Shown here: positions 1 to 64,000 of the stretch, one piece after another
Numbering within the stretch: position 1 is the first letter of the stretch
Layout: the number at the start of each line of letters is the position of its first letter
Assembly (NCBI GenBank): GCA_016699595.1
Contig: CP064982.1
Span: 643,118-707,117 of the forward strand
Length of the DNA: 64,000 nt
Direction of reading: 5' to 3'
DNA from: a bacterium
GTDB taxonomy: Bacteria > Patescibacteriota > Dojkabacteria > GCA-016699595
Program-made: the position numbers and the translations under genes
The notes under the pieces: model-generated
Told to the model about the DNA's origin: nothing
The model's database searches: none
Seen by the model: the letters and a program-made list of their open reading frames with translations, nothing else

Positions 1-2372
1 GGCACGACATTTTCCATTATTTTTTGCATTTTTTCTATATGTATTTGACGATCTTTCTCACTTAAAGTTACTTCAAAAACTAACTCATCATGAATCTGCA
101 AGAGCATCTTGACCTTGTCTTCCAATTTATTTGCTGTTATATATGCATAAACATCCCTCATAGCAAGTTTTGTCAAATCTGCACCACTACCTTGAATTGG
201 AAAATTCATCACCTCTCTTTGCACTTGAGAAACTATACCTTTGTTGTTAGAGTTTAGCATTGTTGTTTTTTTTCTCCTTCCTAGTATCGTCTCGATATAT
301 CCTTGAGCCTTTGCAATTTCAAACAGATTCTTATAATAATTCTTGATTGAATCATAATTATCAAAAAAGTCATCTATTATCCCTTTTGCTTCTACTTGGT
401 TTAAATTAAGAGAAATACCTAATGCTCTTGACCCTATCCCGTAAATAATTCCAAAGTTTATAGTTTTGGCTGTATTTCTTTGCTCTTTTGAAACGCTTTC
501 ATACTCAACATGAAATAGTTTTGAAGCAGTAACTTTGTGGATATCTAAACCTTGTTGAAATGCTTTAATCAAGGATTCTTCGTTGGCTAAGTAAGCTAGT
601 AACCTTATCTCCTGCTGTGAATAATCAAAACTCACTAAGTATGATTCTGGGTTCGACATATCAGCTACAAAACTCGCTTTGATTTGGTCAGCCAATTCAT
701 TGCCTTTTGGTATATTTTGCATATTCGGATTATTTGAAGAAAGTCGTCCAGTTACTACTTGCGCTTGGTTGTAGGTTGTATGTATTTTCTTATCAATCTG
801 CATTGAGTTTTTTAACCCTATAATGTATGTAGAATGTAACTTACTCAGTGTCCTGTACTCTAAAAGTTTTTCTATAATCGGATTGACTCCTAAATACTTT
901 TCTAAATCTTCTGCTGATGTTGCAAATTGCTTCGATTTACCTTTTCTCTTTAGTGGAATCCCTTGTTCCAAAGCCAAAGTATCACCTATTTGTTTTGGTG
1001 AATCCAAGTTTACTTCATGACCAATCAAAGCAAATATATCCTTCTTGAGTTCAGATACTTTTTGAACTATTTCATCTTCTACTATACTTAGGTTTGCTAT
1101 ATCAATGCAAATACCATTTAATTCCATCTCCAAAAGGATGTAAACTAATGGCATTTCAAGGTCATAAAACAACTTCTTCAGTTTGGCATTTGAACTTTTG
1201 TTTAATTCTTCCTCAATAGTGTGAAATAAATGCTCCAAGTCGTCATGACCATCGATGAAGATTTCCGCAGCTTCAGTATAACTCAATGGAGTTGAGAAGT
1301 TGATCAAAAAAGTTGCAAGCATTAGATCAAAAGATTTTTTGTTAGAGATCTTAAACTGTTGATACTCATCTAAATGCTCCTTAAAGTATTTTTTCAGATC
1401 CCAACCTACCAAGACATCTCCAATTAGAATTGGCTTTTCAACATTAACAGATAAAAGTACCTTGAGATCTTCCTTTTGATTTTTATTGTTTTGATTCATA
1501 GGCAGATTCTTCATTTTTCTAGCTTTATCTAGCAAACTTCTAAACTCAAACTTTCTAAAAGTATTTTCAACTTTTGCCAAATCAAATTCATAAAAATTAT
1601 GACTAATTATATCCTCAATATCAATATTCGTAGGCACATCTCTTTGTATAGTTGTAATTTGTTTGAATTTCATTGCCAATTCATATTGATCAATTAACTT
1701 ATTTGAGACTTTCGACTCTACTTGATCTATATTTATATAGATATTTTCAATAGTTTGAAATTGTTTGATTAGCTCAAGCGCAGTCTTCTCGCCTATACCT
1801 GCAATACCTGGGATATTATCTGAACTGTCACCTTTCAATGCCTTGAAATCAGGTAGTAAAAGTGGATCAAAACCTAGTTTTTGCTTGACTAAGGAAAGGT
1901 TTAGTAATCTTGATTGACTAAAAGATCTGCCAATCATGAAGATTGAAACATTCTCATTGACCAATTGATATTCATCATTATCCCCTGTCAGAATTATGAC
2001 CTGTTCATTGTTGGATAACTTTTGAGACAAAGTCCCAATAATGTCATCTGCTTCAAACCCATCAAGTTTGACTATTTTTACATCAAATGCAGCTACTATT
2101 TCTTCAACTAGAGAAAATTGAGCTGATAAAATATCATCCGTCTTTGATCTATTTGCCTTGTATCCAGAGTATTCTTGTGCTCGAAATGTTGGAGCTTTTG
2201 TATCAAATGCACAGATAACTCTATCTGGTTTCAGTTTTTCTATCGCTCCAAGTAACATTGATGTAAAGCCATATACTGCGTTTATAACTGTACCATCTTC
2301 TATGGTTAGAGTATCAGGGTAGGCATGAAAAGCTCTGTGAATAAGGGCGTGCGAATCAACGAGTAATATCAT
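1..2372 (-). CDS. polA: DNA polymerase I (5'-3' exonuclease N-terminus plus polymerase), truncated by the window edge
   Basis: The minus-strand frame is open from the ATG at 2370-2372 to position 1. It is absent from the ORF track because no stop lies inside the window. The N-terminus MILLVDSHALIHRAFHAYP..GTVINAVYGFTSMLL is the canonical Pol I 5'-3' exonuclease start. Confidence 0.85.
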   Translation of the reverse strand, partial: MILLVDSHALIHRAFHAYPDTLTIEDGTVINAVYGFTSMLLGAIEKLKPDRVICAFDTKAPTFRAQEYSGYKANRSKTDDILSAQFSLVEEIVAAFDVKIVKLDGFEADDIIGTLSQKLSNNEQVIILTGDNDEYQLVNENVSIFMIGRSFSQSRLLNLSLVKQKLGFDPLLLPDFKALKGDSSDNIPGIAGIGEKTALELIKQFQTIENIYINIDQVESKVSNKLIDQYELAMKFKQITTIQRDVPTNIDIEDIISHNFYEFDLAKVENTFRKFEFRSLLDKARKMKNLPMNQNNKNQKEDLKVLLSVNVEKPILIGDVLVGWDLKKYFKEHLDEYQQFKISNKKSFDLMLATFLINFSTPLSYTEAAEIFIDGHDDLEHLFHTIEEELNKSSNAKLKKLFYDLEMPLVYILLEMELNGICIDIANLSIVEDEIVQKVSELKKDIFALIGHEVNLDSPKQIGDTLALEQGIPLKRKGKSKQFATSAEDLEKYLGVNPIIEKLLEYRTLSKLHSTYIIGLKNSMQIDKKIHTTYNQAQVVTGRLSSNNPNMQNIPKGNELADQIKASFVADMSNPESYLVSFDYSQQEIRLLAYLANEESLIKAFQQGLDIHKVTASKLFHVEYESVSKEQRNTAKTINFGIIYGIGSRALGISLNLNQVEAKGIIDDFFDNYDSIKNYYKNLFEIAKAQGYIETILGRRKKTTMLNSNNKGIVSQVQREVMNFPIQGSGADLTKLAMRDVYAYITANKLEDKVKMLLQIHDELVFEVTLSEKDRQIHIEKMQKIMENVV

Positions 2373-2384
2373 AATTTGATTTTA

Positions 2385-3728
2385 TCACTTTTGCTTAGTA
2401 TAAAGAAAGATTGCAGCAAATGAAGTAGCAACTAAAACTGCAAGTATAATCAAAGGTGAGTTATTGATAGATTTACTCTTGACATGAGTTGCATCAAATT
2501 GACCTAATACATCATCTACCTCGTCGTTCTCTGTCAAAGTTTTCACATACGATTCATCAGACAAATCCAATCCTCGTTTATCCAAACTATTTGGGTCCAA
2601 AGAAATTTGGCTGTTGTTTTGACTTATATGTGAATTTAGTATATTCTTAATGCTTGTAGAGGACGAATTATTACTTGTAGTTTTTGCTACCTTTGCGTTA
2701 TCAAGATTACAAGGTTGTAAGGTATTCGCAGAGAATGCAGTTGGCTTGCAAGTCATTTTCAAAGTTCCATCAATTCTTATCCAGGATGCACCAGAATCTA
2801 TTTCTCCGTAATTAAGACTATCTATCAAACTGTTGTCATAGTAAATGTAAATAGTGTCTCCAGCATTATTGAGCGAAAATTTTGGAAAAAGTTGTAAATA
2901 CAAGCCAGGTTTAAGTAAAACCTTTTCAGGAACAAAGTTACCTCCTGATTCGTCTTTAAATGCTAAACTTGAGATATCTATATCTCGAGCTGTATTATTT
3001 TTGATTTCAAACCATTCTTTTTCTCCTAGCTTAGTGTCTGGTGACGGATACACCTCTGTAATGTTTACCTCTCCTGTCCTTACACCTTGGTCCATTGAGC
3101 TCAAACTATTAACAGACTGGGTAGATGTACTCGACATACTGTACTTGTCCATAGGAATACCATCTATAGACCAATTTGCTAATTCATCATTGCCCAAAAC
3201 ATCAATCTTTTTGAAAATCTTTCCTTGTCCATAATTATTTGTCCATACAAACCTAGACTGAAGAATCTCTACATTGTTCATTTTTAGTTTAATTACCACT
3301 TCATCTGAAGAATTTGCCAGTCCGTTTCCGAGGGTAGGACCAGCTGTCCAAAAAAGATAAGTACTTGAGTTTGGAATATCTATAGTGTTGCAGTTCGAAT
3401 CAAGAATCACTGCTTTTTCATTGGGATTTATGATACTTCCAGTTACTTCAATAAAGTCAGGAATATTCGGAGTAGAGTCCTTTATCAAATCCGTAGACTT
3501 GTTATCAGTAAGTGTAAGATCATTATTGACTATGTCTATAGTTTGATTTGAAATATTTTGGATAATTACATATTCACAATCTTGATTTACGGGGTTAGGA
3601 GATATCTCGATTAGCTTGAATATATTTTCTGCCTCAGTAGCAAAATAATTAGTTCGAAACAATAAAATTAGTAGCAAAAACAGAATACAAAATTGTATAG
3701 TTGAAAATTTTTGGAATTTTTTGTTCAT
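2385..3728 (-). CDS. secreted and C-terminally anchored protein with two lamin-tail-domain (LTD)-like segments
   Basis: N-terminal signal/TM (ILFLLLILLF) and a C-terminal TM (IILAVLVATSFAAIFLY) plus KQK tail. Two segments look like LTD motifs: IEISPNP..CEYVIIQNISNQTIDI..DLTL and ITEVYPSP..EKEWFEIKNNTARDIDISSLAF. Confidence 0.5.
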   Translation of the reverse strand: MNKKFQKFSTIQFCILFLLLILLFRTNYFATEAENIFKLIEISPNPVNQDCEYVIIQNISNQTIDIVNNDLTLTDNKSTDLIKDSTPNIPDFIEVTGSIINPNEKAVILDSNCNTIDIPNSSTYLFWTAGPTLGNGLANSSDEVVIKLKMNNVEILQSRFVWTNNYGQGKIFKKIDVLGNDELANWSIDGIPMDKYSMSSTSTQSVNSLSSMDQGVRTGEVNITEVYPSPDTKLGEKEWFEIKNNTARDIDISSLAFKDESGGNFVPEKVLLKPGLYLQLFPKFSLNNAGDTIYIYYDNSLIDSLNYGEIDSGASWIRIDGTLKMTCKPTAFSANTLQPCNLDNAKVAKTTSNNSSSTSIKNILNSHISQNNSQISLDPNSLDKRGLDLSDESYVKTLTENDEVDDVLGQFDATHVKSKSINNSPLIILAVLVATSFAAIFLYTKQK

Positions 3729-3765
3729 TCCTAAATTTTGATTAATTTTTGCTGATCAAACAATG

Positions 3766-4770
3766 TCAAAAACCTGCAGCCTTTCTTGTTTCCTTAATAA
3801 CTTCTGATATAAGTTTTTCATCAGATGAGAACTTATCTTTCATTGCTTCTTTCCCATTCGCGAGTTTTTCATCTTTGAAGCTAAACCAAGATCCAGACTT
3901 TGTCAAAATACTTTGAGATACAGCTGCATCTATAAGAGAAGAGATTTTGTCAATTCCATTTGGATATATCATATCAAATTCTGCTTCTTTGAATGGTGGG
4001 GCCATTTTATTTTTAATGACCTTGACTCTGCAAACATGACCTATGACTTGATCACCTTTTGAAATTTTCTCTATCTTTCTTATGTCCAACCTTACAGAAG
4101 CGTAAAACTTCAAAGCATTACCTCCAGTAGTGGTTTCTGGATTGCCGAACATTATTCCAATTTTCATCCTGAGCTGATTTAGAAAAACAATTGTAGTTCC
4201 GGCCTTACTTGATATAGAAGTTACCTTTCGCAATGCTTGTGACATCATTCTCGCTTGTAAACCCATGTGACTATCTCCCATATCACCTTCGATTTCTGCC
4301 TTTGGTGTTAGCGCGGCCACCGAATCAACGACTATAATATCAAATGCACCAGATTGAACGAACTTTTCCAATATGTCAAGACCTTGTTCTCCATAATCTG
4401 GTTGCGACAGGTACATATTATCTACATCAACTCCTATATTTTTTGCATAATTTACATCAAGTGCATGCTCTGCATCAATGAATGCTGCAACTCCACCTTT
4501 CTTTTGTGCCTCTGCAATTATATGCAGTGCTAGTGTAGTTTTGCCAGAACTCTCTGGACCATATATTTCAACAATCCTACCTCGCGGAATTCCTCCAATA
4601 CCCAGAGCAATGTCAAGTGATAAAGCGCCAGTAGATATCGCTTCAATATGCTCAATAGGTTTATCACCTAGTTTCATAACCGCTCCTTTGCCATATGATT
4701 TTTCCACTACACTCAATGTAGCTTCAATAGCTTTAAGTTTATTTGAGTCAATTTTTACTTTATCTGACAT
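3766..4770 (-). CDS. recA: recombinase RecA
   Basis: The conserved block [49 protein letters not shown] aligns with RecA from the Met at 4770. The ORF track extends to 4842 through an upstream in-frame Met. The stop codon is TGA. Confidence 0.95.
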
Positions 4771-4795
4771 ATACTTTTTGTTTATTAAGTTTGTT

Positions 4796-7126
4796 TTAAG
4801 AATGATTAATATTTGCTTGCCTCTTATACAAGGAAATTCCAAAACTAAATATTATTGAAGATAATATCAGATTTGGCAAACTACTTGCACCAGTTTCTCC
4901 TAGTATAGCACCTCCATCACCATTTCCTGTATCTGTCACTCCCAACACCGCAGGATTTGTTACAGTAACTGTATCTGAACTTGTATTATTAGCAGGATCT
5001 AGATCGCCACAAGCAAAGTAAACAGATGCTACATTCGTTGATGTTGTTTGAGTTTGATTTGTTATACTTACATTTATATTTATTTGAGATACTTCATTCA
5101 ACTGCATCGACGAATTTCTTGTGCAAGTAACATTTTGACCAACTGCTCCACAAACCCAACCGTTACCAGCATATGATAAAAATTGCATACCTAAAGGCAA
5201 TGTATCATTCACAATAATCGGTCCATTTGCTACATTGGGACCATAGTTACTCACTGAGAGTGTAAATGTTCCTGATTGGCCTTTCACGAAATTACCTATA
5301 TGAGATTTGATTAAGTTCAAGTTAGTATTCAGACAAACATTTCCAGCGCTAGATGTTGAATTTGTGTTTGCAGTTTGTGTACCTGCTACGTCCCCACTAC
5401 TGGTAGTAGTGACTGTTAGTGAAGAAGTATTTGCAACTTGAGTAGTATTTGTACTATTTACAGTATTAGTAGAAGCATTCGAAACTGAGGATGACATTGA
5501 TCCTGATTCACTAGTATTAGTTAAGTCGGAGGTATTTTGACTTGCTACACTTGATAACGAGTTGGTTGCTGAAGAACAGCTGCTTTGACACCTCACGCAA
5601 TTATTAACAATATTATTAATATTCTCAATATTTAGATTGTTATTATTGCCTATTATATTTATGTAAAAAACAGTAGTAGTCGCCATGTTTGAACAAGAAT
5701 TCTGACAAGTCATTTGATTACAAGTATTTTGCGAGCCAGCTATTTCTGATGAAATTGTACTAGTAGAATTTGCAGATATTGATGTACTTGTAGCTGTCCC
5801 TACTGAACTAAGTGTAGAATTACTTGTTGCAGAAGAATCTAAACTACTTACACTTGTACTGTTGATTTGAGTTGATGTATTACTAGATGTTGTAGAGCAA
5901 GAGCAATTACTAATTGTTGAACATTGAGCTTCATTCTCACAATTATTACAACAAGAATTTCCACAATAGTTATTCTCAAAGTGTTGATTTACTTCATTAT
6001 CATCACCAATAACAACTGCACCTTGAAAATTACCGCCGAAGTTGATATTTATTGGGTAAATCGAATTTATAGATGTTGAAGCGAATTGCGATGTTGAGGA
6101 GGTCATTGTAGAAACGGTAGAAACCGAACTAGTAGAAGATCCTGAACTATTCATACTACTTAGAGTCGAAGTCACAGTAACTGCACTTGATGCTGAGTCA
6201 GATGAAGTACTTGCTGTACAAACATTTGCAGTGACTAGTGTAGGGCCTATAAATGATATATTTTCATCAGTACCTTGTGTTGAAGATATACCTGCTACTT
6301 CGAACGGTAGTTCACCTTCTACATTTGTACTATTGACCGTATCATCGTCCCCAACAATTACAAGCATTTTTGATACTTTCGTTGAATCATCGGCTAGAAA
6401 TCCAATCCACCTTGTTGTTTTATTTCCACAACCTACATAATAGTTTTCTGAACTAGTCGAACCACACAGAGATTGATTTGAAGTACTTGTCGCTATGTTG
6501 GCATTTCCAATCTCATCATTGTCTTCATTATAATATTTAACAAATGCCAATGCTCCACCAAATACATCTGGATTTCGCGTTTCAAGATCTCCGAACCATG
6601 TACCAAATGCACTTACTGGACTAGAAAAACTAAACAAAAATCCAATTCTATTTCCATCTTCTGCATTTAGCAATTCATTTACATAACAACTATTATCCAC
6701 AAGGGATTGTGGTCTTGGAGAACTATCTTGAAGTATACTAGAATTTCCACATCCTGAAACTTTGCTATTCCAGTCACTGGTTCGATTTATCATATTCTGC
6801 GTCGAATCTATTTCAACAACCTGAACATGAACAGAAACTCCGTTTGCAACTACTAAATTTGTACCATCAAAAGAGTCATTTAGCAGTTTACGAGTGATCA
6901 GTGTTGAATTCTCTCCGTTGCATTGATACAATTCAGTTACATCTGAATACCACTCATTGTCTAAATCATCAACAGCACTGCGTATTGACTGTGTATTTGA
7001 ACCATTACCAACTTCATTGGATATATAGGATGTTACTGCAGCTTGAGATTGAGACGGAAACAAAATCGTGAATGCAGAAAAAAGCAAAAATGTATACGAT
7101 ATTGTTTGGACAGTTTTTTTGAACAT
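4796..7126 (-). CDS. large secreted Ser/Thr-rich, Cys-rich surface protein with a DUF11-type repeat domain and a C-terminal LPN-type anchor
   Basis: Signal peptide [29 protein letters not shown]. Long S/T-rich tracts. Cys clusters ([18 protein letters not shown]). DUF11-like segment [49 protein letters not shown]-terminus ...[25 protein letters not shown]. Confidence 0.7.
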
Positions 7127-7185
7127 AATAAAGTTTTCTACCTAACAAACTTGGGGAACTTGTTCGGCAGCTAATAAATAAATTG

Positions 7186-9417
7186 TTAATTTGATCTTTC
7201 AACTTTTTCTATAAATTGAATATCCTTTTTTAATGTATGTAAATTCATTTTTGTAACTATTGATAATACAAAGATCAATCCTACGACAAAAAATACAAAA
7301 CCCTTTTTCGAACTATCAGTAATTGCTGAGTTTGGTAATGTACTACTCGAAGTTATATTCACTGAACTAGCCAAACTTGTCAGTAATGAACTTCTTGTAT
7401 CACTCATGGATGATGTACTAACCTCACTTGAAACTGAACTAGACATTGAAGTGATATCGGTACAACTAGCAGAACAATTTACACTCAAACCACCATTGAC
7501 TCCATTGCATGACCAATTCGCTGTTCCATTATTAAATGTTGAAATATTACTTGATACCCCCTTTTGACATAAATCATATAAAGCTCTTGAACAAGAACCA
7601 ACTGAACCATTTGCTCCTCCGCAAAGACCATCGACCGGAGTACTAACTACATCGATATTCCACCCGTCACAATTATCGTAGTTATCATAGTTATTGACTG
7701 TATTGATAGGGTTGGAAACTACATCACAATTAATGTCTGTAGTATCAATTTCTCCACCTCCTGAGACACTAGCTACGTTTGAAATATTACCAATAAATCC
7801 TGTGTTTATGTTTGCAACAACTGTAATTATGGAATTTTGATTCACTCCTAATGCTTGACTTCTTGTACATGTAATATCATTACCTACATTACTACAATTC
7901 CAGTTAGTTCCACTAGCACTAACGAAAGTCAGTGTAGAAGGAAGATTTTCTGTAACTACTATTGGACTATTTGTTGCAACCTGACCTACATTCAGAACCT
8001 TAAGTTGGTAACTTACTTGTCCGCCTGTGGTGACATTTGTATCTGAAGTCTTTTGTATTATCAAATTTGGGTACTGAGCAACTGGAGTACTAGTAGTTGA
8101 GCTAGTTGCTGGTGTACTTGTTGGTGTTGAGCTTGAGACTGGGTTACTGCAACTAGCAGAACAATTTGCACTTGTTCCACCATTTGTTCCACTGCATGTC
8201 CATGAAACAGTTCCATTGGAGAACGTAGGATTTGCAGGATTTGCTGTCCCCTGTGCACATAGTGGTGTGAGAGTTCTGCTACATGATCCACTAGTTCCAT
8301 TTGCACTTCCACATACTCCATTGACTGGAGTTGGTGGTTTCAAACAACTAGCAGAACAATTTGCACTTGTTCCACCATTTGTTCCACTGCATGTCCATGA
8401 AACAGTTCCTCCATTTTGTGGGTATGAAATTGTTTCACTACCAGCATTACCTGGGTTACATAGATCTCCTGTAGGTATACTAGTGCCACATGTCCCTGTT
8501 CCTCCATTTGCACTTCCACATACTGCATTTATTGGAGTTTGCGTAATTGTCAGCGTCCAACCGTCACAATTATCTTGATTATTATCATTATTACTGTCAT
8601 TATCACCTTCTAGGTCTGCATCGCATGCCCAGTCAGTAGTATCACCATCTGTTGTATCGGTTGAATCTATAATTCTTGCATGGTCAACAATAGTATGGTT
8701 TACTGGTGCATTATCATTGATCTTCACATATACCTTTACAACTGTATCCCATACATTTATTGAAGGTACATATTGTTTTGTCGTTGTACATACTACTCTA
8801 TGATTTGGATTGTTGGGTGGATTTGGATCGTACTTTGTACATGTCCATCCAGTTCCTGCTACTAGTGATTGGTATGTATAGTATTCTCCTTGGACGGGTG
8901 CTTCTAGAACTGTAATTGTTCCATTTGTAGAAGCATTACCTATATTTGATATTTTCACTGTGTATTCAATTGTATCACCTGCTTTTGCTGAGCTTGCATT
9001 ACCTTGCTTTTGTATTATCAAGTTTGGCTTTGTAACAACTTGTGTACATGATTTGCCTGTTGTACACATAGCAGATACTGTCATTCCATCGGACGGTCTT
9101 GCTAGATTACAAGATACACCTGAGTTGGTAACGTATCCACTAGGTTTATATTCGGTAACATCAATTATTCCCCAGTCTAGTTGAACAGATCCACATCTAT
9201 CATATGGAGCTGTAGAGTTCATTGGATAATTTCTCCCGACTGTAATATTTTTTGTTTCTCCTGCTTGTAGCGTGATCTTTTGAACTGATTTATCGTTTTG
9301 GCCTGGATTTTGATCGCATGAGAAGTATTGATTATCTTGATCATCCCAGTGACTACCGTATTGTGACATACAAGAGTATGTCATTGATTCATTGTGGCAG
9401 TTTACCGTATCTAACAT
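7186..9417 (-). CDS. large Cys-rich repeat surface protein (two DUF11-like domains, three ~60-aa six-Cys repeats, S/T stalk, LPNSA + TM anchor); probably the 3' part of a frameshift-split gene
   Basis: Repeats of the form ...CGSANGGTGTCG..LCNPG..GTVSWTCSGTNGGTSANCSASC occur three times. DUF11-like blocks: GDTIEYTVKISNIGNAST.. and GGQVSYQLKVLNVGQVATNSPIVVTENLPSTLTFV.. C-terminus: SSSTLPNSAITDSSKKGFVFFVVGLIFVLSIVTK. No signal peptide at the annotated Met, and a TAG lies in frame just upstream. Confidence 0.65.
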   Translation of the reverse strand: MLDTVNCHNESMTYSCMSQYGSHWDDQDNQYFSCDQNPGQNDKSVQKITLQAGETKNITVGRNYPMNSTAPYDRCGSVQLDWGIIDVTEYKPSGYVTNSGVSCNLARPSDGMTVSAMCTTGKSCTQVVTKPNLIIQKQGNASSAKAGDTIEYTVKISNIGNASTNGTITVLEAPVQGEYYTYQSLVAGTGWTCTKYDPNPPNNPNHRVVCTTTKQYVPSINVWDTVVKVYVKINDNAPVNHTIVDHARIIDSTDTTDGDTTDWACDADLEGDNDSNNDNNQDNCDGWTLTITQTPINAVCGSANGGTGTCGTSIPTGDLCNPGNAGSETISYPQNGGTVSWTCSGTNGGTSANCSASCLKPPTPVNGVCGSANGTSGSCSRTLTPLCAQGTANPANPTFSNGTVSWTCSGTNGGTSANCSASCSNPVSSSTPTSTPATSSTTSTPVAQYPNLIIQKTSDTNVTTGGQVSYQLKVLNVGQVATNSPIVVTENLPSTLTFVSASGTNWNCSNVGNDITCTRSQALGVNQNSIITVVANINTGFIGNISNVASVSGGGEIDTTDINCDVVSNPINTVNNYDNYDNCDGWNIDVVSTPVDGLCGGANGSVGSCSRALYDLCQKGVSSNISTFNNGTANWSCNGVNGGLSVNCSASCTDITSMSSSVSSEVSTSSMSDTRSSLLTSLASSVNITSSSTLPNSAITDSSKKGFVFFVVGLIFVLSIVTKMNLHTLKKDIQFIEKVERSN
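8110..8540. repeat. two tandem ~195-bp (65-codon) near-identical repeat units inside the surface-protein gene, with a third diverged unit near 7440-7640
   Basis: A 64-nt identical stretch, aactagcagaacaatttgcacttgttccaccatttgttccactgcatgtccatgaaacagttcc, occurs at ~8151 and ~8347. The repeats also generate mirrored spurious ORFs on both strands (8061-8321, 8216-8578, 8340-8528). Confidence 0.75.
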
Positions 9418-9778
9418 CTATTGTATAGCCAGTTGTATTTCTCAAAGACAAAGTTTGAGTTAGGGAATCATTACTGTTGTTTCTTGTTCCACATCTATAT
9501 GCATCTTCTTTACTATATATCCCTCCAGATTGTGGGTCTCCGTAAAAACTACAGCCAGAATTACAATTATCTGATACTGATTCTATCTTCACTCCACATG
9601 TAATATTACTAGCAGGTGTAGGTATCTCTACTGCCCTCCCACTAAATGCTGAAGGTCGATCGGGAGCAATATTTTGCTTTCTTAAAATATTACTAATAAC
9701 AAGAAAACTTGCAACTAGAAGAATCAGAAAGATTATGAGTAAAACCAAAGATAATTTTCGTTTGTTTAAATGCAACAT
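9389..9778 (-). pseudogene. signal-peptide-bearing 5' fragment (129 aa), probably the N-terminal part of the 7186-9417 surface protein separated by a +1/-2 frame change
   Basis: MLHLNKRKLSLVLLIIFLILLVASFLVISN is a signal/anchor. It overlaps the downstream ORF by 29 nt in a different frame. The downstream ORF has no signal peptide although it has a C-terminal sorting-type anchor. Confidence 0.45.
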
Positions 9779-9848
9779 CTTGAGCAGTGTTTAATTTTAC
9801 GAGTAATTTTTGTAGTTTATATTTTTATTTTACAAATGTCAATAAAAA

Positions 9849-11627
9849 TCAATTCCCTGGCCACTTCATATTCCATTCTTTCATAATAGATACTTTTTCA
9901 AAATATGTTTTGTTTACTGGAAGCAGGTAAGCGAATGGATAATACAATATGTAACCAAGCAAAATAGCTAATAATGTCAGTATGATAAAAATTAGATTAA
10001 ACAAATCATTAAGTTCAAGTAGCTTCAATATACCAGATCTACTGAAAATAGATTTAGAACTTGGATCTGGATTTGGTTTCAAATTACTTTTAATATCATC
10101 CATTTCATTAAGATGTTCTTTGACGAAATCTTGCAACACATTGATCCTTGGCATTAGATAAAAATGTAAGATATACCCAAAGAGGATCATCCCAATAAGT
10201 AGTGCTGGCATATAATGATACATATACATAACTCTCTCTATAAGAGCGTAAGGTAACCAGTTGCCAAAGTATAATACAATAAGCCCTACCAAGACAGCAT
10301 CTTTAGATTCAAAATTTCTAAGGTTCAACAACTTCAGTAATAAAATGCTGACAGAAATAATGATTGATAATAGGGATATAAGCCAAATTACCGGATTTCC
10401 TACCAAGTAAACAAAAGCGTATTCATTTGATCCATCTGTTGACCAAAAATAACTTATCGTTCTACTCATGATAGGCCAAGTCATCCAACTAGACCCTATT
10501 TCATCTGGCTTTGTAAAATCTAGAGCAGGTACATTCTTGTTGTATCTAAGTTGAATAGAAGTATAGGCTTTCAGTTTGCACCAGTATGTCGCTGTATTCG
10601 TATTATTTCGTAAATCATTGACCCATTCAGGACAAAAATCGCTTACTTCTGCATTGTTTACATCTGGCAAAGCATTCCAATTTTTGATCATTGCAAAATG
10701 CATTGCAAAAATTGAGAGGTATATTAGGAGAGATATTCCCAAAATAGAACCAAGTTGGAGAATAGTTTTCGAAGTAACACTAAGAATAGTATTTGTCCAT
10801 GATTTCAACGATAATCTCACTTTATTTATATTTAACTTGCTACTGAACTGGTCTGCTTTTGAATTTATCAAATCAAGTAATTCGTCTCTTCTTAAAGTAT
10901 ATACTCTGTAGTTCTTTGCAAATAACAAGATAGCTAGAAAAGCAATTGTAGATATTGCAAACCATTTTGTAGATATTGCTAAACCCAAGGTGATACCACT
11001 AAGAAATGCCCAAAGCAATTGCATTTTCTTGTCTGCTGTATAGAAATATTTCAAACTGAAAAACATAGTTAACAGAATAAAAAATAATAAGATCTGCGAC
11101 AAAAGAGCATATCTTGACTCCACAATATAGCTAATCTCGAAAATACCAAGAAGTGATGCCATAAAGGGAACTATGTAACTTTTTGACCTACTTTTGTAAT
11201 TGATAATTTCATACACAATCAAAAATAGCATTGGTCCTATCATACTCCCAAATAATCTTGGAAATAATCTAAACCCTTCTGTATTCAATAAATTTTTATA
11301 ATTATCGAGCTTATTGCCTAATTGTGTAGAATCTAAAGATTCTTTGTTTGATAGGCCTCCTGGTGCTGTACCATCATATATTTTACTGCCTAAATAGAAA
11401 AGAAACTTACCCAAGGGGGGGTGTATATCAAAGTAATACTGGTTGAAGTAATAATTCTCAGTTTGAGGTATGAAGTATGCTTCATCAAATACAGTAGAAT
11501 CAGTTGGTTTCACAGTTACAGAAAACTTTCCAGAGTCATCAATATAAGGTTGAAATCGCGTCCATAAAGATAACAGAAGTATTAAACAGAAAATCAACCA
11601 TTTTGTTGGGTTAAGGAATTTTGACAT
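9849..11627 (-). CDS. GT39-family (PMT-like) protein O-mannosyltransferase, GT-C fold
   Basis: The first-loop motif FDEAYF..YYFDIHPPLGKFL matches the PMT family signature (FDEVHF..FFFDVHPPLGKLL). Polytopic membrane protein of 592 aa. Confidence 0.65.
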   Translation of the reverse strand: MSKFLNPTKWLIFCLILLLSLWTRFQPYIDDSGKFSVTVKPTDSTVFDEAYFIPQTENYYFNQYYFDIHPPLGKFLFYLGSKIYDGTAPGGLSNKESLDSTQLGNKLDNYKNLLNTEGFRLFPRLFGSMIGPMLFLIVYEIINYKSRSKSYIVPFMASLLGIFEISYIVESRYALLSQILLFFILLTMFFSLKYFYTADKKMQLLWAFLSGITLGLAISTKWFAISTIAFLAILLFAKNYRVYTLRRDELLDLINSKADQFSSKLNINKVRLSLKSWTNTILSVTSKTILQLGSILGISLLIYLSIFAMHFAMIKNWNALPDVNNAEVSDFCPEWVNDLRNNTNTATYWCKLKAYTSIQLRYNKNVPALDFTKPDEIGSSWMTWPIMSRTISYFWSTDGSNEYAFVYLVGNPVIWLISLLSIIISVSILLLKLLNLRNFESKDAVLVGLIVLYFGNWLPYALIERVMYMYHYMPALLIGMILFGYILHFYLMPRINVLQDFVKEHLNEMDDIKSNLKPNPDPSSKSIFSRSGILKLLELNDLFNLIFIILTLLAILLGYILYYPFAYLLPVNKTYFEKVSIMKEWNMKWPGN

Positions 11628-11630
11628 AAG

Positions 11631-13154
11631 TTAGTTTTTCGAATTAGGTTCTGACGAAAGCTTATCCAGAAGTTCTAACCATTGATTTTTGATGTTATAC
11701 TGAGAATACTTCTTAGCTTGTAGATATCCCAGCTCTATTTTCTCTTTAACTTCTTCCGAATCTCTATGTGTCAATATTTTCATTAGTTGCTCGCTTGCAT
11801 CTTTTATATCATAAGGGTCAGTATAAAAAGCTGCGTCACCTTGTGCCCATTTATGTACTGGAATTCCAGAAGACAAAACTGGACATCCACATGCCATAGC
11901 TTCTAGAGGAGGCATACCAAAACCTTCTTCAAAAGAAATAAAAGTGAATGCCTTAGCCATTGACATCAATATTCTGATTTCTGAGTTTGTTACATCAGAA
12001 AGCAATATGAATTCCCCCTTCAAAACATGGCTTCTCATGCTAGCAATAATATCTTGATACATCCAACCTAATCCACCTACATAAATATATTTTAGCTTCC
12101 TTTTGTTTTGGATAAAATACTTATCAGCAATCTCCGAATACATCTTAAGCATTCCCAAAATATTCTTCCTTGGCTCAATAGTTCCAACGGTTAAAATATA
12201 GTCGAATTCCAGGTTTTGCAATTGTTCTAAAATTTTATCTTTTTTGTCATCGTCAATGATTCCAAAAACATTTAAGCTGTATCGGCTTTCTATAATGTTT
12301 AAGAGCTTGGTTGCGTTCACTTCGTTAAAGTATATATCAGAAATAGCAGGAGCAATTGAAAAAGCATTTTCATTCCTTAAATTAGGATACATGCTTTGAA
12401 AATCCTTTATTACTGGCTCCGAATCAGCGACAAAAATGCTGCCAGTTTTTATTGATTGTCTTATGCTTTGATCTTGATACATTGATCTGTGAAATGCTCC
12501 TGCTACATATGTTGGACACAGTATCGGAATCAAATCATACACTCGTATGATTTGCTTAGTATTAGGGGATACTTTCAATCCTCTTTCAGTTGCAGTAATG
12601 AAGAAATCAAATTCATATGTATCAATGTTAGGTCGAGGTAACTTACTAGAAACTCTACTTCTTTGAATATCGGAAAAATCTGAATAGTTAGCTATGAATA
12701 TCTGAACATTACTCAGCTTGTCCCTGACATCTTTTGTAATAACCTTTGTCAAGAATTTGTCAATTATTAAATTATTGAAAACCTTGTCTATCTTGATTAG
12801 TTGAAAACTTCTTTTAAATAAAACATCATATACATGTGATAATAATTTGAGATTATTATAAAGTTTAGCTAATCTGCCGAGTCTATTTATAACCACACTG
12901 TCTGATCCAGTCAAAATTGCTACAGCCTGTGAATCTGCAACGATCTTTTGAGATTTAGATTTATGTTGTGAGTTTTTTAGTTTATAAATATCAAGTCTAC
13001 CCACAACATCGTACCAAAGTAGACTGATGTCGTACTTGTCATCTTGTATTAGCGCCTCCATGACCCGAAATAAATCCTGCTGAATCCCGCTTGCATAGTG
13101 TCCAGTATTGGCCATGTTGATAAGTACTTTTGTTTTTTTTGATGAATTTTCCAT
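11631..13154 (-). CDS. glycosyltransferase family 4 (GT-B, retaining)
   Basis: C-terminal motif FISFEEGFGMPPLEAMACGCPVLSSGIP is typical of GT4 (EX7E region). Confidence 0.7.
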   Translation of the reverse strand: MENSSKKTKVLINMANTGHYASGIQQDLFRVMEALIQDDKYDISLLWYDVVGRLDIYKLKNSQHKSKSQKIVADSQAVAILTGSDSVVINRLGRLAKLYNNLKLLSHVYDVLFKRSFQLIKIDKVFNNLIIDKFLTKVITKDVRDKLSNVQIFIANYSDFSDIQRSRVSSKLPRPNIDTYEFDFFITATERGLKVSPNTKQIIRVYDLIPILCPTYVAGAFHRSMYQDQSIRQSIKTGSIFVADSEPVIKDFQSMYPNLRNENAFSIAPAISDIYFNEVNATKLLNIIESRYSLNVFGIIDDDKKDKILEQLQNLEFDYILTVGTIEPRKNILGMLKMYSEIADKYFIQNKRKLKYIYVGGLGWMYQDIIASMRSHVLKGEFILLSDVTNSEIRILMSMAKAFTFISFEEGFGMPPLEAMACGCPVLSSGIPVHKWAQGDAAFYTDPYDIKDASEQLMKILTHRDSEEVKEKIELGYLQAKKYSQYNIKNQWLELLDKLSSEPNSKN

Positions 13155-13158
13155 GTTT

Positions 13159-14181
13159 TTAAAAATCTTTTTTGTCGCGAATATCGCTTTCTACCATTAA
13201 TTTGGCAAGCATTTTTGCATTAGTGTGGGCTTTCCAACCAAGTTCTTTTTCTGCCTTTGCAGCATCCCCCAACAGCAAATCTACTTCTGCAGGTCTATAG
13301 AATTTGGGATTGACCTTTACAAGCACTTTACCGCCTTCTTTATTTGTCGCAAACTCATTTTCATCCTTGCCATCCCAGACTAACTCTATACCTATATGGA
13401 AATAACATTCGGTTACAAAATCTCGAATCGAAGTAGTTTCTCCAGTTGCCAACACATATACATCTGGATGATCAGCTTGCAATATCTTGTGCATACCTTC
13501 AACATACTCTTTGGCATAACCCCAGTCACGCTTCGCATCTAAATTGCCTAGTTCTAAAAGAACATCTTGACCTTTTGCAACCGCTGCTGCATGCATGCTA
13601 ATCTTCCTAGTAACAAATTCTTGTCCCCTCAACTCGGATTCATGATTAAAAAGAATACCTGCAGTAGCGAATATATTGTAACTTTCTTGATAATTTCTTA
13701 CCATCCAATGCGCATATAATTTTGCTACACCATATGGACTTCTTGGATAAAAAGGCGTGGTTTCGGATTGCGGTGTTTCCTGCACCTTACCAAAAAGCTC
13801 GGATGTTGAGGCTTGGTAATACCTTATATCAGGTTTTAACTCCCTAAAGATCTCAAGTTGTTTTGCTACACTAGCTCCATCTATATCAAGTGTAGTAAGA
13901 GGTTGCTTGAAACTAGTTCCTACAAAACTTTGCGCTGCTAGATTATAGAATTCTTCCGGCATAACATCTTTTATAACCTGTCTCATATTTTCAAACTCAG
14001 ACAATTCAAATTCATGCATCGTTATTTGGTCCAAGATCCCTAGATACTTTAACTTAGGATAGGATGGATTACTTACTCTACGCACTCCTCCGTGGACTTC
14101 ATATCCAAGTGATAATAAATATTTTGCAAGCCAAGCACCATCTTGACCTGTAATACCAGTTATAAAGGCTTTCTTTGACAT
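13159..14181 (-). CDS. gmd: GDP-mannose 4,6-dehydratase
   Basis: AFITGITGQDGAWLAKYLLSLGYEVHG..YNLAAQSFV..YYQASTSELFGKVQETPQSETTPFYPRSPYGVAKLYAHW..ILFNHESELRGQEFVTRKI matches Gmd almost residue for residue. Confidence 0.9.
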   Translation of the reverse strand: MSKKAFITGITGQDGAWLAKYLLSLGYEVHGGVRRVSNPSYPKLKYLGILDQITMHEFELSEFENMRQVIKDVMPEEFYNLAAQSFVGTSFKQPLTTLDIDGASVAKQLEIFRELKPDIRYYQASTSELFGKVQETPQSETTPFYPRSPYGVAKLYAHWMVRNYQESYNIFATAGILFNHESELRGQEFVTRKISMHAAAVAKGQDVLLELGNLDAKRDWGYAKEYVEGMHKILQADHPDVYVLATGETTSIRDFVTECYFHIGIELVWDGKDENEFATNKEGGKVLVKVNPKFYRPAEVDLLLGDAAKAEKELGWKAHTNAKMLAKLMVESDIRDKKDF

Positions 14182-14192
14182 AAATTTAAAAT

Positions 14193-15653
14193 TTAGTTAA
14201 TAATATAAAATATTTTGTTTTCACATTTTATCATATAGAATCCATTTGCACACTCTTTGTTTATTTTTATATCTTTGTTAGATAATTTAACTATATATTC
14301 AATACTGGAATGAAATGCGTTGTAGTTATCTTGCAAACAGACATTTGAATCATTCGGGACTTTATCAATAATAAAGTTCATATCAACTGTATCAAATAGA
14401 CTGTCTTGAGAAGTAAATTGATTATCAATATACGACATTGTTTGTTTGTAATTTATCCCGATTGAAATGGCAATAAATGAGATTACGCAAATCCCAAGTA
14501 GCAAATTTCTGCTATTTATAGATACCCTCAAGAGGATGATAAAGTATAACATCACCAATATGGTAATAAGATATTGGTAATGAAAATGAATGTCACCAAA
14601 GTACATAGTTGCAAAAACCATATAAATAAGAAATATTGAAGCCGAGAGCTTCAATATGACATTACCTTTGAATAGTTTTTTTGACTCAGTGATAACAAAA
14701 AGTAATAATCCAGAACCCAATGATAAAGAGAATTTATCTAAGCTGTCTTTTGGAATTAAATATTTGGAAAACAAGTAATACAGCGTTCTCCCAAAATTGT
14801 TTAGGAGATCATCAAGGGTGTGGATTTCATTATTTGAACTTGCGAACAACTGCTTAATAAGATTCAATGAATTTACGAAGTGATTTTGAATTTCAGCATA
14901 TATATAAGGTATATGTAGAAGAAAAATTATGAGTAAACTAGCTAGAGCGCCAGGAACCGAGGACTTTCTATCCTTCATCATTTTGTATGCAACCGTTATC
15001 AAATATTGCATAGGAAATATCATCAGAGTAGTTGAATGTAGATTTGACCCTATCGCAGTCACAAGCCCTAAAAGTATCCACAGATAGAGACTTGGATTAC
15101 TTCGCTTGAGTACTATGTAACTTAGTAGTAACAAACTGATCGTAAAAAATGGAATCGGCGTTGGGTTCCATTCTACATCAGCAAGTATGACATCATTTAC
15201 GAGACACAACCACCAAACTGAGGATAGTATGGGCAAGTAAATCAGTAACAATTTATCTAACAGCTCAGATCGTACCTTCGAATCAGATATCATGTCCTTT
15301 ACCACAAAATAAACCAACAATCCAAATAAGAATATAGTAGAGAACGAAAAAACTGCATTTGGAATTACTTGGATCTTTGGATCATCACTGAGATAAACTG
15401 TTGGAGATATAAGATAATAATACAATGGAGGTAACGAATAGTTTCCTTGAGATGAAGCTGGACCTAATGTAATTAGTTGTCCCGTGTCTTTCATATGCGA
15501 AATTACCAATGCATCTCTTCCTTGATCACTTAAAAAGCCATGATAATAGTTAATCGTTCCAAATCTTGTATAACAAGCGAAAGCAAAAATAACTATCCAA
15601 ATAATTAATATAAATAATTTACTTGTCGTTAATTTTACAAATTTATTTAACAT
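14193..15653 (-). CDS. polytopic membrane protein, GT-C-like (ArnT/PMT-like) putative glycosyltransferase
   Basis: About 12 TM segments. An acidic first-loop motif GFLSDQGRDALVISHMKDTG resembles the DE-x-RYA loop motif of ArnT/PMT enzymes. Confidence 0.4.
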   Translation of the reverse strand: MLNKFVKLTTSKLFILIIWIVIFAFACYTRFGTINYYHGFLSDQGRDALVISHMKDTGQLITLGPASSQGNYSLPPLYYYLISPTVYLSDDPKIQVIPNAVFSFSTIFLFGLLVYFVVKDMISDSKVRSELLDKLLLIYLPILSSVWWLCLVNDVILADVEWNPTPIPFFTISLLLLSYIVLKRSNPSLYLWILLGLVTAIGSNLHSTTLMIFPMQYLITVAYKMMKDRKSSVPGALASLLIIFLLHIPYIYAEIQNHFVNSLNLIKQLFASSNNEIHTLDDLLNNFGRTLYYLFSKYLIPKDSLDKFSLSLGSGLLLFVITESKKLFKGNVILKLSASIFLIYMVFATMYFGDIHFHYQYLITILVMLYFIILLRVSINSRNLLLGICVISFIAISIGINYKQTMSYIDNQFTSQDSLFDTVDMNFIIDKVPNDSNVCLQDNYNAFHSSIEYIVKLSNKDIKINKECANGFYMIKCENKIFYIIN

Positions 15654-16851
15654 TTCTTTTTGAAACTATAAAGAATACTTCTGCTATAAAAACAATTGTA
15701 GTGATTATCATAATTGGAAACCAGGCTTTAGTGTAATGCAAACATCCATATATAACATTAAACCCGGTGAACGCAGGAAATGAACTATAAAAAAGAAATG
15801 ATATTGCCACAACACCATTTAGGATAGAAAGGTATTTGTTCTTCATTATTACAAAGTAAACAATTGATATCAGATAAACAAGCATCCATGGATATTTAAT
15901 TATTAATCCTGGATAGTTACTATTGATATTTGATTCATTTACATAAGTTTTCGGAAATAGCTTGGTATTTACTCCTGAGTTTGTCCCAAGAAATATAGAC
16001 TGCAAGCTTGGTAATATATATTTGGGAGAATATCTAGATACCTCTTGATCGTTTCCACCAGTTTCATCTTTATGATTTATATATGGAGTATTATAAATCT
16101 CACCAAAGTAGGTCTTATTTAGGTACAAAATTGGTGTTATAAAGACAATTAGTGATAACGAAAAGAATAGAATCTTTCTCAGTAATATTTTGCAATCTTG
16201 ATACTCAGTAATAATTATGTAAAACAAAACTAAAATAAAGAACCATACTACATCTACATATCTAGCACTGAAGACCCATGCAGTGAGAATGGAAAATAGT
16301 ATAAGTAGTTTATATGTTAGATGCTCCTTGGTTGAGGTGATAATTAAAAGAATAGAGATCACAAGCAAATTTATCGTCGAGTTCCACGGAACTATCGTAT
16401 TTTCTAAGACTGGTGTAAGAAATATATAAATTGCAACACCCATAAGAGAAAATATATATTTATACTTACTTTCATTGAGCAATGTCTTAACGCTCAGGTA
16501 TACAGCTATTATAGATAAAGAGTATATCATTACACCACCACACAAAAAGGGGTCTATCTTAGCCAAACCCAGCCAGATGCCTATACTTCCAATTATTGGA
16601 TATCCTGGACCATACAGAAATCTTTCGTGATTAAGAGTAAACTCTGACATATCAATAGCCATTTTTAGATATTCTCCCTGATCAAACCAGCCAAAATAGC
16701 CATTACCCAGAAATTCATTGATTCCATGAGGAATTGTATCCAAACTATTGTAGTTCTTTATGAAAGTGAAAAATCCAATTACTAACAAAAAAAACACCAA
16801 GAAGTTTGAGAATAACTTTGATGAAATGGCGTGCTTTATATTATCTTGCAT
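15643..16851 (-). CDS. polytopic membrane protein, possible third GT-C-like transferase or glycan polymerase
   Basis: Multiple TM segments. First-loop motif GWFDQGEYLKMAIDM. Operonic with the flanking sugar genes. Confidence 0.35.
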   Translation of the reverse strand: MQDNIKHAISSKLFSNFLVFFLLVIGFFTFIKNYNSLDTIPHGINEFLGNGYFGWFDQGEYLKMAIDMSEFTLNHERFLYGPGYPIIGSIGIWLGLAKIDPFLCGGVMIYSLSIIAVYLSVKTLLNESKYKYIFSLMGVAIYIFLTPVLENTIVPWNSTINLLVISILLIITSTKEHLTYKLLILFSILTAWVFSARYVDVVWFFILVLFYIIITEYQDCKILLRKILFFSLSLIVFITPILYLNKTYFGEIYNTPYINHKDETGGNDQEVSRYSPKYILPSLQSIFLGTNSGVNTKLFPKTYVNESNINSNYPGLIIKYPWMLVYLISIVYFVIMKNKYLSILNGVVAISFLFYSSFPAFTGFNVIYGCLHYTKAWFPIMIITTIVFIAEVFFIVSKRNVK

Positions 16852-16874
16852 GCTGAATATAAATCAGAAAACGG

Positions 16875-17912
16875 TTAATACTTAATATAACATTTATCCC
16901 TATTTGTTGTTAAGCTATATACTACATTGGCAGTATTTACGGATTGAACGAACCCACGTTTAAGAATTTTTCTATCAATTTCAGAGAAATATTCCTCATT
17001 ATTTAGCCAATCGTGATTTTCTATATATAAATAGTCAAACTTTTCTAATAGTTGCACATTTTGATCAGTAGCAAATAAGTCTTTCTCTGCACCTTCAATG
17101 TCAATCTTTAAAATATTGACATCTTCAAAAGTATGTTCGTTTAGCAAATCTAAGAACTTTATATTTGAACATTCTTCAATTAATGAACCTTTGGCGGAGG
17201 CTCTTGACTGTACTCCACCCCAATTTGTATTAATTTCATTAGGGAAATATAGTTCACTTTTACCTTCTGTTTCTGAAAGACATTTTTGTAGTAAATTAGC
17301 TTTTTGAATTCCAAGAATTTTTATGTTTCTTTTAGCAAGTAAAATGTTCGAGGTTAATGGCTCAACACCGGTTAATGAATTAATTTCCAAACCTAACTTC
17401 TGTAGTTGATCCTGAAACCTAACAACACTAAGTCCTACATTTAGACCAACATCCACAAGTGAAATCGTCTTGTGTACCAATCTTTCTATATCAAAAATTT
17501 CATATGCTCCAGCCTCCATTTCGCCTAAAATATACATATCATCGAGTCTTAGTGACAATATACGATCATTATACTGAATCTTTACTGGCGATAAGCGATC
17601 AATTCTTCCATATTGATTCTCCCATAATAATTTAAATATCTTTTTGAATAAGACCCTTTCTTCATCTTGCTGATTTTGTATAGTTATTTTCAATGTCTCA
17701 TTCTTCGAATCTATTTCTTTTTTACTTCTGATATTCACAGCCTCTTCTGAGTTTAAGACGAATGCTAGAATTTCTTCAATTGATATTGAAGAAATTAGAT
17801 AATAATTTAGCTCTTCTTCTTTTGGCTCTCTTGCCAAGTATTTATTGAATATAAGGATTATAATTTGTTTGCGTAAGGCAATAATTTGTTTATGTGTTGG
17901 TTTATTTAACAT
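16875..17912 (-). CDS. FkbM-family SAM-dependent methyltransferase
   Basis: VDVGLNVGLSVV..GVEPL..NIKFLDLL..NILKIDIEGAEKDLF matches the FkbM domain pattern (DiGAn.G..fEP...LKiDvEGaE). Confidence 0.6.
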   Translation of the reverse strand: MLNKPTHKQIIALRKQIIILIFNKYLAREPKEEELNYYLISSISIEEILAFVLNSEEAVNIRSKKEIDSKNETLKITIQNQQDEERVLFKKIFKLLWENQYGRIDRLSPVKIQYNDRILSLRLDDMYILGEMEAGAYEIFDIERLVHKTISLVDVGLNVGLSVVRFQDQLQKLGLEINSLTGVEPLTSNILLAKRNIKILGIQKANLLQKCLSETEGKSELYFPNEINTNWGGVQSRASAKGSLIEECSNIKFLDLLNEHTFEDVNILKIDIEGAEKDLFATDQNVQLLEKFDYLYIENHDWLNNEEYFSEIDRKILKRGFVQSVNTANVVYSLTTNRDKCYIKY

Positions 17913-18095
17913 TAAATTAATTATTTCTTACGAAGAAAACTTGTAAGTTATAAAACACTTATTTCGCACATAAAAAGGCATGTATTTACTTTACAAAAAA
18001 CTCCATTTTAAAAGTGCCTTATTTTACGAATTTGATTATCAGGACTCTCAAATTCAAAACGGTATTCATTTTTGAAAGAAAACCTACCAGCTTTA

Positions 18096-19217
18096 TTATT
18101 TTTTAAAGGTAAATTTTTTGTGCCCTATAAAGTTCCAAAGTAAAACGACAACAGAACTAATTGGTGTTGTATAGAAAGAATTTCCTTTGAACACTTCATT
18201 CCACAAAAAACTGACGACAATTGCAATAATTATTCCACTACCAAAGACAAGCCAAAATCTGACGAAACTTCCAAATTTATTTGGTTTGTCCCTATATTCG
18301 AATGAGAATCTTTTGTTCAGAAAGTAATTATATAATCCAGAAATAAAAAATCCTAATGCAACTGGGATGAAATAGTTTGGAAGACCAAGTACAGATGACC
18401 CTATCCTAGACTTCAGAAATTCAGTAATAATCCAATTTAAAATTAATGCAGTGCCACCAACCAGCAAAAACTTAATAAATTGATTAAATGTGCTTTGAGG
18501 GTTTGCATATTTGATAATTTCCCAAATTGCTTTGGCTCCATCTTTCCAATTAATTTTCTTACCCTCCTCTTTCGACCTACCATAATATGAAATTCCAACT
18601 TCGTACAGTCGTAAATTCTTAATTCTGCTTAGTCTTGCTGTAACTTCAGGTTCAAATCCAAATCTTTTTGCTTCTAAATCTTTTGCAATTTCTCTGATCA
18701 AATCTGCTTTAAAGACTTTATAACAAGTTTCCATATCTGTCAGGTCAAATCCAGTCATAAGATTTGAAAATGTTGTCAAAAAACTATTTGCTAGTTTGTT
18801 TGCATAATAAAAAGTCCTATGTGGTTCCCCACCTACGAACCTTGAACCATAAACTACATCAGCATTTCCTCTTTGAATAGGGTAAAGAAGCTTAGAATAT
18901 TCATGTGGATCATACTCCATATCTGCATCTTGAATTATCACTACATCTCCAGTTGATGCCAAAATTCCTCTTTTCAATGCAGCGCCTTTCCCTTGATTTA
19001 TTTCTTGATTCAATATTGTCAGGTTGTACTTACTCTTGACCTCTTGAAGTTTTTCTAATGTCCCATCTTTACTTGCATCGTTTATAACGATAATTTCTTT
19101 TTGAATTGAACCCAAATCTACATCTTTCACCTCATCCAAAATTTGAGTTATCGTCTTAGCTTCATTATAGGCAGGGATTATGATTGATAGTTTTTTGATT
19201 TCTACTTTTTGATGCAT
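18096..19217 (-). CDS. GT2 polyprenol-phosphate sugar (mannose) synthase fused to a GtrA-like membrane domain
   Basis: LSIIIPAYNEAKTI..EIIVINDASKDGT..GKGAALKRGILASTGDVVIIQDADMEYDP is a Dpm1/Ppm1-like GT2 signature. The C-terminal four TMs (FIKFLLVGGTALILNWII..) resemble a GtrA domain. Confidence 0.8.
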   Translation of the reverse strand: MHQKVEIKKLSIIIPAYNEAKTITQILDEVKDVDLGSIQKEIIVINDASKDGTLEKLQEVKSKYNLTILNQEINQGKGAALKRGILASTGDVVIIQDADMEYDPHEYSKLLYPIQRGNADVVYGSRFVGGEPHRTFYYANKLANSFLTTFSNLMTGFDLTDMETCYKVFKADLIREIAKDLEAKRFGFEPEVTARLSRIKNLRLYEVGISYYGRSKEEGKKINWKDGAKAIWEIIKYANPQSTFNQFIKFLLVGGTALILNWIITEFLKSRIGSSVLGLPNYFIPVALGFFISGLYNYFLNKRFSFEYRDKPNKFGSFVRFWLVFGSGIIIAIVVSFLWNEVFKGNSFYTTPISSVVVLLWNFIGHKKFTFKK

Positions 19218-20056
19218 TATTTTTCTTCTAAGTTTAATTTCTTAATTAATTCCTTATAACTTTTTAAATTATTTACTGCAATCCAACTACCTGTGGGAAT
19301 TGCAATTGCAAAGAGTTTTCTTTCATTCGATAATATAGGAAACAAAATTTTCTCAAAGTCAGTTGGTTTATCATATGAAAATATTTTAAACCTTTCAAAG
19401 ACCTTGTTCGAAAATAAGGTTATACCGGTATGAATTGGGATTGGCAACATCGGATACATCACTACTTCTGTTACAAATCCCTTTTCTATCATCATACCTG
19501 TATACTGATGAGGTGTTTCCAAAACATTTACAACAGTTGATTCACAGCCTTTAGATTCTGCATATTCATGGGCTGAGATTATATCTAAAGGAAAGCTCCC
19601 AGAATAATTGAGAATGACATCATCTGGATTGTGGACTATAAACTTTTCCTCTTTTTTCAGATGCCCCTTTTCATAAGCATTACGAATTGCACCACCTTTT
19701 CCTACTGGTTTTTCGGGATCAAAACAATAGTCGATATTCACTCCATACTTGTCACCTGAACCAAGAAGATCAATTATACTTGATGCATGATGATAAACTA
19801 AAATTAGAAAATCTTTTAAACCAGCTTCAGCATACATTCTAATTGTCATTTCTATCATAGTATCACCATTTGGAAGTGTAAAGGCAGATTTATTTGTAGC
19901 TGTACTTCCTGGAACTTCTTTAAATCTTGAACTCTCTCCGCCAGCCATTAAAACTATTTTGTAATTTTTCTTTACTTTATCAAATTCTTCTTGAGTTAAT
20001 TTCGGAGTTTCAATAACATCACATAATTGAGTTTTTAGTTGATCTAGTGCTTGCAT
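19217..20056 (-). CDS. YcaO-domain protein (possibly degenerate or pseudo-YcaO)
   Basis: 279-aa ORF overlapping the start of the upstream GT2 gene; operonic in the glycosylation locus. The call corrects my first reading of IVLMAGGESSRFKEV..NKSAF as a nucleotidyltransferase signature. Confidence 0.3.
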   Translation of the reverse strand: MQALDQLKTQLCDVIETPKLTQEEFDKVKKNYKIVLMAGGESSRFKEVPGSTATNKSAFTLPNGDTMIEMTIRMYAEAGLKDFLILVYHHASSIIDLLGSGDKYGVNIDYCFDPEKPVGKGGAIRNAYEKGHLKKEEKFIVHNPDDVILNYSGSFPLDIISAHEYAESKGCESTVVNVLETPHQYTGMMIEKGFVTEVVMYPMLPIPIHTGITLFSNKVFERFKIFSYDKPTDFEKILFPILSNERKLFAIAIPTGSWIAVNNLKSYKELIKKLNLEEK

Positions 20057-20065
20057 TAGTTTGGT

Positions 20066-20851
20066 TTAATGTTTAATATTTAATATTTGCCTTAGGTAGG
20101 TCTTAGTGTCTTCGACACTATCTACTTCAACACAATCGATACCCATCAACTTGATTGGATAATCGTTGCCATCTGGCTCCAAATGATCTCCAAAGAACAA
20201 AACATCTTCATTTCTTAGATTCCTTGATTCAAGAAACATGCTCATTCCATAAGCCTTATCCATGCCTACTCTTGTGATATCAATCGATGTCAGCCCTCCA
20301 ATCTTTGCCTCCATGGTTTCCGGGAGAAGTGGATCAATGAAGTTTCTAAGTTCTTTTCTCTTTTTCAAATCTGGATCCCATAATTGTTTTTCATCAGCTG
20401 GTGCTTTTTGTCCTAAAGTCGACAATGTGATTTGTGAACCTCGATCCTCAATGATATTTCCCCATTCAGCATTAGTTTTTAAATTAAATTTTTCTACTGC
20501 AATTTTAACCGCTTTGATGCTTTCTTCTTTTTCCATTCCTGTCAATTCTTCAAAGAAAACCCTATTCCAATTTAATTTATCATCGAATTCAAACCTTTGT
20601 GTTCCAACAACTGGACAAATTATAAGATTCTTTAAACTATCACTTTTGGGAAATTGGTCAACTATATTCTTTTTAAATACCTCCGCATTGGTCCCTGAGA
20701 TTATAACAATTAAGAATTTGTCCAGTAATTTATCCAAAACCTGAACCATTTCTGAATCCATTGTGGTTTTTGAAATCACAAGCGTTCCATCAGCATCAAA
20801 CGCAAGCACTTTTTTGCTTTTTACTGAACTTTGAATATTAATCATTTTCAT
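20066..20851 (-). CDS. HAD-superfamily (IIB-like) hydrolase, possibly phosphomannomutase-type
   Basis: HAD motif I AFDADGTLV, motif III/IV region ..FFGDHLEPDGNDYP. The sugar-pathway context suggests a PMM-like role. Confidence 0.5.
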   Translation of the reverse strand: MKMINIQSSVKSKKVLAFDADGTLVISKTTMDSEMVQVLDKLLDKFLIVIISGTNAEVFKKNIVDQFPKSDSLKNLIICPVVGTQRFEFDDKLNWNRVFFEELTGMEKEESIKAVKIAVEKFNLKTNAEWGNIIEDRGSQITLSTLGQKAPADEKQLWDPDLKKRKELRNFIDPLLPETMEAKIGGLTSIDITRVGMDKAYGMSMFLESRNLRNEDVLFFGDHLEPDGNDYPIKLMGIDCVEVDSVEDTKTYLRQILNIKH

Positions 20852-21570
20852 TTATCACTTCTCCACACCCTCTCCCTCATAACCCTCCACGAACCGCCCA
20901 GATCTGCTCTAGCAACTTTCTTTACATTTACTTTTGATTCTTTATCATCAATCCACGTGACTGGAAGCTCAAATACCTTGTACCCAAACTTCTCTGCTAA
21001 CAATGTAAGCTCAAAATCAAAAAACCATGTATCATCCTTCGTCAATGGAACCAAATTTTTTGCAGTATCAACATTGATAGCCTTAAATCCACACTTGAAA
21101 TCATGGAATCTTGATCTCGTTATCAGCTTTATCAAAATTACATTTATGATTGAAAGGGTGCTCCTCTTTAGAGATCTATTTATTACCTTAGAGCCTTTCG
21201 TCAATCTACTGCCAATTACCATGTCATATCCTTCTGCAAATTTACCCATTGCTTCTGCAATATGTTTGATATCTGTAGACAAATCTAAATCCATCATCAA
21301 TGCATAGTCATAGTCATAGCGCTCCAACGCAGTTCTTAGTGCAATTCCTTTTCCCTTTATCTCGAGTCGTATGAATTCAAATTCTTTGTAATCATTTTTG
21401 AGTTCAATGCAAATGTTGTTTGAATTATCACTAGATTTGTTATCAACTACTATAATTTTCCATTCCATTTCACCTAAATTTTTCAATGCATACTCTCGAA
21501 CTTTCTCAACATGTTCTCGAAGTTGCCTTTCTTCATTGTATATAGGTATGATTATATTTAATTTTTTCAT
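20848..21570 (-). CDS. soluble GT2-family glycosyltransferase (dolichyl/polyprenyl-P sugar synthase-like)
   Basis: LNIIIPIYNEERQLREHV..IIVVDNKSSDNS..GKGIALRTAL..DLDLSTD. Confidence 0.75.
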   Translation of the reverse strand: MKKLNIIIPIYNEERQLREHVEKVREYALKNLGEMEWKIIVVDNKSSDNSNNICIELKNDYKEFEFIRLEIKGKGIALRTALERYDYDYALMMDLDLSTDIKHIAEAMGKFAEGYDMVIGSRLTKGSKVINRSLKRSTLSIINVILIKLITRSRFHDFKCGFKAINVDTAKNLVPLTKDDTWFFDFELTLLAEKFGYKVFELPVTWIDDKESKVNVKKVARADLGGSWRVMRERVWRSDK

Positions 21571-21637
21571 AATGTTCGGTCAATGCAATTTTTTTGTGTA
21601 CCTAGAAAATTCTATCACTCAAATGCCTTAATGTAAA

Positions 21638-23032
21638 CTATGCAAATCTCAGACCCAATACTTTATCAAACTCGTGAATTAAATATAACTTTTCTTTTGA
21701 GTCTAATTTAGAATTTATAGTTTTGATCAATATTGACAAACAAACTGGCATATTGAAACTATCTTCAACTCCAGATTTAAATGCATGATATAGATCTTGA
21801 GCTTCTTGAGATAAATTAATTATTCCTTCCTCATAGGAAGGTGCCGAACTATCGTGAGGCGAAAGGTTTTCAGCATTTATTTTTTTAACTTTTTCAACCA
21901 ATTTCAGTCTCACTTCGCGAGTTTTAGTAAGTTCATCTAAAGTAAAATTTTGCGATTTTCTAAAATTTGCAGTAAGATAGTAATATCTCAAGTCCATTGG
22001 ATCAAAACCCTTTTCAACCAAGTCTTGAAGTTTATAAAAATTCCCAAGCGACTTACTCATTTTCTTTCCATCAATTAAAATAAATTCATTATGAATCCAA
22101 TATTTAGCAAAAGGTTGCAAACTTGAACCTTCTGACTGGGCAATTTCATTTGTATGATGAACAGGGATATGCTCCACTCCACCTGTATGTATATCGATAG
22201 TTTCGCCAAGAAGTGATCTACTCATAGCAGAACATTCTATATGCCAACCTGGAAAACCAACTCCCCAAGGACTTTCCCACTTCATAATATGTTCAGAATT
22301 ATTTCCAATTATTTTTTGCCAAAGTCGAAAGTCAGCAGGATTTTTTTTGTTTTGATCTTCATTCACTTCATCTCTTACTGCAGTTTTCTTTTCAGCTAAG
22401 TTTTGTCCCGTTAAAATTCCATAATTTAATAGTTTTAGTTCAGAATTAGCTTTTACAAATTCTTCATATTTCGCAGTATCGAAATAAACTGCTTCAGCAG
22501 TATCATAAGTAAATCCTCTTTTTTCTAGCTCTTGAATCATCTCAATTTGTTCTTTGATGTAATTTGTAGCTCTTGGTCTATCTGTAGGAGCTAAGAAATT
22601 CATCTCTTCACAGTCTTTATCAACAGCATTGATATAAAATTCAGCTATATCCCAAACAGTTTTACCCTCTCGCTTCGCAGCTTTGTCCATACGATCTAAA
22701 CCATCCTCAGCGTCAGTTATTTCAGCTTCTTTATTTAGTTCCCTTTGAACTTCAGTCATAGTCATATGGCCAACATCTGTATAATTTCTAACCTGATGAA
22801 CTTCGTAACCCAGAAATTCTAAACTTCGACGGATAATATCGGCCATCAAAAAAGCTCGCATGTTTCCGATATGAGCAAAGTCGTAAACAGTTGGACCACA
22901 GTTATACATTGTAACTAATCTGTCTGATTCCTTCCCTTGAGAAGGTGTCCCGCTTAACGGGACGGAATTCTTTTCGTATAAGGCATGAAACTCTTCTTTT
23001 TGTTTTGTTAGTGTATTATAGATTTTTAGCAT
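21638..23032 (-). CDS. cysS: cysteine--tRNA ligase
   Basis: [28 protein letters not shown] and KMSKSLGNF (KMSKS motif) fit the class I CysRS layout. There is a small N-terminal insertion. Confidence 0.88.
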
Positions 23033-23769
23033 TATATTTCAAATTCCACAAACTCGAAAATTGGTTCGTGGTCAATAATTTTTATAAAATATTCTTTTGG
23101 ATCAATTATAAACTTTGCAAATATTTGAATTCTTTTCAAAATCGGAAACTGTGATTTGTATATATTTATTGCTCTTATTTTTCTAATTGTATCAAAAATC
23201 GAAAGTTGAATGACTAAGTTTGCATCAAACTTGTGTTTATAATTTTCCAATTTACAAAAGTTTTGTATTTCGAACTGTCCTCCAGTTATAAGTAATAGCT
23301 CGAAAGTAAATTTATCTAACTTTTGTAAGTTATATAGAATTTCAGAAACTATTATATGATCTGGATGTCCAGTAACTCCAGTATTGTCATAAGTGATGAC
23401 TGAATCTGGTTTAAAACTTTCGATTTGTTCAATTATTAAATCTTTAATTTTTGATTTTTCTGCGTTCAATCCTCCATCTTCAAAATCAAATAATCTATAA
23501 TTTTCTATTTTCAATATCTTCATAGCATTTTCAAATTCTATAGATCGAATTTGTTCTAAACTCTTTCCGTCTTGCTTCGCAATTTTCTTTCCCCAAGGAA
23601 TGGGTGTCCTTTTTATATAATTCTTGCCTGCACCACCTTTTGTCAAAATAACGATTTTGATTTCATTGTTTGATTTTTTTAGTTTGTGGATCATTCCTGT
23701 GACAAAGTATGTTTCATCATCAGGATGTGGAAGTATAATTAAGTATTTCATTGTATAAATATAAAACAA
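23032..23769 (-). CDS. PIG-L/LmbE-family N-acetylglucosaminyl deacetylase
   Basis: LIILPHPDDETYFVTGMI..KIVILTKGGAG and ..VTGHPDHIIVSE carry the HPDDE and HPDH motifs of the family. The true start is probably the Met of MKYLII. Confidence 0.75.
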   Translation of the reverse strand: MFYIYTMKYLIILPHPDDETYFVTGMIHKLKKSNNEIKIVILTKGGAGKNYIKRTPIPWGKKIAKQDGKSLEQIRSIEFENAMKILKIENYRLFDFEDGGLNAEKSKIKDLIIEQIESFKPDSVITYDNTGVTGHPDHIIVSEILYNLQKLDKFTFELLLITGGQFEIQNFCKLENYKHKFDANLVIQLSIFDTIRKIRAINIYKSQFPILKRIQIFAKFIIDPKEYFIKIIDHEPIFEFVEFEI

Positions 23770-23864
23770 GAGTTAGTTGAAGTTTGTGTGAGAGTATGTG
23801 CCGTCAGGCACAACAGAAGATATTTGAATTATTAATTCGTATTTTATATGAGAGCATTTCTTAG

Positions 23865-25433
23865 TTAGTGTTCAACTTTGTACAAAACCACTACATCACC
23901 TACCATAGGTTCAATGTTAGGCTCTATCATTATTCCACACTCTTTTCCTTTTTCTACTTCTTTGACCTCGTTTTTAAGTATCTTCAATGATGTGATTTTA
24001 CCCTTCCCAACAATTTCTTCACTTCTTTCCAATCGAGCCTTGTATCCTTTTATTACAGTCCCTTTCTGAACACTACATCCCGCAATCCAATCTCCATTCG
24101 TAAGCTTAAAAACATTCTTGACACTTGCCCTTGCCACTTCTACTTCTTCCTCTTCTGGTTCCAATAACCCAGTTAGAGCATCTTCCAATTCTTCAACTAA
24201 TTCGTAAATTATCTGGTAGGATTTTACAAGAATTCTTTCTTGTCTTGCAAGTCTATTTGCATCATCTTGAACTTTACTTCGGAACCCAATTACTATAGCT
24301 CCAATATCCTTTGCCCTCCTAACCTCGGATTGATTGATTTCTCCAACTCCCTTTTCTTTTATCACAACTTCTACAAAATCATCATTCAGTTTCATTAATT
24401 CTTGTGCAACTACTTCTAGAGAACCCATTGTATCTGCCTTCAAAATTACATTTAGCCTCTTTCTCTCACTGGATGATTCGGCAGCATTTGATATATTTTT
24501 GAGAATTGAAATTGGATCCAAAAAGTCTACATTTTCACTTTCACGATCACGGATATCTTGAACTTCGTTCTCCGCTACTTTCTTGTCATCAAATATACGA
24601 ATCAGTTGTCCAACATTCGGAGTTTCTTCAAGCCCAACAAGCCATACTGGATCACCACTGAAAAAAACATCTTGTGGAATTTGATTTGAATTCAGTAAAG
24701 TTCTGATTTTTGAACTAAACTGGGAATTCGCGACATAGAAAGTACCTTTTGCAGCAATTTGACTCTTTTTCAAAATTACCAATGCAACATTGCCAAATGA
24801 CTTATCAACATTTGCCTCCAGCACTATACCTTCAGCAAGGCTACCAGTTAAGTCAGCGTCTTCTTTTGTCTGCAAGTCATACAAAAGGAATATACTATCT
24901 AGCAATTTATCCAAACCTTCTCCCGTTTTTGCTGATACCTTGACCAAGATCGCATCACCTCCAAATTCTTCAGTGTTCACTCCAGCTTTTGCAGATAAAT
25001 CGGTTAGTAACTTTTGTTCGTTTTCCCCTGGCAAATCTATTTTGTTTAGTGCAATTATGATTGGTAAATTATTCTCTTTTGCAAACTTTGCTGATTCTAT
25101 TGTTTGCGATTGTATCCCATCATTATGTGCAATCACGATAATTGCGACATCTGCTATTTCAGAACCTCTACTTCTCATCTGATGAAAAGCCTCGTGTCCT
25201 GGAGTATCAATAAATGTAATTTTTCTACTTTCTCCATCTCTTTCTACTTCAATTTGATGAGCCCTAACTGATTGTGTGATACCACCATGTTCAGTATCTA
25301 CTACCTTTGTTCCTCTTATTGAATCCAAAAGAGACGTCTTGCCATGATCTACATGACCCATCACAGCAACAATTGGAGTTTTTCTTTGCATGTCATTTTT
25401 CACAAAGGTGAGTATAGCAAATGTATTGGACAA
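23865..25433 (-). CDS. infB: translation initiation factor IF-2, short form (G domain onward)
   Basis: PIVAVMGHVDHGKTSLLDSIRGTKVVDTEHGGITQSVRAHQ is the IF-2 G1 region. At 522 aa it lacks the long N-terminal domains of E. coli IF-2. Confidence 0.88.
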   Translation of the reverse strand: MSNTFAILTFVKNDMQRKTPIVAVMGHVDHGKTSLLDSIRGTKVVDTEHGGITQSVRAHQIEVERDGESRKITFIDTPGHEAFHQMRSRGSEIADVAIIVIAHNDGIQSQTIESAKFAKENNLPIIIALNKIDLPGENEQKLLTDLSAKAGVNTEEFGGDAILVKVSAKTGEGLDKLLDSIFLLYDLQTKEDADLTGSLAEGIVLEANVDKSFGNVALVILKKSQIAAKGTFYVANSQFSSKIRTLLNSNQIPQDVFFSGDPVWLVGLEETPNVGQLIRIFDDKKVAENEVQDIRDRESENVDFLDPISILKNISNAAESSSERKRLNVILKADTMGSLEVVAQELMKLNDDFVEVVIKEKGVGEINQSEVRRAKDIGAIVIGFRSKVQDDANRLARQERILVKSYQIIYELVEELEDALTGLLEPEEEEVEVARASVKNVFKLTNGDWIAGCSVQKGTVIKGYKARLERSEEIVGKGKITSLKILKNEVKEVEKGKECGIMIEPNIEPMVGDVVVLYKVEH

Positions 25434-25467
25434 TAGTCAAAACTAAGTTGATATTATAAAGCAAGTT

Positions 25468-25549
25468 TACCGAAGACAGGAGTCGAACCTGCACCTGATG
25501 AAAGACTACGACCTGAACGTAGCGCGTCTACCAATTTCGCCACTTCGGC
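25468..25549 (-). tRNA. tRNA-Leu (anticodon CAG), type II with long variable arm
   Basis: Reverse complement: GCCGAAGTGGCGAAATTGGTAGACGCGCTACGTTCAGGTCGTAG..GCAGGTTCGACTCCTGTCTTCGGTA. Acceptor and D stems pair. Anticodon stem CTACG/CGTAG with loop TTCAGGT. T-loop TTCGACT. Coordinates within 1-2 nt. Confidence 0.75.
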
Positions 25550-25558
25550 TAAATACTT

Positions 25559-26377
25559 TTAAAAATATTCTGCTATTGAACTTACTTTCTTTTTGAAAAA
25601 GTAATTACCTATAACTATCAAAAAAACACCCATCGTTAGTAGCAGTACCAACTTATCAATACCAACAACCGAGGACGATAAACTTTGATTCATAACTATC
25701 AACGATCTGCCAAACTCGATCGGCCAACCTATGGGGTTATTTATAACCAAAGCATAAAATATGTTATTACTGTTTACAACAAACGCATAAGTAAACAGTA
25801 CTGGAGTCAACCAATAATACATAGCAAAAAATAATTCCATCACATGCTGAAGATCTCGGATTCTCACAATGATTATGCTAAGAAAAAAAGAAATCCCTAA
25901 AATGATCAAGTATAAAGCAAAGAGAAACGAAAGAAAAAGAATCATCCCAATTAAATAATTTCCTGGATTGGTCACACCTAAGAAATGCTCTGACTTGGCT
26001 GTATTTGAAATTGCAAATATAAATGCAAACAAAACTAAATTTATTGTCAAATTTATTACTGACATCAAACTTGACGATATGACAGCAATTTGCCTATTAA
26101 AGTTAACTTTAAGAATAATTGACGCTTTGTCAAGCAATCCATTCATTCCAAATATTACACCTTCATTGAAGAATGTCCAAATCACAATGCCAAGCATTAA
26201 TTTAGGTGCAAAGTATGATTCCTTGTTCCCGAAAAGGTTTGTCCATACAAAGTATAGGATCAGAAACATCAAAAACGGTTTCAAAATCACCCAAATCAGA
26301 CCCAAAACAGAATTGTTGTATCTAAGTTTAAAGCTTGTTTTGACGAGTTGTTTAAGCAAATCTTTAGTGTTTGACAT
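25559..26377 (-). CDS. ABC-2 type transporter permease (Wzm/TagG-like polysaccharide or teichoic-acid exporter)
   Basis: The N-terminus LVKTSFKLRYNNSVLGLIWVILKPFLMFLIL is the ABC-2 signature region, followed by six TMs. No cognate ATPase is adjacent. Confidence 0.65.
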   Translation of the reverse strand: MSNTKDLLKQLVKTSFKLRYNNSVLGLIWVILKPFLMFLILYFVWTNLFGNKESYFAPKLMLGIVIWTFFNEGVIFGMNGLLDKASIILKVNFNRQIAVISSSLMSVINLTINLVLFAFIFAISNTAKSEHFLGVTNPGNYLIGMILFLSFLFALYLIILGISFFLSIIIVRIRDLQHVMELFFAMYYWLTPVLFTYAFVVNSNNIFYALVINNPIGWPIEFGRSLIVMNQSLSSSVVGIDKLVLLLTMGVFLIVIGNYFFKKKVSSIAEYF

Positions 26378-26920
26378 CGTCGTATTTTAGCATATCTAGC
26401 AAATTTATATGTAACAAGATCCATTCTGGGAAATATCAGTATATTTATAAACAAACCTAATTAAGATTGTCAATATAAATCAACTTAAAAAGATATTTTT
26501 ATCCAAGCATTATTTTCATAATTCTTAGAATATTTTTTACATTTATAAACACTGCATTGAAATTTAAATTTGACAATGTTTGCATAATCCACAGTCATAA
26601 TGACTAAAAGTTTGCATTTTTATTTTGTAAAACAAAATAAAAAATTTTCTCATTTTTTACTTGCAATCATTTCAAAAATTTTGTAAAAATGTATTGGGAT
26701 CTTTTAAGTATAACTTAGTTACTAAATCTAGAAATTACTCAAGGCAATTTATTGCCACACAAGACTTGAAGGATTCAAGTTGCTTGTGTAATTTAAAAGA
26801 AAGATCAAAATTATTTTTGATAACTTTTATAGAATAATTATTTGGATTTTGTATAGACTAGTCGATAATGAAATGCGCAATCATTATTTATCGTAACTAA
26901 TGTGGTTTTAACTTAGGGAT

Positions 26921-26990
26921 CCCACACTGCCCAACTGTTACACGCCCCACCGAGACTGCCAGACTGCCTTTACTGCCAAACTGCCCAATT
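26921..26990. repeat. GC-rich island with five copies of ACTGCC at 8-10 bp spacing, abutting the DnaA box
   Basis: cccacACTGCCcaACTGttacacgccccaccgagACTGCCagACTGCCtttACTGCCaaACTGCCcaa. Local GC is >50% against a ~30% background. Confidence 0.6.
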
Positions 26991-26991
26991 T

Positions 26992-27000
26992 TGTGGATAA
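26992..27000 (-). promoter_or_regulatory. perfect DnaA box (TTATCCACA on minus strand) ~85 bp upstream of the dnaA start
   Basis: The plus strand reads tgtggataa. Confidence 0.6.
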
Positions 27001-27083
27001 CTTTTTGGAAAAATGCTATTCTACATCATTCGTTTATGACAATAGTTAGTTCTATAACATACAGATATTTACTTACCTAAAAC

Positions 27084-28445
27084 TTGGACTTATCGACAAT
27101 TTGGAAAAAAACACAAACTCAGCTTGAAATCAGACTTGAACCTAGTACATATAATAGATTTTTCAAGTACACTGAATTGAAAAAAATTGATGAAGGTACT
27201 GCGATAATTGGTACCCATTCGACTTTTAGTTCAAACATTTTACAGACAAAACATAAAAAAACTATCAGCGATTTGCTTTCAATAAATTACGGAAAATTGC
27301 TCAAAGTTAAGTTTGAAGTTGATCCTGACATGGTAGACTTAGCAACTAAAGATAGATCTACTCTTTTAGTTGATGAGCTTCCTATTTTCCAAACGAATGC
27401 AAACCCAGACCTAACTGCGAAACTTGGCTACTGCAACCTGAATTCAAAGTTCACTTTTGACAATTTCATTGTAGGTGATTCCAATAGACTTGCTCATGCA
27501 GCTGCAACTTCGATTTTGAACAAAAAAAACAGGTTTAATCCCTTTTTTATATATGGAAAAACCGGACTTGGAAAAACTCATCTAGTTCAAGCAATTGGAA
27601 TATCTTTTCTTGAAAAAGATTTGTCTAAGAAAGTTCTATATGTTCCTTCAGAAACTTTTTTAAATGATTTAGTTCGATCTATTCGAACACAAACTACTCT
27701 TGATTTTCGAAAAAAATACAGAGAACTTGATTTGTTGATAATTGACGATATTCAATTGATTTCAAAATGGGTAGAAACACAAAATGAATTTTTCAATACT
27801 TTCAATGTGTTGAATTTGTCAGACAAACAAGTTATCTTGATTTCAGACAGACCACCAGAAGAGATCCAGAATTTAGAAGATAGGCTTAAGTCTAGATTCC
27901 AAGGAGGACTGTCTGTTAGTATTAGCGAACCAGAGCTTGAAACGAGATACGCTATTTTGTTGCAAAAACAAAAAGATCTTGAAACCAACTTAAGAAATGA
28001 GATCTTAAGAGATATAGCACGGATAGTTACTACAAATATCCGAGAACTTGAAGGTGCTTTGACTAAAGTCAATCTTATGCAATCACTCAAAGACTCAGAT
28101 TTGACAAGTGAGGAAGTTGCATCGATTTTGGGAAAAGAACATTCAGAGCGTAAAATCGCCAACCCGAATGATGTCTTGAGAATAATTGGAGCAGAGTATG
28201 GCGTAAGTTTACAGGAATTGAAGTCTGAGAGACGCACTGCCAATATCGCATTTGCTCGCCAGATCGCTATGTATATATTTGCAATAGAATTAGGTTTCAA
28301 ACTAGAGAAAATTGCAGAAATTTTGAAAAGGAAGGATCATACTACAGTTTTGCACGGTCGAAATAAAATAGAAACTCAAATGAAAATGGATGCTGGACTT
28401 CGAAGTAGAATTGAAAAAATTACCAATCAAGTCTTTTATAATTAA
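27084..28445 (+). CDS. dnaA: chromosomal replication initiator DnaA
   Basis: Walker A NPFFIYGKTGLGKTHLVQAIG, AAA+ motifs (LLIIDDIQ), and a C-terminal DNA-binding helix-turn-helix region ..ANIAFARQIAMYI..HTTVLHG. The start codon appears to be TTG. Confidence 0.95.
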   Translation: MDLSTIWKKTQTQLEIRLEPSTYNRFFKYTELKKIDEGTAIIGTHSTFSSNILQTKHKKTISDLLSINYGKLLKVKFEVDPDMVDLATKDRSTLLVDELPIFQTNANPDLTAKLGYCNLNSKFTFDNFIVGDSNRLAHAAATSILNKKNRFNPFFIYGKTGLGKTHLVQAIGISFLEKDLSKKVLYVPSETFLNDLVRSIRTQTTLDFRKKYRELDLLIIDDIQLISKWVETQNEFFNTFNVLNLSDKQVILISDRPPEEIQNLEDRLKSRFQGGLSVSISEPELETRYAILLQKQKDLETNLRNEILRDIARIVTTNIRELEGALTKVNLMQSLKDSDLTSEEVASILGKEHSERKIANPNDVLRIIGAEYGVSLQELKSERRTANIAFARQIAMYIFAIELGFKLEKIAEILKRKDHTTVLHGRNKIETQMKMDAGLRSRIEKITNQVFYN

Positions 28446-29245
28446 TGACACTACCACAGTACTTAAAAAGCAAACGAGAAGAAATTGGGGAAACTGTTGA
28501 AGATATCTCCACTAGGTCTAAAGTTAGTAAAGAATATATTTATGCGATTGAATCTGGTGATTACTCAATTTTCGAGGCAGAGGTTTTCAGAAAAGGTTGG
28601 ATCAAAATTTACGCGAGATTATTAAACTTAGATGAAGAGTATGTACTTGCACTTGATAGAAGAGAAAATCCTAATATCCAATCAAAACCAATTATCCAAA
28701 AAGGCAGTAATAAATACAAAGTCTCATTAACTGACCAAAAAGTCAGTCAAAATTCCTCAACAAATTCAAATAAAAAGCTTACTAGTATCGAGAGATTTCA
28801 AAAACCAAAGTTTTTCTTCACAAAATCAAAAGTTTCATTTATAGTTGGGGTAATTTTGGCTATTGGTTTTGTTTTTTTTGGATTACGACAATTTCGTTTG
28901 GTAAATGAATCTCCTGAATTGAACTTAAATTCTCCGATTACACTTTCAATGAAAGATATGAACGAGGACTCCGTCACACAAACCCTAACTACAAACAAAA
29001 GTCAAATTACTATCTCAGGTAATATTGATCCAAACGATCAGCTATATATACAAGGAGCTTTGTCTAGATGGAATTCGACAGGACAATTTAGGTTTGAAAA
29101 CTACATGCTCAATAAAGGCGAGAATGTACTAAAAATCGAAGCAAAAAACAAGTTGGGTAAAAGTAGCGTAATTGAACTTAAGATCATCTATGATGAAACG
29201 GAGCCTACTTTTACAACAAGCTCTAGTACTAGCATTAGTCTTTAG
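28445..29245 (+). CDS. HTH (XRE-type) domain, single-TM membrane protein with RodZ-like topology
   Basis: N-terminal LKSKREEIGETVEDISTRSKVSKEYIYAIESGDY is an XRE-like HTH. TM FIVGVILAIGFVFFGL follows, then a ~110-aa extracytoplasmic domain. The start overlaps the dnaA stop. Confidence 0.4.
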   Translation: MTLPQYLKSKREEIGETVEDISTRSKVSKEYIYAIESGDYSIFEAEVFRKGWIKIYARLLNLDEEYVLALDRRENPNIQSKPIIQKGSNKYKVSLTDQKVSQNSSTNSNKKLTSIERFQKPKFFFTKSKVSFIVGVILAIGFVFFGLRQFRLVNESPELNLNSPITLSMKDMNEDSVTQTLTTNKSQITISGNIDPNDQLYIQGALSRWNSTGQFRFENYMLNKGENVLKIEAKNKLGKSSVIELKIIYDETEPTFTTSSSTSISL

Positions 29246-29248
29246 TCT

Positions 29249-30283
29249 TTGATTTTGATCTTTTTTTGTGATTCAATACTAACTATAATGAATTATACAA
29301 GAAGGAATATAACTGCATCGAAACCTGGGACTAAGAAAGTTTTGGTAGCCAAAAAAATTGTTTTGGCTATTCTCTTTTTCTTGATTTCTGCATTTCTCTA
29401 CAGTCTCTATGCTCTAAAAATCCGCATCATTGATCTTGAAGGAAACGATGATAACTTGAAATCTCAAATCTATAGCGTTGTAGAGAAATATGAAAATACA
29501 AGATTTTTGTTTATATCTCCATCCAAACTACAATCTGAGTTAGATGAACAATTTGGAAGTGTCAGTATTATACAAGTTGACAAACTTTATCCAAATAAAT
29601 TAATCATTAAGTACGAAAAGGCTAAGCCTATCGCAAGAATCTTTTGCGAAGAAGACTCAGCAATATTGAGTAGCAATTTTTTGTTAATGAACATTGTAGA
29701 GCAGCCTAATTATAGGTTAGAGCCAAAATTACGGGCATTGCTGAAAGATGAAGTTACTGTAAATAATAACTCTATGTCGCAAAGCTCTACTAGCACAGAG
29801 AGTACTTTGGCATCATCAGCTATCGCTAACATTAGTTCCATTGCTTCATCATTAGAATCAAATAGTTTAAATATTACTCTAAACTCCGAAGAACTTTTGG
29901 CATCTAGAAGAACCATGTATTCTGATGCATTCAAATTTATAAATGATCTTAGAAAATCTGATTCTGTTACATCAGAAACTAGCTTGCTTGAGGTAGAAAA
30001 TTTACCATCTATCTTTTGCCTTGATTCCTCTGCAACAATAAATTTGGAAATGATAAAAAAGTTCAAAGAACTTCTAGAGAATGTTCCTTCAAAGGAAAAC
30101 AATGTCTTCATCATTGATAACAGATTTATCTATGACAATCAAGGTGTGATTGAAATATACTCCATACTTGAGTCTTATGAAGTTCAAAATTTTCGATTAT
30201 CAAAAGTCATGGAGCATCTAGAGATCGATGGACAAGGATATAGACAGATTGATATAAGAAGGGATAAGGTTGTCGTTTATTGA
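29249..30283 (+). CDS. FtsQ/DivIB-like cell-division protein (TM plus POTRA-like domain)
   Basis: TM LAILFFLISAFLYSLYAL followed by KIRIIDLEGNDDNLKSQIYSVVEKY..FLFISPSKLQSEL..SIIQVDKLYPNKLIIKYEKAKPIARI, which matches the FtsQ POTRA pattern. The true start is probably the Met of MNYTRRN near 29288. Confidence 0.5.
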   Translation: MILIFFCDSILTIMNYTRRNITASKPGTKKVLVAKKIVLAILFFLISAFLYSLYALKIRIIDLEGNDDNLKSQIYSVVEKYENTRFLFISPSKLQSELDEQFGSVSIIQVDKLYPNKLIIKYEKAKPIARIFCEEDSAILSSNFLLMNIVEQPNYRLEPKLRALLKDEVTVNNNSMSQSSTSTESTLASSAIANISSIASSLESNSLNITLNSEELLASRRTMYSDAFKFINDLRKSDSVTSETSLLEVENLPSIFCLDSSATINLEMIKKFKELLENVPSKENNVFIIDNRFIYDNQGVIEIYSILESYEVQNFRLSKVMEHLEIDGQGYRQIDIRRDKVVVY

Positions 30284-30285
30284 AA

Positions 30286-30311
30286 AAGGAGGCATGTATA
30301 TTAGCCTCCTT
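30286..30311. terminator. bidirectional rho-independent terminator between the convergent ftsQ-like and ssb genes
   Basis: Stem aaggaggc / gcctcctt (8 bp) with a 10-nt loop, flanked by A-run and T-rich sequence (tgaaaa ... tatctctt). Confidence 0.5.
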
Positions 30312-30342
30312 ATCTCTTGCTATCGCACCTATATATTTTCAT

Positions 30343-30768
30343 TTAGAATGGAAGATCGTCTACATTCACATCGTTCGTTGAATCATTGTTATTTTCCAAG
30401 GCGACATCAGAATCACCTAGCAAAAGGACTTCCTGTGCTGAAACTTCTGTCTTATATTGCTTTTGACCTGTAGACTGATCTACCCATGATCGTGAAGTTA
30501 GCTCACCTTTGACTTTGACTCTAGTTCCCATTTTCAATTTTCCATTCATAGCAGAAGCTATATCTCTCCAGGCTACAACATTATGATAAGCTGAAGCTGT
30601 TTTTGGCTCTTGTGTGGTTGGGTCAACCCATTTTCTTGTTGTCATAACTGTAAAGTTGACAAGTGGAGTCGCATTTGCACCTACATTTTTGAAAATTGGA
30701 TCTCTTGGTAGAGTACCAACTAACATTACGTAGTTCACATCTTTGTTGGGATCGAATTGTGTGTCCAT
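30343..30768 (-). CDS. ssb: single-stranded DNA-binding protein
   Basis: OB-fold core NYVMLVGTLPRDPIFKNVGANATPLVNFTVMTTRKW..YHNVVAWRDIA..KGELTSRSWVDQSTGQKQYKTEVSAQEV and an acidic tail ending DDLPF. Confidence 0.9.
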   Translation of the reverse strand: MDTQFDPNKDVNYVMLVGTLPRDPIFKNVGANATPLVNFTVMTTRKWVDPTTQEPKTASAYHNVVAWRDIASAMNGKLKMGTRVKVKGELTSRSWVDQSTGQKQYKTEVSAQEVLLLGDSDVALENNNDSTNDVNVDDLPF

Positions 30769-30872
30769 AATTTTTTTTTGAAATATCTTGAAAAAATTAG
30801 TAATGGATTTGATATTTCTTGCTAAATTTTATAATAGCGAAGTTGAAGTTGCAATGAAAATTTTTGAAATTT

Positions 30873-30946
30873 CGTCCCCAGCGTGATTTGAACACACAAC
30901 CCTCACTTCCGCAAAGTGATGCTCTATCCAATTGAGCTATGGGGAC
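30873..30946 (-). tRNA. tRNA-Arg; anticodon read as GCG (unusual for bacteria, verify)
   Basis: Reverse complement GTCCCCATAGCTCAATTGGATAGAGCATCACTTTGCGGAAGTGAGGGTTGTGTGTTCAAATCACGCTGGGGACG. Acceptor GTCCCCA/TGGGGAC, D stem GCTC/GAGC, anticodon stem TCACT/AGTGA with loop TTGCGGA, T stem GTGTG/CACGC with loop TTCAAAT. Confidence 0.7.
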
Positions 30947-30976
30947 AATAATACCGAATTATATCATGAGAAATTA

Positions 30977-32644
30977 TCACTCCTGCTGCAATCTATAACT
31001 CAGTGCTTCAGCTACATGACTTGAACTTATACTGTCAACAAGTTCCAAGTCTGCAATCGTTCTTGCAACTTTAAGTAATCTAAAATATGATCTTGCTGAT
31101 AAGTTTAACTTTTCAACTGCATTTTTAAGTAAAGCTTTTGAAGTTTCATCAATTTTTATAAATTTCTCTAAGTCTTTTTGCGGAAGTTCTGAATTTTGGA
31201 CTATTTTTAAATTATTATTTTTATATCTTTCAAGTTGAACTTCGCGAGCTTTTTGAACACGCTCTTTTATATCTTTTGAACTTTCTTCTGGCTCAACTTG
31301 GGTAAGTTTATCAAAATTTACTCTAGGAACCCAAACTTGAAGATCAATTCTATCCAAAATAGGTCCGGAAACTTTCTTTTGATAACGAGAAACATCAACA
31401 GAGGTACAAACACAAGGTTTTTCTGGATCTCCATGCCAACCACATTTGCAAGGATTCATAGCAGCAATAAGCATAAAGTTTGCTGGAAATGTAATTGAAC
31501 CAGTTGCTCGAGAGATTGTAACAATCCTGTCTTCCAGTGGTTGCCTTAGACTTTCGAGTGCAGTTTGACTAAACTCGGGAAACTCATCCAAAAACAAGAG
31601 TCCTCTATGAGCTAGAGAAATTTCTCCAGGTTTTGGATATGCTCCACCTCCGACTAAACTAACATCAGACGCTGTATGGTGTGGATGACGAAATTGGCGA
31701 ATTGAGATAATTGGTTTGTCTTTGGGAAGTAATCCAGCAACAGAGTAAATTCTAGTAACTTCCAAAGCTTCTGGAAAAGTTAGTTTTGGCAGAATTGAGG
31801 GTAGAGATTTTGCAAGTAAGCTTTTTCCAGATCCTGGAGTTCCAGAAAGTAAAATGTTGTGTCCACCAGCTGCTGCAACTTCAAGCGCTCTTTTTGCATT
31901 CTTTTGACCTTTCACTGCAGAAAAGTCGTACTCAAAAACTTCGTCTTGATCAAGTTCTGCATTAAATTCAATTTTAGGAATATCTTGAAGTTCATTTAAA
32001 TAATCAGCAAATTCTTTGAGTGAATTTATACCATAAGAATTTATTTCTTTTACAAGTCCTGCTTCAGTTGAGTCAACTTCTGGAACAAAAAGTTCTGCAT
32101 TTGAATAGTTTATCTTTAGGCTTTGATTTAGGTGAATTATTTCAGTAGCAATTTCTTTCACTAATTCATTACTTTTTTCATCAGGTTCTTCAATGTTACT
32201 TTCTGAAATTAAGTATTCATTATTCAAATTATTTTTCAAATTTAACTTTTTCGAATAAAGAAAATCTGCAACAGGTAAAATTCCATTCACATGCCGAACT
32301 GCGCCATTTAACGATAACTCTCCTAAAATAATTTTTGTACTTGATTCAAATTTTGCGCTTTTTACTTGGCCAGATGCCAAAAGTATTCCAATTGCAATAG
32401 GTAGATCATATCCAGTTCCTGACTTTGGAAGATCAGCTGGAGCAAGATTGACTATGATATTTTTACTTGGAAATTCAAAACCAGAGTTACGAATTGCTGA
32501 AATTACACGCTCTTTACTTTCTTGGACTGCTTTTCCCGCAAGTCCAGCAATTTCAAATTTTGGCATAGCGCCTCTGATATCTACCTCAACTTCTACTATT
32601 TGAACATTTAAGCCAATAACGGCTGTTGTGAAGATTCGGATCAT
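30977..32644 (-). CDS. yifB: YifB/ComM-family Mg-chelatase-like AAA+ ATPase
   Basis: N-terminal Lon-like region SKERVISAIRNSGFEFPSKNIIVNLAPADLPKSGTGYDLPIAIGILLAS. Walker A ILLSGTPGSGKSLLAK. A Cys-rich segment (NPCKCGWHGDPEKPCVCT) typical of the family. Confidence 0.85.
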   Translation of the reverse strand: MIRIFTTAVIGLNVQIVEVEVDIRGAMPKFEIAGLAGKAVQESKERVISAIRNSGFEFPSKNIIVNLAPADLPKSGTGYDLPIAIGILLASGQVKSAKFESSTKIILGELSLNGAVRHVNGILPVADFLYSKKLNLKNNLNNEYLISESNIEEPDEKSNELVKEIATEIIHLNQSLKINYSNAELFVPEVDSTEAGLVKEINSYGINSLKEFADYLNELQDIPKIEFNAELDQDEVFEYDFSAVKGQKNAKRALEVAAAGGHNILLSGTPGSGKSLLAKSLPSILPKLTFPEALEVTRIYSVAGLLPKDKPIISIRQFRHPHHTASDVSLVGGGAYPKPGEISLAHRGLLFLDEFPEFSQTALESLRQPLEDRIVTISRATGSITFPANFMLIAAMNPCKCGWHGDPEKPCVCTSVDVSRYQKKVSGPILDRIDLQVWVPRVNFDKLTQVEPEESSKDIKERVQKAREVQLERYKNNNLKIVQNSELPQKDLEKFIKIDETSKALLKNAVEKLNLSARSYFRLLKVARTIADLELVDSISSSHVAEALSYRLQQE

Positions 32645-32663
32645 GGCAGTTAGTAAGTTTTTG

Positions 32664-33338
32664 TTAAAAGTATATCGTTTTGTTAGGATTCAATTTTTCA
32701 ACTAAAGATTCGTAATGCGTAATCCACAAAATACTAGATTTATGTTTGACATTCATGTCTTTAATCACTTTTATTGCCATGTCTACGCCTGCTTTATCAA
32801 GTCCAGAATCAACTTCATCTAGCATAATAAGACTCGGTTTGATAAGCAAAAGCTGAAGAAGTTCAAACTTCTTTCTTTCTCCACCAGAAAACCCTTCGTT
32901 TAAGTTTCTATTTAGAAAATTTTCCTCTAATTCCACTATCTCGAGATACTCGCGTACTACTTGTCGAATCTTGTAGACTGATATTTTTTCCTTATGATGA
33001 ATCTCAAATATTACTTTCAAAAAACTTACTATATCTACACCCGGAATATCAATTGGAGACTGGAAAGCAAGAAATATACCAAGCTTCGACCTAGCATCAG
33101 GAGTCAAATCATTTAGTTCAAGACCATTAAAAGTGATTTCCCCAGACACAATTTCAAAATTAGGATTACCCATTATACTTTGAACTAGCGTAGATTTCCC
33201 AGAACCGTTTTTCCCAGACACAGACATAATTTCACCTCCGTGTAGTTCAAATGAAACATCATCTAGTATAATTTTATCTGCACTGTTCAGTTTTACTTTT
33301 AAATTCTTAACTACTAACATTTCAAGGAAATAATTCAA
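32664..33338 (-). CDS. sufC: SufC-like ABC ATPase, solitary
   Basis: GEIMSVSGKNGSGKSTLVQSIMGNPNFEIVSGEITFNG..FLAFQSP..GFSGGERKKFELLQLLLIKPSLIMLDEVDSGLD..ITHYESLV follows SufC closely. No sufB/sufD is adjacent. Confidence 0.65.
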   Translation of the reverse strand: MNYFLEMLVVKNLKVKLNSADKIILDDVSFELHGGEIMSVSGKNGSGKSTLVQSIMGNPNFEIVSGEITFNGLELNDLTPDARSKLGIFLAFQSPIDIPGVDIVSFLKVIFEIHHKEKISVYKIRQVVREYLEIVELEENFLNRNLNEGFSGGERKKFELLQLLLIKPSLIMLDEVDSGLDKAGVDMAIKVIKDMNVKHKSSILWITHYESLVEKLNPNKTIYF

Positions 33339-33347
33339 ATTTATATA

Positions 33348-33821
33348 TTATCTCATAGACAATTCAAAAATCCTTGAATTATCGTGATTTACAATTATTT
33401 GCAATTTTGCCAAATTAGGCAATTTGATTAAACTATTTGAAATCAAGCTTTCTATTCTTTCTGGCCATTCTACAAGCACAAAATTATTCCCAATATTATC
33501 AAGAAAAGAAATTTGATTCAAAATCTGTAGCTTTTCATCATCTTCGGTTGATTCATTTATTCTATACAAATCATAATGAGAAATGTTCACTTTTTCATCC
33601 AAGTAATTACCTAAATATTCTTTAAGATAAACAAAAGTTGGGCTAGTAACTTCGTCAGTAATATCTAGCAACTTCAAAAAACTCTTGGCGAAAGTTGTTT
33701 TACCAGCTCCAAGTTCGCCTGACAAAAACAATAATCTAAAATCACTTTCACTTAATATTTCTTTAACTTTTTGAGCGATTTGAGAAATATCTTCAATTGT
33801 TGAAATTGTTCCAAGTAACAT
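33348..33821 (-). CDS. tsaE: tRNA t6A37 biosynthesis ATPase TsaE (YjeE)
   Basis: LLFLSGELGAGKTTFAKSF..TSPTFVYLKEY..HYDLYRI. Confidence 0.85.
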   Translation of the reverse strand: MLLGTISTIEDISQIAQKVKEILSESDFRLLFLSGELGAGKTTFAKSFLKLLDITDEVTSPTFVYLKEYLGNYLDEKVNISHYDLYRINESTEDDEKLQILNQISFLDNIGNNFVLVEWPERIESLISNSLIKLPNLAKLQIIVNHDNSRIFELSMR

Positions 33822-33872
33822 AAGGAAATTATAGCATTTGAGGTGTTATAATAAATTAGATTAGTGTAAATA

Positions 33873-35015
33873 ATGTCTCAAATAAAACTTATAAAACTAC
33901 TTTCACTTTGTACAAACTTACTTTTTTGGAATAGTATTTGGCTTTTGTATTATCTTAAGTTTGTAAATAATCAGCAAATTGGAACTATAGAACTAATAGT
34001 GTTTTTCACAGCTCAAATATTCGAAATTCCAACAGGGTTTATTGGTGATAAAGTAGGTTGGAAAAAATCAGTACTTTTCGGGCTTCCATTTTTAGCAATT
34101 GGAAATATAGTTATGGGAGCAATTCCATCATTCAATGCATTTCTAGTCTCAGGTTTAATTATGGGAATTGGAGATGCTTTTTTATCAGGAAGCGTTCAGT
34201 CATTGCAATATCACACAGCAAAATCAGAAAGTTATGACTTTAGTAAACTTCAAAAGGAGATAAATAAATACAAAGCAATCGGAACTGTGATCGCAACTTT
34301 AGTTGGTGGATTGATTTTTATGGTTGATATTCATGTCCCATATTATCTTCGAGCGATTGGATTTTTGGCAGCTTTTGTGGTTACTTTGTTTATAAAAGAT
34401 ATCGAAATAGTTAATAAGGTTGATATTAAATCAGAAAAGAAAAAGCTGAAAGAAAATATAAAAAATTATTTAACAATTTTCAAAAAGTTGATTTCAATTC
34501 GAGAAATACTTGGAATTTCAATTGTCATGATTGTTTGTCAATTTGTATATCAATACTTATATGACTTTTCACTTATCAGAATTGGACTTGATTCTGCCGC
34601 ATTAACTATTCTGATGGTTTCAGCTTACATAATAAGTGCAATTTATTTCCATTTTCATGATAAAGTAGAATTTCTTTCTAGATATAAATATATTATATAT
34701 TTATCAACTCTGGTTCTAGTTTTAATAAATATCCGATTCATTTTAATAATAATTTCAATAATTAGACCAACTTTTTATCAACAAATAGAAAATGAAAGCG
34801 AAAAGATAATTTTGGATAATTCAAAAGCTGAGAATAGTGCTTCGAATCTCTCGGTAATTAATTTCTTACGAGGTTTAATTTATCCAATTGGGATCTTTGT
34901 AGTTGGAGGATTACTTGACAAAGGATTTTTCATGCAGATTATGTTAGTATTAATCTTGATATTTATCGTTGGTTTATTTATCAAAAATTTTAAACTTAAA
35001 AACTATGAAAAATAA
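33873..35015 (+). CDS. MFS-type transporter, probable
   Basis: About 10-11 TM helices with an MFS-like early motif (GFIGDKVGWKKSVLFGLPFLAIGNIVMG). Confidence 0.5.
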   Translation: MSQIKLIKLLSLCTNLLFWNSIWLLYYLKFVNNQQIGTIELIVFFTAQIFEIPTGFIGDKVGWKKSVLFGLPFLAIGNIVMGAIPSFNAFLVSGLIMGIGDAFLSGSVQSLQYHTAKSESYDFSKLQKEINKYKAIGTVIATLVGGLIFMVDIHVPYYLRAIGFLAAFVVTLFIKDIEIVNKVDIKSEKKKLKENIKNYLTIFKKLISIREILGISIVMIVCQFVYQYLYDFSLIRIGLDSAALTILMVSAYIISAIYFHFHDKVEFLSRYKYIIYLSTLVLVLINIRFILIIISIIRPTFYQQIENESEKIILDNSKAENSASNLSVINFLRGLIYPIGIFVVGGLLDKGFFMQIMLVLILIFIVGLFIKNFKLKNYEK

Positions 35016-35643
35016 ATATATAATACTCTCAACTTCAATAATTACAATTCTTCTAAATATTCTGGCAAATGCACTCCCACTTGCAGGAAATTCAACTAAG
35101 TTCGTTTCAGATAAGTTCTTCACACTTATAACCCCAGCTCCTTTTACTTTCATCATTTGGGGAGTCATTTATCTAACATGGCTTTATTTAACTTTTCTTA
35201 CCGTGAAAGAAAAGGTTGTAATTTCATCAAAGTTTACCAAACTATTTATGATATCTGGATTGCTCAACTGTTTTTGGCTTGTTATGTGGCACACTTTGAA
35301 TATTAATTTTTCAGTTCCAGTTATAATTTTACTTTTAGCTTCAGTCACTTTAGCATATTTAGAACTAAAGAAACTTGGTAATTCAAAATTAAACTTAAAT
35401 ATTTTTGCAATTTACTTAGGTTGGCTAATAGTTGCAAGTGTTGCTAATGTTTCAAGTATGCTTGTTGCAAATGGGTTTGGAGGTGATAAATTATTACTTA
35501 GTATTTCTCCGTATATTTGGAGAATGGCAATTTTAGCTGTTGCGTTTCTTGTTAACTTGGCATTTCTAATTCGAGAGAAAGTTTATACGCCAATGATAGT
35601 TTTGCTTTGGGCATATTTGGGTATATTTGTACAACAAAACTAA
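34969..35643 (+). CDS. TspO/MBR-family (tryptophan-rich sensory protein)-like membrane protein
   Basis: NALPLAGNSTKFVSDKFFTLITPAPFTFIIWGVIYL resembles the TspO N-terminal motif (..LP.nG..T.eis..y..lftPag.tFsIWg.IY). Five TMs. The real start is probably the internal Met of MKNKYI near 35005. Confidence 0.5.
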   Translation: MVYLSKILNLKTMKNKYIILSTSIITILLNILANALPLAGNSTKFVSDKFFTLITPAPFTFIIWGVIYLTWLYLTFLTVKEKVVISSKFTKLFMISGLLNCFWLVMWHTLNINFSVPVIILLLASVTLAYLELKKLGNSKLNLNIFAIYLGWLIVASVANVSSMLVANGFGGDKLLLSISPYIWRMAILAVAFLVNLAFLIREKVYTPMIVLLWAYLGIFVQQN

Positions 35644-35690
35644 AGTGGTAATTATTGTCAAATCGTAACTTTTTGTAAAATAAAATCACT

Positions 35691-36278
35691 ATGTCATCAG
35701 AATCTAATACACAAAAAAAGTCTATACCAACTTGGAGGAAAAGACTAATTCCACAATCTCACCTTATGGACCTGGGTGAGAAACTTCGAGAAAAGGACAA
35801 GAAAGTAGTTTATACGGCTGGAGCGTGGGATATGATACATGTAGGACAAGCAAGATACTTAGAGGAAGCAAAAAATAGAGGTGATATATTGGTAGTAGGA
35901 ATCGTAAGCGACTCAGTGATCAAACGACTGAAAGGGCCAAATCGTCCTATATTGGGAGAGCAACTTAGAGCTGAAATGGTAGCTTCTTTGAGATGTGTAG
36001 ACTTCGTAACTATAGTCAACGAACCTTCAAGTCAACCAGTTTTAGGGTTACTTAAACCTGATGTGTACCAAACTGTTCAAGAAGATTGGAACAAAGATTA
36101 CAAAGAATCGATTGAGTACAAAACTGTCATAAAGTATGGTGGGGAAGTAGTTTTGATTGACAGGCAATCACCAGCCATTTCAACTACAAAGATATTGGAA
36201 AGAACTGTCGCTGCTCAATTATCTGATATATTTAAAGAATATATGAAATTGGTTGAAAAACCTTTGAAAGAGCGCTAA
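35691..36278 (+). CDS. cytidylyltransferase-like nucleotidyltransferase (HldE domain II / TagD-type)
   Basis: VVYTAGAWDMIHVGQARYLEEAKNRGDILVVGIVSDSVIKRLKGPNRPI..ERAEMVASLRCVDFV carries the FDxxHxGH-type nucleotidyltransferase signature. Confidence 0.7.
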   Translation: MSSESNTQKKSIPTWRKRLIPQSHLMDLGEKLREKDKKVVYTAGAWDMIHVGQARYLEEAKNRGDILVVGIVSDSVIKRLKGPNRPILGEQLRAEMVASLRCVDFVTIVNEPSSQPVLGLLKPDVYQTVQEDWNKDYKESIEYKTVIKYGGEVVLIDRQSPAISTTKILERTVAAQLSDIFKEYMKLVEKPLKER

Positions 36279-36287
36279 ACAAGCTTT

Positions 36288-36809
36288 ATGAGTACCAACC
36301 TAAAAAAAATTACAAGTGCCCGAGCTTCTGACTGGTATGGGAATATCTGGAAGACTGTTGGTAAATGTGTTTTTTGTGATTTGAATGAAAAGTACATTTT
36401 AGCAGAAGAAGAGGAAATGGCGCTAGTAATGAACAAATATCCTTATACTGACGGACATTTACTAGTAGTTCCAAGAGTTCACATAGCATCTTGCAAAGAA
36501 TTAACAGAATCTCAGTGGCAAATAATTCGTAAGTTTCAATATATTGCAAGAAAACTTTTCAAGAAGTATTTAGACTCAAAAAGTTCTTCCATTTGGACTT
36601 TGATCAGAGAGGGTGGAGTCGAAGCTCAAGTTACTGTTTCAGATCACTTGCATATTCACCTAATCCCGTTTTCCAATCCTGAACTTTGCAAGTGGAATTT
36701 TCAAGAGGAAATTTACGAGGTTGAAGATATGAAAAATCTACTTATCTCAGAATGTGAAATCGAAAAATATGCAAAAAAGTGGGAAAAGAAGTACAAAACT
36801 ACACTGTAA
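36288..36809 (+). CDS. HIT-family (histidine triad) nucleotide hydrolase/transferase
   Basis: CVFCD at the N-terminus and ...GHLLVVPRVH..DHLHIHLIPF (HxHxHxx histidine triad). Confidence 0.75.
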   Translation: MSTNLKKITSARASDWYGNIWKTVGKCVFCDLNEKYILAEEEEMALVMNKYPYTDGHLLVVPRVHIASCKELTESQWQIIRKFQYIARKLFKKYLDSKSSSIWTLIREGGVEAQVTVSDHLHIHLIPFSNPELCKWNFQEEIYEVEDMKNLLISECEIEKYAKKWEKKYKTTL

Positions 36810-36860
36810 GCAAATGCAGATAATCCCACAAAAGTAAAAAGGTACAAGTTGATTCAACCT

Positions 36861-37043
36861 TCAGGCTTTTTTGAGAAATTTTCCAGCTACGCCAACCATT
36901 ATGAAGACCAAAGGTGTAAGCCATCTTACAATCTCTGGTACATTGTCAAATCTTCTTGGCACTAGTTTTAAAAAGTACATCAACAAGAATATGGCACCTA
37001 GTGTTAGAAAATAGTTTGAGTATTTGATTAAGTAATTTTTCAT
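36861..37043 (-). CDS. small two-TM membrane protein, hypothetical
   Basis: 60 aa with two hydrophobic helices and a KKA tail, sitting alone in a 440-bp gap. Confidence 0.3.
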   Translation of the reverse strand: MKNYLIKYSNYFLTLGAIFLLMYFLKLVPRRFDNVPEIVRWLTPLVFIMVGVAGKFLKKA

Positions 37044-37247
37044 TTGTTATAATAAAGCAAACAGATTTGTTTGAAGTAATTGTACATTAGATTACTGATA
37101 ATTTGCAAGACCTATCCGTACAAATAATTTCATAATATTCAAAACTTGTATAATTACTTTAGTTATTGAAAAATGATCGTTTTGTAATTCTAAAAGCCTA
37201 GAGTATTATCTAAATAAATTTACAAGTTATATTCTAGCTTTCAAAGT

Positions 37248-38255
37248 TTGAAGGTAATTTCATTGATGCAAATTCTCAACTATTCACCACAAAACCCAGA
37301 CTTAACTTCAAAAAAGTTTGTATTCATCATAGGATCTCGCAAAATTACACAGAAAAGAATTATTGAACTGTTTATGAAATACGATACTTCTGTGTCTTCA
37401 ACACATCTCCCTTCTGAAGGGAGACAAAATACGCAGATTTTATGGGGAATTCTGAATGAAAAGTATATCAAAGGACTTGAAAATTCACCTCAATTCGAAA
37501 GTATGCAACTTGCATATTTAACTACTACTTTTGAAAAGTTTGCAAAGAAGTATCCTAAGTACAATTTAGACAATTTAACTATTCTCAAATATAATTTTGA
37601 TAATTGGAAAGATATTTTGCAAGAACTTGATTTTGAAAAAGTTATTTTGATAAATGCTTCATGGCACAGATCATTTCATAGAAGAGCTGAATATGAAATT
37701 TTGAAATCTCGCAACATTCCCTATCAATTTTCTAGTTCTTATTTTTCAGATGAAGAAGCAAAGTTAGATTCAAATGTTGATTATTCAAAGTTAGATAAAC
37801 TTATTGGAACTGAACTTCTTGAAACAGATACAGAATCTATTTGGAATATATTAAATGAGATCAAAGTTTATTCTTATGATCATCTTTTTCAAACGAGTTG
37901 CTTGATTTTGAATGATAATCAAATTCTTTCTTGGGGAGTAAACAAGATAATGCCTTATGAAACTTATGATTTTCATCATGTAAGTTCAAATGAAAAAATG
38001 CTAACTCCGATGAATAGTAGTGATGCACAAGATACAATTCATGCTGAGATGAATGCAATTTTGAAAGTTGGAAACAAAGATGACCTGAAAGGTGCAAAAT
38101 TATTTATAGAACTTATGCCATGTCCGTGGTGCGCTAAAGTGATAGCTGAAAGTGGAATCGGTGAAGTTAGTTGCAAACTAGTGCATAATGGAGGACATGC
38201 AGCAGAGCTATTTAAGGAAATGGGGGTGAGGATGAAGGTAATTAGAGAAATGTGA
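37248..38255 (+). CDS. cytidine/dCMP deaminase-family protein with a ~220-aa N-terminal domain of unknown function
   Basis: The C-terminal part SCLILNDNQILSWGVNK..HAEMNAILKVG..KLFIELMPCPWCAKVIAESGI has the H-A-E and P-C-x-x-C zinc motifs of the CDA fold. Confidence 0.65.
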   Translation: MKVISLMQILNYSPQNPDLTSKKFVFIIGSRKITQKRIIELFMKYDTSVSSTHLPSEGRQNTQILWGILNEKYIKGLENSPQFESMQLAYLTTTFEKFAKKYPKYNLDNLTILKYNFDNWKDILQELDFEKVILINASWHRSFHRRAEYEILKSRNIPYQFSSSYFSDEEAKLDSNVDYSKLDKLIGTELLETDTESIWNILNEIKVYSYDHLFQTSCLILNDNQILSWGVNKIMPYETYDFHHVSSNEKMLTPMNSSDAQDTIHAEMNAILKVGNKDDLKGAKLFIELMPCPWCAKVIAESGIGEVSCKLVHNGGHAAELFKEMGVRMKVIREM

Positions 38256-38270
38256 TTTCTGGTATAAATT

Positions 38271-39851
38271 ATGTCTTATCCAATCTTTTATAAAGAACAA
38301 CTCACAATTGGAAACCTGAATTCCAATGTCGGAATTGTTACCCTTTGGACTCCGAGGCAAACTTTTACTTCTAGACTTGATCCAAGTTCTTTTGCAATTT
38401 GTGGGCAACTTTATTCAAAACGAGGAATCAACTATATCATCCGAAACATTTTGGCAAATCCCATTATAGATACTTTGATAATTTGTGGAGCAAATAGATC
38501 AGAAAGTGCAGAAAGTTTGAAAAACTTTATAGATCTAGGAATTGATGAAAATCATAATGTCAAATCTTGCGAAAAATCTCCGGTTGACAAAGAAATTACA
38601 AAAGAATATTTAGAACTATTTAGAAAGAATATAAAGTATATTGATTTAACTGGCGAACTTAAGGCGAGTGAAATCCAAAAGAAATTAGATGAAATAAATA
38701 AAAATAATAATAACACTGAAATTAAACATTGGGCAGAACCGAAAGAATTTCCTATAGCTGAAGCTGAAACTGCAAGTGAATTTCCCAGTGAACAAAATGT
38801 TTTTAGTATTCGATCCGAATATGTAGATGAAGCTTGGATTCAGATTTTGAGACACATCATGAAGTTTGGAGAAGATAGTTATATGCTTTCAGGTGCTAAA
38901 GTGAAAGTTTTGAGTAATTTGATAGTTACAATTTCAAAAGAAGATCCAGATAAACCAGAACTTCCTGATTTTATGACTTTCAATCAAGGTGACCTCAAAC
39001 TTTATTACAAAGGTTTTTTTGAAAAAACTAAACAAAGTGAAGATTATGGGTATGGTGAGAGAATGTTCAATTATCCAAACCCACTGCAAGCCCCCATTGA
39101 AAAGGGGGAAAGTCACGAAGTGAGTGGGGGTTTACTTCTCAATCAAGTTGAAATAATTTACAAAAAACTCAAAGCTAGAAAATATGATGCGGGAGCAATT
39201 ATATCTATTTGGAATCCTTGGATTGACAATGGATCGTTTTTGAAATATTCAAATAATAGTGATAATGGAGTTCAACAAGTGAAACCCCTACAAACTCAGA
39301 ATGTTCCTTGTATGACACAACTTCAATTTTCTTATGTCAATCACAAGTTAAACCTAACTGCATACTTTAGATCAAATGATATGTTTGACGCATGGCCTAG
39401 AAATACTTTCGCACTTAGAAAACTTCAAATGATGCTTGCAACAAAACTTGGGATGAAAGTTGGTGAACTTACAACAATTTCAAATCTGGCTCAAATATAT
39501 GAACTGAATTATCAAAATGCAGAAGAAGTTATCAAGAAATTTGAAAACAAGATGTTTTGTATGCAAGATAAAAGAGGAAATTTGATAATGGAAATCGAAG
39601 AAAGAAATGGAGAACTTTTTATAATTGCAAAGCATATGAGCCGTGACGGAAACGAAGTTTTGCAAGCTTACTCAATTAATGGTAATGATACAAACTCAGC
39701 TCAAAAACTAGGTGATATCTTACTTTCAAATTTAGTTATCTCAGATCTTTCGCACAGCATGGATATTGGACGTGAACTTATGAAAGCAGAAATTGCAATT
39801 AAGTCAGGCAGGGCAAAAAATTATCAGCAGGATAAAGGCTTGGATCTTTAA
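38271..39851 (+). CDS. thymidylate-synthase-superfamily protein with an MtrA-like N-terminal domain and a C-terminal extension
   Basis: ThyA-family blocks: ISIWNPW, VPCMTQLQFSYV (nucleophile Cys), YFRSNDMFDAWPRNTFAL (Arg and Asn177 equivalents). GD(A/T)HxY is replaced by SNLAQIY. The N-terminal VGIVTLWT..AICGQLYSKRGINYIIRNILANPIIDTLIICGAN resembles the MtrA motif [38 protein letters not shown], recalled from memory. Confidence 0.55.
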   Translation: MSYPIFYKEQLTIGNLNSNVGIVTLWTPRQTFTSRLDPSSFAICGQLYSKRGINYIIRNILANPIIDTLIICGANRSESAESLKNFIDLGIDENHNVKSCEKSPVDKEITKEYLELFRKNIKYIDLTGELKASEIQKKLDEINKNNNNTEIKHWAEPKEFPIAEAETASEFPSEQNVFSIRSEYVDEAWIQILRHIMKFGEDSYMLSGAKVKVLSNLIVTISKEDPDKPELPDFMTFNQGDLKLYYKGFFEKTKQSEDYGYGERMFNYPNPLQAPIEKGESHEVSGGLLLNQVEIIYKKLKARKYDAGAIISIWNPWIDNGSFLKYSNNSDNGVQQVKPLQTQNVPCMTQLQFSYVNHKLNLTAYFRSNDMFDAWPRNTFALRKLQMMLATKLGMKVGELTTISNLAQIYELNYQNAEEVIKKFENKMFCMQDKRGNLIMEIEERNGELFIIAKHMSRDGNEVLQAYSINGNDTNSAQKLGDILLSNLVISDLSHSMDIGRELMKAEIAIKSGRAKNYQQDKGLDL

Positions 39852-39931
39852 ATGATTTGTAGATATGTGTATAATATTTCTTATAGATTTATCAGTATTT
39901 TGACAAATTTGATTAATTATTTGCATTACCA

Positions 39932-40777
39932 GTGATGAATACTTTTAACTCAATTAATGTCACCAATTTCGATTTGGATAAAACGCTTACAAGTGGACAG
40001 TTTTTTGTTTGGGAAAAATCTAATGAATACTGGGTCGGTGCTACAATAGATGGTTTAATAGTGTTATTGCAACCAAATGAACACACTATCTTGTGGCAAA
40101 CATACCCCGAAAACAATAATCTTTCGCTTGTTACTAGATATCTTCGATTAGATTTTGACATAGATCCATTAGCAATTGCATTATCTAAGGATGCCTATAC
40201 GAAAAAAGCATATGATAAATATCGAGGACTACGCTTACTGAGGCAAAATGTTCACGAAGCTACAATCTCTTTCATTGTATCGGCCAACAACAATATTCCT
40301 GCAATTCGGAAGTCGATTAAGAAACTATCTACTATGTGTAATAGATCTGTATTATTTCAGAATAAAGAATACTATTTATTTCCTAAAATAAGTGCAATTG
40401 CTGAACTATCTATAGAGGAATTGAAGACTTGTTCATTTGGATATCGTGCAAAATATATAAAAGAAAGCGCTGCCAGGCTTATTACTTGGAATCTGGAAAA
40501 CTTCACACGTGAGAATGAAGCCACAATCCGAAATGATTTACTCACATTACCGGGAGTAGGCAATAAGGTAGCCGATTGCGTTCTATGCTACGCATTGGGG
40601 TTTGATAATGTAACGCCACTAGATGTGTGGGGACAAAGGATCCTGACGCAGTATTATGACATTGATCCAAAACTCTCGTATGAGAAAATGCGTAATTGGA
40701 CGCAAGAAAAGTTTTTTGGCTATGCAGCTTGGGCAGGGCAATATTTATTTGAATATATCCGTAATTCTTCCAAATAA
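39932..40777 (+). CDS. MutM/Nei-family (Fpg/Nei-like) bifunctional DNA glycosylase/AP lyase
   Basis: 281-aa ORF in a cluster of base-excision-repair genes with xth at 46099-46872 and a Nudix hydrolase at 45536-46102. The call corrects my first reading of the motifs LTSGQFFVWEKS, LLRQNVHEATISFIVSANNNIPAI and LPGVGNKVADCVL..TPLDVW as an OGG1-type HhH-GPD enzyme. Confidence 0.7.
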   Translation: MMNTFNSINVTNFDLDKTLTSGQFFVWEKSNEYWVGATIDGLIVLLQPNEHTILWQTYPENNNLSLVTRYLRLDFDIDPLAIALSKDAYTKKAYDKYRGLRLLRQNVHEATISFIVSANNNIPAIRKSIKKLSTMCNRSVLFQNKEYYLFPKISAIAELSIEELKTCSFGYRAKYIKESAARLITWNLENFTRENEATIRNDLLTLPGVGNKVADCVLCYALGFDNVTPLDVWGQRILTQYYDIDPKLSYEKMRNWTQEKFFGYAAWAGQYLFEYIRNSSK

Positions 40778-41052
40778 ATAACACATAAAAAACTTCATAA
40801 CAAAAAATATTAAACTTATCTTGCTCTTGCTTGTAATTCTGATTTGTTCAATTACTGCTATCTTATTTCTAAGTAATGGTGGTATCAGCAATGGTGTGAA
40901 CACTAGGAGTCGAAATATAGTAACCTTTTCCGAAACCTCTGGAGATTCTGCTCAAATCTCTCAAGCATACACAAGTGTTGTACTTTTCGTATATGATATT
41001 ATATTTTGGCAATTTACAAATTACTAATTTTGCAAATTAGAAACAATATTTT

Positions 41053-41478
41053 ATGATTATAAATTTTCATCCTAAAGAAATAGAAAGTAAACTTGGAGTT
41101 CAAGTTATTTCAGAATTAAATAAAGATAATAAACATCAAGTTTTTCATTCAACTGATAAATCAAAACAAGAATGGCAAGATATTATTAGATCAGAAGAAG
41201 AACTTCATTTGGTTGCTCCAGTTTATTGGTGGGGTTTTAGTTATAATTTTGATAAATGGGTTCAAGACGTGATTGCTTATGGTTTTGCATTTTTATTTGA
41301 TGAAACTGGAAAAAAAGGTTTGATGAATGGTAGAAAGTTTAATGTGCATTTAACTCATGGACATACACCAGATGGAGATCCTACAATGAAAGAAAATTTA
41401 GAGGAAAGACTTCGAACTGGAATATTTAACTATGTTGGAGCTGAAGTTGAGATAATTTGGTACATGGTACAAAGATAA
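41053..41478 (+). CDS. MazG-like NTP pyrophosphohydrolase
   Basis: 141-aa ORF immediately downstream of the Fpg/Nei-family glycosylase gene. The call corrects my first reading of INFHP..LVAPVYWWGFSYNFDKWVQDV as a flavodoxin-like NAD(P)H oxidoreductase motif. Confidence 0.5.
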   Translation: MIINFHPKEIESKLGVQVISELNKDNKHQVFHSTDKSKQEWQDIIRSEEELHLVAPVYWWGFSYNFDKWVQDVIAYGFAFLFDETGKKGLMNGRKFNVHLTHGHTPDGDPTMKENLEERLRTGIFNYVGAEVEIIWYMVQR

Positions 41479-41509
41479 AGTTATTCAATAAAATTGAATT
41501 CAAAATATT

Positions 41510-41953
41510 ATGCAAATACAAGATTATTTTCATGAAGCTTTTCAAGTTTCAGGATACAACTTTACAATTCAAAAATCTGAAATGACTTCTCAAATTCAAG
41601 AAATTTGGGCTAAGTTTAGGACTTCAGACTTACTTTCAAAAATAGAGAATGTCGAAAATGGTTCTCTACATGCTGTTTATCATAATTATAATTCAGAAAG
41701 TTTTGATATGCTGATTGGACTTTTGACTAAGAAAGATTCAATACAGTCAAGCTCAGAAATTACAACTTTGCAAATTCCAGATCAAAAGTATAAATTTGTT
41801 GAGCTAGATTTTATTGGTCCAGATTCTGTTGCTGAAGCTTGGAACGAGATAAATTCTAAATCTCAAGAAGAAATTGATAGAAATTATAAATATGATCTTG
41901 AGATGTATTCCCTAGATATGAAAAAGTGTTGGATTGCAGTTTCAGTTAAATGA
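41510..41953 (+). CDS. DNA-ligase-family protein with divergent motifs (second of two in this island)
   Basis: 147-aa ORF; start 31 nt after the MazG-like gene and end overlapping the next ORF by 4 nt, so operonic within the repair island. Small size and no clear enzyme motif; my first guess was a GyrI-like ligand-binding fold. Confidence 0.35.
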   Translation: MQIQDYFHEAFQVSGYNFTIQKSEMTSQIQEIWAKFRTSDLLSKIENVENGSLHAVYHNYNSESFDMLIGLLTKKDSIQSSSEITTLQIPDQKYKFVELDFIGPDSVAEAWNEINSKSQEEIDRNYKYDLEMYSLDMKKCWIAVSVK

Positions 41954-42675
41954 CAACTATTCAAAACAAGATCTTAAAACTCAAAGAAATTTGGGATTTG
42001 AACTTGATTCCTCAAGAACACAAGCATGAGGTTCATCCAAACTTAGATATTTCTGATCGGTTGAATTATACTTACTTCACTTTTCCAGTTGCACTGAATT
42101 TTCAAAGAAATTCGCCAGCTTTGTGGAAAGCTGCACTTGACACTTTTGAAGACACTGCTACAAACTATTTGTTTTATCCTGAAAAAGTTGTAGAGACTGA
42201 TATAGAGAAAGTTAGAATTGATCTAAGAAAACATAAACTATCATTGCAACCAAATAAACACACCGATATTTGGATAAAGTTAGCAAAAACTTTTCGTGAT
42301 AAATTTGAAGATGATCCTAGAATATTTTTTAAGAAATATGATTTTGATGTTGTAAAAATCAAACAAGCACTTGAAAAAGATTTGAAATCAAGCTTTCCAT
42401 ATTTATCTGGCGCTAAGATGGCAAATTATTGGTTATATATTTTGTATAATTATTCTGATGCTAAGTTTGCAAATTTAGATAAAATTAGTATAATTCCAGA
42501 TACTCATGTGATGCAATGTTCGATTCAACTTGGAATCGCAACTGAAAGTGATAGTAGGGAAGTAGTTGCTGAGAAATGGTTTGAGGTACTGAAAGGAACT
42601 AACTTGATTCCAATTGATATGCATCCAATTCTTTGGAATTGGAGTAGAAATAATTTCAAGCCGGAAATAAATTAA
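41950..42675 (+). CDS. class I SAM-dependent methyltransferase
   Basis: 241-aa ORF in the repair island, translationally coupled to the upstream 147-aa gene (4-nt overlap). The call corrects my first reading of ..FPYLSGAKMANYWLYIL..IIPDTHVMQCSIQLGI as a loose HhH-GPD glycosylase motif. Confidence 0.3.
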   Translation: MTTIQNKILKLKEIWDLNLIPQEHKHEVHPNLDISDRLNYTYFTFPVALNFQRNSPALWKAALDTFEDTATNYLFYPEKVVETDIEKVRIDLRKHKLSLQPNKHTDIWIKLAKTFRDKFEDDPRIFFKKYDFDVVKIKQALEKDLKSSFPYLSGAKMANYWLYILYNYSDAKFANLDKISIIPDTHVMQCSIQLGIATESDSREVVAEKWFEVLKGTNLIPIDMHPILWNWSRNNFKPEIN

Positions 42676-42698
42676 AAATTTTTATATAAATTAAAATT

Positions 42699-42899
42699 AT
42701 GAACTCAACAAATCCAAATTCAACAACTCAAAACCTAGAAGATTCTGAGATGAATCAAGCACAAGCACTTTCTCAAACTGAAGAAACTAAACCTCAAGAA
42801 TCAAAACCGGATGGTTACTATGGAGATTATGCTGACTTATCTGATGCTGAATTAGATTTAAGTTTTCTTGATGATGAAAAACCTGCAGATGCAGAATAA
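42699..42899 (+). CDS. small acidic protein, hypothetical
   Basis: 66 aa, strongly acidic (..DYADLSDAELDLSFLDDEKPADAE). Its stop overlaps the likely ATG of the downstream GT4 gene (ATGCAGAATAA), suggesting translational coupling. Confidence 0.3.
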   Translation: MNSTNPNSTTQNLEDSEMNQAQALSQTEETKPQESKPDGYYGDYADLSDAELDLSFLDDEKPADAE

Positions 42900-44187
42900 A
42901 TTAAGAATTGCATTAGTTGTTCCGCATATTTTCATGCAAAATGGATTTGAGGAAACTCTAATTTTTGCTCCCGGAAAACTTGCAATTGATTTAGCTAGAA
43001 ACTTATCAAAACTTGGAGTTGAGGTGCATTTTTTTACTCCAGACCTGCAAATTCCTGAGGTTGAAAATTATAATGTTGATCTGAACAAGTTTTACGAGAT
43101 TGCAAGTGAGAAAACAAATAACCACTTCAATCCTTCGGACAGCTTCCCAAAGGGAGCAATAAATCAGAATGATATTTTAGATTATTCTCAAAAACAAAAG
43201 TTAGAATTACTTCAAGAATTTTTGAAAAAACATCCATTAACTTGTATAACTTTATCTCGGCAAGTATTAACCGAACTTATTTCAAAAGCATATGAACTTG
43301 GCAATTTTGGTGAGTTTGATTTGATTCACTTTTTTACAGCAGAAGAAGAAATTGCTCCAGCATTTGCAAAGTTATCCAAAGTTCCTGTTTGTTTTACGCA
43401 TCACGAACCGTTTGATTTTCTTGCTAAATACAAGTCCCAATTTGAAAAATATAAAGACCTAAATTGGATCTCAATTTCTAACTCTCAACAAAAATCATTA
43501 CCTCAAGGAAACTTTATTGCAAATGTTTATAATGGTTTTGATAATGAATTTGATTTTGAGAACCAGAGGCAAAACCTTCCGTCTTCTCACCTTGTTCAAA
43601 GCCACCTTCCTATAGGGAAGGACAATAAAGATATTGACTTACTTTATATCGGAAGAATCATCAAACCCAAAGGCGTTTCTTTAGCTGTAAAATTGGCTGA
43701 AAAGTACAATCTAAAGCTGAAAATAGTTGGTAAATATTATTCTGGGTTTGGCAATGACAACTATTTTGAAGAAGAAATAAAGCCTTTTTTATCTCAAGAT
43801 ATTGAGTATTTAGGCTATATTTCAGGTTTGAAAACAAAGTCAGAACTTATGGCAAGGTCAAAATGTTTGATAATGCCATCAATTTGGGAAGAACCATTTG
43901 GGATGGTAATGATTGAAGCAATGTCAGTTGGAACGCCGGTTTTAGGTTTAGATTCTGGATCAATTCCGGAAGTTATCAAAAATGATGTTTCTGGGATTGT
44001 AGTTGAAAAGAAGATGTCTGATCCTTTTCATATGGATGAGATTGGAATTGTGGATTGGTTGTACGATGGGTTTCAAAAAGTTGTGAAGTTAGATAGTGAG
44101 AAAGTTTACGAACATTACAAACAAAACTTTACGGTTGAAAAAATGGCAAAAGGATATTTGGAAGTGTATGAAAGGCTTTTAGATTAA
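42868..44187 (+). CDS. DNA-ligase-family protein with divergent motifs
   Basis: One of two DNA-ligase-family ORFs in this window. The call replaces my first GT4 reading of the C-terminal IMPSIWEEPFGMVMIEAMSVGTPVLGLDSGSIPEV. The real start is probably the Met of MQNKLRIALVVP near 42892. Confidence 0.75.
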   Translation: MMMKNLQMQNKLRIALVVPHIFMQNGFEETLIFAPGKLAIDLARNLSKLGVEVHFFTPDLQIPEVENYNVDLNKFYEIASEKTNNHFNPSDSFPKGAINQNDILDYSQKQKLELLQEFLKKHPLTCITLSRQVLTELISKAYELGNFGEFDLIHFFTAEEEIAPAFAKLSKVPVCFTHHEPFDFLAKYKSQFEKYKDLNWISISNSQQKSLPQGNFIANVYNGFDNEFDFENQRQNLPSSHLVQSHLPIGKDNKDIDLLYIGRIIKPKGVSLAVKLAEKYNLKLKIVGKYYSGFGNDNYFEEEIKPFLSQDIEYLGYISGLKTKSELMARSKCLIMPSIWEEPFGMVMIEAMSVGTPVLGLDSGSIPEVIKNDVSGIVVEKKMSDPFHMDEIGIVDWLYDGFQKVVKLDSEKVYEHYKQNFTVEKMAKGYLEVYERLLD

Positions 44188-44530
44188 ACTCAACCTTTGA
44201 TAATTCTTTATATCTTCAACGATTTTATTTGCAATTTGTGTGAGGCGGTCAATAACAAACCTGTCTCCAAACCTATAATTCCTACTCTAAATTCAGGTAA
44301 TTCCATATTATCAATTTTAACAAATAGTATTGGATATTTATAAGCATCATCTGGTGGCATTGAAATGCAAGTATCTTCTTTATTCAGCAAAATGCTTGAA
44401 GTTAATTGAGATGCTGCTGATTTACTAACTTCAGTAAGTAATTTACTTAGAATTTGTGTCGTAATACCTGCAAGTTTATGATTCTGATTATTTTGATCTT
44501 CAATAACAGATAATTTTATTTCATATGAAA

Positions 44531-45496
44531 TTATGTCATGATACCTATACTTGTCAATATAACCTTAGAATTTAACAAATAATCTCTCGTCCTCACAAAA
44601 TGTTCATTTTCACCCAAAAATTCATATGGATTATGCTTTAAGAATTTATAAAAATCATAAATCAAATAAAAGATCAGCAACTTTTCAACTAAATTTATAT
44701 CAAAACTATTTCCATAACTTGCCAAAAACTTCTCTCTAACTTCATGCTCAAGTTTGTATTTTGAATCAATTATCAAAAAAACCAAAGTCCTTGCTATGTC
44801 AAATTCAACTTTTCCTAAACTCATCTTCTCAAAATCTATAATACCAACTATTCTGTTTTGATCTTCATCCCAAATGATGTTTCCTCTTACAAAATCCATA
44901 TGCAAAACTTTATTTTCACTTTCAATTTGCGAAACCAGACTTTCTAATTTTTCAAAATTTACATTCAAAATTATTCCTAACTTTTTGTACATAGCAAGTT
45001 TCACTTCAAGCCTCGCAAAATAACTCTTCATTTCTCTTGTTTGATCTAAGCAAATTTGTTTTTGTGGATATAACTTTGAAAGTAACCTTCGATCAAAGTT
45101 TAGTGCTTCAAAACCTAAATGTAACTCAGCAAGACACTTCCCAATCTGTTTAAGCCGACTGCTTGTATAATTTTCCCAAGAAATAGTTTGACCTTCAATA
45201 TAGTTATACAAACAAGCCAAAGTTTCAAAGTTATTCTTTTTATTTATAATCTGAATAATCCTAGATTTTGGATAGCGAATTTGAAAACTTAAATTTAACT
45301 TTGCAAGTTCTGAGCAGGCTTTATTTTGAATTTGGATTGTTTCGATTGAACCAATTTCATTATTAAAAATAACTAGGTTAAGTATTTCATTTTGGGTAAC
45401 CAATTTATAATTAGAATTTCGATAACCACGATAGGGACCCGAGATAGTATTAACTTTGAGATTGAGTTTTTTGATAATTTTCAAAACTAGTTCCAT
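44531..45496 (-). CDS. protein-kinase-like phosphotransferase (APH / choline-kinase / CotS family)
   Basis: KVLHMDFVRGNIIWDEDQNRIVGIIDFEKMSLGKVEFDIARTL contains the catalytic HxDxxxxN loop and the DFE motif of the family. Confidence 0.65.
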   Translation of the reverse strand: MELVLKIIKKLNLKVNTISGPYRGYRNSNYKLVTQNEILNLVIFNNEIGSIETIQIQNKACSELAKLNLSFQIRYPKSRIIQIINKKNNFETLACLYNYIEGQTISWENYTSSRLKQIGKCLAELHLGFEALNFDRRLLSKLYPQKQICLDQTREMKSYFARLEVKLAMYKKLGIILNVNFEKLESLVSQIESENKVLHMDFVRGNIIWDEDQNRIVGIIDFEKMSLGKVEFDIARTLVFLIIDSKYKLEHEVREKFLASYGNSFDINLVEKLLIFYLIYDFYKFLKHNPYEFLGENEHFVRTRDYLLNSKVILTSIGIMT

Positions 45497-45535
45497 AAAT
45501 TTGATAGAATTGATTATAACTTAAACATTCATTTT

Positions 45536-46102
45536 ATGAATATCACAAATTTTCCCTATAAAAATGGACCTTGGACAATACTAAGTAGGAAACTTGCATA
45601 TGATGGTAAGTATGCAAAATTATATGAAGATGAAGTTGTAAGGCCAGATGGGACTGAAGGTATTCACATTTATTTACCTACCAAAGATGGCGTCTCAATA
45701 TTGCCTTACGATAAAGATGGAAATGTATATCTAATAAGTATCTTTCGCTACTCACACCAAGATTATTTGATTGAATTAACTGCAGGTGGAATTGATAAAG
45801 GAGAAGACCATTTGATTGCTGCTAAAAGAGAACTCAAAGAAGAAACTGGAATAGTTGGAAAGAATTATGAGCTAGTTGCAATAACTGCACCTAAATCTGA
45901 AATTTATTCTGCAAAAGATTATACATATATTTGTGAAGTTGAGAAATTTGAAGAAAACCGTATTGAAAACACAGAAAACATTAAATTGATTAAAATGAAA
46001 CTAAAAGATGCGCTGGGTATGGTAGATAAGTTGGAAATATTTCAGGCTTCTGCAATTATTGCTTTACTTAAATTAAAAGATAAATTTAACAAAACCTCAT
46101 GA
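45536..46102 (+). CDS. Nudix hydrolase (ADP-ribose pyrophosphatase-like)
   Basis: Nudix box AGGIDKGEDHLIAAKRELKEETGIVG. Confidence 0.8.
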   Translation: MNITNFPYKNGPWTILSRKLAYDGKYAKLYEDEVVRPDGTEGIHIYLPTKDGVSILPYDKDGNVYLISIFRYSHQDYLIELTAGGIDKGEDHLIAAKRELKEETGIVGKNYELVAITAPKSEIYSAKDYTYICEVEKFEENRIENTENIKLIKMKLKDALGMVDKLEIFQASAIIALLKLKDKFNKTS

Positions 46103-46872
46103 AAATAATTACTTGGAATGTAAATGGACTTCGAGCTTGTATCAAAAAAGGCTTTGAAAGTTCAATTCAAAAACTAAACCCAGACATTCTCTTGATTCAA
46201 GAGCTTCGCGCTGACAGGTCCCAAATTCTATATGATATGAAAGGTTATACTGAGTTTTATAATACTGGAAACAGGCCAGGTTACTCAGGGACTTTGGCAT
46301 TATATAAAGAAAGTATTAAACCAATATCTCAAAGTATTACTACAGAGATTAAGCAACTTTCAGAATATGAACAAGAAGGTAGAGTACAAAGTTTGGAATT
46401 TGAAAACTTCTACTTAGTAAATGTTTATACTCCAAATTCAAGAAGAGATCTTACAAGACTAGACTTGAGATATAGAACTTGGGATCCACTATTTTTGGAG
46501 TTCGTAAAGGCCTTAGAATCAAGAAAACCTGTCATATTTGCTGGAGATCTAAATGTTGCGCCTGAAGAAATTGACTTGGCTAACCCTACAACAAATCATA
46601 GGAGCGCAGGTTTTACTGATGAAGAAAGAGAAGGCTTTCATAATTATATAAACTCAGGATTCGCTGATGTGTTTCGAAATTTTGATAATTCTGCTGAAAA
46701 GTATACTTGGTGGTCAAACTTTTTCAACAGCCGTTCAAGAAATGTTGGTTGGAGAATTGATCACTTTTTAGCAAGTGAAAAATTAATTAAAAATATTAAA
46801 ACTTGTGTTATCCATCCTGATGTAATGGGATCTGATCATTGTCCCGTGGAAATTGAATTAAATATAGATTGA
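46099..46872 (+). CDS. xth: exodeoxyribonuclease III (AP endonuclease)
   Basis: MKIITWNVNGLRA..PDILLIQELRAD..FAGDLNVAPEEID..WRIDHFLAS..GSDHCPV. Confidence 0.9.
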   Translation: MKIITWNVNGLRACIKKGFESSIQKLNPDILLIQELRADRSQILYDMKGYTEFYNTGNRPGYSGTLALYKESIKPISQSITTEIKQLSEYEQEGRVQSLEFENFYLVNVYTPNSRRDLTRLDLRYRTWDPLFLEFVKALESRKPVIFAGDLNVAPEEIDLANPTTNHRSAGFTDEEREGFHNYINSGFADVFRNFDNSAEKYTWWSNFFNSRSRNVGWRIDHFLASEKLIKNIKTCVIHPDVMGSDHCPVEIELNID

Positions 46873-46891
46873 ATCTATTAAAATTATTCTT

Positions 46892-48313
46892 GTGCAAACT
46901 CAACTTGATTCAGGTCAATTTTCAAAAACGAATACACTCTCAACCGTTACTACTCTACCTCCAGACTTTACCTTAACTCCTGAGTTTAAAAGTGCTTTTG
47001 AGCTTATGGAGAATACACAAGATACTATTTTTTTAACTGGTCGAGCAGGAACTGGAAAGTCAACATTACTTTCATATTTTAGACAAAATTCAAAGAAAAA
47101 TATTGCAGTCGTTTCTCCAACTGGAATTGCAGCTATGAATATTGGTGGACAAACTATACATTCCTTTTTTGATTTTCCGCTAACTTATATAGACCCGCAA
47201 GCAATTCATAGTTCAAGAAAACTTAAAGCAATTTATGAAAACATAGAAACAATTGTAGTTGATGAAATTTCGATGGTTCGAGCTGATATGCTTGATGGAA
47301 TGGATAAAGCATTGAGAGTGAACAAAAATTCTACTCAACTTTTTGGTGGAGTTCAAATGATTTTTATAGGCGATCTTTTTCAACTTCCCCCTGTCGTTGC
47401 TGACGATAATTCAAAACGATACCTGGCAGAACGTTATGACACTCCATATTTCTTTTCAGCTAAAGTTTTTTCTCAAAGTGACCAAGCTGATATATTTGAT
47501 AAACCATTTATAGATAATTTGAGATATGTTGAACTTGAAAGTATTTTCAGGCAAAAAGATATTGATTTTAAAAATGTTTTGAATAGAATCAGAGTTGGTA
47601 AAGTTGAAGAGCAAGATTTAGATTTATTAAATACTAGACTAATTCATATACCGTTTAATGTTGCTAATACAGGGGTTCAACATGTTGAATCATTACAAAC
47701 TGAACCAATTACTTTGACAACCACAAATAAAGTTGCAAATAATATTAATACAATAAGGTTAGAGGAAATAAATTCAAAAGAATTTATTTATAACGCTGAT
47801 ATTTCTGGAGATTATCCTGAGAAAAGTTATCCAACCGACCTGGACTTAAAGTTAAAAATTGGAGCTCAAGTTATGATGCTCAAAAATGACCAAGAGAGGC
47901 GATTTGTAAATGGAAGCTTAGGAGTTATAGATTACCTAGATCCAAACTCCGTTTCAGTTCGAATCGGGGAAGTTAGTTACAAGATTGAAAAATCTGATTG
48001 GAGAGTTATAGAATATGGTTGGAGTAGTGAAAGTAAACGACTTGAAGAAGTTGAAAAGGGAAGTTTTCATCAATACCCACTCAAACTTGCTTGGGCAGTA
48101 ACAATTCATAAATCTCAAGGTCAAACTTTCGATAAAGTAAAAATAAATTTAGGAACAGGAGCTTTTGCACATGGGCAACTTTATGTAGCATTATCTCGCT
48201 GCAAAAGTTTGGAAGGAATAAGTTTAACTAGAAAAGTTAATTTAAGCGACGTGATAGTAGATGCAAGAGTGCAAGAATTTGTTGGAAAGGTTAGCGTAAA
48301 GTTACTCAATTAG
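46892..48313 (+). CDS. MoxR/RavA-type AAA+ ATPase
   Basis: Walker A block IFLTGRAGTGKSTLL..VVSPTGIAAMNIGGQTIHSFF and a second ATPase block ..WAVTIHKSQGQTFDKVKINL. The call corrects my first reading of the same two blocks as PIF1/RecD-like helicase motifs. Confidence 0.8.
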   Translation: MQTQLDSGQFSKTNTLSTVTTLPPDFTLTPEFKSAFELMENTQDTIFLTGRAGTGKSTLLSYFRQNSKKNIAVVSPTGIAAMNIGGQTIHSFFDFPLTYIDPQAIHSSRKLKAIYENIETIVVDEISMVRADMLDGMDKALRVNKNSTQLFGGVQMIFIGDLFQLPPVVADDNSKRYLAERYDTPYFFSAKVFSQSDQADIFDKPFIDNLRYVELESIFRQKDIDFKNVLNRIRVGKVEEQDLDLLNTRLIHIPFNVANTGVQHVESLQTEPITLTTTNKVANNINTIRLEEINSKEFIYNADISGDYPEKSYPTDLDLKLKIGAQVMMLKNDQERRFVNGSLGVIDYLDPNSVSVRIGEVSYKIEKSDWRVIEYGWSSESKRLEEVEKGSFHQYPLKLAWAVTIHKSQGQTFDKVKINLGTGAFAHGQLYVALSRCKSLEGISLTRKVNLSDVIVDARVQEFVGKVSVKLLN

Positions 48314-48502
48314 ATATAGTGATTAACTAGTAAAATAAAATACCCGTTGAATATCAGCCTCTCTAAATTTGATATAAATTTATTAACTTCAAATTTAGCT
48401 TTCAAAACTTTGCAATCAAGTAATGAATTATGTGCATTTGAGTTTGTATTTTCATAAAATGAGCCGAAGTAATGACAAAAGTTATGCTAAAATTACTACT
48501 TA

Positions 48503-49996
48503 ATGTCAAACTATAAAACATACATAGGACTTGAAGTCCATATACAATCAAAAACAAAATCAAAGATGTTTTGCTCATGTGATGCGAATTATTTCGGAGC
48601 AGAACCAAATACTCATACCTGTCCAGTTTGTCTTGGAATGCCTGGAGCATTACCAGTTGCAAATAAAGTTGCGATTGAAAAATGTATCAAATTGGCACTC
48701 GCTCTAAATTGCAATGTAAACCAACTAACTAAGTTTGATCGAAAAAATTATTTTTATCCAGATCTTCCAAAAGCTTATCAAATTTCTCAATATGATTTAC
48801 CAATTGGCGAAAATGGATACTTAGAAATTTCTGGAGGTGAAACTGATGATGATAAAACTAGAATTCGAATTCGTCGAGTTCATCAAGAAGAAGATACTGC
48901 AAAATCAATTCATTCAAACTTAGGTTCTGCAATTGATTGCAATAAGTCAGGAGTTCCACTAGTTGAAGTTGTGACTGAACCAGATTTTGAAAATTCTGAT
49001 CAAGTTTTGGAGTTTGCAAGAAAGCTTCAGCAAGTTGTAAGATATTGTGAAATTTCAGATGCGAATATGGAAATGGGTCAAATGAGATTTGAACTAAATA
49101 TTTCAGTTGGATTAACCCACCCCGTTCCTACGGAACACCCCTCCCAAGATAGGAATAAATTGCCGAATTACAAAGTTGAGGTAAAAAATATATCATCTAT
49201 TTCGATTTTGCAAAAAGTTATAGAATTTGAAGAAAAAAGACAAAGAGAATTACTCGAACAAAATCAAACTCCAATTCAAGAAACTCGTGGAATTGATGAT
49301 CTAACCGGAGAAACTTATTCTCAGCGTGTAAAAGAAGATGCTGAAGATTATCGATATTTTCCAGAACCTGATTTACCAATTATCAAAATTGCAGATGAAG
49401 AACTTACAAGAATAAATAATTCTATTCCTGAGCTTCCAGATCAAAAACTAATAAGATATACTACAAAATTGTTTTTGCCACAAGATCAAGCAGAAATCAT
49501 AATATCTGAAATTGCAAAAATGAAGTTCTTTGAAAGTGTAATTATAGATCATTCTGAAGATCCTGAGTTTATAAAACAAAGTGCAAACTTTATAGTTGGA
49601 GAATTATCAGCATTACTTAAAAAACGAAGCGAAGAATTTGAAAGTATGAAGTTATCGCAAGTTCAACTTTCTCAAATTATAGAACTTCTTATCCAAAATC
49701 AAATTTCTGGAGCAACTGTAAAAAAGCTTTTAGAAACATATCTAAATGGAGAAAGTATTGCAATTTCAGAATATGTAGAAAAAAATGATTTAATTCAAAT
49801 TTCAGATGAAACTAAAATATTACCAGTAGTATTAGAAATCATTTCAAACAATTCAAAAATCGTTGAAGATTATAAGTCAGGAAAAGTTGCAGCTAAAGGA
49901 AGTTTAGTTGGACAAATTATGGCAAAATTCAAAGGCAAAGCAAATCCAAAGGTTATTGACAAGATTGTTGAAGAAGTTTTAGCAAAAGCTTTTTAG
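48503..49996 (+). CDS. gatB: Asp/Glu-tRNA amidotransferase subunit B
   Basis: YKTYIGLEVHIQSKTKSKMFCSC..PNTHTCPVCLGMPGALPV..KFDRKNYFYPDLPKAYQISQYD is a canonical GatB N-terminus. gatA and gatC are not adjacent. Confidence 0.9.
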   Translation: MSNYKTYIGLEVHIQSKTKSKMFCSCDANYFGAEPNTHTCPVCLGMPGALPVANKVAIEKCIKLALALNCNVNQLTKFDRKNYFYPDLPKAYQISQYDLPIGENGYLEISGGETDDDKTRIRIRRVHQEEDTAKSIHSNLGSAIDCNKSGVPLVEVVTEPDFENSDQVLEFARKLQQVVRYCEISDANMEMGQMRFELNISVGLTHPVPTEHPSQDRNKLPNYKVEVKNISSISILQKVIEFEEKRQRELLEQNQTPIQETRGIDDLTGETYSQRVKEDAEDYRYFPEPDLPIIKIADEELTRINNSIPELPDQKLIRYTTKLFLPQDQAEIIISEIAKMKFFESVIIDHSEDPEFIKQSANFIVGELSALLKKRSEEFESMKLSQVQLSQIIELLIQNQISGATVKKLLETYLNGESIAISEYVEKNDLIQISDETKILPVVLEIISNNSKIVEDYKSGKVAAKGSLVGQIMAKFKGKANPKVIDKIVEEVLAKAF

Positions 49997-50018
49997 CTAG
50001 AAGTCTTCTAAAGATATA

Positions 50019-50285
50019 TTATTTCAAAGTATTTCTATCTGAAATTTGGCTAGTCGAGGAGCTTCGTTCTGAACTTGAATTCCAAAAAGTCTTCGTGCTA
50101 TTTGTATTTGTAGATATTTGGATATCTTCTGAACTACCTTGCTTTGATAAATAGTCATTAACCATATTTCTTCTAACTAATGCCCAAAAAAATGAACAGC
50201 TTATACCTACAAAAGCTATAGTCAAAACTAACAAAATCACACTTTTGCTAGATATTTCTGATTTGTCATACCTTGGATCGTCCAT
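50019..50285 (-). CDS. small single-TM protein, hypothetical
   Basis: TM ILLVLTIAFVGISCSFFWALV. Immediately downstream of, and co-oriented with, the HAD-like gene. Confidence 0.3.
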   Translation of the reverse strand: MDDPRYDKSEISSKSVILLVLTIAFVGISCSFFWALVRRNMVNDYLSKQGSSEDIQISTNTNSTKTFWNSSSERSSSTSQISDRNTLK

Positions 50286-50288
50286 AAA

Positions 50289-50972
50289 CTATATTTCAGA
50301 AAGTGACTTAATCACATTATATTCTGTATCTACTTCTTCTATATAACTTGAATATTGCCCCTTTGGTCTTTGTAGCAAGTAGTAATTTACTGTCACTTCA
50401 CCTGTTGACATTGTCTTTTTGATTTCATCCAAATTCAATTTCCTATCATCAATCAGTGTAAGTTCACTTATGTCTAAGTCTTTTGCAATCTGAACTATCG
50501 CTTGTCCTTTTGGAATTTTTGTATAATAAGCGCCTTTAAAGTATTTAGACAAACCTGTGGATACTAGTTTTTGCAGCTGGAAATCTTCTGCTCCTAAAGA
50601 AAATACAAACAAATTTTCATCTTTATTTCTACTCAAAAAATCTTCTACATCATAGTAGATATACTTGCTGTAATTATCCCAAACAGAATCAAAAATCTCT
50701 CGAAGCTTCACCTCTTCAAGGTTTATAGTTTCAGAAAGCTCCTTTACGAAATCTTTTTCCATAAAAACATGGATATCATTTTTGTGTTTCAAATAAAGCC
50801 TATCCCAAAGTTCTTTTGTAAGCCCAAATACCTCAAGCATTCTAAGGAGCTCAAACTTTGCTGTTCCGAAGTTCGCTATGGTATAATCAAAGTCAATGAA
50901 ACAATATTTACCTTCCTTTCGTATTTCTTCAAGTTTAATGTACTTGTAATTTGTTTGATCTTGTATTTGCAT
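50289..50972 (-). CDS. HAD-like hydrolase, hypothetical
   Basis: Motif I CFIDFDYTIAN (DxDxT). Confidence 0.45.
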   Translation of the reverse strand: MQIQDQTNYKYIKLEEIRKEGKYCFIDFDYTIANFGTAKFELLRMLEVFGLTKELWDRLYLKHKNDIHVFMEKDFVKELSETINLEEVKLREIFDSVWDNYSKYIYYDVEDFLSRNKDENLFVFSLGAEDFQLQKLVSTGLSKYFKGAYYTKIPKGQAIVQIAKDLDISELTLIDDRKLNLDEIKKTMSTGEVTVNYYLLQRPKGQYSSYIEEVDTEYNVIKSLSEI

Positions 50973-51036
50973 ACATATATTCTAACAAAATTTTTCAAAT
51001 TAAATAAGAAGATTTATTAACCAAAAAACTTTAGGC

Positions 51037-51795
51037 ATGACAAAGAGTGGAGTTAAACAAATTTTGCAAATTGGAGATCCATTATTATCCAAAGTATCTC
51101 ATGAGGTCAACTTTCCACTACGTACAGATTTAGAAAAAGTTATTAATTACCTTTTTGCTACTTTGCAATCTGTAGGAGATCTAGGTGTTGGCCTCTCTGC
51201 TGTCCAAATTGGATATTTGCATAGGATATGTATAGTGAAAAGGCTTGATTGGGAAGAACAAATTGAGACTTTGTTCCATGTGAATACAAAAGGGGATCTC
51301 GTGTCCATTCTTGATCTTGATAACGGTGACTTTGTTCAAAAATTACAAGGAAGCATGAAAAATGTTGATTTTGAGGAGCTTATGGGTCTTTTATCTTCTG
51401 AAAGGCTACATACAAAACAAATTCAATTTATCAAAGACTTGCTTGCTCCATATCTCCTTGAAGTTCTAATCAACCCAATTGTTCTTGCTAGTTCTGAAGA
51501 AGAATCAATAGTTTGGGAAGGCTGTTTATCTGTTGGAGTGGGTGATTCTGCACTATATGCACCAGTCAGTAGGGCAAATGAAATCACAGTAGAATACCAA
51601 AACATACTTGGACAAAAAAAAACTTTTACAGTAGAAAACTGGATGTCACATCTTATCTTGCACGAAATAGACCATATGAATGGTTTACTTTTTTTATCAA
51701 AAGTAGAAAATATTGAAGATATTCACAAGTCAAAAGAACTTGACGACTTTTTCTATACACACAAAAGGTATCCCAGAGTAGATGAGTCTTTTTGA
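51037..51795 (+). CDS. def: peptide deformylase (with insertions)
   Basis: GVGLSAVQIGYLHRICIV (motif I), EGCLSVG (motif II), HLILHEIDHMNGLLF (motif III, HExxH). Confidence 0.8.
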   Translation: MTKSGVKQILQIGDPLLSKVSHEVNFPLRTDLEKVINYLFATLQSVGDLGVGLSAVQIGYLHRICIVKRLDWEEQIETLFHVNTKGDLVSILDLDNGDFVQKLQGSMKNVDFEELMGLLSSERLHTKQIQFIKDLLAPYLLEVLINPIVLASSEEESIVWEGCLSVGVGDSALYAPVSRANEITVEYQNILGQKKTFTVENWMSHLILHEIDHMNGLLFLSKVENIEDIHKSKELDDFFYTHKRYPRVDESF

Positions 51796-51810
51796 CTAAG
51801 ATTTGATAAA

Positions 51811-52101
51811 TTACAAACCAAGTTCCTTAATTACTTTGGAATGTAACTTTGAGTCAGTTTTCTTAAGATATTCTATCAACCTTCTTCTTTGACCAACCAT
51901 CTTCAAAAGACCTCTTCTAGATGAATTGTCCTTTTTATGGACCTTTAAATGCTCTGCTAGGCTAGAGATCTTTTCGGAAAGTTTAACGATTTGGACTGAA
52001 GGGGATCCAGTATCAGTCTCATGTAGTCTAATTTTTTCAATAACTGACATGGTATCCTTTTGAGTTGTACTTTTTGTTGTTTTCATGAAATTATACGCCA
52101 A
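51811..52101 (-). CDS. rpsO: 30S ribosomal protein S15
   Basis: [55 protein letters not shown] is a near-canonical S15. The true start is probably an internal Met (MKTTKS). Confidence 0.9.
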
Positions 52102-52180
52102 TCAAGCAGAAGGCAGATAAACATCCACTTGAAGGTAAAAATATTTAGTAGATTATACCAGAGATTTCTAATTTTTCAAT

Positions 52181-52609
52181 TTATTCTTGACAGGCAGTAT
52201 TTAATGGAAGTTCGTCAGCCATCCAAGAAAGATATCCAAAGGCTTCTCCCAAGGTTAGTTCTGGTTTATTGTTTTGTGCTGTTGAACATGCACTTGCTAC
52301 ATCATAAACTCGTCCTCTGCATTCATTCTTCCAGTAAAATTTTCCTTCTTCGCTTAAGACATTATTCCAGCAAACTGCTTTGTAGTCTGTTTCAAGAATT
52401 TCAGATTCATTTTCTTTTTCTGAATTTGCATAATATGATGACTTTTTCGAATTATATGCATCCATAACTTTTTGAATATTATCATCTACCTTCGCTGATG
52501 TCCTGTTATCAAGACTTGGACCTAGTAAGTTATAAAGTATCAATCCAGTAAGTATTGTTATGGTGACAAGTAACACAAAGGCTATTGATTTATTTAGTGA
52601 GTTTTTCAT
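52181..52609 (-). CDS. N-terminally anchored or secreted small Cys-containing protein (142 aa)
   Basis: Signal/anchor IAFVLLVTITILTGLILYNLL, with four Cys in the exported domain. Last gene of the co-oriented small-membrane-protein array. Confidence 0.45.
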   Translation of the reverse strand: MKNSLNKSIAFVLLVTITILTGLILYNLLGPSLDNRTSAKVDDNIQKVMDAYNSKKSSYYANSEKENESEILETDYKAVCWNNVLSEEGKFYWKNECRGRVYDVASACSTAQNNKPELTLGEAFGYLSWMADELPLNTACQE

Positions 52610-52631
52610 ATTTTAATATAAAATAAAATTA

Positions 52632-53006
52632 TTAATTACAAATTGTAGGAAAAATGAAATCAAACTTGATCTGTTTTCCATTTACTATACTAGTATTTTT
52701 GTCAAAACAGTTTGCTGGATCTTTGATACCTACAATAATTGCAAATGTGCTTACTATAAGCCAAGCAAAAAAAGTTACAATTATCCTAATAATTGGTGCA
52801 AACAAAGTTCCTCTAAGTAATTCTGAATAATTCTTCACAGAATCAGTATTCACAAGATACTGAATAACTCTCAAAGAAATCTGAACCGTTGACAAAAAGA
52901 TCGACAGCGTCATCATTGCACCTATTGCATACTTGATGACTGTTTGTATTTCTGACAAAGCTGGAAACATATGTAGAAGTGTAAAACAAAAAAAAAAAGA
53001 AGTCAA
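52632..53006 (-). CDS. small membrane protein (124 aa), TM-loop-TM hairpin plus Cys-containing tail
   Basis: AIGAMMTLSIFLSTVQISL - loop - APIIRIIVTFFAWLIVSTFAIIVGI, then ..CFDK..PTICN. Confidence 0.45.
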   Translation of the reverse strand: MTSFFFCFTLLHMFPALSEIQTVIKYAIGAMMTLSIFLSTVQISLRVIQYLVNTDSVKNYSELLRGTLFAPIIRIIVTFFAWLIVSTFAIIVGIKDPANCFDKNTSIVNGKQIKFDFIFPTICN

Positions 53007-53049
53007 TCTAAATTGATTGACTTCTTAAAAAGAATTGATTTATCTCAGC

Positions 53050-53556
53050 TTAAATATTACATTCACCGTCACCTCCAAGTAAACAATTTACAAAATCATT
53101 TACATTTTGGTTCTCACCTAAATCTGCGTTTTGTATATTCATTGCATAAAGTGCCACTGCACCTACAAGAACAAATCCAAATAACAAACCTGCCATTGTT
53201 GCAAAATTCTTTGTTCTCTTTATTGCTGCTTCTTTGCTTTTTTCATCGTCAGATTTTCTCATGTTTGACAATATACCCAAAACTGTCAAAACAACTGCTA
53301 CTGCAAACATTATGACGATTACCCATGTTGCAACTGTCTTTCCTACATTGAAAGTGGTTTCCACTGCACCACCTGGATTTGTAACAATCGTTTCACCTAA
53401 TTTATTTGAACACATACTTTCTAAAATAGGAATCCCTTGAAACAAACATGATTGTGCTTGAGTTGACTCAGCAAAAACTGTAGGTACCGAAAGAGAAAAT
53501 AAAGCCATGACAAAGGTCACAACCATCATTACTTTTGTTGAAATACTTTTATACAT
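53050..53556 (-). CDS. small membrane protein (168 aa): signal peptide, Cys-containing ectodomain, TM-loop-TM hairpin
   Basis: Signal MMVVTFVMALFSLSVPTVFA. Hairpin TWVIVIMFAVAVVLTVLGIL-SNMRKSDDEKSKEAAIKRTKN-FATMAGLLFGFVLVGAVALYA. Paralogous to the 202-aa protein (loop motif R.SD.EKS.E.A.K). Confidence 0.5.
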   Translation of the reverse strand: MYKSISTKVMMVVTFVMALFSLSVPTVFAESTQAQSCLFQGIPILESMCSNKLGETIVTNPGGAVETTFNVGKTVATWVIVIMFAVAVVLTVLGILSNMRKSDDEKSKEAAIKRTKNFATMAGLLFGFVLVGAVALYAMNIQNADLGENQNVNDFVNCLLGGDGECNI

Positions 53557-53617
53557 ATATTTTTGTCCTAGAAATCAGTTTTGATTCTAGCAATTTTTCA
53601 TTTAATAATTTTGTTAT

Positions 53618-54226
53618 TTATTTACAAACTGTTTCATTGCAAGCATCCAAACAGCCTTGGTATTCTACTTGTGCTGCTGGAGTTCCTGCTAGTGATCCAG
53701 TCAAAATCTTTGCACATTCGTTTTGACAACGTTCACACATTGTATATCCTCCACCACCTTCACACCCAGCCGGCAATGTTTCGTTCCTTCGAATATAATA
53801 TATGGCCATATTACCATTGTCACAAACTTGAAATGCATTTACTTTCATTCCTTTACCAATTGTAGCATAAATTGCTAAATTCATCAATGGAATAAATAAT
53901 ACTATAAGTAATATCATAGTTACAAGTGATTTTACAACTTTTTTTGCCTTTTCTGGAGACTTTTCATTGTCTGACTGTCTAGCTAGATTCAATATCTTGA
54001 CAATCTTTGCAGTAAATAGAAAAAGTATAAGTCCAAGTATAATTATCTTCACAACCTCTAAACCTGCTACTATAACTAAACTACTTGCATCGTTTGAAAG
54101 CAAGCTATACCCCGGCAACATTTTCGAGAGCAAGGTTGTGGCCTTAGCATCTCCAAATATTTGAGTAACCAAGTCAGTTGTTGAAGCTAATGCTAGGAGT
54201 TTATTAAAAATATTTATCGGTGCCAT
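53618..54226 (-). CDS. small membrane protein (202 aa): TM-loop-TM hairpin plus a C-terminal 9-Cys domain
   Basis: VIVAGLEVVKIIILGLILFLFTAKIV-KILNLARQSDNEKSPEKAKKVVKS-LVTMILLIVLFIPLMNLAIYA, then ..VCDNG..GCEGGGGYTMCERCQNECAKIL..GCLDACNETVCK. Confidence 0.5.
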   Translation of the reverse strand: MAPINIFNKLLALASTTDLVTQIFGDAKATTLLSKMLPGYSLLSNDASSLVIVAGLEVVKIIILGLILFLFTAKIVKILNLARQSDNEKSPEKAKKVVKSLVTMILLIVLFIPLMNLAIYATIGKGMKVNAFQVCDNGNMAIYYIRRNETLPAGCEGGGGYTMCERCQNECAKILTGSLAGTPAAQVEYQGCLDACNETVCK

Positions 54227-54255
54227 TTTATTTTCTGTTATTTAATGTGAATTGA

Positions 54256-54861
54256 TCAAAGTCTAAATCCAACTTGCCAAAAGTAACCTAAATCTGCTAA
54301 CTTGGTAAAGACAGATGCAACAATTACAAAAATTCCCAACCCAAGTAATACTGAAATCTTGTACTTGCTACTCTTCATAAAGTTTTCCATACCCTTCTCT
54401 TCATCAAATCCAACTATAAATATATCATAAAATACCTTCAAAATCAGAATAACTATTATTGCCGAAACTACTATAAAAGCTATATCTGCAAATATTCTTC
54501 GTACTGTGAAGTTAAATGCTTCGTTACCTGCTTCATAACTTCCTGTTGCACTGTTGCATTGAAACCTAGTACAGGCGACATCATACTTAATCCTCCAAAA
54601 ATCATTGTAAAAGCTATCAAACCCAGTAAATAGTATATTATTTTTCAAATTAATTTGTGTTTGTATGTTATTTGAGTCTGAGTTCAGACATTCCGCCCAA
54701 GATATATATGAACCATCGTCTTTCAAACATGTCCCTTTATCAACTGCGTTTAAATTGCTAGAAAAAACTACAAACGCAAAAATTGTAATTGCTAAGAATA
54801 AAAATGCCTTTGTTGGTTTGAATAAGTAAAATTTTATATCAAGAAGATTCTTCATTTTCAT
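54256..54861 (-). CDS. small membrane protein (201 aa): signal peptide, 4-Cys ectodomain, TM-loop-TM hairpin
   Basis: Signal AFLFLAITIFAFVVFSSNLNA. Ectodomain ..GTCLKDDGSYISWAECLN..VACTRFQCN. Hairpin IAFIVVSAIIVILILKVFYDIFIV-GFDEEKGMENFMKSSKYK-ISVLLGLGIFVIVASVF. Confidence 0.5.
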   Translation of the reverse strand: MKMKNLLDIKFYLFKPTKAFLFLAITIFAFVVFSSNLNAVDKGTCLKDDGSYISWAECLNSDSNNIQTQINLKNNILFTGFDSFYNDFWRIKYDVACTRFQCNSATGSYEAGNEAFNFTVRRIFADIAFIVVSAIIVILILKVFYDIFIVGFDEEKGMENFMKSSKYKISVLLGLGIFVIVASVFTKLADLGYFWQVGFRL

Positions 54862-55226
54862 TATGTAATCAAATTTGCAGGAACACCTAAGACTGCAAGA
54901 ACCAACGCTATCAAAACACTACCAAATAACGCTACTCCTAATAATATTATTTTGAATCCTATTGTCGAATAGAACTTTTTTCTAGATTCTGGACTATAAT
55001 TCGATGATAACAGTCCAAAACCAGCAGTTAAAATTATACTTACAAATGTAAATATGACTACCATTGGCAATATCAATGACGAAAACCTGTCTATCAATTG
55101 AGGAATACTATCAATCGCTAATGGATTTTTGACTTCAAGACTTGCTGCCACCAATCCTTTTTGAAAGAATACAAACAACAATAAAGTAGTAGTTGATATT
55201 TTTAATTGTTCAATGACTTTGTACAT
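54861..55226 (-). CDS. small membrane protein (121 aa): signal-like segment plus TM-loop-TM hairpin, no Cys
   Basis: TTLLLFVFFQKGLVAAS; then LILPMVVIFTFVSIILTAGFGLL-SSNYSPESRKKFYST-IGFKIILLGVALFGSVLIALVLAVLGV. A VirB2/TrbC-like topology. Start overlaps the stop of the next gene. Confidence 0.5.
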   Translation of the reverse strand: MYKVIEQLKISTTTLLLFVFFQKGLVAASLEVKNPLAIDSIPQLIDRFSSLILPMVVIFTFVSIILTAGFGLLSSNYSPESRKKFYSTIGFKIILLGVALFGSVLIALVLAVLGVPANLIT

Positions 55227-55246
55227 ATTAGATTAACTTAATACTT

Positions 55247-56380
55247 TTAATCAATTCTCATCGTCATTATCAAATGAAGATAGTTATCTTCCCCATAAAA
55301 TAGTGCTGGAGAATTGGCATTTTTTGTTTGGAATATTATATCATCTTTTGAAAAACATCTCAAAGCATCTTGCAAGTACTTTAGATTGAATGCAATATCT
55401 AGTTCCTCTTGTCCTTGGTTTTCAACGATCATTGTTGTTTCAATTTTACCTTTCTCAATATCTGTTGAAAAAATTTTTAAATTCTTTCCTCTTAGTGAGA
55501 GTATAGTTTTATAACCAAGTAGATTTCTTGACACATTATTTACAATTTTCAAATTCATCAACATCTCATCTCTATTGAAAATAAATTTGTAACTTTCTTC
55601 TGTTGGAATTAAACTTTTGTAATCTGGGAAATTTGCATCAATTATTCTTGCAAAACAAGATATCTCATTCTTTTCAACAATTCTAAACTCAACTTGACTT
55701 AAATTTCCTTCTTTATCATCTATTGGGTATAGTTTTACTTGGTCAAAATCAAAATCAAGTAACGATTGAAATATTGATGCGTTTAATATAAATGGCTTTT
55801 TCAATTTTGACATTGTAGAAACTTCTAATTTGGCTAATCTAAAACCATCTACTGAAACAAGATGCACATTTTCTTTATTATCACTATTTAGAAAATCAAA
55901 GTAAATGCCCTCTAGTGCTGGTCTTGAAGGATCTTGTGATATTGAACTCAATAGTTTATCAACAATATTTTGAACTTCTTGCCTACTTAGTGTCATAAAG
56001 TTATCTTGGAAACTTTTGTCAAAGCTTGGAAATTCGTTTGACTCAGAAATACTAAAGTCTCCACTTGCAAAGTTTGTTTTCATCTCTAATTTATTTTTGC
56101 CAAAGTTCAACTCAACATCAACTTCTGGCAGTGAGCTTAGAAAACCTAGAAAATCTTTTGTTCCAATTGCAAAACTATCAAAACTTTCTAAGTTATCAAT
56201 TTCTGAAAAAGTATAAATAATTGATTTTTCAAGATCTGTTGCTTTTATTTGCAATTTACTTTCTTCAAATGAAAAAATGAGTTTTCCAAGTGAAGAGTCT
56301 ATCATCTTTGTAGATGAGAACTTTGAGATAGATACTAGTATCTTGGTTAATTTTGATGATGAAAATTTGAGTTTAGACAC
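55247..56380 (-). CDS. dnaN: DNA polymerase III beta sliding clamp
   Basis: N-terminus ..SKLQIKATDLEKSIIYTF and C-terminus YLQDALRCFSKDDIIFQTKNANSPALFYGEDNYLHLIMTMRID fit the DnaN pattern (YLlDaL...MPmRl). 377 aa. Confidence 0.8.
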   Translation of the reverse strand: MSKLKFSSSKLTKILVSISKFSSTKMIDSSLGKLIFSFEESKLQIKATDLEKSIIYTFSEIDNLESFDSFAIGTKDFLGFLSSLPEVDVELNFGKNKLEMKTNFASGDFSISESNEFPSFDKSFQDNFMTLSRQEVQNIVDKLLSSISQDPSRPALEGIYFDFLNSDNKENVHLVSVDGFRLAKLEVSTMSKLKKPFILNASIFQSLLDFDFDQVKLYPIDDKEGNLSQVEFRIVEKNEISCFARIIDANFPDYKSLIPTEESYKFIFNRDEMLMNLKIVNNVSRNLLGYKTILSLRGKNLKIFSTDIEKGKIETTMIVENQGQEELDIAFNLKYLQDALRCFSKDDIIFQTKNANSPALFYGEDNYLHLIMTMRID

Positions 56381-56760
56381 TTTGATTTGTTAAATTAATA
56401 TAATGTAAATTAATTAAATAAGATAAGTATTTTTATTAGAGACTGTATATATGTGCATAAGTCAATAATTATGAAACAGTAAATTACTTTGACCTATTTT
56501 AACATCTACATTTCTCAAAAACAAAAGTTATAGAAAAGTTTGTAGACAAAAGTTTATTATTAGTATATCTAGATTTTGTTAAGTATATATAAGGTAGTTT
56601 TCAAAGAATAAGAAGTTTATATGTCAATTACATTGTGGATGTAATTTTAAGTTGGTGTATAAAAGCTAAGAAAGTTAATTATGAAATAATATTCAAAAAG
56701 AGAAAGAAAGGAAAGTAAACATAAACTTTTATAAAGAAGAAATTTCACAATAAAGAAATT

Positions 56761-57198
56761 CTATAATTTCTTAGGATCAAATTGTTCAAAGCCAAAGTCC
56801 TTTGGTTGAAAAGTTAACAAGATTAAGTCATCAACAGATAAAACCTGACTTTTACTTTCCAAGTTATTCTGAACAATTGGTGGAATAGAAACATTATTAG
56901 TCAACCCATTAGCAAAATCAGACTCTAAAGAAACGGATGTACTTGAACTACCAGCTTGACCACTGTCAATGTTACCCATAGATATTAAATTATCAACTGA
57001 GAAATCTACTTGGGTAAGTTCAAAATCAAACTTCTCTTTGTCATTTTTTGCCCAAAAAACTTTGTGATTTAGGTCAACGAGGTCTTGTGTCAACTTAATC
57101 ATACTTTTAGTAATTTGAGTTTTCGTATTTACAAAAATATTCATATTAGATAAATTAAATATTGTAACTGAAAGGTTTGTTAATCTCTCCTCCACCAA
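56761..57198 (-). CDS. hypothetical protein (145 aa)
   Basis: ORF overlapping the upstream secreted-protein gene by 19 nt. No recognisable motif. Confidence 0.3.
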   Translation of the reverse strand: MVEERLTNLSVTIFNLSNMNIFVNTKTQITKSMIKLTQDLVDLNHKVFWAKNDKEKFDFELTQVDFSVDNLISMGNIDSGQAGSSSTSVSLESDFANGLTNNVSIPPIVQNNLESKSQVLSVDDLILLTFQPKDFGFEQFDPKKL

Positions 57199-57899
57199 AG
57201 TGCAAACTTTTTGAATAGAAAGATAAACAAAAAAATCAAAATTATGAACCCAAAGAACTTCAAACCGAATTTAATTCTTTCCCAAGTTTGATAATTTTTC
57301 TTAAATTCATCACTTTGAGGTGTAACTTGCAAATCCTTGTCAAAGTTAATAGTAATTGAAGTTACATCTGTTAAAGTCAAATCATTTTGCCAAGCTTGAC
57401 CATATATGTATATAGTTGTTGAACCTGACTTCTTGGGATATACATATAGTACAAAAGATTTTTTATCACCAATCTTCAATTTACCAACAACATTATTTGG
57501 AATAGACAATTCAACACTACTTTTATCGGGAGAAATGATATAGCTCAATTCAAACCTGTCAGTATCAATGAAAGATTCAATATTTAGTTCAATAGGTACT
57601 TTCAAAGAAAAAATATCTTGAATTCCTGGTTTTATTTTTAGAGAAAAACTATTTCCAGTACTATCTTTGATTACAAAATTTCCCTGGTTAATACTTGTTG
57701 AACTTGAATTCATCAATGGGTCTTCAGTTACTGAACTCGCTGAAACAATTGAACTATTAGTTGTAGAGACAAGCTCTTCTGCCGAGGTTTGTGAAGTAAG
57801 ACCCCATGCAGGCGTTACAAACAAACAGAACAACAATGTTGTTAGAAATATATATTTTTTCATATTAACTATATCATATAAAGGTAAAACAAACGTCAT
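57180..57899 (-). CDS. secreted protein with a C-terminal TM anchor (239 aa), hypothetical
   Basis: Signal peptide MKKYIFLTTLLFCLFVTPAWG (internal start likely). C-terminal FFGFIILIFLFIFLF plus KKFALWWRRD. Confidence 0.45.
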   Translation of the reverse strand: MTFVLPLYDIVNMKKYIFLTTLLFCLFVTPAWGLTSQTSAEELVSTTNSSIVSASSVTEDPLMNSSSTSINQGNFVIKDSTGNSFSLKIKPGIQDIFSLKVPIELNIESFIDTDRFELSYIISPDKSSVELSIPNNVVGKLKIGDKKSFVLYVYPKKSGSTTIYIYGQAWQNDLTLTDVTSITINFDKDLQVTPQSDEFKKNYQTWERIKFGLKFFGFIILIFLFIFLFKKFALWWRRD

Positions 57900-58164
57900 G
57901 TAAACTTTAAATTTACTTGAAGCAGTAATGCTTGTATTCTAAAAATTTAGAATTATAATTCTAGCTAAAATATTTACAAACAGATTATTTATAGATTATA
58001 AATAGCTATACATTTATACACTAAATGCAAAAAGTAATAAACTTGAAAATATATAAATTAAAAAAACGAAACAAAAATTGTTTACTTGCATTATTTTATA
58101 AAAATTGATAACCTACATCAATAAATTTAAATTAACCAATAGTTTTGTGATTGACTAAACAATA

Positions 58165-58509
58165 TTGGTAAAGAAATTAGTAATGCCCTTAATTGCTCAA
58201 AATCAAACAACGATCGATGTTGTAGCTAGACCTACCTTTGCTCAGAATTACTTTACTTCAAGTACGAAAACTTCAACCTTGACTTCTCAAAATGTACAAA
58301 CATCTTCAGTATCGAGTAAATCAAGTACTCAAGTAAGTTTATCTAGTATGTCAAGTCAAAGCGGACTTCCAAATAGTGCAATTGAATCAAGGTTTGTTTC
58401 AACAACTATTATAATTGTTTCAACAATTGTCATTCTACTATCAATATTTTTAAACTTCTTTAAGTACAAAAACTTACAAATTTTTGAAAAAACTATTTCA
58501 AAAGATTGA
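58165..58509 (+). CDS. small Ser/Thr-rich protein with a C-terminal LPNSA + TM + KYK anchor module; no clear signal peptide
   Basis: ..SSMSSQSGLPNSAIESRFVSTTIIIVSTIVILLSIFLNFFKYKN. The same LPNSAI motif appears in the 743-aa surface protein. Start codon is TTG, with a TAA two codons upstream. Confidence 0.4.
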   Translation: MVKKLVMPLIAQNQTTIDVVARPTFAQNYFTSSTKTSTLTSQNVQTSSVSSKSSTQVSLSSMSSQSGLPNSAIESRFVSTTIIIVSTIVILLSIFLNFFKYKNLQIFEKTISKD

Positions 58510-58539
58510 GATTGAAATTAAGGTTGAGCTCAGTTAAGT

Positions 58540-59652
58540 ATGTACCAAAAATTTACTTTCCAATCTACTAGTATGAATACCCAAGTAAAAGTTATTGCTT
58601 GGACAGACAAAGACGAACTTACTGTGAAAGATTACTTTAGCAAAGCAATCCAAGAAATTCAAAGGATAGAAAAACTCTATACTAGATTTCAAAAAGATTC
58701 ATACTTATCAAGCTTCAATAACAGGAAATTTACAGTAGTCACAAAAGAATTTTTTCAAATAGCACTGTTTTTGTTTTTTTTCGCCAGCAAGTCAGAGGAT
58801 TACTTTGATCCAACAATTATAGATTTCTTGGAAGCCTATGGATATGGCCCTGGATATCATTTTGAGAAGCTGAATAATGAAATTGAACTGAAAAAAAGTA
58901 TAGAAAAACTGAAAGCAAGTAGGCCAAGTATAAAAGATACGAAATTTAAAGTAATCCAAAATGGTATAGAGAAGTTCAAGTTTTCAATAGATGAATTTCA
59001 AGGTCAAGTGAAAAATGATCTCAAAAACCTTTTAGATTATGAGTTTAAAAGTTTAATTGATTTTGTAGATAAAGTATCAAACGATGAAGTTCAAAAGAAA
59101 ATTGAAGCAGATCAATTTAGTACAAAAACTTTTAGGAAAAAATTGCTAGGTCCAAATGACCAACACAACTTGCAGTTTGAAATAATACTTGCGCAAGACC
59201 AAAGGATTGAATTTGGAGGTTGTGGCAAGGGATATGCAATAGATAGGATGTATCATATACTTGAACCACTTGAAAACTTTGTGATAGATATAGGAGGTGA
59301 TATAAGGTGCTGTGGACAGATTGAAGAAAGAAATTGGACGACATCTATATATGGAACTTCAGATGCAATTGCAATGTTATCAGGGGATGTAGTTTGCGTA
59401 TCAGGTAAAGCTGCTAGGCAAGTAGGAAATTTCCATCACTTACTAAATCCCAAAGATGCAAACCCTACAGGAAGTTTTGATCAAATTTTGGTTTATGCAT
59501 CTTATAAAGATACTTGTAACCTCAGCCTTTTGACTACATTTGCTGATGCATATTCAACATTATCTTATGTATCACCAATAGAGAAAAACATGTTTTATGA
59601 AGTAGAAAACAAAGGTGTGTATAAAAAGTATATTAACACTTATTTAAATTGA
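58540..59652 (+). CDS. apbE: ApbE-family FAD:protein FMN transferase (with insertions)
   Basis: GGCGKGYAIDRMYHIL..NFVIDIGGDIRCCG matches the ApbE core (GiaKGyavD..LvnlGGDi..G). The N-terminal region reads ..YTRFQKDSYLSSFN. Confidence 0.65.
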   Translation: MYQKFTFQSTSMNTQVKVIAWTDKDELTVKDYFSKAIQEIQRIEKLYTRFQKDSYLSSFNNRKFTVVTKEFFQIALFLFFFASKSEDYFDPTIIDFLEAYGYGPGYHFEKLNNEIELKKSIEKLKASRPSIKDTKFKVIQNGIEKFKFSIDEFQGQVKNDLKNLLDYEFKSLIDFVDKVSNDEVQKKIEADQFSTKTFRKKLLGPNDQHNLQFEIILAQDQRIEFGGCGKGYAIDRMYHILEPLENFVIDIGGDIRCCGQIEERNWTTSIYGTSDAIAMLSGDVVCVSGKAARQVGNFHHLLNPKDANPTGSFDQILVYASYKDTCNLSLLTTFADAYSTLSYVSPIEKNMFYEVENKGVYKKYINTYLN

Positions 59653-59779
59653 ATTTGAAAAGTTTCCCTTTAAATAAATTATAAACACTGCTAATCCATT
59701 TTGGAAAATCCTTAAATAAGCAGTTAATAAGGTAGGTATACAAAAACAGCTCTAAGTTTGGCCCGTTCAAATTTGAAAC

Positions 59780-59808
59780 TTGACAGGAACATCTTTTTTT
59801 GATAAAAA
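59780..59808 (+). promoter_or_regulatory. sigma70-like promoter candidate for ftsA
   Basis: TTGACA (59780-59785), 17-bp spacer, TAAAAA (~59803-59808), ~55 nt upstream of the ftsA ATG. Confidence 0.35.
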
Positions 59809-59863
59809 TTGCGTAAGGATTACTTCAAATATGTGATTTCTTAATTTATTCTATATAAATAAT

Positions 59864-61219
59864 ATGAAAAAAATTATTGCAGGAATTGATATTGGCTCAA
59901 CAAAGATAGCTTGTATAGTATCTTCTGTAAAAGACGGTGAAGAACCAAAGGTAATAGGCGTTGCCAGTCAACCAAGTATGGGTATAAAAAAAGGTGTAGT
60001 AGTAAATATAGATCAAGCAACAAAAGCAATTTCTATGGTAGTTGAGGCTGCAGAAAGAATGGCAGGTGTTAGAGTTAATTCAGTTTATATAACCGTTAAT
60101 GGTAAACATCTGACTTCAACAAACAATAAGGGAGTTGTTGCAACGGCAGATCCAAATGAAATTTCGCAAAATGATGTACTAAGGGCAATTGAATCAGCAA
60201 GAACAATATCTATCCCATCATCTAGAGAAATAATTCATGTTGTCCCAAGAGAATTTATAATTGACACACAACCAGGTATAAAAGATCCGATAGGTATGAG
60301 TGGTTCTAGGTTGGAAGTAGATGCTCATATAGTCTCTGCAGTATCGAATTCACTACAAAATTTAGTCAAATGCGTAGAGGCATTAGGTTTGAATGTTACT
60401 GATATAGTTTTTACAGGTTGGGCTTCAACTATATCTACACTATCTGAAACAGAGAAACAGTTAGGTGTAACTCTTTTAGATATTGGTGGCGGAACTACAT
60501 CAATTTGTTCTTTTATTGAAGATGCAATTACATACTCAGGTTCGTTGGAGTATGGTGGAATGAACTTAACTTCGGATATGGCTATAGTTCTAAGGACTAC
60601 TCTTGAGGATGCTGAGAAATTAAAAATAAATCTTAATAAAGTAATAGATTATAACCTTAAAACAAAATTGAAAGGTTCCGATGATGCAACAGCTTACCAA
60701 AGGTTGATGTCACCAAAAAAAGACAAAAAGGAAGATGAGCAAATTAGTATTGAAGAAGAAAAGGACATGTTGGATATCTCAATTCTCAACATAGGTAACT
60801 TGCAAATGGTTTCGAAAAAAATGATTGAAAGAATCATAGAAGCAAGACTCAAAGAAATCTTTGGAATGTGCAAAGATCAAATTGAACAAGCAGGTTTCAA
60901 TCCGAGAATGCCAGCAGGTGTTGTAATTACAGGAGGATCAGCTATGATACCCGGCATTGCACAAATTGCACAGTCTGTGTTTGGAATCCCAGCGCGAGTT
61001 GCATATCCAAAAGGTTTAGGCGGGATGATAGAAGAAGTAGAAAACCCTCAGTTTTCTGCACTTCAAGGTTTGATAATGCATGCTGCTGTTTATGGAATGG
61101 ATAATGAACCACAGTTGAAAACAGGGAATACATTGAGGGGCAATGGTTCAGTTGAGGATAATTTGAAAGGAGGGATATTTGATAAAGTAAAAAGAATTTT
61201 CGGAGGAATGAAAGTATAA
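59864..61219 (+). CDS. ftsA: cell-division protein FtsA
   Basis: MKKIIAGIDIGSTKIACIV..VIGVAS..GIKKGVVVNIDQATKAI. Actin-like ATPase motifs (LDIGGGTTSI). C-terminal amphipathic membrane-targeting helix GGIFDKVKRIFGGMKV. Confidence 0.9.
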   Translation: MKKIIAGIDIGSTKIACIVSSVKDGEEPKVIGVASQPSMGIKKGVVVNIDQATKAISMVVEAAERMAGVRVNSVYITVNGKHLTSTNNKGVVATADPNEISQNDVLRAIESARTISIPSSREIIHVVPREFIIDTQPGIKDPIGMSGSRLEVDAHIVSAVSNSLQNLVKCVEALGLNVTDIVFTGWASTISTLSETEKQLGVTLLDIGGGTTSICSFIEDAITYSGSLEYGGMNLTSDMAIVLRTTLEDAEKLKINLNKVIDYNLKTKLKGSDDATAYQRLMSPKKDKKEDEQISIEEEKDMLDISILNIGNLQMVSKKMIERIIEARLKEIFGMCKDQIEQAGFNPRMPAGVVITGGSAMIPGIAQIAQSVFGIPARVAYPKGLGGMIEEVENPQFSALQGLIMHAAVYGMDNEPQLKTGNTLRGNGSVEDNLKGGIFDKVKRIFGGMKV

Positions 61220-61221
61220 AA
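61166..61221 (+). repeat. direct repeat copy 1 (56 bp, 3' end of ftsA including stop)
   Basis: aaaggagggatatttgataaagtaaaaagaattttcggaggaatgaaagtataaaa. Copy 2 at 61981-62036 differs at one position. Confidence 0.8.
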
Positions 61222-61232
61222 ATTAAAATAAA

Positions 61233-61979
61233 ATGAAATTAAACACGAAAAAAGTAATATTTATAATTTTGGGAGTAATATTTGCAATACTTCTAGTGTT
61301 AATCGTTATAGATTCTATTGCTATTTATGAAAACCGCGATAATTATTCTGGTAACATTAAGTGCAGTTTACAAAATATTCCGATACTTAGAAGAATCTGT
61401 GGAGATACTAGCGATATTATTGTTAAGAAACCTGCACTTTACTTTTATCCGGTTCAAACTGAAGAAATAAATGTCAAACTAAACTTTGAAGGAAATATAT
61501 TCAAATATCCAGCTTATGATAATGATCTTGGTTGGAATATAGTAGCTAAACCAACAGGCGAATTAAATGTTGGAGATAGAAGTTATGATTATTTATTTTG
61601 GGAAGGAAAAACTGAGGCAAGTTTAAACTTTGACCTTACTAAAGGATTTATTGTTAAAAAAGAAAATGTAGTAAATTTTCTTGAAGAAAATTTAAGTAAG
61701 TTTGGACTAAACGATAAAGAAAAGTCGGAATTTATAATTTACTGGGCACCAATAATGCAGGGAAATGAAAATACTTTAGTTCATTTCGCAACAAAGGGAG
61801 AATACGATGATATACTTCCTATAGAGATTAGTCCTAAACCAGATAATTTTAATAGATTGTTTATGGTTATTAAGTCTGTTTCTAGTAAGTATAGAGTAAC
61901 CGAACAAAGCATTACAAAGTTTGATAGAAGTGGATACAATGTTTTAGAATGGGGTGGAGCAAACTTAGATGAAAAATGA
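61233..61979 (+). CDS. N-terminally anchored extracytoplasmic protein (248 aa), hypothetical, inserted between ftsA and ftsZ
   Basis: TM VIFIILGVIFAILLVLIVI followed by a ~220-aa soluble domain with no recognisable motif. Preceded by a good RBS and flanked by a 56-bp direct repeat. Confidence 0.5.
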   Translation: MKLNTKKVIFIILGVIFAILLVLIVIDSIAIYENRDNYSGNIKCSLQNIPILRRICGDTSDIIVKKPALYFYPVQTEEINVKLNFEGNIFKYPAYDNDLGWNIVAKPTGELNVGDRSYDYLFWEGKTEASLNFDLTKGFIVKKENVVNFLEENLSKFGLNDKEKSEFIIYWAPIMQGNENTLVHFATKGEYDDILPIEISPKPDNFNRLFMVIKSVSSKYRVTEQSITKFDRSGYNVLEWGGANLDEK

Positions 61980-61980
61980 A

Positions 61981-62036
61981 AGGAGGAATATTTGATAAAG
62001 TAAAAAGAATTTTCGGAGGAATGAAAGTATAAAAGA
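61981..62036 (+). repeat. direct repeat copy 2 (56 bp), untranslated duplicate of the FtsA C-terminal coding sequence
   Basis: aaaggaggaatatttgataaagtaaaaagaattttcggaggaatgaaagtataaaa, immediately after the stop of the inserted 248-aa ORF. Confidence 0.8.
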
Positions 62037-62072
62037 TGTTGATCCAAAAGTTTGTGAGATACTAAATACTTT

Positions 62073-62558
62073 ATGCAAGAGATCAAAAGAACCACAATAC
62101 TTTTTCCGATTATTCGAGATGAGCAGAGGTCAATTACACAAGTTTGGCTCGCAATGAAGAAAAGGGGATTCGGAGTAAATAAGTGGAATGGTGTTGGAGG
62201 CAAGCTTGCTGGAGCTGAAACATTTGAAGAAGCCGCTATTCGTGAAGCAAAGGAAGAAATTGGAATTGATATACTAAATTTGAGCAAATATGCAGAGATA
62301 AGTTTCAAATTCGAAAATGGGCTTCAAATATTTAGTGAAGTTTTTCTTTCTGATAGTTGGAGCAACGATCCTGCAGAATCAGAAGAAATGATGCCAAAAC
62401 TATATGATATTCAGAATATCCCCTATGATCAGATGTGGGGTGATGACAAAAAATGGTTACCATTAGTTTTAAACTTTGAAAAGTTACAAGCCAGCTTTGA
62501 ATTTGATCTAGAGGATAATATAATTAAAAGAGAAATAGTGAAAATTAAGGAATTTTAG
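62073..62558 (+). CDS. Nudix hydrolase, MTH1/NUDT1-like 8-oxo-dGTP diphosphatase
   Basis: VWLAMKKRGFGVNKWNGVGGKLAGAETFEEAAIREAKEEIGIDI closely parallels the MTH1 segment [40 protein letters not shown]. Confidence 0.8.
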   Translation: MQEIKRTTILFPIIRDEQRSITQVWLAMKKRGFGVNKWNGVGGKLAGAETFEEAAIREAKEEIGIDILNLSKYAEISFKFENGLQIFSEVFLSDSWSNDPAESEEMMPKLYDIQNIPYDQMWGDDKKWLPLVLNFEKLQASFEFDLEDNIIKREIVKIKEF

Positions 62559-62598
62559 TTAAAATATTAAATACACAAACTGCCGAAATAAAAAATAA

Positions 62599-63951
62599 AT
62601 GTTAATACAATCATCAAACAACAACTTTGCAAAAATAAAAGTAGTGGGAGTAGGAGGAGGAGGAGGCAATGCTGTGAATAATATGGTTTTGAACTACATG
62701 ATTGAAGGTGTAGAATTTGTGTCAGCCAATACAGACGCACAGGCACTTGCAAACAATAATGCAGAAGTAAAGCTTCAACTTGGACCAGAAACGACTAGAG
62801 GGCTTGGTGCTGGCGGAAATGCTAGCGTGGGAAGAAAGGCGGCAGAAGAATCTACAAGCGCAATTCAAGAGATGGTTGCAGGAGCTGACATGGTCTTTGT
62901 TACAGCTGGTATGGGTGGTGGAACTGGCACAGGTGCTGCACCAATTATTGCTAAAATTGCAAAAGAGGCAGGAGCATTGACAGTTGGGGTGGTAACAAAA
63001 CCATTTGAATTCGAAGGCAAAAGAAGGATGGTTAATGCCTTAGAGGGTATCCAAGAAATGGTAGGAGCTGTTGACACATTAATTGTTATTCCAAATCAGA
63101 GATTACTAGATATTGTAGATAAAAATGTAAGTTTTTTTGAAGCAATGAGGAAGGTTGATGATGTTTTGGGCCAAGCTGTCAAGTCAATAGCTTCGCTTGT
63201 AGTTTCTCCAGGTCTTATCAATGTCGATTTTGCTGATGTTAAGACCGTAATGACAAATGCAGGAACTGCACTTATGGGAATTGGTACAGCTCAAGGTGAT
63301 GATAGGGCAATTGAGGCTGCCAAAATGGCAGTAAACTCACCGTTGCTTGATGTGACTATAGATGGAGCAACTGGGGTGCTGTTCAATATTTCTGGTGGTC
63401 CAGATGATTTGACAATGACAGAAATTGATGATGCTGCAAAGCTTATACATCAAGTAGTTGATCCAGAGGCGAATATTATATTTGGTGCAACAATCGATCC
63501 GAATATGAAAGGTACAGTTTCAATAACAGTTATTGCTACAGGGTTTAGAGAAGATGTAAATCAATATGGTGATTATCAAGACCGCACTGATCTTGCTGAT
63601 ATGAGCAAGGCTCATACTACAAGTCAGGATTTCTATACACCAACATTTTCAATTCCTAGCTACAATATTAACGAAAGTCAAAAAGATAAAGCTGATGAAT
63701 ATAACTTAGGGGATTATCGAGAAAATGCGCTGGTTGATGACACTATAGAATTTGATGAAGTTGATAATGAGGAGAAAGCGGAGTATCCAAATTATGTAAA
63801 TTATGTGAAGCAAGAAAGTATTGATCCTCAAACGCAAAAAAATGAACCTAAAGCAGGATTTATGAGGTTTCCATTTGCAAAAAAGCAAGAAGATATAGAT
63901 CCAAATACAAATATGGATGATTTTGATACTCCTGCAATATTTAGGAGTTAA
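62599..63951 (+). CDS. ftsZ: cell-division GTPase FtsZ
   Basis: [18 protein letters not shown] (tubulin signature), ..[24 protein letters not shown].., T7 loop NVDFADV. Long acidic C-terminal tail. Confidence 0.95.
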
Positions 63952-64000
63952 GTTTGCTGACTTTCAAAACTAATTTGGTTATTGAGATTCAATCGTTGAG

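Follow-up and report, generated by a model that had tools for sequence, protein, structure and literature searches.

The locus examined here raises the question whether a block of glycosylation genes of about 17 kb, in a tiny-genome, low-GC bacterium, could serve to modify the surface proteins encoded next to it. This had been proposed on the basis of a first reading of the DNA (the original prediction), and the proposal was followed up by profile, structural and comparative analysis of the whole 64 kb stretch, referred to below as the window.

Gene content of the glycosylation block

Open reading frames were found at all predicted positions, and every gene between 4796 and 21570 lies on the minus strand, which bears out the predicted co-oriented block. 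Ten sugar-metabolism and glycosyltransferase genes follow each other with intergenic gaps of -11 to +183 nt, a run that is no chance arrangement. For the genes encoding FkbM, mem402, mem486, Gmd, GT4 and GT39 the gaps are only -11 to +23 nt, which gives the appearance of a single transcription unit ending at the candidate substrate genes. The ten genes are:

20848-21570, minus strand: soluble 240-aa GT2, polyprenol-phosphate-sugar-synthase-like (PF00535, E 4e-23)
20066-20851, minus strand: HAD-IIB hexose-phosphate mutase of the PMM/alpha-PGM type (PF03332 PMM, TIGR01484)
19217-20056, minus strand: sugar-1-phosphate nucleotidylyltransferase (NTP_transferase PF00483, E 1e-13)
18096-19217, minus strand: polyprenol-phosphate-hexose synthase of DPMS type III architecture (PF00535 and PF04138)
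16875-17912, minus strand: FkbM-family SAM methyltransferase (PF05050 40.3 bits, TIGR01444 46.3 bits, both above cut-off)
15643-16851, minus strand: mem402, polytopic membrane protein of 402 aa, putative GT-C outside Pfam
14193-15653, minus strand: mem486, polytopic GT-C-fold glycosyltransferase of 486 aa, family outside Pfam
13159-14181, minus strand: GDP-mannose 4,6-dehydratase, Gmd (PF16363 401 bits; TIGR01472 417.3 bits, cut-off 415)
11631-13154, minus strand: GT4 cytoplasmic glycosyltransferase of GT-B fold with a long unassigned N-terminal half (PF00534 72 bits, residues 312-467)
9849-11627, minus strand: Pmt-like GT39 polyprenol-phosphate-sugar:protein O-glycosyltransferase without MIR domain (PF02366 and PF16192)

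The profile matches agree with all family assignments made originally (GT39, GtrA-fused synthase, soluble GT2, PMM-like HAD protein, Gmd, GT4 and FkbM) but one. The exception is 19217-20056, for which a YcaO domain had been claimed; this was rejected in view of the NTP_transferase match. The originally delimited range (4796-23769) also includes cysS (21638-23032) and a gene for a PIG-L deacetylase (23032-23769), neither of which has a tie to the pathway.

Both domains of the GT39 enzyme exceeded the Pfam cut-offs (PMT 94.5 bits, PMT_4TMC 95.1 bits), and its only PDB sequence matches were yeast Pmt1, Pmt2 and Pmt4. The DE motif (D48-E49) and R120, the equivalent of Pmt1 R138, align with yeast Pmt and are invariant in family alignments. 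The synthase at 18096-19217 combines a GT2 catalytic domain with a 4-TM GtrA-like domain (GtrA_DPMS_TM). Its residues 8-351 could be aligned over the full length with the Dol-P-Man synthase of Pyrococcus furiosus (5mlz, E 1e-26, identity about 25-30%), with a colinear GT2 domain, a conserved DAD motif and a C-terminal membrane domain of four helices; in the bacterial host here, undecaprenyl phosphate or some other polyprenyl phosphate presumably serves as carrier. The top NCBIfam and PDB matches of the small GT2 were AglJ, PgfS, ArnC and P. furiosus DPMS. Beside the GT39 genes of other species-level lineages, no homologue of either GT2 synthase could be detected.

The best solved relative of the mutase is the alpha-phosphoglucomutase of L. 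lactis (4bnd, E 1e-37), followed by eukaryotic PMMs (E about 1e-12), while mannose-1-phosphate guanylyltransferases are the top PDB relatives of the nucleotidylyltransferase, with weak matches (E 4e-7). Given the nearest relative of the former and the weakness of the latter matches, the activated hexose could be glucose. Gmd also matched 2z1m (E 1e-115), and the NCBIfam matches of the GT4 protein (MSMEG_0565, BshA, IagA/BgsA) were all sub-threshold.

A GT-C fold was found for mem486, and mem402, for which a Pfam search gave no match and AF2 yielded only a poor model (pLDDT 41), is probably a GT-C glycosyltransferase of a family outside Pfam. Its family counts 850 representatives; among 60 members a single residue is invariant, D57, which belongs to a 'DQG' motif following TM1, and 10 of these 60 matched PMT_2. 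Profile comparison of the mem402 and mem486 families (hhalign 96%, E 4e-9) identifies the two as remote homologues.

Ser/Thr-rich surface proteins and their pairing with GT39

Directly downstream of the GT39 gene, two surface protein genes are encoded:

7186-9778, minus strand: frameshift-split surface protein gene (ORF 9389-9778 and ORF 7186-9417, shift in 9389-9417)
4796-7126, minus strand: secreted surface protein of 776 aa with cleavable signal peptide, Ser/Thr/Asn tracts, DUF11 (43 bits) and a C-terminal TM anchor with basic residues

In the product of the split gene, a signal anchor at the N-terminus, a set of three Cys-rich repeats and two domains of the DUF11 type (DUF11, DUF7507) accompany the Ser/Thr tracts; at the C-terminus, 'LPNSAITD' precedes a TM segment and basic residues. 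The longer ORF encodes 743 aa, and repair of the frameshift gives about 863 aa. These proteins had been described as giant and Ser/Thr-rich; with about 780-860 aa they are large rather than giant, but their richness in Ser and Thr is evident. The protein at 4796-7126 contains 29% S+T, with a peak of 62% over 60 aa that is the highest of the window, and that at 7186-9778 contains 25%, with a peak of 53%. In the other long, real-looking ORFs of the window no 60-aa stretch exceeds 32%, except in 29249-30283 and 57180-57899 (peak of 38%), which leaves the two surface proteins as the sole strong Ser/Thr outliers. It speaks against the proposed system that their LPxTG-like consensus is present in degenerate form only (LPNSA..., LGETG...), that no sortase was found in the 64 kb, and that in this assembly one of the two candidate substrate genes is frameshifted.

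The predicted synteny of the GT39 gene with Ser/Thr-rich neighbours was recovered in relatives. In the closest one (L172), whose enzyme is 54-56% identical, an orthologous surface protein is again encoded downstream, with both halves of the split gene within a single reading frame. In all seven further independent lineages of the GT39 subclade, Cys-rich, S/T-tract, LPxTG[LI]FD-anchored ORFs are located within about 4 kb of the enzyme gene, often two to four of them, and in one lineage (L001) a sortase is also encoded 3 kb away. The same kind of neighbour occurs at only 5 of 151 other GT39 loci (Fisher p about 2e-9 against 7/7). This recurrence of the pairing makes a putative protein-glycosylation system of the known Ppm/Pmt kind believable.

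The adjacency could also be incidental, with common, fast-evolving neighbour genes, and GT39 and its partners acting on a wall polysaccharide, a lipid or proteins encoded elsewhere. In keeping with this, Ser/Thr-rich ORFs are only weakly enriched near GT39 over all 80 genome loci (8/222 within 2.5 kb, 6/314 further off), and L172 apart, no homology among the neighbouring proteins of relatives was found by phmmer, unfiltered BLAST matches being compositional; what they have in common is architecture and composition. The presence of the pairing in L172 and all seven further lineages of the subclade, and its near-absence elsewhere, nevertheless makes an incidental arrangement very unlikely. To our knowledge, moreover, all characterised GT39 enzymes (Mycobacterium, Streptomyces, Corynebacterium, yeast) act on protein Ser/Thr. 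In Caldicellulosiruptor bescii, deletion of the GT39 gene, which is situated close to its substrate gene celA, abolished the glycosylation of secreted cellulases (PMC6151902).

Proposed pathway and the place of the accompanying genes

From the gene content, we consider it somewhat better than an even chance that this is a surface glycosylation locus fed by polyprenol-phosphate sugars, of which the GT39 arm would O-glycosylate the adjoining surface proteins. In the cytoplasm, the mutase and nucleotidylyltransferase would form an NDP-hexose, most likely GDP-mannose, as Gmd in the same block requires this substrate. The DPMS-type GT2 would transfer the hexose to polyprenol phosphate and, after flipping outward, the lipid-linked sugar would be used by GT39 to modify Ser and Thr residues of the two downstream-encoded proteins, within their unfolded S/T tracts, as the proteins leave the Sec translocon. 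The modified proteins would be held at the cell by their C-terminal LPxTG-like signal and TM anchor. A second lipid-linked sugar is probably provided by the small GT2, and outside the membrane mem486 and mem402 may extend the O-linked glycan or draw on the same donors to make a distinct envelope glycoconjugate.

The other genes fit less easily. GT4 and FkbM are cytoplasmic, so neither can act on a glycoprotein once exported, and it is hard to see where they would fit into an O-glycan built stepwise outside the cytoplasm. A 6-deoxyhexose and an O-methylated sugar had been suggested from Gmd and FkbM, but no 4-reductase to complete the 6-deoxyhexose was found in the 64 kb. In a BLASTP screen at E 1e-5 of the 80 genome loci with GT39 relatives, Gmd, GT4, FkbM, mem402 and mem486 gave no match; the only other assembly with any of these, a 99%-identical strain (L173), retains FkbM, mem402 and mem486, their order being conserved. 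The idea of dedicated surface-protein glycosylation is partly supported, by GT39, the DPMS-type synthase and the sugar-activation genes, grouped directly before the Ser/Thr-tract proteins; the accompanying genes may act on the protein glycan or on a separate glycoconjugate.

A possible, though rather doubtful, alternative is a composite locus with shared donors and two acceptor classes, in which GT39 serves proteins while GT4, Gmd, FkbM, the small GT2 and the extra GT-Cs build an envelope glycolipid or glycopolymer. By analogy with the lipomannan of corynebacteria and mycobacteria, a lipid would be primed by GT4 in the cytoplasm and flipped, and GT-Cs would extend the product with polyprenol-P-sugars as donors; one component may be a methylated 6-deoxyhexose. 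This would give the cytoplasmic enzymes a role, and it agrees with the lack of BLASTP matches for these genes, the small GT2 included. The sub-threshold GT4 matches include glycolipid-anchor glycosyltransferases (IagA/BgsA, diacylglycerol glucosyltransferase), and the closest mem402 homologue (P0080, in L090) lies in a Wzx/GT4/GT2/RmlC polysaccharide cluster, overlapped by a 233-aa GT2 with 27% identity to the small GT2. Cyanobacterial mem486 homologues adjoin PMT_2 and GT2 genes, and a Wzm-like ABC-2 permease is encoded 4 kb upstream. Against it speak the tight packing from FkbM to GT39, the GT4-like gene that in L172 likewise precedes the GT39 gene by 3 nt, and the failure to find Wzt ATPase, Wzx, Wzy or ligase in the window.

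The permease, together with Gmd, methyltransferase, GT4 and GT2 next to surface-protein genes, also recalls the Firmicute slg clusters (Geobacillus, Aneurinibacillus), which have similar gene content. A complete oligosaccharide or polysaccharide with 6-deoxyhexose and methyl cap would then be built on a lipid carrier in the cytoplasm. An ABC transporter would export it, and an orphan GT-C or the GT39 enzyme, as O-oligosaccharyltransferase, would attach it en bloc to surface proteins. We regard this as very unlikely indeed: the Wzm-like match is far under its cut-off (55 against 380 bits), IF-2, PIG-L and cysS stand between permease and block, and the window shows no Wzy_C-type O-oligosaccharyltransferase, initiating phosphoglycosyltransferase or permease-adjoining Wzt ATPase. 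The two GT2s belong by type to the polyprenol-monophosphate-sugar synthases, which favours the transfer of one sugar at a time in successive steps.

Comparison with known systems

In the actinobacterial Ppm1-Pmt system (M. tuberculosis Rv2051c/Rv1002c, Streptomyces, C. glutamicum), a polyprenol-P-mannose synthase feeds a GT39 enzyme with Ser/Thr-rich, Sec-exported targets. Actinobacterial Pmt, like the GT39 enzyme here, has no MIR domain and conserves the DE motif; the enzyme here reaches only 23 bits on the actinobacterial Pmt equivalog model (cut-off 800). The parallel drawn originally holds as a functional likeness only, because the synthase of this locus follows the archaeal DPMS type III plan, one polypeptide that includes a GtrA-like 4-TM domain, and not that of Ppm1. 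In contrast to the actinobacterial system, enzyme, donor pathway and candidate substrates are clustered, and the latter are LPxTG-like anchored and Cys-rich with S/T/N tracts instead of Pro/Ala/Thr tracts.

The small GT2 with mem402, both in this locus and in L090, resembles a pair from three-component modules such as GtrA/GtrB/GtrX, CsbB/YfhO, GacI/GacL, ArnC/ArnT and mycobacterial PpgS/Rv3632/Rv3779, which likewise comprise a GT2 charging polyprenol phosphate, a GtrA-like element and an extracytoplasmic GT-C. These modules act on glycans or lipids, namely O-antigen, teichoic acids, lipid A and arabinogalactan, and neither mem486 nor mem402 matches the Pfam families of their GT-Cs. Particular protein domains can also be targets of GT-Cs outside GT39, as for TfpW of Pseudomonas. 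Eukaryotic TMTC1-4 and TMEM260 are described as protein O-mannosyltransferases of this kind (PMC10214176). Such enzymes set a precedent for multiple GT-Cs with differing protein targets.

The C. bescii pair Cbes_1864/CelA is a further non-actinobacterial case of a GT39 gene near that of a secreted, linker-glycosylated substrate (PMC6151902). The C. bescii enzyme modifies free multidomain cellulases that contain Thr/Pro linkers, unlike the anchored proteins here, and its locus is without the co-clustered donor pathway, extra GT-Cs, Gmd and methyltransferase present here. In the lipomannan/LAM pathway of Corynebacterineae, as in this locus, a GT4 (PimA/MgtA), a polyprenol-P-mannose synthase (Ppm1) and several GT-Cs (PimE/MptA-C) draw on one donor pool, which there supplies Pmt as well.

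The GT39 enzyme and its lipid-linked donor

Pfam, NCBIfam and PDB sequence searches confirmed the originally predicted families for the GT39, GT4, Gmd, FkbM, GT2-GtrA, PMM-type HAD-IIB and soluble GT2 proteins, and ORF calls and translation showed the predicted coordinates and gene orientation to be correct. The call of a YcaO protein at 19217-20056 was wrong: this gene encodes an NTP_transferase domain (PF00483) and gives no YcaO signal. As a nucleotidyltransferase it makes the pathway more complete, not less.

Genes of the glycosyltransferase block and the surface-protein genes downstream of it
4796-7126, minus strand: secreted surface protein, 776 aa (cleavable signal peptide, DUF11, C-terminal TM anchor)
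7186-9778, minus strand: second surface protein, split into two ORFs
9849-11627, minus strand: GT39 protein O-mannosyltransferase-family enzyme, 592 aa (PF02366, PF16192)
11631-13154, minus strand: GT4 glycosyltransferase (Pfam)
13159-14181, minus strand: GDP-mannose 4,6-dehydratase Gmd (TIGR01472, PDB 2z1m)
14193-15653, minus strand: mem486, polytopic GT-C-like membrane protein
15643-16851, minus strand: mem402, polytopic GT-C-like membrane protein
16875-17912, minus strand: FkbM methyltransferase (Pfam, NCBIfam)
18096-19217, minus strand: polyprenol-phosphate-sugar synthase, GT2 plus GtrA/DPMS-TM, 373 aa (PF00535, PF04138)
19217-20056, minus strand: sugar-1-phosphate nucleotidylyltransferase (PF00483)
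20066-20851, minus strand: PMM-type HAD-IIB mutase (Pfam, NCBIfam, PDB)
20848-21570, minus strand: soluble GT2, 240 aa (best matches ArnC, DPMS, AglJ and PgfS)

The GT39 enzyme scored above the cut-offs for PMT (PF02366, 94.5 vs 22.7 bits) and PMT_4TMC (PF16192, 95.1 vs 32.4), and its PDB sequence matches were solely yeast Pmt1, Pmt2 and Pmt4 and one more eukaryotic PMT. The catalytic DE motif is present ('FDEAYF', aligned to 'VFDEVHF' of Pmt1), R120 is aligned to R138 of Pmt1, and alignments of the family with 21 and 15 sequences show no variation at D48, E49 or R120. No MIR domain was detected in the enzyme by Pfam. MIR domains in loop 5 are a trait of eukaryotic PMTs only and the length of 592 aa is that of bacterial GT39 enzymes, so this absence is no argument against bacterial-type membership. 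The relatives of the enzyme derive overwhelmingly from Patescibacteria/CPR and Chloroflexota assemblies, with bacterium, Saccharibacteria and Doudnabacteria among the database labels, so the window probably comes from a CPR-like bacterium with a small genome.

The 373-aa synthase is colinear over its full length with the Dol-P-Man synthase of P. furiosus (5mlz; residues 8-351, E 1e-26, DAD aligned) and has the organization of a type III DPMS, i.e. a GT2 domain with DAD motif fused to a C-terminal GtrA/DPMS domain of four TM segments. With this GtrA-like TM domain of its own it does not match the Ppm1-type architecture, and no CN_hydrolase or Lnt domain was found in the locus by Pfam. The small GT2 (20848-21570) is soluble, but it has no separate or fused Lnt-like membrane partner of the kind that anchors actinobacterial Ppm1. 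The GT39 enzyme belongs to the same family as actinobacterial Pmt, yet it is not an orthologue at equivalog level (NF058602, 23.3 bits vs a cut-off of 800). The Ppm/Pmt-like logic originally proposed stands as far as the clustering of GT39 enzyme, donor synthase and candidate substrates is concerned. As the best matches of the 240-aa GT2 are polyprenol-phosphate-sugar synthases, the locus probably makes two lipid-linked monosaccharides.

Gmd was assigned at equivalog level (TIGR01472, 417.3 vs a cut-off of 415; PDB 2z1m, E 1e-115). Because Gmd requires GDP-mannose as its substrate, mannose is the best guess for the lipid-linked sugar, and the use of GDP-mannose by the 373-aa synthase is a guess as well, prompted only by Gmd and the activation genes beside it. 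According to NCBIfam, the GT2s related to this synthase include makers of polyprenol-P-Glc, -GlcNAc, -GalNAc and -Ara4FN. The nearest solved relative of the mutase is the L. lactis alpha-phosphoglucomutase (E 1e-37), far ahead of eukaryotic phosphomannomutases, and the nucleotidylyltransferase matches mannose-1-phosphate guanylyltransferases weakly. Gmd is the sole epimerase/dehydratase-family protein among the scanned window ORFs, with no second GDP-6-deoxyhexose enzyme (Rmd, Fcl or aminotransferase) among them; the enzyme converting GDP-4-keto-6-deoxymannose may be encoded elsewhere in the genome.

The best-supported reading of these sequences would be the known Ppm/Pmt logic. A hexose would be activated in the cytoplasm, moved onto polyprenol phosphate by the DPMS-type synthase, flipped across the membrane in lipid-linked form and transferred by the GT39 enzyme to the Ser/Thr tracts of the proteins encoded next to it while these undergo Sec export. 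Such transfer from polyprenol-P-mannose to protein Ser/Thr is predicted with indirect support, from the donor synthase in the locus and the conserved adjacency of surface proteins with Ser/Thr tracts. GT39 protein O-mannosylation has been experimentally shown in Actinobacteria and in one Firmicute. In C. bescii, outside the Actinobacteria, the GT39 gene adjoins its substrate gene and is needed for exoprotein glycosylation (PMC6151902).

Transfer of a glycan en bloc, by a route of the S-layer-glycan type, is unlikely. PglL/WsaB-type systems need a Wzy_C-domain transferase and an initiating phosphoglycosyltransferase, whereas the scanned window ORFs include neither of these, nor a Wzt, and the only Wzm-like permease, situated outside the block, scores well under its cut-off.

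Candidate substrates and their pairing with GT39 genes

The 776-aa protein (4796-7126) contains 29% Ser+Thr, with a 60-aa stretch reaching 62%, and the product of the next gene (7186-9778) 25%, with a stretch reaching 53%. The other long gene-like ORFs of the window do not exceed 32% per 60 aa, except for 29249-30283 and 57180-57899, which peak at 38%. The predicted Ser/Thr-richness of this pair was thus borne out, while the description of the proteins as giant was overstated, their sizes being about 780 and 860 aa. The anchor signal of the 7186-9778 protein, 'LPNSAITDSSKKGFVFFVVGLIFVLSIVTK' ('LPNSAITD...'), is a recognisable but degenerate LPxTG-like variant, and that of the 776-aa protein ('LGETGASS...KRQ') is more degenerate. 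A tblastn search with the sortase of a relative found no sortase in the 64-kb window.

The second gene is interrupted. ORF 9389-9778, which shares 29 nt with ORF 7186-9417 but is read in a different frame, encodes no more than an N-terminal signal anchor. In the closest relative (locus L172), whose GT39 enzyme is 54-56% identical to that of the window, both halves match one and the same ORF downstream of the GT39 gene, with identities of 52% between its N-terminus and the 9389-9778 piece and of 54% between its Cys-rich repeats and the 7186-9417 piece. The gene in the window is thus frameshifted (+1/-1, at 9389-9417, near an AAA run), either through an error in the assembly, the source having the look of a long-read MAG, or as a genuine pseudogene. 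The 743-aa ORF contains three copies (7459-8547) of a Cys-rich module, 'VNG.CGSANG...W.C.G.NGG.S.NCSASC', each about 65 aa long, and the module is also present in the L172 orthologue (3498-4397); it matched no Pfam family, and no tandem DNA repeats were found in the surface-protein genes. A third surface protein, which could be a further substrate, is encoded beyond recA (2385-3728). Besides a signal peptide and a Lamin Tail Domain (PF00932) it contains short stretches rich in Ser, and its C-terminal TM anchor carries basic residues.

For the comparison, 80 genome and 80 metagenome loci with GT39 relatives were used, together with look-ups for individual proteins. When all block proteins were searched by BLASTP (E 1e-5) in the ORFs of the 80 genome loci, Gmd, GT4, FkbM, mem486, mem402 and DUF11 gave no match, and a GT2 synthase-like neighbour was recovered in 15 of the loci. 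Conservation of the whole block across these genome loci was accordingly rejected, and the large block was not seen outside the window organism, for which a 99%-identical strain keeps the order FkbM-mem402-mem486.

In the subclade nearest to the window enzyme (32-56% identity), the lineages with sufficient flanking sequence were counted. Each counted lineage has one to four Cys-rich surface-type ORFs adjoining the GT39 gene or within about 4 kb of it. These ORFs have a signal anchor at the N-terminus, numerous cysteines and poly-Ser/Thr tracts; at the C-terminus, 'LPxTG[LI]FD' precedes a hydrophobic segment and then Arg/Lys. This pairing was present in 7/7 independent subclade lineages vs 5/151 other GT39 loci (Fisher p about 2e-9, GT39 loci only), the five positive loci representing two Collierbacteria lineages. 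The signal emerged only on splitting by subclade and scoring the C-terminal anchor motif; a generic test for Ser/Thr-rich neighbours over all GT39 loci showed weak enrichment. The original prediction treated the locus as one unit. This view holds for the pairing of GT39 gene and Ser/Thr-rich surface proteins, kept in L172 and throughout the counted subclade lineages, but found no support in the 80 genome loci for Gmd, GT4, FkbM and the extra GT-C proteins.

Some subclade neighbours show sub-threshold DUF11-type matches just ahead of the anchor, like the window proteins, and in one lineage (locus L001) a sortase lies 3 kb from the GT39 gene. Between the window surface proteins and the neighbours in distant relatives phmmer found no homology, and unfiltered BLAST matches were compositional. 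Apart from L172, the neighbours thus resemble one another in architecture and composition, without demonstrable homology; a recurring 'C..CAQ[VI]D' module is suggestive only. In the relative L001/L009, a 488-aa polytopic membrane protein with a Lys-rich tail and no Pfam match is encoded directly upstream of the GT39 gene (L001 8521-9987).

The core components and their logic are already known, and the literature search found no earlier account of GT39 protein glycosylation in CPR/Patescibacteria. New in the literature searched is the compact clustering of sugar activation, lipid-linked donor synthesis, GT39 enzyme and candidate substrates in one block of a genome of roughly 0.76 Mb. Also new in this literature is the conserved association between one GT39 subclade and surface proteins that are LPxTG-like and Cys-rich and carry Ser/Thr tracts, which recurs across related uncultured small-genome lineages. 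Many such small bacteria live attached to other cells, which makes glycosylated, anchored surface proteins candidates for host contact, protease resistance and phage evasion. For experiments, the locus offers two candidate substrates, one enzyme and one donor synthase as targets.

The additional GT-C-like membrane proteins

Three GT-C-like proteins had been predicted, and all three hold at unequal levels: GT39 by family, mem486 by fold and mem402 by profile. The mem486 protein is polytopic and has a GT-C fold, and its first extracytoplasmic loop holds an acidic residue that is conserved. For mem402, a word-indexed search gave just two homologues, while an exhaustive search gave 850 cluster representatives. 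In a 60-member alignment D57 is the sole invariant residue, located in a 'DQG' motif directly after TM1, and the 'SDQGRD' motif of mem486 is of the same kind. Among these 60 members, ten match PMT_2 and one GT87, and F5/8 type C sugar-binding domains are present in ten. In profile comparisons the mem402 family reached 96% with that of mem486 (hhalign, E 4e-9, 302 columns) and only 35% with GT39. A structure model of mem402 from a three-sequence alignment was unusable (pLDDT 41). These comparisons suggest that two widespread families without Pfam coverage, one shared with cyanobacteria (mem486) and one with about 850 sequence clusters (mem402), are GT-C glycosyltransferases, which is new in the literature searched.

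Two closely competing explanations apply to these proteins: they may extend the protein-linked glycan, or they may draw on the shared donor pool to make a distinct glycolipid or polymer, in the manner of corynebacterial lipomannan. The close packing of the FkbM, mem402, mem486, Gmd, GT4 and GT39 genes, with gaps of -11 to +23 nt, points to co-expression, and in L172 a GT4-like gene lies 3 nt before the enzyme gene; both favour a link of these genes to the GT39 arm. Such a link is opposed by the cytoplasmic site of action of GT4 and FkbM enzymes and by the contexts of the homologues. The nearest mem402 homologue belongs to a Wzx-type polysaccharide cluster, where its gene overlaps that of a small GT2 sharing 27% identity with the one in the window, and cyanobacterial mem486 homologues adjoin PMT_2 and GT2 genes. 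In Anabaena PCC 7108 (locus L007, 6383-9578) and Pleurocapsa PCC 7327 (locus L008, 8001-14332) these homologues are annotated as hypothetical, and the PMT_2 GT-C and GT2 beside them suggest that cyanobacteria have a lipid-linked glycosylation module yet to be characterised.

A wider reading is tentative and in our estimate rather improbable: a distinct GT39 subclade of ultrasmall, CPR/Patescibacteria-type bacteria would be tied genomically to sortase-type Cys-rich poly-Ser/Thr proteins and here expanded, with several GT-Cs acting on the same surface glycoproteins. The expansion would comprise, with the same low likelihood, the two GT-C families lacking Pfam coverage, the second lipid-sugar synthase, Gmd and the methyltransferase. 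The GT-Cs might then, and this is equally doubtful, extend the O-glycan outside the cell or modify different domains, e.g. the DUF11 Ig-like modules; TMTC and TMEM260 in animals modify different protein domains. If true, O-glycosylated adhesins would be a major, undescribed feature of the host-contact cell surface.

Genomic setting of the block

The window has a G+C content of about 32%, and every gene from 2385 to 26377 is on the minus strand. The plus-strand dnaA gene (27084-28445), together with the strand switch at 26378-27083, indicates a likely replication origin at about 26.4-27.1 kb, just beside the block; dnaN (55247-56380) lies 27 kb from dnaA on the opposite strand. Promoter and terminator scans gave no signal above shuffled sequence, and Rfam identified two tRNAs and nothing else.

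The cysS gene (21638-23032) encodes a true tRNA ligase (349.6 bits vs the CysRS cut-off of 340), and the gene of a PIG-L family deacetylase (23032-23769) overlaps its start by one base. Both fall inside the originally predicted range, and no tie of either to the glycosylation pathway was found. A mycothiol/bacillithiol-like pathway from PIG-L, cysS and GT4 was rejected, as cysS passes CysRS and reaches only 167 vs 485 for MshC.

Upstream, IF-2 (23865-25433) has just 522 aa and covers positions 80-580 of the 587-position bacterial model TIGR00487. The ABC-2 permease at 25559-26377 has the Wzm/RfbD polysaccharide exporter permease as its best NCBIfam match (55 vs a cut-off of 380 bits) and no adjoining ATPase gene, the nearest ABC ATPase being located at 32664-33338. 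Unrelated genes surround a second GT4 glycosyltransferase (42868-44187), at a distance of 21 kb from the block. A dCMP-deaminase-family protein with a 200-aa N-terminal extension without family assignment (37248-38255) is encoded beside an unusual 526-aa fusion of MtrA-like (PF04208), thymidylate-synthase-like and PterinBD-DUF4346 domains (38271-39851).

Follow-up and report, generated by a model that had tools for sequence, protein, structure and literature searches.

A conserved LPNSAI box before the C-terminal helix of two proteins from a small-genome bacterium: a candidate sorting signal of the LPxTA kind

Two proteins encoded within a 64-kb stretch of DNA (the window) from a small-genome, uncultured bacterium carry a genuine short linear motif, which reads [L/Q]-P-[N/S]-[S/T]-A-I-[D/E/T] across relatives and lies outside the membrane before a single C-terminal helix, which a net-positive cytoplasmic tail follows. 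We call these proteins P2 (743 aa) and P3 (108 aa); P1 is a 776-aa protein encoded in the same window, and P0124 is a paralog of P2 encoded elsewhere in the genome. On the basis of its sequence and position, the LPNSAI of P2 and P3 may be an LPxTA (class D-like) cell-wall sorting signal of the sortase type, a reading to which we give a probability of roughly 40%. The genome is complete at 761,814 bp (locus tags IPJ91_; window proteins QQR93430-QQR93490), and the bacterium probably belongs to the candidate phyla radiation (CPR). In a RecA scan, the best match among the matches listed was a Saccharibacteria MAG (69%) and the other listed ones came from unrelated phyla (~60%), which makes the placement approximate.

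A hexapeptide common to two C-terminal anchors

An earlier note on this DNA had described three proteins with the same tripartite end. We found the three open reading frames as described (776 aa, 743 aa, and a frame spanning 58165-58509 on the forward strand, in which the annotated start of P3, MPLIAQ, is at 58183), and all three proteins have a motif, a helix of 15–23 residues, and a net-positive C-terminal tail, which is the arrangement of a sortase signal. The pentapeptide, however, is common to P2 and P3 only, and P1 has LPN alone, so that "three proteins, one motif" merges two things. The protein ends had also been quoted too short, as 4, 20, and 11 further residues follow in P1, P2, and P3, respectively. 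P2 ends in ..SSTLPNSAITDSSKKGFVFFVVGLIFVLSIVTKMNLHTLKKDIQFIEKVERSN and P3 in ..SGLPNSAIESRFVSTTIIIVSTIVILLSIFLNFFKYKNLQIFEKTISKD, and the tails of these two proteins are thus 21 and 15 aa long rather than 1–5 (Table 1).

Table 1. Features of the window discussed in the text
Feature	Coordinates	Strand	Basis
Lamin-tail-domain (LTD) surface protein, helix + KQK tail, end ..SINNSPLIILAVLVATSFAAIFLYTKQK	2385..3728	-	Comparison case, Pfam
P1, IPJ91_03205, DUF11 protein, 776 aa, C-terminal anchor	4796..7126	-	Translation, Pfam
P1 LPN (4871-4879), helix (4826-4870), tail KRQANINHS (4799-4825)	4799..4879	-	Translation
LGETG of P1, residues 742-746, LPXTG-like box	4889..4903	-	Translation, motif scan
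P2, IPJ91_03210, S/T-rich, two DUF11 domains + three Cys-rich repeats	7186..9417	-	Translation; Pfam DUF11, DUF7507; 100% match to QQR93432.1
P2 TM helix FVFFVVGLIFVLSIVT (7252-7299), then 21-aa tail KMNLHTLKKDIQFIEKVERSN (7189-7251)	7189..7299	-	Translation, independent assembly L001
LPNSAI box of P2, residues 694-699, TTA CCA AAC TCA GCA ATT	7321..7338	-	Translation
IPJ91_03215, 129 aa, signal-anchor N-terminus of P2	9389..9778	-	Frameshift at ~9389-9417; paralog P0124 uninterrupted
PMT-family protein O-mannosyltransferase, directly upstream of P2 and P1 genes	9849..11627	-	Pfam PMT, PMT_4TMC
239-aa secreted protein, helix + WWRRD tail	57180..57899	-	Comparison case
P3, IPJ91_03495, 108 aa, small S-rich protein with LPNSAI anchor module	58183..58509	+	Translation, annotation
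LPNSAI box of P3, residues 62-67, CTT CCA AAT AGT GCA ATT	58366..58383	+	Translation
P3 TM helix (58393-58461), then 15-aa tail KYKNLQIFEKTISKD (58462-58506)	58393..58506	+	Translation
ApbE-family flavin transferase	58540..59652	+	Pfam; synteny in L002-L004

The full hexapeptide, LPNSAI, stands in a similar place relative to the helix in P2 and P3 (3–7 residues before it; the gap is 7 residues in P2 and about 3–5 in P3), and in both proteins the spacer between box and helix is charged. The codons of the two boxes differ, with Ser even taken from unrelated families (TCA in P2, AGT in P3), which indicates that the box is not a recent copy. Outside the box, there is no significant similarity between the C-terminal regions of P2 and P3, whether in the tails (p = 0.06) or across the whole post-motif region (p = 0.15). 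An identical box that is written in other codons and set in dissimilar surroundings is what one would expect if the box is a recognition motif, and not what duplication of a module would leave. We also considered a duplicated whole anchor module (tails IQFIEK and LQIFEK) and rejected it, as the similarity was not significant (p = 0.06 to 0.9). The C-terminus of P2 is exactly reproduced in an independent short-read assembly, and P3 is reproduced in another independent assembly with one substitution in the TM helix.

Short strings are apt to repeat in a low-GC genome where L, N, S, and I abound, and the three matches could be functionless coincidences. Different proteins of the window have 24 6-mers in common where shuffling predicts 12.3, so that one common 6-mer alone is not rare; in addition, P1 has just three residues in common with the others, and the motif was chosen post hoc. 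The positions of the matches are harder to ascribe to chance. When we counted LPN in the 20 aa upstream of the C-terminal TM helix of the five C-terminally anchored proteins (100 residues, out of 19,676 aa in total), these juxtamembrane segments contained three of the seven occurrences against 0.036 expected, an enrichment that a Poisson estimate, itself post hoc, places at ~1e-5. The pattern LP.[ST][GAS] has three matches in the window proteins, and two of them are the P2 and P3 sites. Together with the retention of the box by orthologs (see below), these observations make coincidence very improbable.

P3 has a conserved N-terminus of 27 aa, in which we found no signal peptide, and it has no domain match in Pfam. 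Its orthologs have QPNTAI or QPSTAI at the position of the box, and P-x-[ST]-A-I-[DE] is kept within an otherwise variable Ser-rich linker. The relatives with these forms of the box are represented by contig JBEFFE010099057.1 of assembly GCA_040364335.1 and by runs SRR30164251, SRR30164240, and SRR11674035. The gene that directly follows P3 is always ApbE, in the orthologous loci (L002-L004) as well. ApbE flavinylates a [S/T]GA[T/S] consensus and N-glycosylation uses the sequon N-x-S/T; by inspection the box contains neither motif, and both assignments were rejected. No relatives of the P3 family were found in GTDB representative genomes or JGI metagenomes.

The orthologs are 44-51% identical overall, and they also conserve the tail of P3 (KY..IFE..SK; 0/5000 shuffles reach the score), which is unexpected for a peptide that is discarded. 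This favors the proposal that P2 and P3 are ordinary bitopic proteins with stop-transfer anchors, whose helix and tail are retained and in which the box is an uncleaved juxtamembrane Pro hinge or a helix cap between stalk and helix. The leaderless P3 would then resemble an N-out tail-anchored membrane protein. Such a hinge leaves unexplained why two dissimilar tails contain an identical hexapeptide in different codons, why the spacer between box and helix is charged in P2 and P3, and why the box nearly matches LPNTA, which is an enzymatic signal. We regard plain anchoring as a serious possibility, albeit one that we somewhat doubt.

Cargo proteins and neighboring anchors

The earlier note had named two of the three carriers as DUF11 proteins, and Pfam agrees: P1 matches DUF11 (PF01345) at 6e-11, and P2 matches it at 1.7e-8 in addition to DUF7507, which places both among the DUF11 surface repeat proteins. 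In other bacteria, the C-terminus of a DUF11 protein is often LPxTG or LAxTG followed by a helix and R/K. The O-mannosyltransferase gene next to P2 and P1, around which a mannosylation cluster is centered, provides a context for the S/T-rich stalks of these proteins.

The P2 reading frame has no signal peptide. Its N-terminus sits in the upstream frame IPJ91_03215, from which it is split off by a frameshift, and P2 carries an N-terminal secretion signal only if that frameshift is an assembly error. P0124 is uninterrupted across the site (..RYGKLPQNESMTY..), and the DNA of the window at this point (CTG CCA CAA TGA) fits two missing A's, provided that P0124 encodes Asn as AAT. P0124, the only protein examined from elsewhere in the genome, has a body like that of P2, yet it has a different ending, MPKTSG..helix..KK.

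The window's remaining C-terminally anchored proteins, the LTD protein and the 239-aa secreted protein, contain neither LPN nor an LPxTG-like box. These proteins are anchored alike without the box, and the anchor of the 239-aa protein is kept in a relative (the ortholog at locus L002 ends in ..KWWKRD); both observations are consistent with plain anchoring, as is the presence of a Pro 1–3 residues before the helix in P1 (LPN/LIL), the LTD protein (SP/LII), and P0124 (IPES/ILI), where the slash marks the start of the helix.

P1 is a separate case. It has a cleavable-looking signal peptide (..FPSQSQA/AV, judged by inspection), its LPN is flush against the helix with no spacer, and positions 4–5 are not [ST][AG] (LPNLI). 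The LPN is most simply taken as a Pro at the boundary of the helix. For any sorting of P1, the better candidate for an LPXTG-like box would be LGETG, which precedes the hydrophobic helix by 6 residues and is one of only two matches to L[PAG].T[GAS] among the window proteins. In the B. anthracis protein BasJ, the sortase A motif is LGATG (PMC3208642), and P1 resembles this LGxTG variant of the LPXTG signal in having LGETG, 6 residues, a helix, and KRQ, at the canonical spacing. The likeness is limited to P1, and it concerns a box other than the LPN proposed earlier. A homologous anchor in P1 and P0124 (PxVLGxTxT, ILSSII.FG) was also considered and set aside, its support being weak (E = 0.26).

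Sortases and other enzymes that might read the box

If the box is a sortase signal, the ectodomain would be exported while the helix and tail keep the protein in the membrane. A membrane-bound cysteine transpeptidase, which we infer to be encoded elsewhere in the 762-kb genome, would then cleave after position 4 (Ser or Thr) and attach the protein, which is S/T-rich and probably O-mannosylated, to the wall. We found no sortase in the 64-kb window (8% of the genome) or in ~4 kb past its end. No ORF of the window matched the sortase family of Pfam (PF04203), and TLxTC, which holds the catalytic Cys, is absent from every reading frame of the window, which bears out the earlier statement that no sortase gene is visible there and is also compatible with plain anchoring. 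Sortases are encoded in more than half of CPR genomes (PMC6744442).

The motif LPNTA is, as the earlier note had said, a class D signal in Bacillus: SrtC reads it in B. anthracis BasH and BasI (PMC3208642). The box in P2 and P3 resembles this signal in its L-P-N-x-A pentapeptide with Ala at position 5 and in what comes after it (a short spacer, then a hydrophobic helix and a positive tail), and the Thr of class D signals is present in the QPNTA and QPSTA of the P3 orthologs. Conservation extends past the pentapeptide, and one class D sortase in NCBIfam bears the name "LPxTATN-specific". The differences are Ser in place of Thr at position 4 of P2 and P3, Gln in place of Leu in the P3 orthologs, tails of 15–21 aa with conserved nonbasic residues, a carrier (P3) without a signal peptide, a host that is a small-genome, probably CPR, bacterium rather than a sporulating Firmicute, and no cognate sortase in the 64-kb window. 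Against the pattern L-P-x-T-[G/A/S], the L, P, and A of the P2 and P3 box fit but Ser does not, the orthologs have a fitting Thr but no Leu, and LPNLI of P1 does not fit. Streptococcal sortases accept LPXTA and LPXTS. Natural sortases disfavor Ser at position 4, and nine mutations can redirect the sortase fold to LPXSG (PMC9126251).

Within the CPR, we compared the box with signals from Saccharibacteria loci (L063 and L086-L101), in which a class F-like sortase adjoins an xPxTG substrate. These signals also have a pentapeptide, a spacer (of ~9 residues), a helix, and a long basic tail, and because their basic tails are up to ~20 aa long, the length of the P2 and P3 tails is no objection to a sortase. 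They differ from the box in that positions 4–5 are always Thr-Gly (13 of 13 recovered sortase-adjacent signals, as [T/A/V]P[D/N/A]TG), with a following Phe, and in lying directly beside the sortase gene, whereas here the box is LPNSA and there is no sortase nearby.

Sequence searches added little. NCBIfam sorting-signal models matched neither the full proteins nor the C-terminal fragments, and a Saccharibacteria APDTG signal next to a sortase, used as the positive control, was likewise unmatched. When a profile of four C-terminal modules was compared with 5.8 billion proteins by word-indexed search, there were eight candidates and none scored, indicating that the module is not detectably widespread by this method. 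Searches with full-length P1 and P2 gave matches through the Cys-rich or DUF11 repeats and no ortholog with a comparable C-terminus; P0124 was recovered through them.

The box might instead be read by an enzyme other than a sortase, such as a shedding or maturation protease or an exosortase-, archaeosortase-, or rhombosortase-type system, or it might mark the protein for the neighboring glycosylation machinery. The Ser at position 4, the conservation that extends to positions 6–7 (A-I-[DE]), the mannosylation cluster adjoining P1 and P2, and the tight coupling of P3 to ApbE all suit such a reader. PEP-CTERM, PGF-CTERM, and related signals have a comparable layout, with a short motif ahead of a helix and a basic cluster, and the LPN of P1 abuts its helix as PEP or PGF does. 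In exosortase-type systems, however, the motif abuts the helix, whereas in P2 and P3 a charged spacer intervenes; no NCBIfam C-terminal sorting domain matched (with the reservation that the control was also missed), and among the window proteins we found none of the exosortase, archaeosortase, rhomboid, or CPBP type, so that neither the abutting motif nor the cognate polytopic enzyme of such signals is seen with P2 and P3. We consider a non-sortase reader of this kind quite unlikely.

A further possibility is that the recognized element is an extended, Ser-tolerant box, [L/Q]P[N/S][S/T]AI[D/E], and that its reader, a divergent sortase or an enzyme of another kind, has coevolved in specificity within each genome (LPNSAI twice here, QPNTAI or QPSTAI in relatives) and would also act on the leaderless P3, translationally coupled to a cytoplasmic-looking ApbE. 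This proposal strikes us as rather unlikely.

The sortase reading put forward in the earlier note thus retains the architecture, the closeness of LPNSAI to LPNTA, and the DUF11 cargo. Weighing on the other side are the Ser at position 4, the leaderless P3, the frameshift in P2, and the different box of P1, along with the lack of a sortase in the window, the conserved P3 tail, the MPKTSG ending of P0124, and the anchored proteins that have no box.

Implications for envelope biology

Should these modules prove to be membrane anchors and nothing more, the proteins have an ordinary surface-protein architecture. With a working sorting signal, the natural specificity of sortases would reach to Ser at the scissile position, and a sortase that is LPxSA-specific by nature would be useful as an orthogonal enzyme for ligation. 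If the extended box also acts on P3, there would be a wall-display route for a protein that has no Sec signal peptide. For the bacteria themselves, a working signal would give a first handle on how large S/T-rich, adhesin-like proteins are fixed in the envelope of ultra-small, probably episymbiotic bacteria, and it would therefore bear on host attachment.

The C-terminal box of P2 and P3

Translation of the three ORFs confirmed the C-terminal layout of each: a short motif, then a hydrophobic helix and a tail of net positive charge. The ORFs proposed in the earlier note are real, but their ends had been quoted too short: P2 runs on ..KMNLHTLKKDIQFIEKVERSN, P3 runs on ..KYKNLQIFEKTISKD, and P1 is likewise longer. 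These C-termini were recovered again in independent short-read assemblies. One motif had been claimed for all three proteins; P2 and P3 do share it, as the hexapeptide LPNSAI (more than a pentapeptide), but P1 shares LPN alone and has L-I at positions 4-5. The claim had merged two different things, P1 on one side and P2 and P3 on the other.

A hexapeptide common to two window proteins is unremarkable by itself, because 24 6-mers are common to different window proteins, compared with 12.3 expected from shuffling. What counts is the position of the motif, not mere sharing. LPN occurs seven times in 62 window proteins (19,676 residues), and three of these occurrences lie in the ~100 residues before the C-terminal helices of the five C-terminally anchored proteins, against 0.036 expected; the Poisson estimate for this juxtamembrane excess, made post hoc, is of order 1e-5. 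Two of the three matches to LP.[ST][GAS] in window proteins are the P2 and P3 sites. Coincidence, which would account for a shared hexapeptide but not readily for its placement, is very improbable.

The LPNSAI codons of P2 and P3 differ at all degenerate positions (Ser is TCA in one and AGT in the other), which rules out recent DNA copying of the hexapeptide, and outside it the spacers, helices, and tails have no significant similarity. P3 orthologues in two other assemblies (44-51% overall identity) keep QPNTAID or QPSTAID within a Ser-rich linker that is otherwise variable. In these comparisons, LPNSAI behaves like a short linear recognition motif.

P3 lacks a signal peptide. Its N-terminal 27 residues (MPLIAQNQTS.DVVARPTFAQNYFTSS) are almost invariant across orthologues, and its tail (KY..IFE..SK) is kept. 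The gene directly 3' of P3 always encodes an ApbE-family flavin transferase without a signal peptide; in the relative L002, it overlaps the P3 orthologue by 8 bases.

P1 and the other surface proteins

DUF11 domains were found in P1 and P2, as had been stated for two of the three carriers. The LPN of P1 sits flush against the helix (LPN/LILSSIIF.., with the slash marking the boundary), and Pro is also found 1-3 residues before the helix in the lamin-tail-domain (LTD) protein (..NNSP/LIIL..) and in P0124 (..NIPES/ILIA..), a P2 paralogue; the LPN of P1 may be a mere mark of the helix boundary. Six residues upstream of its helix, P1 has LGETG; L[PAG].T[GAS] matches just one other string in all the window proteins. 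In B. anthracis, the LGATG of BasJ is known as a motif for sortase A (PMC3208642). Two other secreted, C-terminally anchored window proteins have no such box. The LTD protein and a 239-aa secreted protein have two exact 7-mers in common (NDLTLTD and NSSSTSI) and no Pfam domain in common; the anchor of the latter (..VTPQSDEFK.N.QTWE, helix, WW[K/R]RD) is kept in L002.

P0124 (QQR93816.1, IPJ91_01505; 1048 aa, in the same genome but outside the window) is near-identical to P2 along ~690 residues and differs in its C-terminal part, which has extra DUF11-like domains and another anchor with MPKTSG. It ends ..PEVLGTTETPKEMPKTSGVLNLQNIPESILIAIILSSIIVAFGVAWPNLKKYS, and its box is LPXTG-like but unlike that of P2. 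The swapped C-termini point to cassette-like variation among surface proteins. P0124 also reads without a break through ..RYGKLPQNESMTY.., the stretch where P2 is split: the window has CTG CCA CAA TGA, compared with ..KLPQNESMTY.. in P0124, and the signal-anchor N-terminus of P2 therefore lies in its own 129-aa ORF on the same strand. Because the short-read contigs end before this junction, an assembly error and a real frameshift look alike. On our assumption that long reads may underlie the source assembly, the frameshift could be a homopolymer error or mark a real pseudogene. One short-read contig (L102) stops shortly before the sequence shared by P2 and P0124, consistent with an assembly break at this repeat.

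The S/T-rich P2 and P1 genes are immediately preceded by a run of glycosylation genes. As a set, these resemble a system for O-mannosylating the P1 and P2 stalks.

Coordinates of features (in the window unless a locus is named)
Feature	Position	Strand
LTD protein	2385-3728	-
P1	4796-7126	-
P2 ORF	7186-9417	-
P2 split site	9380-9420	-
P2 N-terminal ORF	9389-9778	
Glycosylation run	9849-21570	-
PMT-family protein O-mannosyltransferase	within 9849-21570	-
GT1 and GT2 enzymes	within 9849-21570	-
GT2 enzyme fused to GtrA domain	within 9849-21570	-
Phosphomannomutase-like enzyme; nucleotidyl transferase	within 9849-21570	-
GDP-mannose 4,6-dehydratase	within 9849-21570	-
FkbM methyltransferase	within 9849-21570	-
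Two large polytopic proteins, no Pfam match	within 9849-21570	-
dnaA region (probable replication origin)	26378-28445	
DnaA-box 9-mers, perfect or near-perfect	26585, 26992, 27090	
dnaA	27084-28445	+
526-aa fusion ORF	38271-39851	+
Six small ORFs	52181-55226	-
dnaN	55247-56380	-
239-aa secreted protein	57180-57899	-
P3	58183-58509	+
P3 with ApbE-family gene	58183-59652	+
Same, L002	4000-5230	
Same, L003	1775-3234	
Sortase locus L063	7273-9831	

Genome setting

The genome (locus tags IPJ91_) is one contig of 761,814 bp; identical sequences at NCBI are QQR93431.1 (P1), QQR93432.1 (P2), QQR93485.1 (P3), and QQR93490.1 (FtsZ). The window (G+C ~32%) carries recA, dnaA, dnaN, ftsA, ftsZ, and polA, with many glycosyltransferases and few metabolic genes. 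Among the matches listed, the nearest to RecA is from a Saccharibacteria MAG (69%). The GTDB representatives do not include this genome. We therefore take the source to be a sparsely sampled bacterium with a small genome, probably of the candidate phyla radiation (CPR). GC skew is negative as far as ~28 kb, stays close to zero until 36 kb, and is positive past that, and the dnaA region at its sign change is probably the replication origin. dnaN lies 28 kb away, followed 3' on the same strand by a row of six ORFs of 121-202 aa; several have two hydrophobic helices, several have Cys-rich ends, and none has a significant Pfam match. One ORF has a thymidylate-synthase-like core between an MtrA-like domain at the N-terminus and a PterinBD-DUF4346 domain at the C-terminus, an unusual fusion.

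Relation to known sortase signals

As the earlier note held, the window has no sortase gene: TLxTC is absent from every frame, no ORF has a Pfam sortase match, and none was found in ~4 kb past the window end. Sortases are frequent in CPR (PMC6744442; PMC7143001). In a Saccharibacteria-type locus (L063), one gene ends ..APDTGFAAITANPVITLATAVLAAGAILFASKRLNGARK, and the very next one encodes a class F-like sortase (NF033748, E = 1.6e-31). Used as the query against metagenomes, this sortase gave 16 loci, in which the upstream gene, where present, ends [T/A/V]P[D/N/A]TG, usually then F. In such sortase-adjacent signals, ~9 residues separate the box from the helix, and the basic tail is 8-20 residues long, and so long tails and spacers fit sortase signals in these bacteria. 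Thr-Gly is invariant at their positions 4-5, whereas LPNSA differs. In L063 and L086-L101, on Saccharibacteria-like contigs, a protein of ~250-590 aa (where complete) regularly precedes the sortase and usually ends ..NDVVLT..[T/A/V]P[D/N/A]TGF, helix, and a long tail of Arg and Lys; the genes for sortase and substrate thus form a conserved pair.

Among known systems, the nearest is the class D signal LPNTA/LPxTA, which has Thr where the boxes of P2 and P3 have Ser. Membership in class D cannot be claimed, because the boxes of P2 and P3 lack this Thr and P3 lacks the signal peptide expected of sortase cargo. Nine mutations let a sortase fold read Ser at position 4 (PMC9126251), which we counted in favor of a sortase-type signal.

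We tentatively predict such a signal in P2 and P3 (probability about 0.4), with LPNSAI as the recognition motif. Its behavior as a recognition motif, its near-identity to LPNTA, the helix-plus-tail architecture, the common use of DUF11 proteins as sortase cargo, and the frequency of sortases in CPR argue for it; the failure to find a sortase in the window or the ~4 kb past it, the Ser, and the heterogeneous boxes in one genome (LPNSA, LGETG, MPKTSG) argue against it. The leaderless P3 with its conserved tail and the anchoring of other proteins without any box also count against it and would suit plain, uncleaved membrane anchors, a reading only somewhat less probable, which leaves the retained box unexplained. 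Recognition of the box by a different processing enzyme is unlikely. If the predicted sortase-type signal is real, a CPR lineage would have a variant of known sortase signals, LPxSA(I), that is extended and tolerates Ser.

Follow-up and report, generated by a model that had tools for sequence, protein, structure and literature searches.

What is the role of the five copies of ACTGCC that stand directly upstream of the replication initiator gene dnaA in a bacterial genome of low GC content? We analysed a window of 64 kb, which represents ~8% of a 761-kb genome, and a motif search of this whole stretch located exact ACTGCC on the plus strand at start positions 26926, 26955, 26963, 26972 and 26980, with start-to-start distances of 29, 8, 9 and 8 nt. 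The island that holds these copies (26921-26990, plus strand, CCCACACTGCCCAACTGTTACACGCCCCACCGAGACTGCCAGACTGCCTTTACTGCCAAACTGCCCAATT) is composed of 17 A, 30 C, 10 G and 13 T, and is thus 57% GC with a C/G ratio of 3 (43% C and 14% G). When GC content was counted in 60-nt segments, it reached up to 58% inside the tract and 15-32% in the flanks, with 32.6% for the whole window. The first-pass annotation of this DNA had described five copies in a GC-rich island of a low-GC setting, four of them 8-9 bp apart, just upstream of a DnaA box and dnaA, and all of this was confirmed, as the array ends 6 bp from the perfect DnaA box and 98 bp from the dnaA start. The DnaA box had also been called the only perfect one, which holds within the intergenic region but not across the window, where a second TTATCCACA is found at 6693-6701 in coding sequence. 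The features of the locus, read from the sequence except where another basis is given, are as follows.

26585-26660, plus strand: TAATCCACA box with one mismatch, three adjacent NAN triplets and an AT-rich stretch
26661-26690, plus strand: putative distal promoter-like element, TTGCAA, 18-nt spacer, TGtAAAAAT
26921-26990, plus strand: C-rich, G-poor tract holding the array, predicted to be unstructured as RNA (composition and folding)
26926-26932, plus strand: motif copy 1, ACTGCCC, in the context cacACTGCCCaac
26934-26939, plus strand: degenerate copy, ACTGTT
26955-26960, plus strand: motif copy 2, ACTGCC
26963-26968, plus strand: motif copy 3, ACTGCC
26972-26977, plus strand: motif copy 4, ACTGCC
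26980-26986, plus strand: motif copy 5, ACTGCCC, with ACTGCCCAAT as the extended form common to the relatives
26992-27000, minus strand: perfect DnaA box, TGTGGATAA on the plus strand and TTATCCACA on the minus strand
27006-27014, plus strand: possible proximal extended -10, TGgAAAAAT, a putative element that duplicates 26682-26690 (repeat D6)
27084-28445, plus strand: dnaA, 453 aa, domains Bac_DnaA, DnaA_C and DnaA_N (ORF and Pfam)

The array is situated in a 706-bp non-coding gap (26378-27083), by far the widest in an otherwise tightly packed window, with a leftward ABC-2 permease gene on one side and the rightward dnaA on the other. Its neighbourhood comprises the ABC-2 permease, tRNA-Leu, IF-2, dnaA, an HTH_25 gene and a POTRA gene; the genes of the window are packed housekeeping genes, including a short IF-2, and ARAGORN detected only tRNA-Leu and tRNA-Arg. 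The genes 3' of dnaA are the HTH_25 (RodZ-like) gene and then the POTRA (FtsQ-like) gene, not dnaN, which lies 28 kb from dnaA on the opposite strand. An origin near dnaA would be in keeping with both the GC skew and the points at which the gene strand switches. The best named relatives of the DnaA protein belong to Candidatus Dojkabacteria (WS6) and other Patescibacteria, and the nearest other DnaA is 57% identical. Since searches of genome and metagenome contigs gave mostly distant phyla and no close relatives for alignment, we compared motifs instead of alignments.

Two trivial origins of the repeats were rejected. Contamination, vector or mobile DNA is not the source, as blastn against phages and plasmids returned no match and an independent assembly (Logan, L081) carries an identical island sequence. 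Nor do the repeats encode a leader peptide or another small ORF, since the ORF scan found no ORF across the array and the 8-9-nt period disrupts every reading frame.

We then examined whether such a cluster would be expected by chance. Counting both strands of the 64 kb, ACTGCC occurs 18 times, as compared with ~12 expected, and five of the ten plus-strand copies sit inside 60 nt, where ~0.03 copies are expected at the island's own base composition. This strength of clustering is unmatched by any other non-homopolymer hexamer in the 64 kb, no second pair of ACTGCC copies within 40 nt of each other exists elsewhere in this stretch, and all but two of the copies outside the array are intragenic. 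A dispersed repeat with no link to dnaA, which the first-pass annotation had named as the finding that would speak against a dedicated array, was therefore not seen within the 64 kb. In a block-shuffle control, 3 of 200 shuffles reached at least five copies; this control counted overlapping low-complexity hexamers, was thus uninformative and was not relied on.

The earlier description of the array as iteron-like did not survive. The unit is 8-9 nt with a core of 6-7 nt, compared with repeats of ~17-22 bp in iterons, and the spacing (8-9 nt for the window copies and 12 or 37 nt for those of the relatives) is not helix-phased at ~11 or 22 bp. Furthermore, Pfam annotation detected no Rep-family initiator gene near the array. 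A DnaA-trio was likewise considered. According to the BUS rule, a DnaA box is followed by a spacer no longer than 16 bp, of which ~4 bp are GC-rich, and by at least three NAN triplets, read 3' to 5' away from the box (PMC8287927). At the 26992 box, no three NAN triplets were found leftward at any offset within 16 or 40 nt, and a DnaA-trio or BUS at this box was rejected, in agreement with the first-pass annotation. The locus does share with a BUS the GC-rich stretch 5' of TGTGGATAA, on the expected side, as in the E. coli oriC, but the GC-rich tract of the array measures ~65 bp as against ~4 bp in a BUS, and the island contains no run of NAN triplets. Triplets in the arrangement of the rule stand instead beside the one-mismatch box at 26585-26593, followed by the AT-rich stretch 26594-26660, and we consider 26585-26660 more likely than the island to be the unwinding module of oriC.

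To place the array in an evolutionary context, we compared dnaA loci from the eight DnaA clusters (P0002-P0009) nearest to the window protein. Seven loci were informative, namely the window, L173, L084, L168, L082, L167 and L170, and these represent five lineages whose DnaA proteins are 50-57% identical to one another. In all seven, which are those with enough upstream sequence, [A]CTGCC[C] occurs in 2-6 copies on the sense strand ahead of dnaA, with the consensus ACUGCCCAA. L169 was uninformative, having 79 nt of upstream sequence only, and L165, a clade member with a thioredoxin gene 56 nt upstream of dnaA, showed no motif in 4.8 kb. L173 contains six motif copies, including ACTGCCCcaaaaACTGCCacACTGCC and ACTGCCCAAAT; the motif sequence reads ACTGCCCcaagaACTGCC in L084 and CTGCCCattaatCTGCCC in L168, and L082, L167 and L170 each have CTGCCCC, 37 nt and ACTGCCCAAAA. 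The copy-to-copy spacing in the relatives is 12, 8 and 37 nt, and how far the motif lies from the DnaA box and from the start of dnaA differs widely between loci. Apart from the motif, the intergenic DNA of the five lineages is unalignable.

In an unbiased k-mer comparison, CTGCC was the sole 5-mer with at least three G/C that was found at least twice in the 400 nt upstream of dnaA in five of five lineages, a recurrence that none of 5,000 shuffles reproduced. All 23 sites with at most one mismatch to ACTGCCC lie on the sense strand of dnaA, the antisense count being 0, compared with 0.9 expected for each strand. Motif pairs at most 40 nt apart were seen solely upstream of dnaA in the 64 kb, 21.4 kb and 16.9 kb inspected from three genomes. 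Moreover, a set of 152 further dnaA loci, drawn from a wide range of bacteria and also from less closely related Dojkabacteria, contained no motif pair within 800 nt upstream on either strand. By these sequence comparisons, the array is conserved, non-random and positionally tied to dnaA across related genomes.

The motif lies within RNA-like units in the relatives. In subclade A (L082, L167 and L170), a conserved unit of ~115 nt contains the motifs and consists, in order, of a TTGCA(G/C)...TACATT promoter-like box, a hairpin (loop UUUUCUGCCCCUAUUG), a linker (U/A)ACUGCCCAAAA and a hairpin with a U-run. RNAalifold analysis of the three subclade A sequences yielded 32 pairs, of which 6 show compensatory double changes, and both CUGCCC motifs were invariant and unpaired, one in the loop and one in the linker; the single-sequence fold is far better than that of shuffles (z = -5.6). 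L084 and unit 1 of L173 have hairpins (-18 and -21 kcal/mol; z = -3.2 and -3.5, respectively) whose 5' arm and loop overlap the motifs and which are followed by U-runs. A compensatory exchange of G-C for A-U distinguishes the two stems, CCCAAGAA/UUCUUGGG versus CCCAAAAA/UUUUUGGG. L173 has a second unit (z = -4.0), in which a promoter-like box that agrees with the consensus at 10 of 12 positions is accompanied by a single ACUGCCC and by a hairpin with a U-run. L168 also has a hairpin and U-run directly after its second motif, with a fold no better than shuffles (z = -0.5). The small-RNA-like combination of promoter-like box, hairpin and U-run is present in L082, L167, L170, L173 and L084, with the terminator absent in the window, and the motif is predicted to be unpaired in subclade A and the window and partly paired in the terminator arm of L084 and L173. 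The sample behind this conservation and covariation amounts to five lineages, with two or three sequences per structure.

The position of these units allows more than one arrangement. In L082, the terminator ends ~45 nt upstream of the corrected dnaA ATG; a second promoter would hardly fit into this interval, and a leader or attenuator is thus suggested. The terminators of L167 and L170 are separated from dnaA by a DnaA box and further sequence, an arrangement that would also accommodate an independent small RNA. Rfam 15 gave no match for the window, the intergenic region or five relatives, even at E <= 1-10, beyond two tRNAs and chance-level matches, and our literature search found no such element upstream of dnaA. 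A covariance model of the subclade A RNA did not match the window island and matched L173 weakly (E = 0.53). Because this model misses the window, the case for homology between the window and its relatives is built on the sequence and position of the short motif. Neither the promoter scan nor the terminator scan, both of a simple kind, produced a decisive result; the terminator scan demands three G-C pairs, of which the AU-rich terminators of the relatives fall short.

The window differs from its relatives in structure. Folded as RNA, the tract has an MFE of -15.8 kcal/mol compared with a shuffle mean of -23.2 (z = +2.2), and 200 of 200 shuffles folded at least as well. The terminator scan detected none after the array, where the best hairpin reaches -4 kcal/mol, and the window is the sole lineage without a hairpin and U-run after the motifs. 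The last copies and the sequence that follows them align loosely with the terminator region of L084 and L173, and a 5-bp remnant stem, CCAAA/UUUGG, encloses the window DnaA box. Because a second TGnAAAAAT stands at 27006-27014, the window taken by itself fits either a long dnaA leader or sites upstream of a proximal promoter; relative to this possible extended -10, the array occupies about -20 to -90.

Six clade loci have a TTGCA-type box on the motif strand, at a distance of 55-265 nt upstream of the motifs. The pattern TTGCAA-N16-18-TAnnnT is threefold enriched in the window and is therefore probably the local promoter consensus. In outgroup Dojkabacteria, the TTGCA-type box has a DnaA box in its spacer and lies close to dnaA. 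Judged by promoter-like sequences alone, the distal element of the window would place the array in a ~390-nt transcript running toward dnaA. The -10 element of this distal promoter is imperfect.

How, then, is the array read? We infer that some sequence-specific factor, whatever its nature, almost certainly recognises it, and the array probably acts at the RNA level rather than as an iteron. The reading that we prefer, to which we assign a probability of roughly 45%, is that ACUGCC(C) is a strand-specific recognition motif within a clade-specific RNA element upstream of dnaA, where it would be read by a putative factor. Recognition on the sense-strand RNA is favoured because the strand bias is strict, the spacing varies and the motif is placed in loops, linkers and terminator arms of covarying hairpins in the four other lineages. 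Since the spacing varies (8, 9, 12 and 37 nt), recognition of a single strand also suits the data better than binding of a phased oligomer to duplex DNA. The five copies of the window would accordingly represent a multiplied form of the clade motif, within an element that would be transcribed and that is flanked by the AT-rich part of oriC on one side and by dnaA on the other.

In the relatives, this element would lead from the promoter-like box through a structured 5' part and two to four exposed copies of ACUGCC(C) to the hairpin and U-run terminator, which would begin at or inside the last motif, and the end of the unit would fall immediately upstream of the DnaA box or of the start of dnaA. 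A trans-acting factor may read the single-stranded motifs, with an oligomeric RNA-binding protein as the first choice and a G-rich complementary RNA target as the second; GGGCAG or GGCAGT near start codons was not found in the 64 kb. The factor might control formation of the adjacent terminator and hence read-through into dnaA, following the logic of an attenuator, or it might control the activity of a small RNA, following that of a C-rich seed or a sponge. A multimeric RNA-binding protein seems the most likely, because antitermination would follow simply from occupation of the motifs that overlap the terminator arm. The intrinsic terminator of the window genome would have decayed and the motif would have expanded over 65 nt of unstructured sequence, up to 6 nt from the DnaA box, and this five-copy tract would offer the same factor a platform of higher avidity. 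We likewise infer that the TTGCAA element drives transcription, that a binding factor of the proposed kind exists and that it would have such a regulatory effect. Pfam searches covering 57 of the ~61 long ORFs of the window revealed no Rho, Hfq, CsrA or other obvious RNA-binding regulator.

Repeated short RNA motifs are well known from TRAP at the trp leader, HutP at the hut leader, CsrA/RsmE sites and the CsrB/RsmZ sponges. The element described here resembles the TRAP, HutP and CsrA systems in having several motifs of 3-7 nt on one strand with short variable spacers, adjoining or overlapping a terminator that stands directly in front of the gene to be regulated in L084, L173 and L082, and four to five of the window copies are separated by 2-3-nt spacers, like those between TRAP triplets. 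However, the motif sequence is unrelated to theirs, the window lacks a terminator, and the regulated gene would be dnaA, for which we know of no such attenuator. The narrower version of our reading, in which the repeats form the platform of an oligomeric protein that binds single-stranded RNA (or single-stranded DNA) and gates terminator read-through into dnaA as a TRAP/HutP-style switch, is unlikely in this specific form. If it were true, replication of these host-dependent CPR bacteria would be coupled to a signal sensed by the protein.

Small RNAs offer a second comparison, as those of the RsaE/RoxS type in Firmicutes carry redundant C-rich seed motifs (PMC6158497, PMC5419742). The ~115-nt unit of the relatives is similar in its promoter-like box, its intrinsic terminator and its two or more C-rich motifs in loop and linker. 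It differs in that the motif is ACUGCCC instead of CCCC or UCCC, in that it shows no sequence or Rfam similarity, and in its fixed location beside dnaA. In addition, no G-rich targets near ribosome-binding sites were seen in the 64 kb, and the window form has five copies, no terminator and no structured scaffold.

We next weighed an operator or accessory array in duplex DNA, in which a response regulator or HTH protein would bind the direct repeats and modulate either dnaA transcription or DnaA assembly at oriC. Regulator sites within oriC or dnaA promoters are common in bacteria, for example the MtrA direct repeats of mycobacteria, the Spo0A boxes of Bacillus and the CtrA sites of Caulobacter, and the present motif is similar to these as a short, lineage-specific, non-DnaA motif repeated near DnaA boxes and the dnaA promoter. 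The conserved association with dnaA is consistent with such an operator, as are the 6 bp between the array and a perfect DnaA box and the location of the array ~20-90 nt upstream of the possible extended -10 at 27006-27014. Similarly, the TGTGGATAACTTTT found at the window DnaA box is also present in the closest relative, L173, where a near-copy of the motif, ACTACCCAAT, lies 6 nt upstream of it. In both the window and L173, a copy or near-copy of the motif thus stands a few nt upstream of TGTGGATAACTTTT, beside a possible proximal dnaA promoter, a position that would also suit an activator or repressor acting on DNA. The known boxes, however, act as duplex DNA, often in both orientations and with a known regulator, whereas here 23 of 23 copies share one orientation and the clade motif is embedded in RNA-like hairpin or terminator units in the relatives. 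The spacings of 8-9, 12 and 37 bp are neither helically phased nor conserved, and the distances to the DnaA box and dnaA start vary widely. Furthermore, the covarying hairpin loop of subclade A and the terminator stems of L084 and L173 would have no role in such a scheme, and no regulator gene is conserved in the neighbourhood, as the HTH_25 gene after dnaA occurs in the window only and not in the compared relatives. We regard the operator as the main rival of the RNA-level reading, a doubtful explanation overall but a possible one for the window itself, where the array is near the possible proximal -10. Of the proposal in the first-pass annotation that this is a regulator-binding array, the part that stands is an array for recognition by a factor, tied to dnaA; binding to duplex DNA is the less likely part, since the strand bias, the spacing and the hairpin context of the relatives point to a role at the level of RNA, or at least of a single strand.

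In another rival explanation, the tract serves as a Rho utilisation (rut) site, and Rho would stop an upstream untranslated transcript before the DnaA box or the dnaA promoter, replacing the intrinsic terminators of the relatives. A rut site is described as a C>G bubble of ~78 nt with little structure and several YC dimers with linkers of 9-13 nt (PMC6144790). The best 78-nt segment, 26917-26994 (C = 30, G = 13), is indeed the sole C>G bubble in the putative leader, its predicted lack of structure (z = +2.2) agrees with this description, and so does the loss, in the window alone, of the hairpin and U-run after the motifs. The CC dimers borne by the repeats, however, are 8-9 nt apart with linkers of 6-7 nt, in place of the 9-13 nt required, and the longest acceptable YC chain has three dimers (26931, 26945 and 26959). 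A preference for C-richness would also leave the exact hexamers, and the ACUGCCC of the AT-rich two-copy relatives, unexplained, and no rho gene is present among the ORFs of the 64 kb. On balance, a rut site is quite improbable.

Hardly more credible is an element acting as single-stranded DNA, recognised by a replication protein at the opened origin, or a cluster of asymmetric sites for an orphan DNA methyltransferase. DnaA-trios, the DnaD recognition element and the GATC clusters in the E. coli oriC and dnaA promoter provide the comparisons. The strict strand bias would suit both forms, as would the position of the array in the sole large intergenic region, between the BUS-like module and dnaA. 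In the E. coli oriC, moreover, CACTGCCC abuts the R1 box TGTGGATAAC. This resemblance is isolated and we take it as a coincidence, because among the compared perfect boxes only that of E. coli has CTGCC or TGCCC within 20 nt 5' of TGTGGATAA; a general rule of CTGCCC beside the DnaA box was thus rejected. Against both forms, the DnaA-trio pattern failed, the array is GC-rich and ~260 nt from the AT-rich region expected to unwind, and the hairpin and U-run contexts of the relatives would be unexplained. For methylation in particular, the motif is not depleted elsewhere (18 observed versus 12 expected). Finally, a non-functional tandem duplication, produced by slippage of an 8-9-nt unit and upstream of dnaA by chance, could yield the four close copies with their slightly different spacers, but is strongly disfavoured and very improbable, since the core is kept in five lineages at 50-57% DnaA identity in which the flanks are unalignable.

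Accounts of dnaA control usually invoke DnaA boxes, methylation with sequestration, and protein turnover, and to our knowledge essentially nothing is known experimentally of replication control in CPR/Patescibacteria. We thus present the array as a candidate new regulatory RNA motif before the replication initiator gene of a CPR clade, proposed on computational grounds from five lineages. If the RNA-level reading is true, it would add a layer of regulation, by an attenuator or a small RNA, to the replication initiator gene in CPR/Patescibacteria. Should the array prove to be an ordinary DNA operator, it would still be a new lineage-specific regulator site at a CPR origin, of modest general interest. 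In practical terms, ACUGCCCAA would provide a bait of 7-9 nt for identifying the factor and defines a compact candidate RNA family missing from Rfam, while ACTGCCCAA could be used as a pattern for finding further clade loci within 400 nt of dnaA.

The region upstream of dnaA contains two copies of TTTTG[T/G]AAAAATG, both of which look like extended -10 elements (TGnAAAAAT). The first copy lies 18 nt past a TTGCAA box. From these two elements, dnaA may have two promoters, one distal and one proximal, with the ACTGCC array and the DnaA box in between. The elements of this region, in window coordinates, are as follows.

26585-26660: one-mismatch DnaA box followed by triplets; predicted unwinding site
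26661-26666: TTGCAA
26679-26691: TTTTG[T/G]AAAAATG, first copy
26743-26789: two adjoining perfect hairpins
26921-26990, + strand: array of five ACTGCC copies
26992-27000, - strand: perfect DnaA box
27003-27015: TTTTG[T/G]AAAAATG, second copy
27084-28445, + strand: dnaA

Across the whole window, TTGCAA-N16-18-TAnnnT was observed 23 times against 7 expected (approximately threefold enrichment), and probably represents this genome's promoter consensus. Three loci from more distant Dojkabacteria (L085, L086 and L001) have the same TTGCAA box ahead of dnaA, with a DnaA box in its spacer.

The two hairpins, GGCAAUuuAUUGCC and CACAAGACUUGAA...UUCAAGUugCUUGUG (z = -2.7 on either strand), fall within the putative leader, after the distal promoter-like box and ahead of the array; no homologue of them was seen in the relatives. 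Just upstream of dnaA, L001 carries a strong inverted repeat, GAGGGACGCACAAT...ATTGTGCGTCCCTC (2915-2955), and another distant locus, L174, carries a long palindrome around CCTCCTAAAGGAGG (approximately 1410-1520). Structured elements before dnaA may be common in the phylum, even without the ACTGCC motif.

The likely unwinding site is the segment 26585-26660. Here three NAN triplets, read on the complementary strand, come immediately after a DnaA box with one mismatch (TAATCCACA), and an AT-rich stretch lies beyond them. The sequence beside the perfect DnaA box fits the published basal unwinding system pattern (DnaA box, short spacer and at least three NAN triplets; PMC8287927) less well than this segment does. 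The first-pass annotation had taken the perfect box at 26992-27000 for the only one; a second perfect TTATCCACA lies within a coding region at 6693-6701. Across the window, 9-mers within one mismatch of the DnaA box number 45 against 23 expected, a twofold excess.

Besides the array, only two non-coding ACTGCC copies occur in the window, one (32645-32650, - strand) adjoining the ATG of a ComM-like gene (AACTGCCATG) and the other (62579-62584, + strand) 15-20 nt before the start at 62599. In the subclade A relatives (L082, approximately 2416; L167; L170), the divergent upstream gene starts M-D-N-T-L-P, with CACTGCC(C) lying at its codons 4-6, on the opposite strand, approximately 585-705 nt upstream of dnaA; in three related genomes the neighbouring mRNA therefore also carries the motif at its 5' end. 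Directly 5' of the first motif copy in the window lies the palindrome GGGATCCC, containing GATC (26917-26924), and GGATCC likewise precedes the proximal unit of the closest relative (L173).

The E. coli MG1655 oriC (L175, 143-161) reads gCACTGCCCTGTGGATAAC, and the motif 7-mer therefore adjoins the R1 DnaA box. This resemblance is probably a coincidence, because the 7-mer stands beside no other perfect DnaA box among the dnaA/oriC loci compared.

Downstream, dnaA is followed by an HTH_25 (RodZ-like) gene with overlapping stop and start, and then by a POTRA (FtsQ-like) gene (27084-30283 in all). The dnaN gene is not next after dnaA; it is encoded on the opposite strand at a distance of 28 kb (55247-56380), with a gap of 380 bp upstream of it (56381-56760).
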